Shown here in pieces: positions 1 to 46,098 of a stretch of DNA of 46,098 nt (the first letter of the stretch is position 1; each line of letters begins with the position of its first letter). Position numbers and translations under genes: made by a program. The stretch is taken from positions 1-46,098 of the forward strand of contig JBJCIZ010000698.1 in NCBI GenBank assembly GCA_051294375.1, read 5' to 3'. Under the pieces are notes generated by a model, which worked only from the letters and a program-made list of their open reading frames with translations, had not been told where the DNA came from and did not search any database. The DNA comes from Paraspadella gotoi (taxonomy: Eukaryota; Animalia; Chaetognatha).

Positions 1-116
1 AAGAGCAGAGATTGAATGAAGAAAAAAAATACCTGATTTGCCGAGGGTCATGTGATTGTTAGTAGTATTTCGACGAAAGAAGAAGAAAAGACAAATATAG
101 GAAAGAAAAGAAAGAA

Positions 117-158
<42 letters not shown>

Positions 159-377
159 ATGTTTTTTTAACTTCAAAAGAAGACCGCCGCGAGTAGCTAA
201 CAGAATATCGGCGGGATTTTTGAGCTTGATAAACGGTTTTAAAGAAAAAATATCAGTTGTTTCTTTTTTTCCTTTTTTCACTAATTTTATTTGTAAATTG
301 TAACATACGATGAATAGCTAATAGGGTGTGGACTATTTTCGATCTTTTTAATGATATCATACGCAAAAAATAAAATG

Positions 378-428
<51 letters not shown>

Positions 429-884
429 TAGAAATATTACAATCTCGTGGATGCAATATTTTTTGAGTTCGGTATTTGGTGTGGAATAGCGCCATCGGTT
501 AATCGCGTTTCTCTGATTTAAAAAGATTAAAAATATTTTGTATTCATTTAATACTATTTGTTAGGTATTTGAATGTTGAGGTTATAAATAAAACTTAAAT
601 ACCTAATTGGTTTAAACGTTGTCATTTCGACTTGGGTTTGTGGTTGTGTTTTGTGGATTTCGGCTGAGATAGTGATGATATTGTCTAGAAAAAAAATTGT
701 TTTATAGTTTAAACGCTAACACATAGGATAAAATAATAAACTTACTTGAGTTTGTTCTTTTGTTTCGCCGAGGTGGTGGGATCGGGCGTGATTCTTGATT
801 GAAGCGGAAAAAACTTTCAACCGCTTCGTTTCGAATTGATCGTCGGTTTGGTCGTTTGTTGTACTATTCAAAATATTTAATTAA

Positions 885-1538
885 TTAATTCATTGGTGTT
901 AAATTAAGGTGTGAATGTACTTTTAAAGAGTGATTTACGGATTTTTGAAGTTTTCTTTGTTTGATCACGAGGGTGATGATGATGACTGTTAGGATCACGC
1001 AACCAGAGAATCCCGAAGCGGCTAATGCGTTAGAAATTTGGAGTGCTTTAGTGTGAATGTTGAGTTGTTGTGTTTTATTGTTTGGGGGAAACATTGATGT
1101 GTGAATGCGTGAAGTTGGAGTGGATTTAGCGATTACAGGGTTTTGGGTTAAATTGGGGATAAATTTGCTGGTTATCGGTGTGGTTGGGAAAGGTAATTCG
1201 GTTTTGTTAAGGGTTGTGTGTTTATCTGAATAAGGAACGGTCCAGAGTTCGGTAGTGTCTTCAGATCTGGAGTGAGAAGTGAGTTCGATGTCCGCGGTGG
1301 TTTTGAGAGGTGAAAGTCCGGTGCTTGAGTCATCAGTTGATAGGGAAAGTTCGGTTGTCGCGATGGTAGAGAGTAACGAGGTCGAAGTAGAGGAGAGTTG
1401 GCTCGTGTTTCTTTCAAGATTGTCCACAATGCATTTTAATTTAAGCGGATTTTGGTTGCAAGCGCTATATCGTTCCCATATTGATATCGAGCAAAACCGA
1501 GCTGCTGTAGCTAAGCAGATTATCGCTATTTGATTCAT
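885..1538 (-). CDS. Type I membrane protein: signal-peptide-like N-terminus, Ser/Thr-rich mucin-like ectodomain, C-terminal transmembrane helix (217 aa)
   Basis: Hydrophobic N-terminus MNQIAIICLATAA; long S/T/P-rich stretch with NxS/T sequons; hydrophobic GFSGCVILTVIIITLVI followed by basic KQRK. Confidence 0.7.
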   Translation of the reverse strand: MNQIAIICLATAARFCSISIWERYSACNQNPLKLKCIVDNLERNTSQLSSTSTSLLSTIATTELSLSTDDSSTGLSPLKTTADIELTSHSRSEDTTELWTVPYSDKHTTLNKTELPFPTTPITSKFIPNLTQNPVIAKSTPTSRIHTSMFPPNNKTQQLNIHTKALQISNALAASGFSGCVILTVIIITLVIKQRKLQKSVNHSLKVHSHLNLTPMN

Positions 1539-2149
1539 AGTAATAATTGTTTCTATATTTTTCCACGAGAAAATAATGATTCAGGAAAAAAAACGGAGAA
1601 AGGCAAGAAGCTGACTTTGGTGACAATATGATTTAATGAGGTGAAACAGTCTTTTCTTTCTTTCTTTCTCTTTTTCCTTTTTTTCTTTTTTCTTGAGATG
1701 TAGCTGATGTGTCCATTTAGATTTTGTGGTCAGACAAAATTATATATTAAGTTCTAAAGCTAGCTTAATCATAAGAATTGTTGACTCGTTTAGTTGAAAT
1801 TGTTTCTATTAGGTTAAATTGAAGATATCGGTTTAAATTTACATTCGTTTTTTAATCTATTTATTTAAAGAACTAAAAGCGATGTTGAAACGCATTGAAA
1901 ATGACATTTATTTTAAAAAGAATTATTATTTTCTCTTCTTATCAGTTTTTTCGGCGTCGTGTGCGATATAGGGTCGACTGTGAAGAATGGGTTGAAAGGT
2001 GTTGGGGGAGGGGTAGAGGGGTTAAAAGAAAAAAGTTTAAAAATTCTTGAATGAGTGTAGAAAAAAATGTATGAAGAAAAAATAATCTGGGTTTGGGAGT
2101 GTAAGTTTTATCGCTTTATCTGTTCTTGTTTACCTTTTTTGTCCCCATT

Positions 2150-2405
2150 TTATTTCTTTCGCTTTCCCTTTCCCTTACGAGCTCCTTTTCTCGATGTTTT
2201 GAATGATTTTTTGGCGATCGATCCTCCCTTAATTGAAATTTGATATGTTATAGAGCTAATATGTAATAAAAAAAATATTTTGTTTTAATTTTACCTTTTT
2301 CTTTTTTTTTCGTCTTTTGCTTTTTGCTCTCCTTTGTTGAGCGCCTTGTTTGGTTGCGAGTTGGCGAGCAAGGGCGGCCATGTTCAGATTCTCTGCTCTG
2401 TACAT
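2150..2405 (-). CDS. Small Lys/Arg-rich protein (62 aa, 2 exons), candidate virion core/DNA-condensing protein
   Basis: Exons 2405-2295 and 2227-2150 with a phase-0 GT..AG intron 2294-2228 give MYRAENLNMAALARQLATKQGAQQRRAKSKRRKKKKK|GGSIAKKSFKTSRKGARKGKGKRKK*. Absent from the ORF track. Function is inference. Confidence 0.55.
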
Positions 2406-2433
2406 GACCGCGGCCGAAAGTGGTGATTAAGGA

Positions 2434-2619
2434 TTAAGGCGTGATTGTGAGATTTAATTTAGGTGGAACTTGCCGATTTACGTGCGGGTGGTGGCTTTCG
2501 AGATTTAGAAAACTCGAAATTAGGAGACTGATCAACGCAAGAGAGAGAATGATTTTTCGAGACAGTTTTTGAATTCTTCTAAGGTTGATGCGATTCTCTT
2601 GTTGAATTTCATCCATCAC
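2434..2619 (-). CDS. Small hypothetical protein with one hydrophobic segment (~60 aa)
   Basis: Tightly packed after the protease gene; basic stretch followed by IILSLALISLLISSFL. Confidence 0.45.
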   Translation of the reverse strand: MMDEIQQENRINLRRIQKLSRKIILSLALISLLISSFLNLESHHPHVNRQVPPKLNLTITP

Positions 2620-2631
2620 GTGATAGAAAGC

Positions 2632-3165
2632 TTAAAAATGAAATTTTTTAAAAACATATCTAATAATATGATTTTCTATTGTTTTTAACGAGTAACGCGC
2701 AAATAATGATTTGAGGTTAAAAACTGAACTTATATTTTTGCAGTGTGATATTTTTACAGCATAGTATAAGGAATGAAAACCACAAGCTTGAGATTTTTTA
2801 CTTTGAGTTCTTAGCTTTAGATTTTTTAGATTAAGCGAGTTGTTAATACAAAAATTTTCAATTGAATTTAAAACCTCGTGGTTTTCATGAATCTTGTCTA
2901 AAGAGTCAATCAGCAAGGCGATTCCTTCTGGAAATGAAATACCAAGCACGATCCAATGTCCAATTTTTTCACTTTCTTGGCTTGAAATCGTGTTAATAAA
3001 CAACACTAGTTTTTGGTTAGTTCGTTTTAAATTTATATTGGTTAGTTCATCATGAGATAAGATTAGTTTTCCTTTTAAAACTGACTTGAAGCAGATAGGG
3101 TTTGATTTTAAGATTTTTTTTAACTCCGAATCAGAGGTGACCAAAGAATTTTTTGTTAGATCCAT
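2632..3165 (-). CDS. PRO: Adenain-like (clan CE) maturation cysteine protease, intronless, 177 aa
   Basis: His-Asp-Cys order: FINT...GHWIVL...LLIDSL...TQSKKSQACGFHSLYY, including the oxyanion Gln. Directly downstream of the major capsid gene. Confidence 0.92.
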   Translation of the reverse strand: MDLTKNSLVTSDSELKKILKSNPICFKSVLKGKLILSHDELTNINLKRTNQKLVLFINTISSQESEKIGHWIVLGISFPEGIALLIDSLDKIHENHEVLNSIENFCINNSLNLKNLKLRTQSKKSQACGFHSLYYAVKISHCKNISSVFNLKSLFARYSLKTIENHIIRYVFKKFHF

Positions 3166-3166
3166 T

Positions 3167-5232
3167 TTACTGGTCTAAATCGGTATCGTGAAAGACTAGT
3201 CTTCTACTGTCGATTTTGATTGAGCGACTTTGAGTGTATATAAGTATTGCGTTCAGGACGCTGGTTGTCGGCGCGTCAAATTTTAAATAGAGTTTAATAT
3301 TCCGAGTTGAGTTAATCGGTCTTTGAAGAACGTTATCCGTCGATTGGTTGATGGATTGTGAAAGTGTGAATGGCAGCATGAAATTTGTGCTGTAGAACAC
3401 TTCGCTTCCGAAACCTTTCGTTCCCTCTCTTGTCAGAAGACCAAGCAACTCTGAAAGAAAAAAAGATACGTGAAGGTTGTTGCACAAAGTTGGTTTTGGG
3501 TACTAGCAAAAAGTTGGTTCAAAGTTGTTAAAAAAAAGACCTACGCACCGATTGCATAGAGATACGAGCAGCGTCTGTTCCAGTCGTTGTCGAACATATA
3601 CCCTTCCTTATCGGCGCTCCCTCCGAGGTGAATACTTGGGATTCTTGCGTTGATTCCAACTTCAATCCATGCTTTAATTAGACCGTTTCTTGAAAATTTA
3701 AAGATATTTGTGGCTAATGAGCCGTTGAGCGTTGTATTCTTATGTAAAAGCAAAATAACAGAGGAGAAATCATCTTTTAGCGAAATATTTATGTGTTTTT
3801 CTATCACGCCTTGCTCTAAACTAAAAATCTTTGAGAATCTTGCCAAATACGAGATTTGTAACGGTTCCGTTGAAAGCTTTCTTTCAATTTTTTGTAGTAT
3901 GGATTCGCGGAGCAAGACAGCGTTTACATACAGCGTCGCGGCTGTAGGTAAAGGGGGAAATAAAAAAAAGAATTTTGTGTTAACCATCGCTAAGGATACT
4001 AGTAGTGCGACACTAAAATTCACTTTGGTTGGTTTGGTAGTTGGCTGGTAGGTTGGTTGGTCAGTCACTATCATGAGTACCATACTTGTCTAGTCACGTG
4101 GTCAATAAAAAAAAAGAAAAAAAGGTAATGTGGAAAAAAAAGTTTAAAAAAAGTAATTAACCTTTTACAACGAAGTTTGGTTTCAGTGTGGTGTCACTGG
4201 TGTAGAAATATCTTTCTCCTAACATTAAAAAAAATATTCAATGATTAGTTTACATTTTAAAACGAAAATAAAAACAAACAAAGTTTTTCTTACTTGATGT
4301 GAGATAAAACTGAATGCCAACATCGATTCCAGATGGTATTAGAGCTGACATACTCGACAAGGGAGAGAAAAATTGAAACCTAACTTTTATTAGATTTTTT
4401 TTTAATACCCTCATCGAACGACGACCCGCTCCATTTACGGGTACGTGTTTTGTAGTTGCTGTCGCACCTGTTCCAACTGTGACAGTTTTATACATGTCGG
4501 TGGTATCCTCATCATCCCCGCTTTCATCAGTGTCCTCGTCGAAAATCTCAAATTCCCTTTTTCGTTAAAAATCAGCTAATTAATTATAACAAAACCAAAA
4601 TCAAATAAAGTTAATCTCACCTCAAGAAAGTATCTCTCGACGCCTTTGAGTATTGGGTCATGTAAAGGACTCTCGCTATAAGCCCATAGTTGGTATCATA
4701 TTTTAAAAGTTGAGCTTCTCCAAGACATATCGAAAGCGATTCCACCNNNNNNNNNNTCATCGGGTTAATGGTTGTGAAGTTACGCATGTCCATGGTCATT
4801 TCTCCACCAGAGTCAGACACGACCTGAACAAAAAAAAAAATACTTTGATTTATATTTGACTTAGCATTGTGTTTCTTTAAATATAATTTATTTTGTTTAA
4901 AATAAATTTGATTAATTAACTAATAACTTGATTAGATATTTATTTTAATTAATTAAACTAATCTAATTTTATTTGATTTAGTTTCCCTCGAAAGTGAGGT
5001 CCAGAAAAATCTTTTTTGGATTCAGAAAAGCTGTTTTGTCGCTGAATCTGAAGGAGATGCTTCTCCCCCCCTTCTGAATCTCGACTGGATCTTCTGGGTT
5101 GACTCTCAGGTATGTGTTGTAGCTGATCCCGTCTTCTATGAATCTTTTGTCTGAAAGTAAAGAATCAATTTGGGGGGTCACAAATTCGAGGGGGGGGGTA
5201 AATTTTGGGATCGCTGTTGGCGGTCGAGACAT
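3167..5232 (-). CDS. MCP: Major capsid protein (Maverick double jelly-roll type), 6 exons, ~480 aa
   Basis: Approximate exons 5232-4987, 4823-4621, 4556-~4293, ~4218-4162, ~3942-3549, ~3451-3167; phases are consistent. Maverick MCP-like segments: SISFRF..FLNPKKIFLDLTFE, ALIPSGIDVGIQF, ATLYVNAV..IERKL..PLQISY and the C-terminus NIKLYLKFDAPTTSVLNAILIYTQSRSIKIDSRRLV. Intron 1 needs a non-canonical GG donor; there is one short N gap. Confidence 0.88.
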
Positions 5233-5240
5233 ATTTTATT

Positions 5241-5534
5241 TTAGATGAAGTTTGAAGCGGTGACTTTATTGCTCTTTTTTCTGGTTTTTTTGCTGGTTTG
5301 TGGAGAAAGTTTTTCGTTGTTTTTCCGCTTTTTTTGAGTTTGTTGTTCTTTAGCTGCTTGAGTTGACTTCTTTTCGTTTGTTTTGCTTTTTGGTTTTTTC
5401 GCACCTTGCTTTTTCTCGGTTTGGTATTGTTTTTGTGATTCGTTGCTGTTTGATTCTAAGAGAGGTAAAATCAGGTTAACTAATTCACTGTTATTCGACT
5501 CTTGTCCGCGTGGAAAATTATCGTACCAATTCAT
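5241..5534 (-). CDS. Small basic hypothetical protein (~97 aa) between the penton and MCP genes
   Basis: MNWYDNF... followed by a Lys/Gln-rich tail; stop lies just before the MCP ATG. An upstream polypyrimidine+CAG suggests it may be a 3' exon. Confidence 0.5.
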   Translation of the reverse strand: MNWYDNFPRGQESNNSELVNLILPLLESNSNESQKQYQTEKKQGAKKPKSKTNEKKSTQAAKEQQTQKKRKNNEKLSPQTSKKTRKKSNKVTASNFI

Positions 5535-5663
5535 TATAGTCTGTGAAAAAAAAGGACAAAGAAACAAGAACAAAAATAGCATAGCACAATTTAAGGGATT
5601 TTTTATGTTTTTTCCTTATTGTTTTATAAAAATAAAGAAAAAAACTGTAAATCTGAAAATTGT

Positions 5664-7217
5664 TTAAAGTTCCTCGATTGGCGATGGTCTGATACAAAGT
5701 GTTAAATCANNNNNNNNNNTAGGTTGGAAATAAACTCTTGAAAAAGACTCATCAAGAATTATAAGTTGAAACGCGCTGAAGAAGTTCTTTGCCCGCTTAA
5801 CCCTGTGGAACGTGCGATCCGAAGGTGATGGGTTTGATCGACAAATAAACCTTCTTGATTTATCATCCTGGGTCACTGGGTGAATGTGAAATATGTTTAA
5901 ATGTTCAAACTCAGTGTTTTTAAGACGGAGGTCTTGATGGTGACATTGATTATGAGTCAGGTCGGTTAAGAAATAAAGAATATGTGGATTAGGTGTAACA
6001 AGCGAGGGTAGCGACTGGTTTTGGTGATTGATATCATTGGTTGTTGTAGGTTCTGGTTGTTGTTTTTCTAAATTATTTTTTATTGTTATTGACACTTTTT
6101 TCTTCCTCTCTCCCCCAAGGACTTGTGACGTTTTTGTGTCAAAGAGTATCTTTATTTGGAATTGGGTGTTGATTTTTAACAGATTGTTAAAATGGAAGAT
6201 AAAGTCGCACTTGTGCGTTTCCTCGTTTAATTTCAATTCAATATAAGAATGTTTTATTTTGCTTTTCTCCTTGTTGATTGTTGATTTTATCATCTTAGCC
6301 AACGCTATCAAATCTTGATTCATTTTTTGGGTGTTTTTTAAGTTGTCTTGACTTTCGCTAGTTACCACCGCTTCATCTGTGATGATTAGAATTCCAGATT
6401 TACTGAGCCAGTTGATTATATTCTGAGTTAAGATATTGTTTTTTGAGGTCGAAGGGGTTGTATCCACTTTGGAAAATTTTTGATTGTGAAAGGATTGGAA
6501 ATCTATTATCTTAACAATGGTCGATTTTCTCTCTGAGATTGGTTTAAAATATGACGAGTCTTTTAATAGCAAGTTTTCCTTTTCCTCAGTCATTACCGAA
6601 CCAGGATCATATTGCCACTCTGACTTGTTGTTGTTGTTGTTGTTGTTCCTTAAAAGGTATGTGTCAATGACTTTGCGCATTACCTCTCTCGTGTAGACAG
6701 AGCAGTCAAGATAAAAATTTATTAAAGCGATATCATTTGTTGAAAAATTATTTGATGGTTCGTGTTTTATATTGTTTCTTAGAATGTCACAATCAGTGAT
6801 TATTGGGAGCAAGCGAGTAAGTATATATCTGTCGAGATTTTTAGTTAAAAAGCTGTTTAAAAAGTTGATAGCTATTTTTCGGTCGGGTGTGGAGAATTGA
6901 GGTACTGTGACATCGATTGTAGACAGATTTAAGGGTGTGATATCATTAGGAGTTATAACCAGGTTGGGTCTGGCGATTTGTTCAGGAACAGTTAGATTTA
7001 TTGAAATAGGCTCCAATCCTGAGAATGATAACGGTAAGTTGCTGATGCTGATATTTTCAGCCGCCAGTTCAGCAATTAAACTCTTCATGTAAAGTATTTG
7101 TTCATTTAAGTTCACTTGAGAATTAAGCAGTAGATGAAGATTACCCGCTGAAGATATCATTGACACTGAAGAATTTTCGATTTCTCTGTTAGAGACGTTT
7201 AGCATGTAGATGCTCAT
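5664..7217 (-). CDS. Minor capsid/penton-like protein (517 aa, longer than usual)
   Basis: Sits between integrase and MCP. Penton-like termini: N-terminal IYMLNVSN and ISISNLP; C-terminal HILYFLTDL...FHRV...FQLIILDESFSRVYF...LTLCIRP. Confidence 0.72.
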   Translation of the reverse strand: MSIYMLNVSNREIENSSVSMISSAGNLHLLLNSQVNLNEQILYMKSLIAELAAENISISNLPLSFSGLEPISINLTVPEQIARPNLVITPNDITPLNLSTIDVTVPQFSTPDRKIAINFLNSFLTKNLDRYILTRLLPIITDCDILRNNIKHEPSNNFSTNDIALINFYLDCSVYTREVMRKVIDTYLLRNNNNNNNKSEWQYDPGSVMTEEKENLLLKDSSYFKPISERKSTIVKIIDFQSFHNQKFSKVDTTPSTSKNNILTQNIINWLSKSGILIITDEAVVTSESQDNLKNTQKMNQDLIALAKMIKSTINKEKSKIKHSYIELKLNEETHKCDFIFHFNNLLKINTQFQIKILFDTKTSQVLGGERKKKVSITIKNNLEKQQPEPTTTNDINHQNQSLPSLVTPNPHILYFLTDLTHNQCHHQDLRLKNTEFEHLNIFHIHPVTQDDKSRRFICRSNPSPSDRTFHRVKRAKNFFSAFQLIILDESFSRVYFQPXXXXDLTLCIRPSPIEEL

Positions 7218-7228
7218 TTTTAAAAAAA

Positions 7229-8887
7229 TTAAATTATGTAATTTTTCTTTAAGTGGTTTTTAAAGTTATCACTGTAGCTCAAAATGCCTTTTCCAAACAA
7301 TCGCACAAAGGATTTTAAAGTCTCTGGTGATGCTTTTTCTCGGTTTCCTGACTTTTCTATCTCATAAACAATTTTTTCTCTGCCTTTTATAGTTTTACCG
7401 CTTCTCAAAGAGGTTGTATTATCGCTTATGATTTCCACGTCAAGAACCTTGATCGTCTCACTAGCGTTGGGTAAGGTGGATTGCTTGATTGTTTCTGATG
7501 CTTTTGTCTTGTCCTCATTCGAAAAATAATCCTCATATACTTTTGTGAGTTCGAAAGCATAGAAAAATCTGTGTTTTGACGAATCTATTTCTTTCAGGGT
7601 GTACCTAAATGGGTAGTACTTTGTATCTATTTTTTCGATGGTGTAAATTTTTTTAGAATATCGTGGATACAGAATTGACACTTCCTTTGTAATTTTAGGT
7701 TTTACAAGTTGAAGTAGGACTTTATCCCCAATTTGAAGTTTTTGTTGCTCTGGTAGTTTACGATAAATATTTTCCGCGATCTCTTGATGTCTGAAAAACT
7801 TTTTGAGTCGTTCCTTCGTGACAATGTGGTCAATGTGACTATCAAACTGTATTTCAAGAGGGGAATATCCACAACCAAAAGTTGATGATTTTCTATTGTT
7901 GTAGGTATTTTGGACAATCTAAATTTACAAAAAGGAAAAGAAAACCCAAAATTATTCATTTTTCTCTCTTTTAGGTTGAGGTGAATAACAATATGAATTA
8001 TCAGTTTACCTTGATTATGTGTCGGTAATCAAAAGTCTTAAACTCTAATAAGTAAGCAAAAAAAAGTTGTTTCACTGTGAATGGTGATAACAACTAACGT
8101 TATTTAAAATAAAAACAAAATAATACAAAAATATTTGATCGTCAAAAAATCATAACGCTAACCTGTTCGAATGCAGCGTTCAACCAATGAAATTTTTGGA
8201 CTTGTACTTGTTGATACAACATATTTAACGATATTAAACTCTTCCTTTAAATGTAATAAAAACGAAGCCTTAAATTCGCTCCCGCTGATATAAACAAAAG
8301 GCTTAAATCATTTTACAATATATTAGGATTTAAAAAAAAAGACTAACCGATCAGAGGCGAAAAATTTGTAGTCAGGGTAGTTGAATTCTTTAAGACATAT
8401 CCTAAGACTCTTCAGAGTTGAGCTTGCCTTAGCATCCTTTTGTAAATTCAGTGAAACTGCTCGCGAGTGAGCATCCATTAGGACGCATATTACCTTTTTT
8501 AAAAAAACAAGTAATGTATTGTCGTTTTTGTTTTATATTTACTTTTATATATATTTAATTAACCTGAAAACCTCCATTATAACGTTTTATCTGTGGTAAA
8601 AAAGCAAGGTCCCCAGCTAAGATCTTCCCCGATTGGTAAGTTAAATAGGGTCGAAATGAAAATGGTCGCTTTCCACCGAGTCTACGTTGTTGTTTGGCGC
8701 GACTTAATGATTCGATATGGCGCTTGAATGCATATATATCTTGAATTGTTACATGTGTCAAAAGAGCATGACGTTTTGCTTTGGTGTAAATTTCTTTGAC
8801 ACTTTTTTGTAAAAAAATTTCACTGCCTGGTGTTCTATAAAGATCCCTTAACAGGCGAATTGTGTTTTTTTGTTTCTCAGTCGCCAT
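7229..8887 (-). CDS. INT: Retroviral-type (RVE) integrase, 5 exons
   Basis: Spliced product: ILAGDLAFL...GGFQ|VICVLMDAHSR...FFASDR|GSEFK...KISLVERCIRT|VKQ...IIK|IVQNTYNNRKSS...SPLE...KLQIGDKV...PRYSKKIYTI. Exactly 35 residues lie between the second Asp and the Glu (DD35E). All four introns are GT..AG with matching phases. Confidence 0.93.
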
Positions 8888-8983
8888 CTTAAAAAAAAGG
8901 GAAAAAAAGAATTCAAACAAATTATAATATAAAAAAAAAGAGGGTGAGTGGTGAAAAGAGAGAGAGAGAGAGAGAGGCAATAG

Positions 8984-10276
8984 TTATTTTCTTTTTATAC
9001 AGATACTCCGTATCGCTAAGCATGGAATGTCTTTGGGTTTCAGGTTTGAGCGAGAGTAAATTTCTGAAAGAAGCATTTTCTCTTTTGTTGAAAAAGGAGT
9101 AACGAGTCCATCTGCGCTGTGATACGTTAAAAACTTGAACAATTCATTTCGCGAGAGTGAAAAAGAAGCAATAATTTTGATCATCAGCATTTGAGCTTTT
9201 TCCTTTCCATTTTTATCTACGAAGGTGAGTGAATCGCTTCTTTGCTTGATTTTTTTATCTTTAGAGTTTGCGAGCACCTTCAAGATTTGATCCGCGCAAT
9301 GCTTTATTCTCCTTTTCGCGAATCCATCAAGCGTATCCGCATTTGCCTTAAAAGTCTGGATGATGTCGTTGGCGGCAATACTTGGTCTCTTTACACTTAG
9401 TTTATATCTTCTTGATGACTTGGTATTGAGATTTTCTTTCGAGTCATCGCTTAAGGCTTTCTCCTCCTCCTCCTCCTCTTCCTCCTCTCCCCCTTCCTCA
9501 TACTCTTCTTCCTCATCCTCCTCCTCTCTCATCTCCACCTCCTCATCATCCTCATTTTCTCCCACACCCCCATTTCCGCTGGAATCGTCTTCTCCGTCAA
9601 CCTCGAGCTCTCCGTCTTCGCTTTCCTCGTCGCTTGGGTCAGCATCGTTATTTCCATCTGACGATGGGAGAGAGCTATATTCACTGTCGTTATCGCTCTC
9701 AGGCATTCTAGTTTCACTTTCGTTTCGATTTCGCGGTGGTTTCGCGTCATTGTCCCCTTGTCCGGCGCCAGAGAGATGGGGGTGATTGGCTGGGGGTAAA
9801 ACGAGTCTTTCCTTGGTTAACATTTGCCTTCTTTTCCAGTCGCTTAGTTCTGATCTTATCAACTCGGATTTGGTTTGGAGCGAAAAGTTTTTATTACTTA
9901 GAATTTTTTTAATCGTTTTGTCCAAGTCCGAGTTGGTTGTCTTTTGTTTTAACTTCATTCCTCCTTTTTTTTCTTTTTTTTCCTCCTTTCTCTCCTCCTC
10001 GAGCAACATCGCGCTAGTGCCGGGACTCACGTGATTCGGTTCCATTTCTTCACTCTTTTTAGCCTCTTTTTGAGTTGTCAGATAATTTTTTTCGAGGTCG
10101 ATGTGTTTCAATAATAATGAGATAATCCTTAGAAGATCGAACTGATGTATGAGGAAATGCCTGGGAAAAAAAGAAAAACAGAGATGTAGGAGGAGGGTGA
10201 GAGCTACAGTATAGAAAAGTAAGGCGATAAATTTTGTACAGGTATCCAATTTTATTCTTAAAAATAATTTTTTCAA
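8984..10276 (-). CDS. Acidic low-complexity Maverick accessory protein; 5' end uncertain (probably spliced, or starting at MEPNH)
   Basis: Long ORF with a central D/E tract. The segment LDKTIKKILSNKNFSLQTKSELIRSEL resembles, from memory only, a helical motif in the ORF that precedes integrase in other Mavericks. Confidence 0.65.
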   Translation of the reverse strand: MKKLFLRIKLDTCTKFIALLFYTVALTLLLHLCFSFFPRHFLIHQFDLLRIISLLLKHIDLEKNYLTTQKEAKKSEEMEPNHVSPGTSAMLLEEERKEEKKEKKGGMKLKQKTTNSDLDKTIKKILSNKNFSLQTKSELIRSELSDWKRRQMLTKERLVLPPANHPHLSGAGQGDNDAKPPRNRNESETRMPESDNDSEYSSLPSSDGNNDADPSDEESEDGELEVDGEDDSSGNGGVGENEDDEEVEMREEEDEEEEYEEGGEEEEEEEEEKALSDDSKENLNTKSSRRYKLSVKRPSIAANDIIQTFKANADTLDGFAKRRIKHCADQILKVLANSKDKKIKQRSDSLTFVDKNGKEKAQMLMIKIIASFSLSRNELFKFLTYHSADGLVTPFSTKEKMLLSEIYSRSNLKPKDIPCLAIRSICIKRK

Positions 10277-10753
10277 ACTATTTCATATCTTAAAAATAAA
10301 TAAAATAATAAAATAAGATCGATTTTATCCTACCGAGATAATAGAGAATCTCACTAGTTTTTCTTTCTTTCTTTCTTTCTTTCTTTTTACCTGTAGACGT
10401 TGTTTGAGGGTGACACACTGGTGTTTGCTGTCGTCGTTGTTGTTTCTTGCAGGTCTTTTCTTAGTAACCTGAGTCTATTCTCGTTTTCTTCGTCTAGCAT
10501 TTTGTTTTGGGTTTTTTTGCCCCCTTTCTCTCATCGAGATAAAATGATTTAAGACAGAATTTTTCTTACTTTTTTTATTTTTTCTTACTCTCAACTTTAT
10601 TTATTTTTTGTTTCTTTTATTTTGAAAGGGTTTATTGTCACACTTTGAACACAATGAAATTTTTTTAACACTCGTGAGAAAAAAAAACTGAGCTGGAATT
10701 AAAAAAAAAAAGAAGAGAGAAATGAACACTTTAGAGTCAAAAGTAAAACTAAA

Positions 10754-13700
10754 TTACATATCAAAAGCTTCGTAAGACAGAAAACGCATCATGTGTGACA
10801 CTGGCCACCCCCCAGCGGCTTCGTTAAACNNNNNNNNNNAAAAATTTGCAAGACTCATTACATTGATATTACTTTCGCATAATTTTTTGAGTCTAAGTTG
10901 GTAAATAGCAAATCGACAGTTCTTAGAAAGGCTGAGAGGTAAGCTCGCGTTGGCTGTTCCAGTCACATGACACAGAAGCTTTATGGAACCGACATAATTA
11001 AATGAAAAAGAAAAACCTAACTCAGCTTGATACGCGAAGTACAGCTTAACCTGATCCTCTCCGAGTTTAAAATTGTTAAAGTTTATAAAAATGTCATTCC
11101 AGAAAAAAGTCTGTTGGTTCGGATTACGGGTTTTTAGACCCAGTGAAACGGATCCGGTTGAGGGGTTGAAGACAACGGTTACTTCCTCCGCGTCAAACTG
11201 GTTGGTAGAGCTGGCGGAGGCGTTAGCTAAAAAGTCGATGATAGTATCCAAATTATTAGAGAATGATGAGGCGTTCCACCAAGAGGTTTTGTCTTCCGGT
11301 CCTTTATCGACGAAGCTGTTGACCTTTAACATATCCTCATCGGATATGGTGTTTCGCGTTTGGAGACTTTGAAACCTAAAGATAATTGAGAGAGAGTGAT
11401 GAAAAAAAAGAAAAAGAATATTTTTTAAATTTATTTTTACTTTAATAATAATTAATCTATTTGGATATGTCATTTTGTTTCTCACCTGGCGCAGCTTTCA
11501 CATATTTCTGAATTCTTTCTAACATCGTGTAGGCAATCGTTTGGGTTGGGTGATATTGTCCGCGTACGGTCGCAACCAGGAATTCTAAATGGAAAATAAA
11601 AAAATAAAAAATTAAAGTCGGTCAAAAAAAAAAGGGGAAAAAAAATGTCGCGTTTGAAAGAGAAAGAAAGAAAGAGAGAGATTGAGAGAGATTGAGAGAG
11701 AGAGANNNNNNNNNNGAGAAGAAACAGACAGATATGAAAAAACTTACCTCGCGATAAGACTGGCACCGCGACCGCGTTCTAAGATGAACCCACATGATTC
11801 GTGCGTGATCGAACGTTGATGAAGTCGCCCACCTGAGGAGAAAAGAAGAAAAAGAAAAAAAGGGAGATATATGGAAGTAGAGTTTCTCAACCAAAAAAAA
11901 ANNNNNNNNNNNNNNAAACAAAAAAAACGCTTACCGATCTTGGTCTGTTCCTCAAAATAGTACTTGGGTTCTAATGCAAGTTGAACGTCTCTTTCGTATT
12001 CAATTGGTGTGGGAAAAACGAGGTCTTCTAGGTACAATTCTGATTGGTCAATGAATTCGTTTGGATTTTTAAATGTGTCTGGCCAGACGCGATGGGTTAG
12101 TTGGTTTTGCAGGTCGCCTTGGACAACGTCCTTCCTATAATACAGGGGAAGAGGGAGAGGATCGTCGCTTTAGTTTTTGATATGGATTTTTTCTGCTTAA
12201 AATCCAAAAAAATATGAAAAGGTTAAGAAAAATAACCCTGTCTTAAATCATGATAAATTACTTTGTGTTCAAAACACTGTGACAGTGAACCACAAAATTG
12301 AAAAAAAATATTAAAGGATATAGAGAATATGATAGCCCAATGGGAATTGAAAAACAAATTTGCTTTAAATTTCTCGTTTTTTTTAAAAAAGTAGAAGATA
12401 GAGGGTTAAAAAGTAGGAGAACATAAAATTGAATTTAAAATTTGGTGGGTTAAGTAAAATTAGTTTGTGAGGTTTGGGTATTGGCAATTCGAAACGCGTA
12501 ATGCGTGTTTACTACAATATGCAAATGAGTTTAACGACTCGATCGAATCACCCACCATGTGCTATTCGAGCGCGCGGCCACGTTTTTCCGAGTAAGGCGA
12601 TATTCTTCATAGTATGCTTGTCTTTTCTCCTCGATGAGTGTTTGATTCGGTCGCAAAAATAGTTCCATCATCCTAATGGAATTTGGAGCTGACGGAACCC
12701 GACTTTCATATTTGGGGAGGTCGACAGAGTCGTCGTCGTCGGGGATGAGCACTGGGTTTCGCACGAGATGATCTTGTCTTTCAATCCAGTCATAGGGTTG
12801 GAGACAGTGCGTTCGCGCTTCGGCTAAGCATTCAACCTTTACCCGCTCACAAGCTTGAAGGCAAGTTGGGCTCTTGTCCAAACCTGAGAAAGGAAGAGAA
12901 GAAAAGGATAAAAAGAATAAAAAACAAGAAAAAGAAAAAAAAGCAGAATGAAATAGTAGAGGTGCTTGAAGCGAGAACTAAAAAAAAAAAGAATTAGACA
13001 AATGGGTAATGTTTAACCTTCTTCCTTTGCTATTTGGTACATCGTCTTCATTGAATCGAGTTCATAGCCTCTTTCAACGTCGCGTAATCTCACTGAGGCA
13101 AATGACTGGTTTCTCTTCCAGGGAAAACGTGGATGGTAGACAGGGTAACGAACCATGGGGGGTGCTTGGCGCCATTCGTTTTGTTGAATTTTTTTCATTC
13201 TGTAGCCAGCCATCTGAATGTAATATAGAAAAAATTACAAAATATATAGTGACATAGAAACTATCTCTCGCTCTCTNNNNNNNNNNTTACTCACAGCGAA
13301 TTGTTGACTGGATGAAGGGATTGGAGGCCCTGGAAACTTGTCCAAAATCGGGTCGGATTTAGTTCCTAGTGAATCGCAGATAGGTTTTTGATTTGCGAAA
13401 TACATCTCTTGAGCTTTTCCAGCTCGAGCGGAGCCCGAATGTAATTTTACTAGACCGATTTCTATATTGGTCCAACATGATCTCAACTTGTCCTGTAACT
13501 TTTTCGATAGCGGATATCTTGATTTGTATCTTTTGCGCTCCCAGTCAAAAACTTTTTTCGCCCTCTGTCTTAAAGCATCAGGGTTTATGGAGATATTGAA
13601 GACATGGATCGCTGGGTAACCATCATCGGTGAGGCGAGCCAAGTTGAAGTTTGAGGAGTGGGAGAGAAATCGAGGTCCTCGCTCTGGTTGGTGGTTTTGA

Positions 13701-14158
13701 CAGAGGTCTTTCTGAAAAGTTGCCCGGACATTGGGACATCTTGCTTCATAACATCTTGGTAGCTCGCCATCATCATGGCTAGAAAGTTGAACAAAGCTTG
13801 AGTGTAAATGTGTTACAGCTTTCATCGACTGGGCATGGTTCAAGTATGGAATGCGGGCAACGCGCGGAGTGTCGTCGAGTCCTAAGTCAACTTTTAAATC
13901 TATGCCGGATAACTTTAGGGGGATCGCTGTGGGAAAAACACTGAGATGACCCGTCAGTTTCTGGTAAGGGTGAGGGCGAGACGTATCCTTACGATCGTAG
14001 TAATAACAAGGAATTTCGCGAGGGTAAAAATTGAGGTATGATTCTAGTGGTGATTCCAGATTTTGAGCTATTGACAATGGAATCGTTTTATCCTGATCCA
14101 GAAGCTTCGGGAATATTGGTGAAAATGGAACGGTATGTTCGCTAGAGAAAAGATCCAT
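10754..14158 (-). CDS. Orphan protein, 7 exons, ~800 aa, with Cys/His clusters
   Basis: Approximate exons 14158-13295, 13213-13018, 12883-12557, 12134-11935, 11833-11748, 11583-11486, 11375-10754. They join via six GT..AG introns in consistent phases and unify ORF-track fragments 13235, 13013, 12531, 11744, 11482 and 10754. Confidence 0.72.
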
Positions 14159-14603
14159 TTTTTTTTTTTTTTAGTTTTTATTTTTCAAAAATTGTTTGCT
14201 TCCTCTAGCTGATGTGTTAAGACAGTAACCGGTAAAAACGGGTGATTGTCTGTAGTGTTGAGATTAAAAATATTGGTTCTGTCGCGAGAGAAGTAGGGAA
14301 AAAAGTGGTGGAAAAAAGAATTATTTTCTTTTTCTGCTTTTTCGGGATACGATGCGATACAATGCGAAAAAACATTTCCTCGTCTTATCGAGACTGGGGC
14401 TTCATCGTTTTTTTTTTTTTTTTTTTTTTTTGATCTTGTTAGCTTCCCGTTATCTTTCAACGTCGTCGTCGTCGTTGTCTGCCCCAGCCTCCTCGTCGTC
14501 GTCGATATTCTTTTCCCCCTTGGATTTTTTTTTCTTTTCTGGTCAGTCATTCTTCTCTTCTCGTCTCTCTCTCTCTCTCTCTCATTCCCAATTTTTTATT
14601 TTT

Positions 14604-16502
14604 TTAAAATATATATAAAAAGGAAGTTGACCTTAAACTTTTTTGTCATAATTTATTTTTATCGTTATTCTTTTTTACTAAAAAAAAACTAAAGAAAAAA
14701 AACGCACCTGTATTTCGTGGCATTGATCGCTGAGGGATTCGAAGCATATACCAGATATGGGTATTGCCTTCTCTCAAGTGCAGCCATGTTTTTTAAGTCC
14801 TTTTGACTGGTCGCCTCATCGAAAAAGGATTTTAACCTTCGATACCCATCCCCGACAGTCAATCCTTGAAAAAAAAAGAGATTGATATCTTAGTATAACG
14901 CGGGTGAAAATGATTTTAATTTCATAGTATGATATCTTACCTTGAATCAAATGGCGAGAATCACTTTCGTTACATGGAAATAAAATAAATATATCAGTGT
15001 TTGCTTTTATTTTTCTCACTCCACTCGCTATAAGGCTAGCTCCTTGACTGAGAGAGTTTGATTGTGTAACCAAAGCCACATTGAGATTCAAGTGATGGGA
15101 GTCCATAGCGTAAATTTTTAATAAGAATTTAATCAGTTTGTCTAGATGTCCTTTTGTCTCCTCAGACCCGGTAAGCAAGAAGGCGTCATCTAAATATATA
15201 AATTTAAAAAATTAAACAAAATTACCAAAAAGGAAAAAAAATACAAAAACGAAAAAGAAAAGTAAAACAAATTTTCAATTTTCTATATTTTAATCTTTAT
15301 TTTTATATTTTAAAAAAAGATTTATTATCCTCACCGAATATTATGAAAGCGTTTCTCTTAAGTTCCCGGGGAGTGGTGTGGGGTGGAGAAGGGGGAGGTG
15401 AATTTTGTCGTTGTNNNNNNNNNNGTTGTTCCCATTGTCGATTTTGTGGTCTTTTTCTCATCGGAATTTCGCCATTATTCCGCCAATCGTTTTTGTTATC
15501 GTTATCATCGTCGTTAGCCCTTCTTGGCTGCTGGGCTGCTGGCGTCGTTTTTTCGTGAGAGGTTGAAGGAGAGGAAGCGGAGGAGGAGACGACGGTGGGC
15601 TCTCGAACCTTCACCGTCTTTTTCTCCGCTTTGGATACAGGCGTTTCTCGCTTACGATCGCCTTCGTCGCTTTTTTTGTAGCCGTCGGCTTTACTCTCTG
15701 TTCGAGCGGCGCTTCTCAAACGCATTCCTGAAGCGCCCCCTTCCCTCCTCCGACTGGCTTTTTTTAAGAGCGCGAATTGAGCGAGATTTCTCAGAGGCGC
15801 ATCGCGGAGAGTTAGAAATCGGTGAAGGCTTTTATTCGACTTGAGTTTAGCCTTCGAGTGTAAGAGTCCTCGCCGCCGTCGTCGTTGTTGTCCCTGTTCC
15901 ACATCCCTTTGCAGGGTTTTCTTATCCACCCCGCGAAAGTTACTTCCTCTTTTCATTATTCCAGCTCTAATCAATTCCCTCTCCTCAGGAGCGATGAGAG
16001 AGGAGTCGTCTTCGACTCCGGCGTCCTCACGAATCCCCCACTTTCCTCTCTTGCTCGCTGGCTTCGACAACAACTTTGCTTTTCCTTCTTTTTTCCTCTT
16101 CATAAGAAATTTGAGACAGCGTTCTTTGTCGTCGTCCTTGTCGTTGTCATCATCATCGTCGTCGTCCCCCGTATCAACATCGCTGGAGTCGTCATCATCG
16201 CTCTCCTCGGCGTTGCCAGAGTGGGAAAAAGGCGAGGGTGATTCTTCTCGTCGCTGTTCGCGATTTATCGCCCTCTGGTACATATCTTGAAAGTTCTTGT
16301 TTAACGCCCCATCTGGCGTGTCGTAGATTTGACATTCGATCCCGAGAAATTCAGCCACATCTCTCAGACGCTTTTCATAGCTCTTTTCTATTCGGTTACA
16401 TCCCACGTAGATTAATTGCGAAATACTTGAAGAATTAAAGTTATCTCTAAAATATTTGACGATTTGGATCAGGAGATGAGATTTGCCGCTTTGAGACTTG
16501 AA

Positions 16503-16543
<41 letters not shown>

Positions 16544-16591
16544 AATGGGAAGGGGGGGGGGTGAAATGTAAAGAATAAAGTCAATCGGTCG

Positions 16592-16635
<44 letters not shown>

Positions 16636-16904
16636 TTTTTTTTATCCTTTCCTTTCCTTTCCTTTCCTTCGTTCCTTTCCCCCCCCTTTTTTTTTTTCTT
16701 TCTCCTGGTCTGGTCTGCTGTCTTTTGTTTGAACAACCTTTTCTTCACCGATGCAAAACGAAAAAAAAAAAAAAAACCAAATATATCGCGAAAAAGAGGC
16801 ACAACATTCACGCTAATTCACACGCTCTCGCTCTCTCTCTCTTCTGTTCTTGCGTTTTATCTTTCTATTGTCCTATTATTTCTTCCTTTTTATAGATGCG
16901 TGAG

Positions 16905-16946
<42 letters not shown>

Positions 16947-16998
16947 AAAATAAAGAGAGGAGAGAAGAAGAAAGAAAATAATGTGAGAGATAGGACCG

Positions 16999-17034
<36 letters not shown>

Positions 17035-17671
17035 ATTTTAATTTTTATATAATTCATATTTCATATTTCATATTTTTCGTTTGTTTTTTTTTGAGGGGGG
17101 GGGGCCACCCCCCCCCCAACCACCCCCACCCCCCCGCCGCCGCAGGCGGCGGCGGGGGGGGCGACAGTTAAGAAGAAGCCTGTGGCGCCGGTGGTGGCGG
17201 CGGCGGCGGCGAAGCCGCCGCCGCCGACACCACCCCCGTAGTATGAAGATGATGGGTGAAGCCTGTGAAAGGAAAAAGAAGAAGAAGAAGAAGAAGAAGA
17301 AGACGCCTTCTTTATCGCGGTGGCGGCGGCTTCGCCGCCGCCACCGCTATCGCTTAAGTGGGGAGAGAGAAGAAGAAGTCTTTTCTCTCTCTCCGGTCCC
17401 AGTTCGAAAATGAAAAATACAGGATAGAGAAACGGAAAAAAGAAAAACAGCCGGGACCGGACCGTTCCCTTGGAACGGACAGAGAACGATCCGCGTCGAG
17501 ATCTTGACGAGGAAACGGTCCGTTTCCGCCCCCCTCTCTCGACCGGAGAAGAAGCAAGAAGGGTCTTTGTCTCGAGACGCGCCCTGGCGCCCCGACTTTC
17601 CGAGTAGTCCCGCCGAAGTAGATCGAGTGTAAAAGGATTACTCGTGATTTTTTCTTTTTTTTATCTTTCTT

Positions 17672-17707
<36 letters not shown>

Positions 17708-18798
17708 ACTCTCTCTCTCTTTTCTCTCTCTCTCTCTCTTTTCCTGTTTTCCTCTTTTTCGCTTTTTTTTTCTTTCCCGGGTGAACCTATAAATTTGACC
17801 ACGATGGTTCACCAGTCTCATTTTACCCCGCGGTTATTCCTCGACGCAGTCTTCTTTTTTTTTCGCCTTTTATTTTTTCATCATTGATTTTTTTTCCCCT
17901 TCTCTCGTCTGAGAACTCTCTCAACAAAATAAAAAAATACAAAATTAGAAAAAATTGAAAATTGACTAAAACTTGTAATAAAAGGAAAAAAAAAAAACAA
18001 CATCAAAAAAACAGAAAATAAATTTTTTTTTTTTTTTTTCATTCGCTGTTTTTTCTCTCTCTCTCTCTCTTTCTCTCTTTCTCTCTCTTTCGATTCATAT
18101 TGTAGTCATACCGGACCATGAAGTAGAATACGAGTTCCAGGGCGGTTTCTTTTCAAAGTTATTTCATTTGTGAATAACCTTGAGTACGATTGAAAACATC
18201 TTATGACCGCGATCTTGCTTTTTTCGCTCAGGGTGTGTCCTGTCCAGAACCAGGGTTCACGCATTTCTTCGAAATCCACGTCATCGTATTCGTTTATTTC
18301 TGTATCAGCTCTTTTATTCTCTTCTCTTTTTTCAAGGTTTAGAATTTTTGGGATTACATCTGATCTTTCTTTTATCATTATAATTCGATTACTTTCACTC
18401 TCCTCTGTTTCGACAGTGGATGTCGCAGTTGCTTTGTTTTGCTTTTCGTTTTGTTCTCCGTCAGTTCTCGGGTTCGATTCGTCGTGAAGGGCTTGTCGTA
18501 AATACAATGAAGCGTCGTTCAGGGATTCGATTTGCCTCTCATCGTTGGCTGAAATCTTTTGGTAACCCAAAAATTTTCTTAAAATTTTTCTGTCGATATT
18601 CGATAATCCAAATTTAATCGTTAAAGCGTCGCTTGCGGTTACTTTTCGTTTCTTATCCAGGTAGGCCGAATTTTCCTCGAATGTTAGATTTCCAAAAATA
18701 TCAGCTATAACTTTGTTAATTTCGTTTTGTTTTTTTCTTACTGATCGATCACCAATGTTTGTTTTTCTTGTATTATCTCTTTCCATTTTTTTATCCAT
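14604..18798 (-). CDS. ATPase: FtsK/HerA-superfamily (A32-like) DNA packaging ATPase, 4-5 exons, ~760 aa; last exon tentative
   Basis: Exon 18798-18112 ends RILLHGP and exon 16496-15335 begins SQSGKSHLL, giving Walker A GPSQSGKS. Intron 15334-15190 splits Walker B AFIIF-D-DAFL. Then SHHLNLNVALVTQ, IKANTDIFILF, intron 14940-14865, and FFDEAT...YPYLVY. Confidence 0.9.
17095..17580. other. Cluster of GC-rich inverted repeats (hairpins) inside the ATPase intron
   Basis: 21-bp stem with 1 mismatch and GAA loop at 17190-17234; perfect 14-bp stem with TTC loop at 17317-17347; short stem with GCA loop at 17134-17152; CCGTTCC-ctt-GGAACGG near 17462-17478; GGAAACGG-t-CCGTTTCC at 17511-17527. Confidence 0.85.
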
Positions 18799-19163
18799 CT
18801 CAGCGAAAAATCGGCGAGGAAGAAACAAAAGAAAAAAAAAACAGACCTTTCTGCTCCAGGAAAAAAAAAGTGAAAAAAAAAGTTTTTTTTTTTTTTTGTT
18901 TTTTTTTCCCACGAAGGTTTCGCAGCTTACGACGAGGAGGGAAAACAAAACGTTTAAGTGAAAAAAAAGAAAGAAAGCGAGCGAAAAAAAAAAAAAAAAA
19001 ACAATTTAAAAAGCGACCCCTATCGACGTTTCGCAGAATCGAGGAGCTCCCCAAGGCACTCTTGTTTTTGTAGTAAGTTCTTTCGTTATTATTTTTTTTG
19101 TTTTAAATTCTAGTCGAATGGGAAAACCAAGCATTAAAAATGCTTTTCTGTTGGATCGGGTCT

Positions 19164-19164
<1 letters not shown>

Positions 19165-19202
<38 letters not shown>
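19165..19202. repeat. (GA)n microsatellite, representative of many in the window (e.g. ~118-157, ~379-428, ~16508-16538, ~16597-16632, ~16909-16941)
   Basis: Seen directly in the sequence. Confidence 0.95.
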
Positions 19203-19205
<3 letters not shown>

Positions 19206-19477
19206 ATGGTCGAATCAGTAAAATCTTTTCAGTTCCATTTGTGAGTACTCGCTGAGCAACTATAAATCATTATATCATTATATTATACGTCTGTTGGTCG
19301 GTCGGTCAGCCACTCGGTATATCTATCCATAATTTATTTATTTTTAACTTAATTTTTTTGAGATGAAACTTAACATGGATACGTGATGTTTGTTATACAT
19401 TAAAGCATAAGCAAAAATATTAAAATCAAGTAGTGTCAGAATTTGAATAAGCAGCTCACGAACAGGCTTGTACCTGT

Positions 19478-19892
19478 GAACATTTTTAAATAAAAAAAAT
19501 TAATTTTTATTTTTAATTTTTACATAGTCAAGATTTAAAAAAAAAATTTTTTTCTTATTTTTAAAAGCAGATTCGAATTCCTTGCAAAAAGTTGAGAGAA
19601 TGAAAATTATTTTACTAAGTGGTTCAAAATCCTAAAAAACTATTATTATAAACCTATAATTCAATTTTAGTATAAAGAATATAGTTTTTTTAAATTTTCA
19701 TTCAAACTTCATGAAAAAATTTTTGATTAAGACTTATATTTTCTTTAAGCAACTTTTTATGAGGAATTCGAATCTGCTTTCGAAACTAAGAAAAACTTTA
19801 TTTTAAAATTTTTAATTTTTTATGGTACGTGCTATATGGACGTATGTGAAAATTGGGAAATTTAAAAAAAAATTTTTTTTATATCAATGTTC
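19478..19892. repeat. Degenerate ~415-bp foldback (MITE-like inverted repeat); second copy at ~26266-26681
   Basis: AAAGCAGATTCGAATTCCTTGCAAAAAGTTG (~19564) pairs with CAACTTTTTATGAGGAATTCGAATCTGCTTT (~19750) at 28/31. Weaker complementarity extends out to GAACATT...AATGTTC. Confidence 0.7.
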
Positions 19893-20124
19893 TTTAGTCC
19901 AAGGCTGTGGCTGGTTGTTGCTGTGGCGCAACACATTGGATGGATCAATCTTTTGTTTGTTTTTTTCTACTTTTTTTTATTCTTTACTTGGTTTACGTGA
20001 TTAACTAATATTTTGTATATATTTTTTTTCCCTCTTCTTTTTTTCTTCACCAACCCTACACGCTGCTGACTTTCACAATGCATATCTAAATCACGGTCCT
20101 AACAACTCGCCATCTTTTCTATAT

Positions 20125-20161
<37 letters not shown>

Positions 20162-20229
20162 ATTTCTTTTTTATATTTTTTTTTTAAATTTTTTAAAATT
20201 TTTTTATTCTGCTTTTCGGATAGTAAAAA

Positions 20230-22998
20230 TTGTACAAAATTGATAAACATCAAAATTTCTCTTCTCTTGCTAAAACGCTCCTTGATCACACGCATCCAAT
20301 AACGCGGGGATTAGCCCTTCTTGACGCAATGTCTTGTCCTCAGGGAGATGCGTTAGCCATAAATTCTGGAGACGGTGGGAGAAGTACTTTGGAAACAGTG
20401 ACTAATTTGTTCTATTCATTCGCCTCATCGTCGTCGACGCCGTCGTCTTCCACACTGTCTTCGCCCACGTCGTCATTAGCGCGTCCCCTCACTGGAGGTG
20501 AAGAACAGGGTCAACCAACTTTTCTAGAAAGAATGCATGAAATAATAGAAAAGATTGCAGGGTCAGAGGACGAGGTTAAGGAGTTGAAAAGAGAGATTGC
20601 TTCTACCCTTACCCTTGATCAAAATACGCTTGTGAATCAGCATTTGGCCCGCGCGATGGGATTCGCATCATTCAAACACCTACAAATTTTTCTAAATGAG
20701 AAAAAAAACGAAATTCTCAATCAAGAAAAAAGAAAGGTTGCACTAACCTTTCCCCTTGAGATGTCTACAAATTATGTTCTTTCACTTGTGATGTCGAATC
20801 CTCATCTGAGTGACTTCGAACATAACGAGTTTGACGCCATGCTCAAGAGGTATCTCGACAATCAAACCCCTTCCTTTCACGACGTGTCGGGTAGAATTAA
20901 ACAAATAAGAGAATTCACCAAACGAAATGTCGAATTCTACCTGGCGAACCGTTCGACCGGCGCAATCTCCTTGCTTTCATACTTGGATGGTTCTACCATC
21001 GGAAAAAGAAAAGTCGCAGCCAGCGCGCTGGAGGCTGTGGTCAAAAAGATTAAGGAGGAATCCTCAAGTTCAACAGCGCACAAGTCTTACAATTTAAGCG
21101 TAAACGAGGAGCGGATTCCTCATGCGTTCAACTGCTTTGTGTGTCCGCCAACAGCGCCGGTTTCGGATAAACAAATTGAAGAGTCGAATTACTCCTTCTC
21201 GCAATCGTGGTTGCCGATGTTCAATGTATCCCGAGCTCGAGTATTGGACACGCTTGAGGATGTGAAGGAACACTACAAGAAATTCCACGCTCCGAGCTAC
21301 ACGCACACGGGGGTTCCACCCACTTCGGGTAAAAAAGGACCAGCGTTAAAAAACAATCCCCACAGCTACATCATCCCTTGTGGGTTTTGCGCGAGTCTGA
21401 ACCCAAACACAAACCCTGACAATTTTTTGTGTTGTTTTTTTTGCTTCGACAATCACAATAGCCTCCTCCACGCGGAGCAGGACAAGTTCCTCTCGACTTA
21501 TCGTCTCCTGAAGGCCAGTTTGTTACATGATCAATACAAGCTGGACATAGCGAAAAGCTGCTTCCTCATTCGCTGTAATATCTGTTTGACCCTCCAAGCC
21601 TCCGACCTTGCTCGCGAGCGTCACGAGAAAGTATGCCTCGCGAGAGTCCTTTCAGGCTCCATGTACTATGGACAACCTTACTCTTACGTGAGAGCCTATG
21701 AGACAAAGGCATCTTTGGCTCAAAGAGAGGAGAGTGAGAAGAGGGTGTTAGCTCAGCAGATCAAAAAGTTTTTAGAGCGTGTGGAGACAAAGACCACCCT
21801 CTATCCACATGAAGATAGACTATCCTCAAACTCCCCCAAAAAAGTGACATTAGGCGCAACGATGACGACGATGAGTGAAACTGGTCTCACGACGCCATCT
21901 TCTTTACCGAGATTCGTAACCACACTCGCCTCCGAGGTTGAAGACATCATCACAACTCTACCCACACATTTACAGTTCTCACGAGAGAACGGACTGCAAC
22001 ATAACCCTGTCATCGAAACCCTATCGCCAGCCGTTGATGATGAGATTGGAGAGGACCCAAACAAGAACACGGAGATACAAGCACGGCGACCTCGTTCATC
22101 TTTGACGCGAGCCTTACCCTCTTTCCAATTACCTGAACCCACAACAAGCGAGTCCTTTGGAGGGGACAAGCTGTTGGACACACCACGAAAAAAACGACCA
22201 ATTGTGTCACGAGTCATTTCGAGCGACGAGGATAGCGAGGAAGAAGACGACGACGAGAAGGATAAAGAGGAGGAAGAAGACAAGAAGGAGGTCGAGGAGG
22301 AGGAAAATGATACTGGGGGAGTGTTAGAGATGGAAAATAGAGATGAGAGGGGGGGGAGGAGCGGGAGAGAGTGAGCAGGGCTGAAGGGGTGAGGATTCCG
22401 AGTGGGAAAACGAGAAAAGGAAAAAGAAACCTGTGTTTAAAACCCCAAGAGGAGATAGGGAGGATAGCGAGAAGGAAAAGGAGAGGAAGTCTAAAAAAGG
22501 AAAGGGAAAAAGAAGGAAAGTTGATTCAGAGGAAAGCACTGAGGAAGAGAGGGAAAAACTACACAGGACAAGAGAGACAAGAACAGAATAAAAAACTGGG
22601 GGAGGAGTAGTAGGTTGAAAGAAAACTCAAATAAAGGGGAAGTTAAAAAAAAAGGTGGAAAAGAGGAAAAGGAAACTGAGGGAAAAGAAAGGGAAAAAAT
22701 AGAAAAGAAAAGAAAGAAGGAGGAGTTGGAGCGGTCTGTGGGGAAGAAGTTTGGGAAGAACAAAAGGGCGAAGAGAGTTCTTCAAGGACTGATGCAGATG
22801 TTCTCTTTTTCCGATGAGGATACAGACAATGAAGAGAGAAAAAATAACTCCTCCAAATGTTCCAAACGCTCCAAACGCTCCAAACGCTCCAAACGCTCTA
22901 ACAAACCCAAAAGAAAACCAATCTCCGACGACGACGACGACGACGACGACGATAATACCACAGACAGCTACAGTGACAGCGACAGTGACAGCGACTAG
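20230..22998 (+). pseudogene. Duplicate copy of the 922-aa zinc-finger/low-complexity gene, with homopolymer frameshifts (likely sequencing errors)
   Basis: Nearly identical to 27020-29788; a shortened G run near 22350 and further indels break the frame. Confidence 0.75.
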
Positions 22999-23263
22999 TA
23001 GATATTCATTTATAGTCAATTTATGTCTTAAAACCTACTACTCTCTCTTTCTCCTCATAATTCGAATTCGAGTTTTTGTTTATATATTTCTTTTATACTC
23101 TGTAGCTGAATGAGTTCTTTTTGTTTTTGTTTACAAGGAAGGTAACAAAAAATCTTTTAAAAAAAAAGAAAAAAAAACTTATTCTGTCATCGCGAAAATT
23201 TCTCCTCTCTCTCTCTCTCTATCTCCCATTTTTCCTTTTTCTCCACTTACCCTTTCTTTGAAA

Positions 23264-23744
23264 ATGGAAAACAAGTCGAAATACACAATCAACCGCGAAA
23301 GACTTCAAAGAAAATTAAAAAATATAACAAACCAAATGGAAGAGTTGACAAAGAACCTGCATAACCTTATCAGACAAACTAATAGAATCGCGACTAGTCT
23401 CGCTAGATTAGAATCGAAGGAACTTGCAAGACGGAAAGGAAAAAAAAGACAAATCGCCATTGTAAGACCATCAAAAAAAGCCAATGGGACGCGCTATGTG
23501 ACGCCAGGCGGATCAGGTTGTTTTTTTTTTTTAATTAAAAAAGAACAACATAACAATCGCTAAAACCCAACCTCTTTTTTTTCTTTTATAATACAATTCA
23601 ACTTTTTTTTAACCCAATCGACTCGCCTTCCAAGTCATCCATGTCCTTGATAACCGAGCCACCCCAAGCCCACCAACCCAGCCTCAACCACAACCACAAA
23701 CCCAACCTTCAACATCTAGCCAAAACTTAATTGTTTTAGATTAG
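23264..23744 (+). CDS. Duplicate copy of the small coiled-coil protein gene
   Basis: Same translation as 30054-30534. Confidence 0.5.
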
Positions 23745-23897
23745 AAATTTAGATATTTTTTTTTTCACCTCCCCAATATATATAGAATAGTTATTTTTGC
23801 TTTGTTATAGTTTAGACTTTTTGTAGTAATATATTTCTGTTCACGTTAGCTGATAGTAAATTGTATTTTTTTTATTCCTTTCCTTTTAAGAAAAAAA

Positions 23898-26225
23898 ATG
23901 GAGGGTTCTGATGACTCTGAGAATGAATTGCTCCAAGAACTTTTTGAGAACCCCCCCTTGAAAACATTGACGAATCCACCCTGAGAATCGAGCAGTACCT
24001 CACCGACGACATGTACACCGGCGTGGCTTCAAAAATTTGTTTTCTGAGACACCAAGACGATGATGAAAAACGCTTCCGCTATGAGACTGAGGTTCTTATA
24101 TATCTCAATTTCCATATAAGACCTTTTCTCAGAGAGCTCCTCTCGAGAGAGGAAGACGATCGACCTTATAAGTACCTTATTTGGATTGCTGGCGGTGAGA
24201 TTTGTTTTTTTGTTTGTTTTTTTCTTTCTTTTTTTGTCTTTTTTTTTCTTTTTATTTATTTTATTTTTGCTTTTTGTTCTTTTTCCCACTTGTGGGCACA
24301 TCATATTTTATATAGTCACACTAACCATCAAAAAGAAAGAGAAAATGGAAAAAAAACTTTTTTTCTTTTCTTTTCAGAAGTGCAAATGGCGAAAGCGTTG
24401 GATAGAGACTGTCAAATGAGCCACTGGTGTTCCTTTCGAAATCAATACTGGTGTCAGTTTTTTGAAGAAGATACAGAGACCTGTATCGACAGAATGATCA
24501 ATGAGTTTCTAATTCACACCACAGAGCATTTGGAAACTCTAAGAACACTAGAGAGTGGATGGACTTTTTTATATTTCAAAAGATTCCATGTTAGATACGT
24601 GAGGGCGACGTCCACCAATTTAATTAGATATGGTGCGAATAGTAAAGCAGATCGACAGTTCGTCAAGGATCTACAACCAATCTTCCTCAAAAACATTGCC
24701 GATCCAAACAAATATTATTTGTTTGAGGAAACAGCCAACAAATGTGTATTATATTCCATTGGTATAGCCTTAGAAACCACATTTGGTTCGACACCAAGTA
24801 GCCGCATCGGTAAAAAACATCTCAAAAACATAGTCTCCAAAATAAACATAGGCGATTTTTTTTCCTTCAATAGCAAAGGGATCAATATCAATGACTTCTC
24901 CAAGCTTGAGAAAATAAATTCCCCTCTCCCATCCAATCTAGTAGCGGTTTACCCCTCACTAGTCAATTGTAAGGGGTTTTCTTTAAATGTATTCAAGATA
25001 CAAAAGGCCAGAAATTGTGAGGCATACTCGGTGTTCCCCATCGCTTTAAGCTCTCACCATCGCGACAAAGACTTCTTTCAAATCGATCTCTTAGTAGACA
25101 CCAATGAATTGAGAAAAACTGAGGATCGGGTAAAACCACCTCTGAATGAGAGTGAGCACATTCTTCTTATCTTATCTCTCCCAAGGTTACTAATGTCTTT
25201 TGAGTCGAATATTCAAAAAAAGTTTAACACATCTAAACGACAGTTTGTCTGTCGTGAATGTATCTCTGTCTTCACCCATGGAGAAAGCTATTCAAGCCAC
25301 ATCACCATCTGTCGGGCTTTTGGTAACGGTGGTACAGGGCGTCGGAAATGTGATAATAAAATTGTACACCTACCCTTTGTGAAGAACAAGTTGACAGGAA
25401 AGGAGGAAAAAAACACTGTGAGGTTCCGAAGGGGTGGTTATACAAGAAACTTAAACCACTTTATTTTTCTTGTATAGATTTTGAAGCTAAAACTATTCCC
25501 ATTGAGAGAGTTCAAAACTCGACCATCCACCACCCAAATCAGCTGTCTTTGAGCAAAGAGTTTTAGCGTACTCACTCGCCCACAAGTCACTGTATGAAGA
25601 AAAGTTCCCCTCCCAGAAAACTTACAAAACCCACGCTGTAGGTTTTTAGACGAAAGGGTTGAGAGTGAAACAGATTTCTTCATACAGTTACTGTTGACTA
25701 TAAGAGAAGACATGTGGCTCTTACACCAACACCTGCTCGAGTCTCTTCAGACGGACACGGGTACTCCAAAGATAGAAGAGTTAAACCTTGAGGATAGACT
25801 TCGCTTCGAACTGCAAACTGATGTGACCTTTGCGGCATTACCTTTGGGACATTAGTGAAGAACGAATTAACCAATAAGTTCTATACAGCTTGCAAAAGCT
25901 TAGACCACTGTCATTTGAGTCAGGGTAAAGCGGAACTAAGATTTGTGAGCTGTCAAGCTTGCAATATATCCCTGGCATTTGGGTTCTCCCAAATAAAATA
26001 AAAAACACACTCTACGCTCACAACCTAGCCAAATATGACGCCGTATTCATCCTTCGCGGGGTATTGATGGGGTCTAACCATAGGTAAACGTATCTGATGA
26101 CCCTATAGAGAAACCCATCCTTGCCCCTATAATAAAAACACCCCTAAAATCGTTTTTAAGATGCTCAAACAGCCCTATCCATTCAGTTTAAGTTCTCTTG
26201 CCCTAACCCTACAAGTTGTCCGAAA
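23898..26225 (+). pseudogene. Duplicate 5' fragment of pPolB, frameshifted and truncated at the gap
   Basis: Matches 30688-33027 with several 1-bp deletions (e.g. ~23958, ~25435, ~25530). Confidence 0.8.
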
Positions 26226-27019
26226 NNNNNNNNNNNNNNNNNNNNNNNNNCAGGCTTGTACCTGTGAACATTTTTAAATAAAAAAAATTAATTTTTATTT
26301 TTTAATTTTTACATAGTCAAGATTTAAAAAAAAAATTTTTTTCTTATTTTTAAAAGCAGATTCGAATTCCTTGCAAAAAGTTGAGAGAATGAAAATTATT
26401 TTACTAAGTGGTTCAAAATCCTAAAAAACTATTATTATAAACCTATAATTCAATTTTAGTATAAAGAATATAGTTTTTTTAAATTTTCATTCAAACTTCA
26501 TGAAAAAATTTTGATTAAGACTTATATTTTCTTTAAGCAACTTTTTATGAGGAATTCGAATCTGCTTTCGAAACTAAGAAAAACTTTATTTTAAAATTTT
26601 TAATTTTTTATGGACGTGCTATATGGACGTATGTGAAAATTGGGAAATTTAAAAAAAAAAATTTTTTTTATATCAATGTTCTTTAGTCCAAGGCTGTGGC
26701 TGGTTGTTGCTGTGGCGCAACACATTGGATGGATCAATCTTTTGTTTGTTTTTTTCTACTTTTTTTTATTCTTTACTTGGTTTACGTGATTAACTAATAT
26801 TTTGTATATATTTNNNNNNNNNNCTTCTTTTTTTCTTCACCAACCCTACACGCTGCTGACTTTCACAATGCATATCTAAATCACGGTCCTAACAACTCGC
26901 CATCTTTTCTATATGTCCTCTCTCTCTNNNNNNNNNNCTCTCTCTCTCTTTATTTCTTTTTTATATTTTTTTTTTAAATTTTTTAAAATTTTTTTATTCT
27001 GCTTTTCGGATAGTAAAAA

Positions 27020-29788
27020 TTGTACAAAATTGATAAACATCAAAATTTCTCTTCTCTTGCTAAAACGCTCCTTGATCACACGCATCCAATAACGCGGGGA
27101 TTAGCCCTTCTTGACGCAATGTCTTGTCCTCAGGGAGATGCGTTAGCCATAAATTCTGGAGACGGTGGGAGAAGTACTTTGGAAACAGTGACTAATTTGT
27201 TCTATTCATTCGCCTCATCGTCGTCGACGCCGTCGTCTTCCACACTGTCTTCGCCCACGTCGTCATTAGCGCGTCCCCTCACTGGAGGTGAAGAACAGGG
27301 TCAACCAACTTTTCTAGAAAGAATGCATGAAATAATAGAAAAGATTGCAGGGTCAGAGGACGAGGTTGAGGAGTTGAAAAGAGAGATTGCTTCTACCCTT
27401 ACCCTTGATCAAAATACGCTTGTGAATCAGCATTTGGCCCGCGCGATGGGATTCGCATCATTCAAACACCTACAAATTTTTCTAAATGAGAAAAAAAACG
27501 AAATTCTCAATCAAGAAAAAAGAAAGGTTGCACTAACCTTTCCCCTTGAGATGTCTACAAATTATGTTCTTTCACTTGTGATGTCGAATCCTCATCTGAG
27601 TGACTTCGAACATAACGAGTTTGACGCCATGCTCAAGAGGTATCTCGACAATCAAACCCCTTCCTTTCACGACGTGTCGGGTAGAATTAAACAAATAAGA
27701 GAATTCACCAAACGAAATGTCGAATTCTACCTGGCGAACCGTTCGACCGGCGCAATCTCCTTGCTTTCATACTTGGATGGTTCTACCATCGGAAAAAGAA
27801 AAGTCGCAGCCAGCGCGCTGGAGGCTGTGGTCAAAAAGATTAAGGAGGAATCCTCAAGTTCAACAGCGCACAAGTCTTACAATTTAAGCGTAAACGAGGA
27901 GCGGATTCCTCATGCGTTCAACTGCTTTGTGTGTCCGCCAACAGCGCCGGTTTCAGATAAACAAATTGAAGAGTCGAATTACTCCTTCTCGCAATCGTGG
28001 TTGCCGATGTTCAATGTATCCCGAGCTCGAGTATTGGACACGCTTGAGGATGTGAAGGAACACTACAAGAAATTCCACGCTCCGAGCTACACGCACACGG
28101 GGGTTCCACCCACTTCGGGTAAAAAAGGACCAGCGTTAAAAAACAATCCCCACAGCTACATCATCCCTTGTGGGTTTTGCGCGAGTCTGAACCCAAACAC
28201 AAACCCTGACAATTTTTTGTGTTGTTTTTTTTGCTTCGACAATCACAATAGCCTCCTCCACGCGGAGCAGGACAAGTTCCTCTCGACTTATCGTCTCCTG
28301 AAGGCCAGTTTGTTACATGATCAATACAAGCTGGACATAGCGAAAAGCTGCTTCCTCATTCGCTGTAATATCTGTTTGACCCTCCAAGCCTCCGACCTTG
28401 CTCGCGAGCGTCACGAGAAAGTATGCCTCGCGAGAGTCCTTTCAGGCTCCATGTACTATGGACAACCTTACTCTTACGTGAGAGCCTATGAGACAAAGGC
28501 ATCTTTGGCTCAAAGAGAGGAGAGTGAGAAGAGGGTGTTAGCTCAGCAGATCAAAAAGTTTTTAGAGCGTGTGGAGACAAAGACCACCCTCTATCCACAT
28601 GAAGATAGACTATCCTCAAACTCCCCCAAAAAAGTGACATTAGGCGCAACGATGACGACGATGAGTGAAACTGGTCTCACGACGCCATCTTCTTTACCGA
28701 GATTCGTAACCACACTCGCCTCCGAGGTTGAAGACATCATCACAACTCTACCCACACATTTACAGTTCTCACGAGAGAACGGACTGCAACATAACCCTGT
28801 CATCGAAACCCTATCGCCAGCCGTTGATGATGAGATTGGAGAGGACCCAAACAAGAACACGGAGATACAAGCACGGCGACCTCGTTCATCTTTGACGCGA
28901 GCCTTACCCTCTTTCCAATTACCTGAACCCACAACAAGCGAGTCCTTTGGAGGGGACAAGCTGTTGGACACACCACGAAAAAAACGACCAATTGTGTCAC
29001 GAGTCATTTCGAGCGACGAGGATAGCGAGGAAGAAGACGACGACGAGAAGGATAAAGAGGAGGAAGAAGACAAGAAGGAGGTCGAGGAGGAGGAAAATGA
29101 TACTGGGGGAGTGTTAGAGATGGAAAATAGAGATGAGAGGGGGGGGGAGGAGCGGGAGAGAGTGAGCAGGGCTGAAGGGGGTGAGGATTCCGAGTGGGAA
29201 AACGAGAAAAGGAAAAAGAAACCTGTGTTTAAAACCCCAAGAGGAGATAGGGAGGATAGCGAGAAGGAAAAGGAGAGGAAGTCTAAAAAAGGAAAGGGAA
29301 AAAGAAGGAAAGTTGATTCAGAGGAAAGCACTGAGGAAGAGAGGGAAAAAACTACACAGGACAAGAGAGACAAGAACAGAATAAAAAACTGGGGGAGGAG
29401 TAGTAGGTTGAAAGAAAACTCAAATAAAGGGGAAGTTAAAAAAAAAGGTGGAAAAGAGGAAAAGGAAACTGAGGGAAAAGAAAGGGAAAAAATAGAAAAG
29501 AAAAGAAAGAAGGAGGAGTTGGAGCGGTCTGTGGGGAAGAAGTTTGGGAAGAACAAAAGGGCGAAGAGAGTTCTTCAAGGACTGATGCAGATGTTCTCTT
29601 TTTCCGATGAGGATACAGACAATGAAGAGAGAAAAAATAACTCCTCCAAATGTTCCAAACGCTCCAAACGCTCCAAACGCTCCAAACGCTCTAACAAACC
29701 CAAAAGAAAACCAATCTCCGACGACGACGACGACGACGACGNNNNNNNNNNNNNNNNNNNCAGTGACAGCGACAGTGACAGCGACTAG
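27020..29788 (+). CDS. Large hypothetical protein (~890-920 aa): Cys/His zinc-binding core and long acidic/basic disordered tail; start uncertain (TTG in the track, first ATG at MSCPQG)
   Basis: 922-codon open frame. CFVC...HYKKFH, CGFC...CCFFCFDNHNSLLH and CNIC-x11-HEKVC motifs; E/D/K/R-rich C-terminus with NLS-like KRKKK. Confidence 0.8.
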   Translation: MYKIDKHQNFSSLAKTLLDHTHPITRGLALLDAMSCPQGDALAINSGDGGRSTLETVTNLFYSFASSSSTPSSSTLSSPTSSLARPLTGGEEQGQPTFLERMHEIIEKIAGSEDEVEELKREIASTLTLDQNTLVNQHLARAMGFASFKHLQIFLNEKKNEILNQEKRKVALTFPLEMSTNYVLSLVMSNPHLSDFEHNEFDAMLKRYLDNQTPSFHDVSGRIKQIREFTKRNVEFYLANRSTGAISLLSYLDGSTIGKRKVAASALEAVVKKIKEESSSSTAHKSYNLSVNEERIPHAFNCFVCPPTAPVSDKQIEESNYSFSQSWLPMFNVSRARVLDTLEDVKEHYKKFHAPSYTHTGVPPTSGKKGPALKNNPHSYIIPCGFCASLNPNTNPDNFLCCFFCFDNHNSLLHAEQDKFLSTYRLLKASLLHDQYKLDIAKSCFLIRCNICLTLQASDLARERHEKVCLARVLSGSMYYGQPYSYVRAYETKASLAQREESEKRVLAQQIKKFLERVETKTTLYPHEDRLSSNSPKKVTLGATMTTMSETGLTTPSSLPRFVTTLASEVEDIITTLPTHLQFSRENGLQHNPVIETLSPAVDDEIGEDPNKNTEIQARRPRSSLTRALPSFQLPEPTTSESFGGDKLLDTPRKKRPIVSRVISSDEDSEEEDDDEKDKEEEEDKKEVEEEENDTGGVLEMENRDERGGEERERVSRAEGGEDSEWENEKRKKKPVFKTPRGDREDSEKEKERKSKKGKGKRRKVDSEESTEEEREKTTQDKRDKNRIKNWGRSSRLKENSNKGEVKKKGGKEEKETEGKEREKIEKKRKKEELERSVGKKFGKNKRAKRVLQGLMQMFSFSDEDTDNEERKNNSSKCSKRSKRSKRSKRSNKPKRKPISDDDDDDDXXXXXXXSDSDSDSD

Positions 29789-30053
29789 TAGATATTCATT
29801 TATAGTCAATTTATGTCTTAAAACCTACTACTCTCTCTTTCTCCTCATAATTCGAATTGCGAGTTTTTGTTTATATATTTCTTTTATACTCTGTAGCTGA
29901 ATGAGTTCTTTTTGTTTTTGTTTACAAGGAAGGTAACAAAAAATCTTTTAAAAAAAAGAAAAAAAAACTTATTCTGTCATCGCGAAAATTTCTCCTCTCT
30001 CTCTCTCTCTATCTCCCATTTTTCCTTTTTCTCCACTTACCCTTTCTTTGAAA

Positions 30054-30534
30054 ATGGAAAACAAGTCGAAATACACGATCAACCGCGAAAGACTTCAAAG
30101 AAAATTAAAAAATATAACAAACCAAATGGAAGAGTTGACAAAGAACCTGCATAACCTTATCAGACAAACTAATAGAATCGCGACTAGTCTCGCTAGATTA
30201 GAATCGAAGGAACTTGCAAGACGGAAAGGAAAAAAAAGACAAATCGCCATTGTAAGACCATCAAAAAAAGCCAATGGGACGCGCTATGTGACGCCAGGCG
30301 GATCAGGTTGTTTTTTTTTTTTAATTAAAAAAGAACAACATAACAATCGCTAAAACCCAACCTCTTTTTTTTCTTTTATAATACAATTCAACTTTTTTTT
30401 AACCCAATCGACTCGCCTTCCAAGTCATCCATGTCCTTGATAACCGAGCCACCCCAAGCCCACCAACCCAGCCTCAACCACAACCACAAACCCAACCTTC
30501 AACATCTAGCCAAAACTTAATTGTTTTAGATTAG
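30054..30534 (+). CDS. Small coiled-coil/basic protein with Pro/Gln-rich tail, 2 exons (~120 aa)
   Basis: Heptad pattern LQRKLKNITNQMEELTKNLHNLIRQTNRIATSLARLE. Phase-1 intron 30307-30424 leads to VIHVLDNRATPSPPTQPQPQPQTQPSTSSQNLIVLD*. Confidence 0.6.
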
Positions 30535-30687
30535 AAATTTAGATATTTTTTTTTTCACCTCCCCAATATATATAGAATAGTTATTTTTGCTTTGTTATAG
30601 TTTAGACTTTTTGTAGTAATATATTTCTGTTCACGTTAGCTGATAGTAAATTGTATTTTTTTTATTCCTTTCCTTTTAAGAAAAAAA

Positions 30688-33600
30688 ATGGAGGGTTCTG
30701 ATGACTCTGAGAATGAATTGCTCCAAGAACTTTTTGAGAACCCCCCCCTTGAAAACATTGACGAATCCACCCTGAGAATCGAGCAGTACCTCACCGACGA
30801 CATGTACACCGGCGTGGCTTCAAAAATTTGTTTTCTGAGACACCAAGACGATGATGAAAAACGCTTCCGCTATGAGACTGAGGTTCTTATATATCTCAAT
30901 TTCCATATAAGACCTTTTCTCAGAGAGCTCCTCTCGAGAGAGGAAGACGATCGACCTTATAAGTACCTTATTTGGATTGCTGGCGGTGAGATTTGTTTTT
31001 TTGTTTGTTTTTTTCTTTCTTTTTTTTTTTGTCTTTTNNNNNNNNNNATTTATTTTATTTTTGCTTTTTGTTCTTTTTCCCACTTGTGGGCACATCATAT
31101 TTTATATAGTCACACTAACCATCAAAAAGAAAGAGAAAATGGAAAAAAAACTTTTTTTCTTTTCTTTTCAGAAGTGCAAATGGCGAAAGCGTTGGATAGA
31201 GACTGTCAAATGAGCCACTGGTGTTCCTTTCGAAATCAATACTGGTGTCAGTTTTTTGAAGAAGATACAGAGACCTGTATCGACAGAATGATCAATGAGT
31301 TTCTAATTCACACCACAGAGCATTTGGAAACTCTAAGAACACTAGAGAGTGGATGGACTTTTTTATATTTCAAAAGATTCCATGTTAGATACGTGAGGGC
31401 GACGTCCACCAATTTAATTAGATATGGTGCGAATAGTAAAGCAGATCGACAGTTCGTCAAGGATCTACAACCAATCTTCCTCAAAAACATTGCCGATCCA
31501 AACAAATATTATTTGTTTGAGGAAACAGCCAACAAATGTGTATTATATTCCATTGGTATAGCCTTAGAAACCACATTTGGTTCGACACCAAGTAGCCGCA
31601 TCGGTAAAAAACATCTCAAAAACATAGTCTCCAAAATAAACATAGGCGATTTTTTTTCCTTCAATAGCAAAGGGATCAATATCAATGACTTCTCCAAGCT
31701 TGAGAAAATAAATTCCCCTCTCCCATCCAATCTAGTAGCGGTTTACCCCTCACTAGTCAATTGTAAGGGGTTTTCTTTAAATGTATTCAAGATACAAAAG
31801 GCCAGAAATTGTGAGGCATACTCGGTGTTCCCCATCGCTTTAAGCTCTCACCATCGCGACAAAGACTTCTTTCAAATCGATCTCTTAGTAGACACCAATG
31901 AATTGAGAAAAACTGAGGATCGGGTAAAACCACCTCTGAATGAGAGTGAGCACATTCTTCTTATCTTATCTCTCCCAAGGTTACTAATGTCTTTTGAGTC
32001 GAATATTCAAAAAAAGTTTAACACATCTAAACGACAGTTTGTCTGTCGTGAATGTATCTCTGTCTTCACCCATGGAGAAAGCTATTCAAGCCACATCACC
32101 ATCTGTCGGGCTTTTGGTAACGGTGGTACAGGGCGTCGGAAATGTGATAATAAAATTGTACACCTACCCTTTGTGAAGAACAAGTTGACAGGAAAGGAGG
32201 AAAAAAACACTGTGAGGTTCCGAAGGGGGTGGTTATACAAGAAACTTAAACCACTTTATTTTTCTTGTATAGATTTTGAAGCTAAAACTATTCCCATTGA
32301 GAGAGTTCAAAACTCGACCATCCCACCACCCAAATCAGCTGTCTTTGAGCAAAGAGTTTTAGCGTACTCACTCGCCCACAAGTCACTGTATGAAGAAAAG
32401 TTCCCCCTCCCAGAAAACTTACAAAACCCACGCTGTAGGTTTTTAGACGAAAGGGTTGAGAGTGAAACAGATTTCTTCATACAGTTACTGTTGACTATAA
32501 GAGAAGACATGTGGCTCTTACACCAACACCTGCTCGAGTCTCTTCAGACGGACACGGGTACTCCAAAGATAGAAGAGTTAAACCTTGAGGATAGACTTCG
32601 CTTCGAACTGCAAACTGAGTGTGACCTTTGCGGCATTACCTTTGGGACATTAGTGAAGAACGAATTAACCAATAAGTTCTATACAGCTTGCAAAAGCTTA
32701 GACCACTGTCATTTGAGTCAGGGTAAAGCGGAACTAAGATTTGTGAGCTGTCAAGCTTGCAATATATCCCTGGCATTTGGGTTTCTCCCAAATAAAATAA
32801 AAAACACACTCTACGCTCACAACCTAGCCAAATATGACGCCGTATTCATCCTTCGCGGGGTATTGATGGGGTCTAACCATAGGGTAAACGTATCTGATGA
32901 CCCTATAGAGAAACCCATCCTTGCCCCTATAATAAAAAACACCCCTAAAATCGTTTTTAAAGATGCTCAAACAGCCCTATCCATTCAGTTTAAGTTCTCT
33001 TGCCCTAACCCTACAAGTTGTCCGAAATGTCGTTACACATCAAAAGAAAGAGAGGAAATCGCTAAAATCAATGGCGTTACTCCAACTTGTGCCTTTGATC
33101 GTTCTGTGTTGATTAAAGATAGTCTGTTTCTGGTTAGTTTTCCTTTGTCAAAAATAATTTCAGACACTCACCAATCAACCGTAAAACATGGTTTATCTAC
33201 AAAGAATGTCTTTTCATCGACTCACCAATTTGTCAAAAAACATAATTACAGTGATTCGCAGTTTGAATTTTTCATTCAGCAAAAAACCCCAATGCCTTTC
33301 GAGATCATAGATAGTTATGAGAGTCTTGTAAACACAACGCAAATACCTACCATTGAGAAGTTCACGTCTGCATTGAGTGGTAGAAGCGAACTCTCTCTTT
33401 CAGACTACAATGTTTTTGTAAAAGTTTGGACTGAACTAGGGGTTGAGAACCTGCTTCAACTACTGAGATTCTACGTAAACTTTGACGTTCTGCTCCTCCT
33501 TGACTGTCTAAATTATTATTTTCAAGAGTTACACATCACGACCGGGTTCCATCCTATCTACTTCGAGGTGTGGTCTCTTACAAATTTTTTTCTAGTGTTT

Positions 33601-36482
33601 GGTGATTGTTGTGGTCACAAGCTCTGGTTTGTGGCACCCATGATGGTTGATTCTGATTGAGTGCAAGGTCGACTGAATCAAACCTAAGCAAGCTGATATT
33701 TTTACATTTTTCTTATATCCATGTTCAGACTATATCAACCCTGGCTATGACTTCAATGTTATACAACACCAAGGATCCAGTGAACACGGATAAAACAATT
33801 AGACTGGAGTTACTTGACGCAGAAACACACAATATATTTCAAAGCACTTTGGTAATTTTTTCTTTTAATAACTATAATTATTATGCAGAATTCAAGTAAA
33901 CTAAGTGGTTAAAGTAAGATAAAGTAAAGTAAAAGTAACATTCTAAACAAAGAAAGAATATGCAAAGATTGAAAGAAAGAAAAAAGTTTTAAAAAAAACT
34001 AATCTTATAGGTCGGCGGGTTCTCAGCGATTTTTGGTCACATTGCTCGACTCGATGCGGATCCACCCGACGAATTCTCGACTGCTTCATATTTGGATGCG
34101 AATGGTAGGTCTTTACCATGTCTTTTTCTTCTTCACACTCACTCATTTCTTCTCCATGCTTTCTACAGCCCTCTATCCATTCGTTTTTTGCTCGTTCATC
34201 CCCTTTTCGGGGTTCCGTGTAATTGACCAGTCCACTGATCCAACAGCATTTAATTTCCTTTCTGAAAAATTAATGCGATGCGACATAGAATTTTTCAATG
34301 AACACCTTACCGCGAATAACACTGGTTATTTGTTTGTGGTCATGACGCAAACAGAGAGGGAAGACGCAGTCAAGTTAAACTTGGATCTATGCTGTTTCCC
34401 CCAGCTAACAAAAGTCAAAACAAAAGATCTGTCACACGACCAGATTAAAGCGGCCAAAGAACTTAAAAGGAAGCTTGATCAGGAACCAGCAAAACTTGTG
34501 TCGGACATTTACTGTAAGGAACAGATAATCTCGGATTTTGTGGAAAATCTACTGTATCTCATTTTGCTCCATAATGTGAAGGTGACAAGGGTAATCAAAA
34601 TCGTCACCTTCAAGTCCTACCAATATTTAAAACCATACATGGAGCACCTTCAGAGAGAAAGGAGTAAAGCTAAGAGCAATATCACCTCGAAGCTGATCAA
34701 ATCGCTAGGTGGGTTGCTTTTATAACCACACAATAAATAAATAAATTAATTAATAAATTAATAAATAAATTCATTTATCAGGTAATAGCGTAAATGGCAA
34801 ATGTCATCAAAATACTGCTAAATATATTAATGCTAGCTTGGCTATCGGAAAAGAAAAGTTCCTTGCGGAGGTTCAAAAGGACAATTTTTTTGATTTTCAA
34901 AAATTATCGGATAACGCAGTGGTAATCATGAAAGATGGTAAATCCATGAAATGCAAGGTAAATAACAATTTACCGTTGAGTATAAACTTTTTCACATCTC
35001 TCATGTTTGACAGTCCATTGATTGATTTTCTTTTTCTTAATTTTTCCCCTTAGAATCCGATTTACATCTCTTCAAAGATATACAGCGGTTCGAAATATTA
35101 CTTATGGCGCTGTTACTATCTCTTTGCGGCGAGAATGGCATACATAGGATCCTTTAACACACGACTTATGCTTACAGGTTTTTCTTTCACATCATTAGAG
35201 TAGAAGCTGTAAGGAGGAGGACCCAAGCTTTTTTTCCACTGTGAACAACACCTAAAACATAACCCAAATCCCTTAAGCTTTTACCCAATCTCTTTTTTAT
35301 AAACTTTAACTAAATTCCTAACCCTTTTCCCCCTTAGCTCACCCCTACCACATGATTTCTAACCAAATCCAAATCCCTTAACCTCACACGCTGATCTCCA
35401 CTGACAAAAACCCTCATACCCACCCGTTACAAAAGATACCGACTCACTCCTCACATCTCAAGTAAAATTGAGGACAAAGATCGAACAAATAGAACTGGAG
35501 AAGGCGAAAANNNNNNNNNNCCAAGTGGATTTTTCCTCCACTTGGACGGGTCAAAGATGGAGTAATATTTATTTTCAAACTTATGCGAATCATTTGGACT
35601 TCTCATGCTTCAACAAGGTGATCACTTTCACTGTCATGGTTTTTTAGTTGCCCCGCGAGTACTCTATAAGTACTCTATAAGTCACTTTTCGGTTGGTCGG
35701 TCCGTCGGTATGTCTGTCCCTCAGTCTGTACCACTTACGTTAAAAACACTTAAAACTTGCCTATAGGTGCTCATTTGTTAAAAATCAAATCTAAGGGATG
35801 ACTTGCACCATCTTTTTGTTTTTTTAATGATAAGTAAAATGAAAAGTGATGCGGTGCAACACCTTGGAATAACCCTTCCTTGTTTTAGGACTCCTTTATC
35901 TACAAATGCTTACGCGACAAGAACGCCAAACTATTGAAAGTTATGCTCGAATTTATTGGGGAATGCACTCGAAACCGGGAGGGTAAATGGAAAGACGAAC
36001 TTGGGTCTACACCTATCAAGGTAACCTTTTTTTGAGCATACTCGTATATCTCTAATTTAAATTCTTAATTNNNNNNNNNNNNNNNNNNNNNNNCCCCCCC
36101 CCATTTTCCCTAGACGGTGTATTGCACCTCCCCGAAACAATACGCGCTTGTTCAATTCCCAAAAGACGCCAAGTTCCCGTACAGCGCTAACGACGAGGAG
36201 GAGACGATGAGCGTCGCAAAGAGCAAAGGGGTTAAAAGAAATGTTTTCTCAAACACTATCAGAGCTGGGGACTATGCTAAAATCATTAAAGATTGTAAAT
36301 CTGTAAGAAGAGTAACTCAACATTCAATAAGGAGAAGAAACCAAAAACTATATATAGTTAAAGAAGAGAAAAAACTTTTAACCTGCTTTACTAGTAAACG
36401 GATTTTTTTTGAAAAACATAACGATGGTCGTTTTTACTTCTCCTTTCCACTATACATGAAAGATATGGTTAACAAATGTTGA
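30688..36482 (+). CDS. pPolB: Protein-primed family B DNA polymerase (pPolB), 10 exons
   Basis: Exons start at 30688, 31172, 33729, 34011, 34169, 34782, 35054, 35436, 35889 and 36114. Motifs: ExoI CIDFEA, ExoII YAHNLAKYD, IKDSL, ExoIII FYVNFDVLLL, motif A YLDAN|ALYP, motif B KLIKSL|GNSVNGK, NPIYISSKIYSGSK, motif C LMLT|DTDSLL, LDFS, GKWKDE, SPKQY, KSKGVK. Exon 8 contains an N gap. Confidence 0.95.
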
Positions 36483-36603
36483 AATGTTTTTTAAATAAAG
36501 TTACTTTGACGTTTACTTCTTGATCTTGATCTCAACAATTCTCGTTTTTGTATTTATTTTAGTCTTAAGCTTTTAAAAGAATACAAAAAAACTTTTTTAA
36601 AAA

Positions 36604-38660
36604 ATGTCAAGTCAAGTCCAAACTCAGCGGTGGATCGATTTTTTTGCACAACCTCTTGGTGAGCAATTGCGATTTCTTTCTTAGTAGCCCACACGCTAAT
36701 AAACCTAATTTTTGTAAAACCTTGCACAAAAATTATTCACAACTTTAACTACAGATCAGGATGACTTTGATACAATAAGATTGACGACGGACAGAATAGC
36801 CCTCTTCAAGGAGGTGAACAAGGAACCGATCGTAGAGATCAAAAGAATCGATCAAAGCCTCAATAAAAATTGGAGGGAGGTGAGTTTAGAAAATATGTTT
36901 AAACCGCTAATTTAACTGACCCATTTACACTTACATTATTTGTAAATTAAATTCCCCTTTCCCCCTCCACCCCTCATCCACAGCACGGGTTCACAACAGA
37001 AGACTGTAAAACCACGTGGTCACTGCCGGTGTGGATGCTCGTTAGCCTCGTGGAGCACAAGGCCTTTCAGCTACTCCAAGCATCAATCAACAACATAACA
37101 GAAGAAACGAGAAAGCTGGAGGGTCATCATGATGAGTCATACCTCCGCAGCATCTGCGATGTAATTCACAATATGAAGGGTTCTAAACAATATAACAGAA
37201 TAATTCTCGTGTTATTTTTTCAATTTTTTCCATCTTAAGAAACTCGCCCTCCCACGGACAAGAATCGGTTCCACAGCATTCGCGATGGAGGTTGTCTATG
37301 AGGAAGAAAAACCCATGGTCAACGGATCAAAGGTTTATGAGTGCTCTTACTTCCTCCCCTCTCTCCCTTTCACAACCCCTTAATATATACATAACCACAT
37401 TACTATACTTTAAACTTATTAAACTCCTTTTCCATACTCACCTCTTTTGCCACTGAGGAGAGACCAAGTCAGAACATACCCTTCAACTAGTTACCTATCT
37501 CCCCAGGTTCCAAAAGGATACTTCGCCCAAATGCGCCGCATCATCGAGCTACCACACAACAACCATGACGTGGTTTTCGTGAGCCAGTTTGACCAGGGCT
37601 CCCCAGGTATAATGATAAAAAAGATTAGAAGCTCAAACTAATATTTTTTTCATATTCAAAGTGAAAATACATGTAAATAAACTAACTTTTTCTCTTACAT
37701 TTAGGGATGAAGGCTCAACTCCACGTCTGGTCACGGGTGTACCAGGCGCTGTTCTGTCTCCCATATACGGGGAGACACGACCAACGGGACTTCTTAAAAA
37801 GTCAGGAAAACGCGGTAATTTTCCTTTTTCTTTATTACCCAATCTAGCCCCAAAACGTCAAACCTTGTAAACCTGTAAACTTTAAAACCCACTTAGGACC
37901 AGGATCAGGCAACAACTTCTTCTTCCGTTTGGTTTCCCAAACAAAACAAAACTCCACCCATAGAGAGAGAAGTGCCGGAACCATATAGGAGGAATTTTTT
38001 CCAGGACCTGCTATCACTCGTCATTGAAAATCACATCGCGGGTTGTCGCAAAAATGATTGCATGACGTGCCAAACATGTCATAAGAATTCGACGAAAAAC
38101 TGGGATGAGTAAGTACTATATCTTTTTCTTCTCATTAGTTATTTTAATCTTGCATGTTTTTCAAACCACGACCATATTTTCTACTTCCAAGATACAATTT
38201 CACCTATCCTTATATTGTATGTATATATAAACCATATCAACAAAATGTTATACTTTCAGGACACATCGTGGGGCCAACCTGGTCAAGGAATATGGTGGCA
38301 AATCCATTGTCGACCTCATTGAGGGGAGAGGATGGGTACATAACAAAGGTGCATTTACTTGTTATATTAGTTTTTAATATAACAGGCTGACTATACATAT
38401 TATTTATATTAATTTATACTTTCATTTCACTCTCAGTCGTCACCGCAAACTGTGGTACAACTTCAGCCAACAGCGTCAACGAAACACCGCTCGACCGAAT
38501 GCGACGACGCCAGAGGAGGAAGCGCGTGAGCGTCGACGCTGAGACGCTACTCTCTCCTGACCAAAAATCTGATAAGGGTTTTAAAACCCCAAGAAAAAAT
38601 CAGACTGAAGAGATTGAAGAGGATGACGACGACATCGAAGTTTACACTCAGAAACTATGA
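36604..38660 (+). CDS. Multi-exon orphan gene downstream of pPolB; middle exons not fully resolved
   Basis: The first four exons join in phase (MSSQVQTQRWIDFFAQPL|DQDDFDTIRL...NWRE|HGFTTEDCKTTW...SICD|KLALPR). A later exon has HIAGCRKNDCMTCQTCH. The last exon ends EIEEDDDDIEVYTQKL* followed by AATAAA. Confidence 0.62.
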
Positions 38661-39127
38661 AATCACGATGTGACAGTAAACTGAAAAATAAATTCATTCT
38701 TTAAGCTTGACGTAGTAAACTTTTCAACCATAATAATCATTGTCCTTAACATGATTCAACTTTGACGTAGCAAACCACGAGCCTTAATAATTTTTATCTT
38801 CAGCGCGAGTTCTATGATTTTCCATCTGTTTTTTCAGCTAGCCTAATCCCACATTTCTACAGCTTAACTGTATAATTTTACTTTTTCTGTACACGTGTTC
38901 TTTTGCAATTTTCCCATTTTTCTTAATAAATTCGTAAACCAATATAATTTTTTTAATTTCACACAACAGTCAAAAAATAAAAGCTTGGTACAATTACACT
39001 TTCCCAAAAAAGGAAAAAAGAATCATAAAAAGTATACTAATCTAGATAAGCTTTAAAAATGGATTACAAAAGCATCAAAGTATCAATCATTAATAAAACG
39101 CAAGTAGAATAAATACGTTTCAAAAAC

Positions 39128-39440
39128 TTTTTTTATTAAGCATGAATTCTCAAAAGAGAATTTTTTTTATTAAAATACAAATCCTCAAAAGAGAATTTTT
39201 TATTAAAGCACGAAATCTCTCAAAAGAGAAAAAAAAGCATAAAATTCTCGGACTTGAAAAAATAAATTCAAAAAGAAAATTATTTTATTAAAGCACGAAT
39301 TCTCAAAGAGGAATTTTTTTTTATTAAAGCACGAGTTCTCAAAGAGAAAAAAACTTGAGAAATGAAACCCTTGAATCTTGTAAGAGAAAAAAAATAACAA
39401 ATTTTTCCATAATTAAAGCACGAATTCTCAAAAGAGAGAA
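39128..39440 (+). repeat. Array of ~6 imperfect ~33-bp repeats, consensus TTTTATTAAAGCACGAATTCTCAAAAGAGAA
   Basis: Copies begin near 39128, 39161, 39195, 39283, 39313 and 39411, with irregular spacing. Confidence 0.85.
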
Positions 39441-39651
39441 CCTAAAGAGGTTTAAAAAAAAACAAAAAACCCTAACGACCCCTTTTTTTTAAACCCTTTC
39501 TAAATCCCCCTTAAACCCAAAATAAAACAAACCTAGGACCCTAAACCTAACCCTAACCTTTAAAACCCAAAAACATTTACCCCCTAAAACAAACTAAAGC
39601 CCCCTACCCCGTCCGCTAACCCTTAAACCTCCCCCTAACCTAACCTAACCC

Positions 39652-40213
39652 TCACTCCCCATTCCCATAGCGGACGGGGGCACGACGAATGCGGATTGAT
39701 CGTCGTGGTTGCGGCACCACCGCGACAGGAGCCGCGTCCTCCTCCGACGAAGACGAAGAAGGCGACGCCTCAGACGCTTCGGAACGATCCTAAATAAATA
39801 TTTTGTATAAATAAATAAAAATGTTGTATAAAAAATATTTTGTGTTAATTTCTTTCTTTTCGTTTTAGGATTAGCGAAAACAAAGTTTATTTTTTTGTTA
39901 GACAGCACAACGATTTTATAAACAAAATAAAAAGTTCTGAATTCTCTACACATTTTTAAATTATTTTTCTCACCAACTCACCCGACTCCGAATCCGAGTC
40001 GGAAGACGACGCCGGCGGAGCTGGCGCGACCCGAGCTGCCAACGGAGCGGCTGCTGGACGCGGTGGCGCTGGCACGGCCTGCGGTGCCGGTGGGACTGGA
40101 ACCCCAACCGGCCGTGGTGGCGGTTGCCCACGAGGGAATCGCATGAGGTGGGGGGGCGGGTAACCCACATCCCTACCCCCCGCAATCCTCCGACACACCC
40201 AACGAAGAGCCAT
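39652..40213 (-). CDS. Pro/Ala/Ser-rich small protein, 2 exons (125 aa); possible extra 5' exon at ~40295-40655
   Basis: GC-rich exons 40213-39974 and 39789-39652 flank an AT-rich phase-0 GT..AG intron. The product ends PRRSIRIRRAPVRYGNGE*. Confidence 0.55.
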
Positions 40214-40954
40214 CGACTATGAAATAATAATAATAATATATATAAAAATATAAGCATTATATAAAACCAATTATTTAAATCAAAGTAAACTCACCACACA
40301 AGCAGAGACGATGGCGCTCAAAAAAAAGAGCGCCACAACACCGATCCACTCGAGAGTGGACCACTCCGCTCATTCTTCTGGCCACCACACCATCCCCCGG
40401 GCTTGTCGAGGACGACGACGAAGAAAACGACGCCGTAAACGTCGCCGCCATTGACGAAGAAGATAACGGCGACGACGAAACGAAGTCTCCATCCCACCCG
40501 AAAATGAGGCCGAGGTCGACACCGACGATGATGCCACGCCAACGTCCCCAGCGACTCCTCGAAGCGATCGGTCGACACCGACGACGACGCCAGACCGAAT
40601 TCCCCCAGCGACTCCTCTAAAGGATCAGAGGCCAAGGAACCCCCGAGACACTCTGAAATTTGAATCAAAATAAAACAAATTTTAAAATAGTTGTACTTCT
40701 AAAGTCATTCGGAAATTTAAATTGAAACAAAATTAAAATTCAAAAAGATTTGTGTTTATTAGCACCTTTCCTATAATAAACGACTAAAAGGTCAATTTCA
40801 GATGTTTATCGGTATCTTGTCTATAATAAATAACTCACCATTATGAACCTCGTGTCCGCTACAAGCGAAAAAAGCGGACCTCGATCCATGCCACAACGAA
40901 GCGCGGCCCGAAAACATCCACGGTGGCTAACCACCATGATAAGAGCAGAGAGCG

Positions 40955-41005
40955 AGAGAGTCGAAGAGAGTCGAAGAGAGTCGAAGAGAGTCGAAGAGAG
41001 TCGAA
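40955..41005 (+). repeat. 10-bp tandem repeat (AGAGAGTCGA)x5
   Basis: Seen directly in the sequence. Confidence 0.9.
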
Positions 41006-43529
41006 AGAGACGAAGAGAACAAAACGAATGAATAACTTTTATTTTAATTTTAGTAAAAAAACGAGCGTCTTGATCGAAATCAAACTAAGAACTGCGAAGA
41101 AAAATTTGAATTACCGGGAAGGTCTTAAGAAATTAACCAATAGCTTAGATAATAATTTTCCCTGACTTTTGATTCGACATCGCAAACAACTCTGATTGGA
41201 CAATCAAAAAATCGAAAATCATAAACCTATAGTAATTGGTTAATTAATTTACTCGTAACGTTACTGATCTAATACTCAATTAAATTGTCAATTAATTCAT
41301 TTCTACTGGTCAACAATTCAAAAATCTTGCTCGTGATTCGTCAACCGAAATTAGTATATCAAACTTTTTTTACCGCCAAACTAAGAAACCGAAAAATCAA
41401 AAGGAAAAAAATTTAGAGATTAAGTTACGATCCGAGTTTTGACCTCGACATAGCCAATGATCTAACACCCGAGAGTAAGAGGTTGAGTCGAGGGGTAAGG
41501 AAAAGATTCGAATCTCGAGTTTCGAGTTTGACTGAACCAAAATTCTGGGGAGGATTCTCCACCGAGATTCATCTTTACTTTTTTCGGCGAAAAAATCGCC
41601 GAGATGTATTCCCGTCGAATTAGTTCGGTTCCCCTCTACGTCATTAGCAATGACCACTGACCGGCGTCCAGGACGACATCGCCCGACAGCCTGCAGCGCC
41701 AATTCGGCCGGCCAAGCGACCCCAAAACAACGTATAACCGTTTCTTCTCGTCCAAGAGACGGCAAAATCAGGGGCTAATGGTAAGTAAGAACTGAGGGAA
41801 AATAAATAGAATGACCGAATGCACACACCAGCATTGGGCGGAGGAAATGGCCGATCAAAATGGCGAGAGGAAATGTCGAAGGCGGCGGTGAGGTCGGCAG
41901 AGGTCGGAGAAGCGGCGAGGCGCGGAGGCGGTGTGGGGTCGGCCAAAAGTTAACTGCTGCCTTTTTTTTATCGGCGCTAGTGGCGATCAACTTTGTCAAT
42001 GAAATTTTCGCAAACGTGAAAAAAAATTCGCCCACTATTTTCGGCAAATGGAATTCTGCCCAAAACACAAGAAATGCCGTGGCCTTATCAATAATATCAA
42101 TTTCGACTAAGCAATCATATCCTTTATATGCATCTTTAGCGAAATCGGATCAAACACAACACAACAAACCAACACGTTTCCCAGAAGACGTATTCGTTGA
42201 AGCGAAAAACCGTTCTCTCTCTCTCTCTCTCTCATGGGCGAATATCGAAGACAGTCAACCTTTTGTGTAGAATGAAAAGGGGCGGAAAGGGAAGCACCGA
42301 CGTTGGAAAGGAAAAACAAGAAAAGGGGCGGGGAAGTAGGCCGCGGCGCCGCAAAAGGCAAACGGGAGCTGGAAAAGGGGCCCGGCGCCGCAAAAAAGAA
42401 TCGGGTTGGCAAAGGAGCTTGGCGCCAGCAAAAAGAATATGGGACTATATGGTATAAATGAAATAATGAAAAAAAGAGTGAGAAAGAGGCTTGTTAGCTT
42501 AAGAGGATTTTTGTTCGTCCACTGCTTAATTTTTTCGCTCCTCTCACGCATATTTGAAGGTTTTTCTGTCCTTTAATTTTAACTACTATCATTTTCTTTT
42601 TTCTTTTTTTTTGTATATATAGTGAAGGTGAGTATGGAGGCTCCGCCTTAGAAAATAGCGCGAAGAAAGGAAATAAAAAAGGCAGGAGATAAGGCCCAGC
42701 ACCTAAAAACGCTCAATAAAAAGAAGCTCGCAGTGCAAGAGGAAAAGAGGTTGAAAAGGAGATTCGGACCCGAATAGGAAAAGCAAACGGGGGAATTAGG
42801 GAATCAGGATGAGGGAAAGAAATGGAGCGGAAAAAGATGCCATGTCGCCCGAGAAAAGCGAAGTGCCGTCCGCAGCATAAGAATCCCTAAATTTCTTGGA
42901 GGAAAAAAACCGGGGCTTTTTTATGGACTCCTTTTTAAAGTGGGCGTTAACCGTTTTTGGATCGCCGCCCGTCGCCTGTTTTCCTTTTTACGGGATTAAC
43001 ATTCAAATTTCAGGAGCACTTTTTTTTTCCGCAGGCTTAAAAATTTTTTTCTTGGCTTTTTTGACGTCAACATAATCTGGCTAAAGTGTCGCGCGTGGTA
43101 ACTTTATGCGCCTTTCGAAATGCGAATGAACTAATGTTAGAGAAAAACTTATCATATGATCTGAAATAAAAGTAATATTGCATTTTTTTATTTCATTTCT
43201 CGTAGTCGGACCGAGGGTTAATATCTCGTCCGCTCTTCTCGCGCGGCCGCAGTACCGAATAAGATCGACTTCTCTCCTCGCCCCAAATTCTCCATCAAAT
43301 CGAGCGACGACTCCAAGATGCTCGAGCGCCGTCGCTTCGTTCTTCTCTCCTGGCGTCGAGAGAAACGTCGTAGGTCAATAACGGTCGGTGCTAGCCTGGA
43401 TGAAAAGCTGAAAGGCAGTGAGGTCATTTTTTTTCGGCGCTATTACTAGTAACTTGTCTGCATTCGATTTGATGACTTCATTTTGTTAAGTAACATTTTT
43501 TTTTGCATCACAAACAATAACTATAGACC

Positions 43530-46050
43530 TGCAACAAAAAAAAATTCCATAACCCCGTGGTTATGCACAGCAACGAATTCTTGCCCCATGGATATTTTTT
43601 CCGTCCTTGATAAGGGCCGACGTTACTCATGTTACGAATCGTGGTTTTGAGGTCATCGCTGCCGCCATGAAGCAGTTTGGACCAACGTTTTCCACATCTT
43701 TTTTGCCTATATTTTAAAACATTGTTTGATTTGGGTGATTTGGAATAAACATTCTTATCTAATTTTTACAAGTATGAGATGTTGAAATTGAAATTGACCT
43801 GAATATCCAGAAAGTTGATGTTTCCTCCTTAAAACCGTTGATCAATTTTTTGCTTGATATCTCGAAGCCCAGGTCCCAGAAGGTTGGTTGACATTCCGAC
43901 TGCGTCTTAAAGGTAAACTCTGTAGAGAAATTATCAACTACAGAATTTTTGACAACAATATATGGTGAGATTTTTTTATAATAATGTAATAATTAATATT
44001 TAATTTATTAATATCAAAAAGCCTAGACGCTCACATTGGTTGCGTAAAAGCCACAACGGGTTCCAAGAGAGAAAGCCAGCCTTGAACGGATATCACTTGT
44101 ACAGACTGAAAAAATTATTTTATTAAAATCAATAGTATGATACCAGATCGGAAGTTAAATTTTTTAAGTTAACAACATAATATCATGGACCTGTATAATG
44201 ATCTTTAAATACCATCAAAAATCATTTTTGATTTTCCAATTGCGATGCTCTCAGTACCAAACGGGCAAATTAGTGGCAGCCGTCGCTAAACTTCCAAATT
44301 GTTACCTAAAAAAAGTGAATAAGTGAATTATCGTGAGATTGATTGAATGATTAATCGTGAGATTATGCTTAGCAAAAAATGTCCGATATCATTGCGTTCA
44401 ACTACACAATGCCCTTAGCAAAAAAAACAGTAAGCAAAGTAAACGAGCCACGCCCACATTTTCCTTTCCTAAAATTTCTTCCTCAATGATCGTCCAATTC
44501 GTGCTCTTCTCCCTCGAAGAAAAAGCGTTTTCGTCAGCGCAACTTCAACAGAGTCATTGGTTCTCGCTTCGGCGACATCAAAGAGAAAAAAGTTCGGTGG
44601 CTTGAGGATTTTTCTATTTTCGTTTGAATCAATTTCTCCAGAGTCATTCGTGTCCGGAGAGAAACGTTTCCTTCGTCGGACGACCCTCTTTAAATTAGTT
44701 AATATTTTTATAAATTAAACGACTATCATGGTTATTATTTAGAAAAAATTTGTCACCTAATTTAAAAGGGTCCAGACTGATTTCCAATCCTTGGTCGAAA
44801 AGACCTCGTAAAATTCCAGTATGAGTAGACATTGCGTGCATTCCCTGCCAAAAGTTAGTTTTCAATATTTAACAAAATTAAAACCGATACGTTTTTACGA
44901 AATAAAACGATACCATGATAATTTGTCAGCCAGGATTGCTGTCCCGAAATGTCTTCCCCGCTGATAAGTGTTCATTACGACGTAACATTTCTGGAACTTT
45001 TATCAAGGTACACCTGGACAAAGAAAATTGTTTATCTCAAAGAAATCATCCATCAATCATTAAGCAGAATCATTAATCATCATCCACATTATCCATGTTC
45101 TCCATGTCAACCTGTAGAGCAGGCTTAAAGGAGTCGTAGTTCCACGGCCTGTTGCTGCTTTCTCCACCAAATTCCGCAAACTTCAGCCACACCTTCGTGA
45201 CGTCTTTCAGGGAGACGTCCACTTTCTCCAAACTCCTCAGCGCCATCGCTTCCGCACATCGTCATTTCCGTTTTCACCCATCTTTTCCCCGAACTCGATC
45301 CTAACGAAGGCGAAGATGCCGCCGTCGAAAATCCTCTGCCGGCAGCAACGTCATCAGGCGTAGAGCGGAGGTTTCGCGCGTGACTGACGGAGAGTGTGGC
45401 TGTGGGTTGTGGAGATCGTTCGCTCTGTAGAGGATTGTCCGTTTATAAGAAAAATAAAAATAAATTAAAGGTTATACCACTTCATTGATAGGGAAGCCGG
45501 TCTCACGGAGTGATAAACGCTGTGAGAGAGTCTTGATTGAAAGCTTGCAGAAGGACCTCTATGCATTATCTTGTAAGATAAGTGAGGCCTTTAGGCCTGT
45601 CCAAAGTCAGGGAGCAAAGATAGCTTATTTTTTAAATGAAGAGTGATATTTTTTTATATTGTCGTACCAATTTCATGAAATAATTAATCATAATAATAAA
45701 TATAATAATAATAATAATAATAATTAGACTGTTTAATAATGTGAAAATATAGCGGGAATTTCCAACTTCAAACTCCTTATAATGGCCGATAGAAAAGCAA
45801 TCTTAATTGTGACTAGCTAAAGAAATAACAAAATGACTAAATAACAAAATATTAACTCACCAAACTCATCACATCAAAAACGACGCCCTGGGAAATAACA
45901 AAACAATGAGAAAATAGTAATATTTATGTAATCTCCGTACCTGACTGGCTTTTCGAAAGATATCCCACCATCAAAATTCAAACCCTGGATTTGTAAGCGA
46001 GATGAATACCAGAGTTGATTGTGAATCTTCGCCGGTCCCCTGGAAATGGA
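43530..46050 (-). other. Exon/intron-like patterned region (flanking host gene, pseudogene or decayed element); no consistent reading frame recovered
   Basis: Alternating moderate-GC blocks bounded by minus-strand AG/GT signals and short AT-rich spacers. Attempted joins hit stop codons. Confidence 0.3.
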
Positions 46051-46098
46051 ACGTAAGTAAGTTTGGATAAACTTAGATCACAGAAGAAACACACAACA

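What the first reader, a model, noticed from the sequence alone, without database searches (positions are those of the whole stretch)
885..40213. A large, seemingly intact Maverick/polintovirus hidden by more than 30 spliceosomal introns
Seen: phase-consistent introns in pPolB (9), MCP (5), integrase (4), ATPase (3-4), the ~800-aa orphan (6) and several small genes. Splicing restores the catalytic residues of polymerase, integrase and ATPase; the protease is intact without splicing. Known: Mavericks are typically 15-25 kb with compact, mostly intron-poor genes. Inference: at 32 kb or more after removing the duplication, with host-like intron density and microsatellites, this is a divergent lineage that ORF-based virus screens would miss. 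It would depend on the host spliceosome and may still form virions.
Basis: partly seen in the sequence, partly recalled or inferred. Interest (0 to 1): 0.92.

Follow-up and report, generated by a model that had tools for sequence, protein, structure and literature searches.

The report
Intron-riddled Maverick virus lineage
A virus-like Maverick element of at least 31 kb in a eukaryote's genome has seven genes cut by 37 modelled host-type introns, eight of them seen spliced in a likely RNA sample, and it likely belongs to a wider lineage that passes introns on, although intact Mavericks are described as intron-free.

Summary
Confirmed, with limits. Seven genes read stop-free through 37 introns: pPolB 9, capsid 5, integrase 4, ATPase 4, an 800-aa orphan 6, and two accessory genes 1 and 8. 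Of these, 36 are GT-AG; the first capsid intron has an irregular donor. One likely RNA run skips 8 of 8 introns of one accessory gene; three DNA runs do not. No core-gene junction was seen (0 of 4 laid). Relatives bridge all 9 pPolB junctions. pPolB, integrase and protease are well supported, major capsid and ATPase moderately, penton by gene order only. A metagenomic relative (33% identical) has four pPolB introns, two at identical sites, and 150 related pPolB proteins stop at recurring sites, so introns look like a lineage trait. The 6.8-kb duplication is probably an assembly artefact. No terminal repeats were found and no diverged copy family was seen, so intactness and virion formation are unproven. 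Papers describe intact Mavericks as intronless; seven searches found no such lineage. This scan noted similar elements on other DNA. New variant of a known kind.

The parts
885..1538 (-). Intronless 217-aa predicted type I membrane protein: hydrophobic N-terminus, Ser/Thr-rich ectodomain, C-terminal transmembrane helix
   Evidence: hydropathy peak 2.42 at residue 174; S+T 39% over residues 40-150; no Pfam or NCBIfam family
2632..3165 (-). Adenain-like cysteine protease, intronless, 177 aa
   Evidence: z 8.3 against the protease of canonical Maverick L016 (98 vs best of 300 shuffles 67); His, Gln and Cys motif blocks align; Pfam Peptidase_C48 E 0.024, below cut-off
3167..5232 (-). Major capsid protein (predicted double jelly-roll), 6 exons, ~480 aa; introns 4986-4824 (irregular donor), 4620-4557, 4293-4219, 4161-3942, 3548-3451
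   Evidence: end-to-end match to L016 MCP, z 6.1; single exons <=69, unspliced frames <=75, X-joined 135, true exon order 5th of 720; L016 MCP folds like Sputnik/PBCV-1 capsids; HMM tests not significant
5241..5534 (-). Small basic ORF between penton candidate and MCP
   Evidence: same position as a small ORF in L016; no similarity test of its own
5664..7217 (-). Intronless ~517-aa ORF, penton (minor capsid) candidate by position only
   Evidence: sits between integrase and MCP as in L016; similarity to 6 reference pentons not above shuffles (z -0.8 to 0.2); no Atlas hit
7229..8887 (-). RVE (DDE) integrase, 5 exons, ~450 aa; introns 8563-8494, 8347-8285, 8162-8075, 8009-7919
   Evidence: 57.9 bits X-joined vs 20.9 best single exon vs 8.4 best of 2000 shuffles against a profile of 7 Maverick integrases; z 8.9 vs L016; reference integrases hit Pfam rve
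8984..10500 (-). Acidic low-complexity gene in the PZ position, 1 intron (10390-10161)
   Evidence: similarity to reference PZ-position proteins not significant
10754..14158 (-). ~800-aa orphan, 7 exons; introns 13294-13214, 13017-12884, 12555-12135, 11934-11833, 11747-11585, 11485-11376
   Evidence: 0 internal stops, all GT-AG; no family found
14185..18786 (-). A32/FtsK-type packaging ATPase, 5 exons, ~780 aa; intron 18111-16497 splits Walker A, 15334-15190 splits Walker B, then 14940-14865 and 14707-14279; long low-complexity insert between the Walker motifs
   Evidence: z 4.9 vs L016 ATPase (86 vs best of 300 shuffles 74), which hits Pox_A32 and Adeno_IVa2
19463..26225 (.). First copy of the 6.8-kb duplication, ending inside pPolB exon 2 at a 25-N gap (26226-26250); probable assembly artefact
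   Evidence: 7 substitutions, 19 indels, 17 of them single-base, mostly missing from copy 1 and densest next to the gap
27017..29788 (+). Large orphan ORF (~890 aa from first Met, four CxxC pairs, charged low-complexity tail)
   Evidence: no family (on the copy-1 ORF)
29952..30353 (+). Small basic ORF before pPolB
   Evidence: only sub-threshold Pfam hits for its duplicate
30688..36482 (+). Protein-primed DNA polymerase B with HNH/endonuclease-VII-like zinc insertion, 10 exons, ~1480 aa; introns 30986-31171, 33568-33728, 33852-34010, 34105-34168, 34709-34781, 34958-35053, 35178-35435 (inside the DTDS motif), 35618-35888, 36021-36113
35654..35886 (.). Host interspersed repeat inside pPolB intron 8
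   Evidence: summed contig depth 130757 vs about 260 beside it in X1, dozens of contigs with loose ends in all 4 runs
36604..38660 (+). orfR: ~400-aa conserved accessory gene, 9 exons; introns 36659-36754, 36880-36983, 37161-37239, 37333-37506, 37607-37704, 37815-37896, 38109-38259, 38349-38436, all seen spliced
   Evidence: 8 of 8 joints in X9, 0 in 3 DNA runs; homolog in the same position in L001, 22% identity, E 1.7e-17
39128..39430 (.). Loose array of ~35-bp repeats after orfR; possible subterminal region, not shown

Best explanation
This is a Maverick/polintovirus whose polymerase, integrase, packaging ATPase, predicted major capsid and three accessory genes are interrupted by U2-type GT-AG introns, and it likely belongs to a lineage that has replicated and diversified while carrying such introns, so that its proteins would be made only after host RNA polymerase II transcription and spliceosomal splicing. 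Steps: (1) shown: the element is transcribed and at least one gene is spliced at all 8 modelled sites; (2) shown by homology: removing the pPolB and integrase introns gives contiguous proteins, with introns inside catalytic motifs; (3) inferred: the core genes are spliced in the same way; (4) inferred: some introns are older than this insertion and were inherited through cycles of protein-primed replication and RVE-mediated integration, while others were gained or lost along the way; (5) untested: whether this particular copy can still excise, replicate or be packaged.
For: 37 introns, 0 internal stops, canonical U2 signals. 8 of 8 orfR junctions in X9, none in 3 DNA runs. All 9 pPolB junctions are crossed by at least one relative with at most one residue of offset, 7 of them by a relative lacking that intron. 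pPolB exon 2 model (pLDDT 83.8) matches adintovirus, bidna-like, MELD and adenovirus polymerases, E to 3e-13, and phi29 polymerase is the top PDB hit, E 0.018. Gene order ATPase, orphan, PZ position, integrase, penton position, small ORF, MCP, protease equals that of intronless L016, with gaps of 1-253 nt. L001 (430 of 1300 aligned residues identical) has 4 pPolB introns: 2 at the same codon and phase as window introns 7 and 8, 1 two bases from intron 4, 1 of its own; chance of 2 of 4 exact is 2.5e-5 if uniform, 0.01 if only 5% of sites are usable. 0 of 150 relatives reach motif C and 136 of 150 end in a short unaligned tail, piling up at a few sites (14 at one, 10 and 8 at others). The window and 17 relatives form one side of a branch against 7 canonical pPolBs, SH-aLRT 99.
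Against: No RNA joint at pPolB introns 6-9 (0 of 4), and an X9 contig runs unspliced through intron 6. RNA evidence is one run of one study, labelled RNA only by guess. MCP intron 1 has an irregular donor. MCP support is transitive and moderate; HMM tests were not significant. Penton is unconfirmed. No TIR in the window. Shared introns rest on one relative with DNA; 33 of 37 exons end in G, so parallel gain at proto-splice sites is possible. The truncation of the 150 relatives can also come from contig ends, and they were found with exon 2 alone. The tree is the quick one, and its rows were chosen by similarity to the window.
Confidence: 0.66

Rival explanations
1. A single, long-fixed insertion that gained its introns after integration and is now a domesticated host locus (expressed, no longer mobile).
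For: All 9 holders are one organism, 3 studies, share 0.84-1.00. Outside the host repeat, long contigs with 2-5 substitutions cover the stretch and no diverged family shows in the rows given. A host repeat sits in pPolB intron 8; microsatellites fill some introns; the ATPase has a long low-complexity insert; one capsid donor is irregular; no TIR seen.
Against: Integrase, pPolB, ATPase, protease and capsid are all still open and tightly packed. A 33%-identical relative with the same pPolB-orfR order shares intron sites, and most relatives look cut in the same way. This rival can hold for this copy while the lineage claim stands.
Confidence: 0.2
2. The lineage is intron-prone but the introns are gained independently in each element at proto-splice sites; the matches with L001 are parallel gains, not inheritance.
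For: 33 of 37 exons end in G and 22 in AG. Most positions differ: L001 lacks window introns 2, 3, 5, 6 and 9; relatives end at several slightly different sites within the same motifs.
Against: Two of four exact matches is unlikely even if only 5% of sites are usable (0.01). No intron family suggesting a recent introner burst: the only intron-intron matches are short or involve the microsatellite-rich introns.
Confidence: 0.1
3. A decayed Maverick fossil whose insertions only mimic introns.
For: PMC8097293 notes that gene predictors report large insertions in degraded Mavericks as introns. Assembly gaps and a duplication are present.
Against: 8 of 8 exact RNA joints; 0 internal stops over 17 kb of coding sequence; canonical splice signals at 36 of 37 sites.
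Confidence: 0.02
4. A free or episomal virus co-assembled with host DNA rather than an integrated element.
For: No clear host gene in the right flank and no integration junction seen.
Against: Held by all 8 DNA runs listed, from 5 samples; carries a high-copy host repeat and an integrase.
Confidence: 0.02

Closest known systems
Maverick/Polinton elements of animals (polintoviruses, adintovirus type), e.g. vertebrate Mavericks (PMC8097293) and nematode Mavericks (10.1101/2022.07.12.499685)
   Same: pPolB, RVE integrase, A32-type ATPase, adenain-like protease, double jelly-roll MCP; conserved order integrase, minor capsid, small ORF, MCP, protease; pPolB on the other strand, pointing away as in the cane toad elements.
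   Different: Those are described as intronless in their core genes and 12.7-24.6 kb. This one has 37 modelled introns, 22 in four core genes, is at least 31 kb, and has several orphan genes. TIRs not seen.
Canonical IMG/VR Maverick L016 and adintovirus-like L002, L005, L006, L008, L010, L012, L013
   Same: Homologous pPolB with endonuclease-VII-like insertion, integrase, ATPase, protease, MCP; L016 has the same gene order.
   Different: L016 has uninterrupted, compact ORFs; the window's pPolB lies on a separate long branch with its unnamed relatives.
Introner-bearing eupolintoviral elements of dinoflagellates (PMC12166617)
   Same: Intron-generating insertions inside full-length Maverick-like elements (abstract).
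   Different: There the insertions are repeated transposon families, mostly gained after integration. Here the 37 introns form no repeat family, are seen spliced, and some sites are shared with a 33%-identical element.
Adenoviruses (recalled, not from a call, apart from the pPolB fold match)
   Same: Related pPolB, protease and packaging ATPase; depend on the host spliceosome.
   Different: Adenoviruses splice leaders and alternative 3' ends onto mostly uninterrupted core ORFs and have no integrase; here introns cut the core coding regions at host-like density.

Membership tests
Maverick/Polinton (polintovirus) | Protein-primed DNA polymerase B | tested here: met
   Relatives hit PF03175, one above cut-off and two more (P0007 below cut-off, P0001 and P0019 above) of 8 scanned; fold matches pPolBs; E 2.8e-22 to L008 pPolB and z 23 to L016
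Maverick/Polinton (polintovirus) | Retroviral-type (RVE) integrase | tested here: met
   57.9 bits vs best shuffle 8.4; references hit Pfam rve
Maverick/Polinton (polintovirus) | Double jelly-roll major capsid protein | tested here: met
   Moderate and transitive: z 6.1 end-to-end to L016 MCP, which matches a PF21738-type profile at E 4e-27 and folds like Sputnik and PBCV-1 capsids. Direct HMM and HH tests were not significant; the window's own MCP was not folded
Maverick/Polinton (polintovirus) | Single jelly-roll penton | tested here: inconclusive
   Candidate by position only; z about 0 against 6 references; no Atlas hit
Maverick/Polinton (polintovirus) | A32/FtsK packaging ATPase | tested here: met
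   z 4.9, above all 300 shuffles, vs L016 ATPase; Walker A and B visible across introns 1 and 2; not detected with insect-type references
Maverick/Polinton (polintovirus) | Adenain-type cysteine protease | tested here: met
   z 8.3 vs L016 protease, which hits Peptidase_C5
Maverick/Polinton (polintovirus) | [quoted passage not shown] | tested here: inconclusive
   No inverted match between 38700-46098 and 1-19460; the left end probably lies outside the window and no genome is held
Intact Mavericks as described in PMC8097293 | Intronless core ORFs, 13-25 kb (descriptive, used there to call elements intact) | tested here: not met
   22 introns in four core genes, at least 31 kb
Introner-invaded viral elements (PMC12166617) | Introns form repeated, similar families | tested here: not met
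   All-against-all BLAST of 37 introns gives 4 weak pairs, short or low-complexity; the host genome could not be searched
Active integrating virus | Multiple or polymorphic insertions; virions | not testable with these tools
   Only contigs were laid; depth is no copy number

The most novel reading that the evidence does not exclude
A widespread, undescribed lineage of large polintoviruses keeps host-like densities of spliceosomal introns in its polymerase, integrase, ATPase and capsid genes, inherits and turns them over as it replicates and moves between hosts, and is missed by screens that call genes without splicing. This copy is a transcribed member of it.
Probability: 0.5. Interest if true: 0.88.

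Novelty: new variant of a known kind. Interest (0 to 1): 0.74.

Why it matters
Surveys treat intact Mavericks as intronless (PMC8097293), and a large screen used a prokaryotic gene caller on the stated ground that endogenous viruses have no introns (PMC10120064). An intron-rich lineage would be filed as decayed or missed, so the diversity of integrating DNA viruses would be undercounted. It also gives a rare test bed for intron gain and loss: elements 33% identical share some sites and differ at others, against intronless outgroups. And it asks how a packaged genome tolerates at least 6.7 kb of introns.

Tried and rejected
Pfam and NCBIfam on ORFs and single exons: nothing at cut-off. PDB by sequence: nothing useful. 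Word-based protein searches with pPolB exon 2 and MCP exon 5: 0 hits. ESM Atlas: no usable hit for MCP exon 5 or the penton candidate. Locus searches for relatives: none in viral contigs or prokaryote genomes; four alignments were too diverse to search with; one metagenome locus found. Insect- and cnidarian-type MCP, penton, protease and ATPase profiles did not detect the window's genes; only the single closer reference L016 did, and not for the penton. L014 and L015 gave no capsid reference; L003, L004, L007, L009 and L011 were unrelated matches. No holder is on record as RNA; X9 has no cover over pPolB intron 9, which proves nothing. My first idea that 10847-12169 was the minor capsid was dropped: it is the 3' part of the 800-aa orphan. 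My first orfR model had 7 stops and was corrected at two sites before the reads were laid. Models of small genes left of the protease did not read open. The host was not identified; the right flank gave no recognisable gene. dN/dS was not run: too few differences between samples, and L001 is too distant. The careful tree did not finish. The 2024 polinton review was not held. No supplements were read; they may list intron-bearing elements.
Full report
What is there. The window is eukaryotic; no genome is held for it. It carries two divergent gene modules. On the minus strand, from 18786 down to 885: ATPase, an ~800-aa orphan, a PZ-position gene, integrase, a penton candidate, a small basic ORF, major capsid, protease and a membrane protein. 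On the plus strand, from 27017 to 38660: an ~890-aa orphan, a small ORF, pPolB and an accessory gene I call orfR. None of 28 ORFs reaches a Pfam cut-off. The stretch 19463-26225 is repeated at 26251-33027 (98.85%) across a 25-N gap; the copies differ by 7 substitutions and 19 indels, mostly single bases missing from copy 1 and densest next to the gap. I read this as an assembly artefact (inference). Without it, 885-38660 spans 31 kb and 885-40213 spans 32.5 kb. No terminal inverted repeat was found.

The introns are real. Exon models read with X at each junction have no internal stop in pPolB (9 introns), MCP (5), integrase (4), ATPase (4), the orphan (6), the PZ-position gene (1) and orfR (8). 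The 37 introns have a median of 102 nt, lower GC than exons and U2-type signals; 36 of 37 begin with GT, the exception being MCP intron 1. Protease, penton candidate and membrane gene have none. Nine public runs hold the pPolB region, all one organism, three studies. On 34790-39100, run X9 skips all 8 orfR introns with the modelled lengths (96, 104, 79, 174, 98, 82, 151, 88), and three DNA runs show none of these joints. The orfR model was fixed before the reads were laid, and random nearby sites give an open frame in 4 of 20000 trials. Against: no joint appears at the four pPolB introns in that stretch, and one X9 contig runs unspliced through intron 6. This is one run, called RNA by guess.

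What the genes are. pPolB exon 2 has 387 relatives at E up to 0.001. Its model (pLDDT 83.8) best matches bidna-like, adintovirus, MELD and adenovirus polymerases and phi29 polymerase in the PDB (E 0.018). Every one of the 9 junctions is crossed by a relative with at most one residue of offset; introns 7 and 8 only by L001, which shares them. Intron 7 falls inside the DTDS motif; ATPase introns 1 and 2 fall inside Walker A and B. The integrase scores 57.9 bits joined, 20.9 as its best exon and at most 8.4 in 2000 shuffles. Against the canonical Maverick L016, z-scores over shuffles are pPolB 23, integrase 8.9, protease 8.3, MCP 6.1 and ATPase 4.9, each the best of ten window proteins. The MCP match runs end to end and needs the splicing (135 joined, at most 69 per exon, at most 75 unspliced; true exon order 5th of 720). 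L016's MCP folds like Sputnik and PBCV-1 capsids, though its alignment held known capsid rows. HMM and HH tests of the window's MCP were not significant, so this call is moderate. The penton candidate is not above shuffles and rests on gene order, which equals L016's with gaps of 1-253 nt. The names PZ and penton are by position.

The introns look like a lineage trait. L001, a 6.4-kb metagenomic contig, has pPolB followed by an orfR homolog (E 1.7e-17). Its pPolB is 33% identical (430 of 1300) and has four GT-AG introns: two at the same codon and phase as window introns 7 and 8, one two bases from intron 4, one of its own; it lacks window introns 2, 3, 5, 6 and 9. Two exact matches of four have a chance of 2.5e-5 if sites are uniform and 0.01 if only 5% of sites are usable. 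Of the 150 best relatives, none reaches motif C, 136 end in a short unaligned tail, and ends pile up at a few sites; many tails read like intron sequence, but contig ends can do the same and the search used exon 2 only. In a quick tree the window and 17 relatives stand apart from 7 canonical pPolBs (SH-aLRT 99; 133 of the 150 relatives were left out). The 37 introns form no repeat family, so a recent introner burst is not indicated.

State of this copy. For function: 17 kb of open coding sequence, catalytic motifs in place, and transcription. Against an active virus: the irregular capsid donor, a high-copy host repeat in pPolB intron 8, no diverged copies in the rows shown, 4-5 substitutions per 2.3-3.0 kb in two other samples, and no ends. 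It may be a young insertion or a fixed, domesticated one; the tools could not tell. The host was not identified; the gene set suggests an invertebrate animal (inference).

What is known. PMC8097293 (passages and section 7): no introns in intact vertebrate Mavericks, sizes 12.7-24.6 kb. 10.1101/2022.07.12.499685 (passages): nematode Maverick core genes intronless, introns only in cargo genes. PMC10120064 (one passage): endogenous viruses assumed intron-free. PMC12166617 (abstract and passages): introners inside dinoflagellate eupolintoviral elements, mostly gained after integration; this is the closest precedent. Passages of PMC12220804, PMC10748475, PMC8502044, PMC11244446, PMC5718144, 10.64898/2026.10.13.758929 and 10.1101/2022.07.28.501842 showed no spliceosomal introns in Maverick core genes. 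Seven full-text searches listed no paper on an intron-rich Maverick lineage; the library lacks most subscription journals, the 2024 review was not held, and I read no supplements. Earlier notes of this scan report intron-rich Polintons on other DNA, two with capsid genes spared, one with capsid introns, one with an intron in the same catalytic motif; I did not test them, and none resembles this pPolB by shared words.

Verdict. A real Maverick/polintovirus, a new variant of a known kind: same machinery and gene order, but host-like intron density in core genes, direct splicing evidence for one gene, and introns shared with a distant relative. Interest 0.74.

Noticed in passing
window 8887, 18798 and 30688 (start codons of integrase, ATPase, pPolB): A pyrimidine tract ending in AG lies at or just before these start codons, and the minus-strand genes abut with gaps of 1-26 nt in four places. 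This could mean leader splicing or trans-splicing of a long transcript; untested.
   Followed up: no
window 16496-15335 (-): The ATPase carries roughly 300 residues of charged low-complexity sequence between Walker A and B, and a 225-aa N-terminal extension; about 780 aa against about 205 in L016.
   Followed up: partly
window 885-1538 (-): Mucin-like predicted membrane protein next to the capsid module; much shorter than the 866-aa fusogen of nematode Mavericks and not compared with it.
   Followed up: partly
window 27017-29788 (+): An ~890-aa orphan with four CxxC pairs starts the pPolB-strand module; no family found.
   Followed up: partly
window 26319-26600 (and 19530-19812): Imperfect palindrome (66%) in the AT-rich region between the two divergent gene modules; promoter region or small host transposon.
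   Followed up: no
window 4030-4090, 16581-16600, 19285-19310: Short GGTC/GGTT-rich tracts resemble the host repeat in pPolB intron 8 by eye, but BLAST found no second copy in the window.
   Followed up: partly
window 39640-40620: Small GC-rich ORFs on both strands, separated by intron-like AT-rich stretches; the element may extend past 40213.
   Followed up: no
window 41400-46098: Right flank has intron-like signals but short frames with many stops; no host gene recognised.
   Followed up: partly
window 4747, 5710, 10830, 15415, 35511: Each 10-N run inside an exon keeps the reading frame, so these look like base-for-base masks, not gaps of unknown length.
   Followed up: partly
window 36099-36658: One X9 contig runs from the last pPolB exon into orfR exon 1 and stops at its first donor; a contig across two genes shows no single transcript.
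   Followed up: no
L001 4608-6305 (+): The orfR homolog also has about five introns; two lie within 1-3 alignment columns of window introns, none is a clear exact match. Four acceptor choices for its first intron read open.
   Followed up: partly
L016 2064-11277: A compact Maverick with uninterrupted core ORFs in IMG/VR whose MCP has no Pfam hit yet folds as a double jelly-roll; Pfam misses this capsid group.
   Followed up: yes
L015 2258-5866 (-): A pPolB-like ORF on a contig filed under a giant-virus bin, with no capsid genes nearby.
   Followed up: no

Follow-up and report, generated by a model that had tools for sequence, protein, structure and literature searches.

Predicted GT-AG introns in the catalytic motifs of an intron-rich Polinton/Maverick from Paraspadella gotoi

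Intact vertebrate Mavericks carry intronless open reading frames (ORFs), in 134 of 134 elements according to excerpts of PMC8097293, and some Polintons have a pPolB with an HNH insert, as described in excerpts of 10.1101/2023.08.22.554363 and PMC8097293. The 46,098-nucleotide stretch of Paraspadella gotoi DNA analysed here (the window) contains an intron-rich Polinton/Maverick which, set against these excerpts, resembles the HNH-bearing Polintons in its Exo I-III, Pol A-C and KxY motifs, its HNH-like insert and its gene block, and differs from the vertebrate Mavericks in that its three enzyme genes contain 17 introns, with further introns elsewhere. In the passages of PMC2814812 considered here, conserved sites are favoured by inteins and group I introns but not by spliceosomal introns. 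The window introns share with inteins and group I introns the preference for conserved, functionally critical sites, but they are GT-AG introns, mostly short, and have neither an Rfam match nor a nuclease. Mirusviruses have intron-rich genes and spliceosomal introns carrying homing endonucleases, termed shintrons, and the passages of PMC12768974 on mirusvirus introns contain no report of a motif-level bias. By those passages, shintrons and the window introns are alike in having GT-AG ends, in lying within core genes of a DNA virus-like genome and in differing in position among relatives, whereas the window introns lack a nuclease, belong to another virus group and affect replication enzymes. 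Dinoflagellate Polinton-like elements contain introners, which excerpts of PMC12166617 describe as repeated families lying mostly outside coding regions; introns again reside within Polinton-type elements, but those of the window are mutually dissimilar and favour motifs. A literature search, with most subscription papers and supplements outside it, returned no report of introns concentrated in motifs of Polintons.

The element and its genes

The polymerase is a pPolB with Exo I-III and Pol A-C motifs read in frame, as expected of a Polinton, and it shares one block with integrase-, ATPase-, protease- and capsid-like genes (Table 1). Once nine, four and four introns are set aside, the frames of polymerase, ATPase and integrase are free of internal stops, with three N10 gaps (in polymerase intron 1, polymerase exon 8 and ATPase exon 2) taken at face value; the intronless ORFs that are a trait of intact vertebrate elements are thus not found in these genes. 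The accessory genes look intron-rich too, and there is an apparent duplication of 6.8 kb. No long inverted match was found within the window, and the left end of the element probably lies beyond it.

The window's own polymerase exons have no match in Pfam; PF03175 is matched by two relatives of the polymerase (P0001 and P0007), atlas clusters carry PF03175 and PF02945, and the polymerase in this clade carries an HNH/EndoVII-like domain. The ATPase has no match in family libraries or among PDB sequences, and its Walker A and B motifs, separated by a long low-complexity insert, were seen directly. Single exons of the integrase likewise match nothing in Pfam or the PDB, and the last one resembles Chromo-bearing clusters, one of which is mostly Preplasmiviricota. 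The gene that we take, from its sequence pattern, to encode the major capsid protein has no match in Pfam, and a structure model of a single exon (pLDDT 43) was too poor for structure search. PDB sequence searches gave nothing relevant, scans of viral_contigs found no relative, and word-index protein searches gave few matches (0, 2 and 4).

Table 1. Genes and predicted introns of the element, in window coordinates
Feature	Position	Strand	Remarks
Polymerase gene	30685..36482	+	9 introns, 1478 aa; 398 relatives at E<=0.001
Pol intron 1	30986..31171	+	phase 1, N-terminal region; stop-free, holds N gap
Pol intron 2	33568..33728	+	phase 0; immediately 5' of Thr conserved in 97% of 40 rows
Pol intron 3	33852..34010	+	phase 0; within conserved LxGG stretch
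Pol intron 4	34105..34168	+	phase 1; within motif A, three codons past Asp
Pol intron 5	34709..34781	+	phase 1; within motif B; not in L001
Pol intron 6	34958..35053	+	phase 0; away from conserved columns (three-way test)
Pol intron 7	35178..35435	+	phase 1; splits first Asp codon of motif C; site common to L001
Pol intron 8	35618..35888	+	phase 0; same site in L001; away from conserved columns
Pol intron 9	36021..36113	+	phase 0; between KDE and KxY; away from conserved columns
Packaging-type ATPase gene	14604..18798	-	5 exons, 760 aa; motifs read directly
ATPase intron 1	16497..18111	-	1615 nt, phase 0; within Walker A (HGP/SQSGKS, split at the slash)
ATPase intron 2	15190..15334	-	phase 1; splits first Asp codon of Walker B (FIIF-D-D)
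ATPase intron 3	14865..14940	-	phase 1; not in counted motifs
ATPase intron 4	14632..14707	-	phase 2; not in counted motifs
Integrase gene	7229..8887	-	5 exons, 448 aa; D,D,E read by eye
Integrase intron 1	8494..8563	-	phase 0
Integrase intron 2	8285..8347	-	phase 2; codon following second catalytic Asp
Integrase intron 3	8075..8162	-	phase 1; six codons past catalytic Glu
Integrase intron 4	7919..8009	-	phase 0
Probable major capsid protein gene	3167..5232	-	5 apparent introns, about 4985-4824 (no canonical donor), 4620-4557, 4293-4219, 4161-3942 and 3548-3451
Probable cysteine protease gene	2632..3174	-	intron-free; Peptidase_C48 E 0.024, below cut-off

Introns and the catalytic motifs of three enzymes

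GT-AG ends and a frame restored on removal characterise all 17 window introns and all four introns of L001, a metagenomic relative of the polymerase, and splicing of the 17 is predicted from these features of the sequence. That the frame breaks stem from frameshift or decay is rejected, since removal of the GT-AG segments restores three stop-free frames. The exons end at their 3' side in G in 17 of 17 cases and in AG in 11, and 16 of the 17 introns would bring in an in-frame stop if retained, irrespective of position. Apart from ATPase intron 1 they measure 63-271 nt. Reads of run X1 over 34785-36480 run through the introns there without a joint and behave as DNA; they say nothing on expression.

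No nuclease ORF was found in the 17 window and four L001 introns, and eight ORFs checked in the 1615-nt ATPase intron matched no nuclease family. No sign of a group I or group II origin was found, with 0 Rfam matches in the window at gathering score. An introner family was looked for among the 21 introns and not found, pairs of them sharing just short, mostly AT-rich or low-complexity matches. A high-copy repeat sits in Pol intron 8.

An earlier note on this DNA had claimed that introns repeatedly fall inside catalytic motifs, and the six junctions that it named are real, all of them GT-AG and in frame. It had placed ATPase introns 1 and 2 and Pol introns 4, 5 and 7 exactly where Table 1 gives them; the intron next to the second catalytic Asp of the integrase is also present, about one base from the 8348-8286 given there. 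Repetition is borne out in that six of the 17 introns in the three enzyme genes lie within catalytic motifs, which is above chance, but the list was selective, 11 of the 17 lying outside strict motifs. With phase- and G|-matched placement, and with motif borders that we drew after the introns had been seen, the expected number is 0.55 over the whole coding sequence (P 6e-6) and 1.35 within the catalytic domains (P 7e-4). The ATPase and integrase introns enter through this motif count alone, the conservation columns coming from the polymerase family only. Permutation of intron positions against per-column conservation, the check that the earlier note had proposed, covers five of the nine polymerase introns and gives p 0.00005-0.002 under any-site, G|-matched and AG|-matched nulls. 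The positions are nearer to conserved columns than random G| or AG| placement would bring them, in agreement with its suggestion that gain or retention is biased to conserved sites. Pol introns 1-3, which it had not named, are also at conserved columns (p 0.011-0.024, local G|-matched null), and no such proximity is found for Pol introns 6, 8 and 9 in a comparison of three sequences only (p 0.48-0.81). Eight of the nine polymerase introns occupy the last 40% of the protein (KS p 0.014) and all four integrase introns codons 109-220; no intron was found in the ATPase low-complexity insert, and Exo I, II and III, the HNH insert and the protease are intron-free in the window element.

Intron positions among relatives of the polymerase

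The relatives of the polymerase form 398 clusters (50% identity), and a metagenome scan yielded the single locus L001, with 32% protein identity to the window polymerase. Intron positions in relatives are read from ORF ends, being DNA-verified in the window and L001 only. The DNA of L001 confirms its four introns, two of which share window sites (Pol introns 7 and 8), and another lies 2 nt away from the site of Pol intron 4; the two L001 introns open to testing each adjoin columns with a conservation of 0.98-1.0. Pol intron 8 is common to L001 although it is off conserved columns. Arg, which at an ORF end is the signature of an AG|GTRA donor, as L001 agrees for the one checkable ORF, terminates the ORFs of 33 of 150 relatives against a background of 6.4% (p 4e-10). 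Donor-type ORF ends cluster at the Exo I-III and Pol A/B motifs (p 0.0005-0.02), and both the 17 distinct Arg-ended sites (mean ±3, p 0.0005; downstream-only, p 0.019) and the six Gly-ended sites (p 0.004-0.019) are near conserved columns; when all ORF ends are taken together (133 of 151 ORFs), the downstream-only test is null (p 0.41 and 0.13).

Several codons are used per motif, with at least six positions within or bordering motif A and four within motif B, and no ORF end falls between motifs A and B among the roughly 14 rows covered there. Many relative ORFs end inside the HNH/EndoVII-like domain, and intron subsets and codon positions differ among relatives. ORFs end at ExoIII in 13 of 55 rows and at LxGG in 14 of 34, each with 12 changes on the tree, a count in which gain and loss are indistinguishable; as this is no fewer than with shuffled labels, the ends do not fit a single intron inherited and locked in place. 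The HNH site (7 versus 12.4 changes, p 0.002) and the ExoII site (6 versus 8.8 changes, p 0.036) are partly clustered on the tree, which fits inheritance, and the distinction between phase 0 and phase 1 at the HNH site has no tree signal (5 versus 5.2 changes).

Possible origins of the motif introns

The reading that we favour, at a probability of about 0.4, is that introns were gained repeatedly through a process targeting conserved codons and spread between related elements in the manner of homing, and that any nuclease gene they carried would have been lost later. Motif introns may then have persisted because any inexact removal would damage the enzyme. The preference for conserved sites known from homing elements is found here, with partial nulls in the all-ends and C-terminal tests. 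Observations that sit against homing gain are the lack of an intron nuclease and of Rfam matches, the position of Pol introns 6, 8 and 9 off conserved columns, the null all-ends test, the tree-clustered HNH and ExoII sites and the intron-rich accessory genes. It is a speculative extension that a large undescribed Polinton clade was colonised by spliceosomal introns which homed, in the way of inteins, into the catalytic codons of polymerase, ATPase and integrase and later shed their nucleases.

Targeting may not have been involved at all: introns could be gained at any G| site and accumulate in motifs, with flexible regions losing them imprecisely or absorbing them and motifs tolerating only exact loss. 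Such a filter, which is possible if doubtful, requires no special machinery and accommodates the 11 introns outside strict motifs, the avoidance of variable parts (introns in the last 40% of the polymerase and the integrase core, none in the ATPase insert), the two sites common to L001 at 32% protein identity and the absence of nuclease ORFs, but motif sites turn over among close sisters (the 12 changes at both ExoIII and LxGG), random gain would require a very large number of gains at other places, almost all of them purged, and no filter of this kind is seen for cellular spliceosomal introns in the excerpts of PMC2814812. The same positions, with empty introns, would be predicted if a motif intron broke up the DNA or nascent-RNA target of a rival element's nuclease or of small RNAs that the host makes from related elements. 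The HNH/EndoVII-like domain of the clade polymerase and the many relative ORFs ending in an HNH domain would suit this improbable shielding; against it, spliced mRNA would regain the target for cytoplasmic silencing, and dozens of sites in several genes would exceed the reach of one nuclease.

Chance combined with protosplice bias and selective reading is an equally unlikely source of the pattern, codons that start with G (Asp, Gly, Ala) being frequent in motifs. The exon ends (G throughout, AG in 11), the motif borders set after the introns were seen, the null all-ends and C-terminal tests and the use of ORF ends in relatives, where alignments tend to end past conserved residues, are all as chance would have them, but the p of 0.00005-0.002 survives G|- and AG|-matched nulls, the unnamed Pol introns 1-3 and the Arg-ended downstream-only statistic remain significant, and both testable L001 introns flank nearly invariant columns. 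Enzyme production in the P element is controlled by regulated splicing, and the earlier note had suggested a splicing switch; with such a switch, the host or the element would turn on enzyme production by splicing the motif introns. Unspliced transcripts indeed could not give active enzyme, but the same is true of 16 of the 17 introns in any location, so that a motif location adds nothing to a switch, and relatives carry different intron subsets at different codons; as a cause of the positions, the switch finds no support and is very improbable.

Two published baselines, as given in the passages considered here, are broken by this element: that intact Mavericks are intronless (PMC8097293) and that spliceosomal introns are unbiased (PMC2814812). 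Elements of this kind are hidden from ORF- and motif-based screens because introns interrupt the very motifs that serve as search markers. The gain and loss of spliceosomal introns is a long-standing open question, and a clade with 398 clusters and fast intron turnover at catalytic codons would provide a natural experiment on it. Should the homing-type reading be true, this lineage would have been overlooked by ORF-based virus screens and would make visible a route from homing elements to ordinary nuclear introns.

Gene content and surroundings of the element

Judged by its polymerase and gene set, the window contains most of one Polinton/Maverick-type element, whose hallmarks other than the polymerase are putative assignments from single exons. 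The nearest protein clusters in an atlas of clusters are from Eukaryota, Arthropoda being the commonest source, and the element termini were not found within the window.

Main genes of the element in the window
Feature	Position	Strand
Probable protease, intron-free	3174-2632	minus
Probable major capsid gene	5232-3167	minus
ORF, 531 codons	7259-5664	minus
Putative integrase	8887-7229	minus
Putative packaging-type ATPase	18798-14604	minus
Protein-primed polymerase with HNH-like insert	30685-36482	plus

A 6.8-kb tandem duplication repeats 19463-26225 at 26251-33027 (98.9% identity, 25 N at the join), with shorter ORFs in the first copy; because the copies differ mainly by single-base indels, it is probably an assembly artefact. 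Beyond the last gene, on its right side, 39142-39353 and 39540-39650 contain dispersed short repeats rich in AT and consecutive telomere-like C-rich units, which possibly lie near the element's end. An intron-free ORF of 231 codons (885-1580, minus), without a Pfam match, begins with a hydrophobic stretch, is rich in Ser/Thr in its middle, and has a single further hydrophobic segment close to its end, a layout like that of a membrane glycoprotein. Accessory genes at 10503-8984 and 14158-10754 (minus) and 36605-38660 (plus) each contain several apparent GT-AG introns. Of the five apparent introns of the probable capsid gene, four are GT-AG, and the first (~4985-4824, minus) lacks a canonical GT donor in the present assembly. 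The ATPase has a long N-terminal extension and, between Walker A and Walker B, an in-frame acidic/basic low-complexity insert of ~300 residues (16200-15350, minus), in which no intron was found.

Introns and their placement in conserved codons

The earlier note had named six junctions at which introns interrupt catalytic motifs. All six are GT-AG and in frame, five at exactly the coordinates noted, while the integrase intron exists but lies at 8347-8285 rather than the approximate 8348-8286 of the note. The full catalogue comprises 17 introns (polymerase 9, ATPase 4, integrase 4), preceded by exons ending in G in all cases and in AG in 11, and their removal leaves all three frames free of internal stops. 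Splicing is predicted from these features; reads of the only run containing window DNA, X1, cross introns uninterrupted in 34785-36480. Polymerase intron 1 (30986-31171) is the sole stop-free in-frame intron, with an N gap inside and no visible ORF break, and P0122, a relative's polymerase ORF, seemingly continues across a comparable in-frame intron close to the site of polymerase intron 2. Polymerase intron 8 carries a high-copy repeat (35640-35890; contig depth up to ~2500 against ~6 in the flanks in X1), which points to a repeat of the host that entered the element once it had integrated. The 1615-nt Walker A intron has a GC-rich core (17100-17620), both strands of which carry open frames rich in Arg, Pro, and Ala; this core may be a small gene nested in the intron, and Pfam found no nuclease among these frames.

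Assignment of the ATPase and integrase motifs is presumptive. Polymerase motifs are named after the figure legends of 10.1101/2023.08.22.554363. In the resulting set of 14 motifs and 86 residues, whose borders were drawn by the analyst after the introns had been seen, six of the 17 introns fall inside motifs, where placement matched for phase and preceding G would put 0.55 if spread over all coding sequence (P 5.6e-6) and 1.35 if confined to catalytic domains (P 7.3e-4). Conservation was scored on columns from the best 150 of 398 relatives plus P0206 and P0207, with longer cluster members substituted for P0062 and P0115, and P0003 left out as belonging to the same family as L001, a relative's DNA locus from the metagenome scan. 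With window and L001 rows excluded, the five of nine polymerase introns that had enough coverage lie nearer conserved columns than random sites, in line with the alternative offered in the earlier note (p 0.00005-0.002 under any-site, G-, and AG-matched nulls; 0.0005-0.002 under a local null), and three polymerase introns that it had not listed give p 0.011-0.024 under the local null. Polymerase introns 6, 8, and 9 show chance proximity (p 0.48, 0.81; three sequences only), and Exo I-III, the HNH insert, and the protease of the window element have no intron. We consider the bias to conserved codons very probably real (about 0.85); protosplice preference was controlled for.

Recurrence among relatives

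L001 shares 32% identity with the window. Of its introns, one interrupts motif A at a distance of 2 nt from the window's intron, and two coincide with window sites, namely the first Asp codon of motif C and the site of polymerase intron 8; its motif B is uninterrupted. Its Arg-ended ORF halts at a GT-AG intron five codons past the ExoIII Asp, which confirms at the DNA level that an Arg end can mark a donor. The gene after its polymerase (4609-5400) is apparently also split by short GT-AG introns.

The other relatives are mainly exon-sized ORFs from metagenome assemblies, whose lengths are often identical across many independent contigs, so that many ends are real stops. Final Arg (33/150 against a background of 6.4%) and final Gly (13/150 against 3.7%) are in excess, as would be expected where a frame enters an intron donor. 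On columns that include the window and L001 rows, 26 of the 33 Arg-ended ORFs align to their end and yield 17 distinct testable sites close to conserved columns (p 0.0005 for the mean over ±3; p 0.019 when only columns downstream are used, as these could not have aided the alignment), as do the six usable Gly-ended ORFs of 13 (p 0.004-0.019). Across 102 ORFs, the density of ends in 20-residue bins rises with that of conserved columns (rho 0.36 and 0.28, p 0.015 and 0.044), and a blunt test over all ORF ends is null (p 0.41, 0.13; 133/151 ORFs, 86 columns). Ends cluster at Exo I, the HNH residues, Exo II, Exo III, LxGG, and motifs A and B, with none in the interval separating these two motifs, while residues 660 to 860 have six; the tails give at least six distinct positions in motif A and four in motif B.

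On quick LG+G4 protein trees with rows of unknown state omitted, the HNH (7 against 12.4 changes) and ExoII (6 against 8.8) sites are partly inherited, whereas ExoIII (13/55 rows) and LxGG (14/34 rows), labels that each pool neighbouring positions, scatter like shuffled labels. L001 groups as sister to the window in the tree, in agreement with the two intron sites that they have in common.

Origin of the placement

The earlier note's suggestion of a splicing switch leaves the motif positions unexplained, since 16 of the 17 introns introduce a stop on retention wherever they lie. A single ancestral set of locked introns does not match the several positions per motif and the turnover among sisters. 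What remains is either repeated gain that favours conserved codons, or gain at random sites and purging of introns elsewhere.

Introns of the window resemble inteins as well as group I introns in placement, and membership tests set them apart from shintrons and group I/II introns. Passages of PMC2814812 describe a conserved-site bias shown by inteins and by group I introns, credited to homing and the requirement of exact removal, and none for spliceosomal introns; parts of PMC12768974 report mirusvirus spliceosomal introns carrying homing endonucleases, and of PMC12220804 group I introns in Polinton-like viruses. On this bias and these precedents we tentatively place first, at somewhat under even odds, a repeated homing-type gain biased to conserved codons, which would have been followed by loss of the nuclease and then by retention. 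Against it, no nuclease ORF occurs in 21 introns (17 from the window, four from L001), Rfam gave no match, and no intron family was found. Pure retention, in which introns arrive at random and are purged outside conserved codons, is the less likely of the two and ranks second.

ORFs of intact vertebrate Mavericks are described as intronless in part of PMC8097293, and introners of dinoflagellate elements as mainly outside genes in part of PMC12166617, and the portions seen of PMC6839031, PMC6431247, and PMC5718144 hold nothing further on introns in Polintons. A literature search covering articles without their supplements found no report of motif-biased introns in Polintons. Such introns are a real, statistically supported feature of this clade, beyond a single copy.
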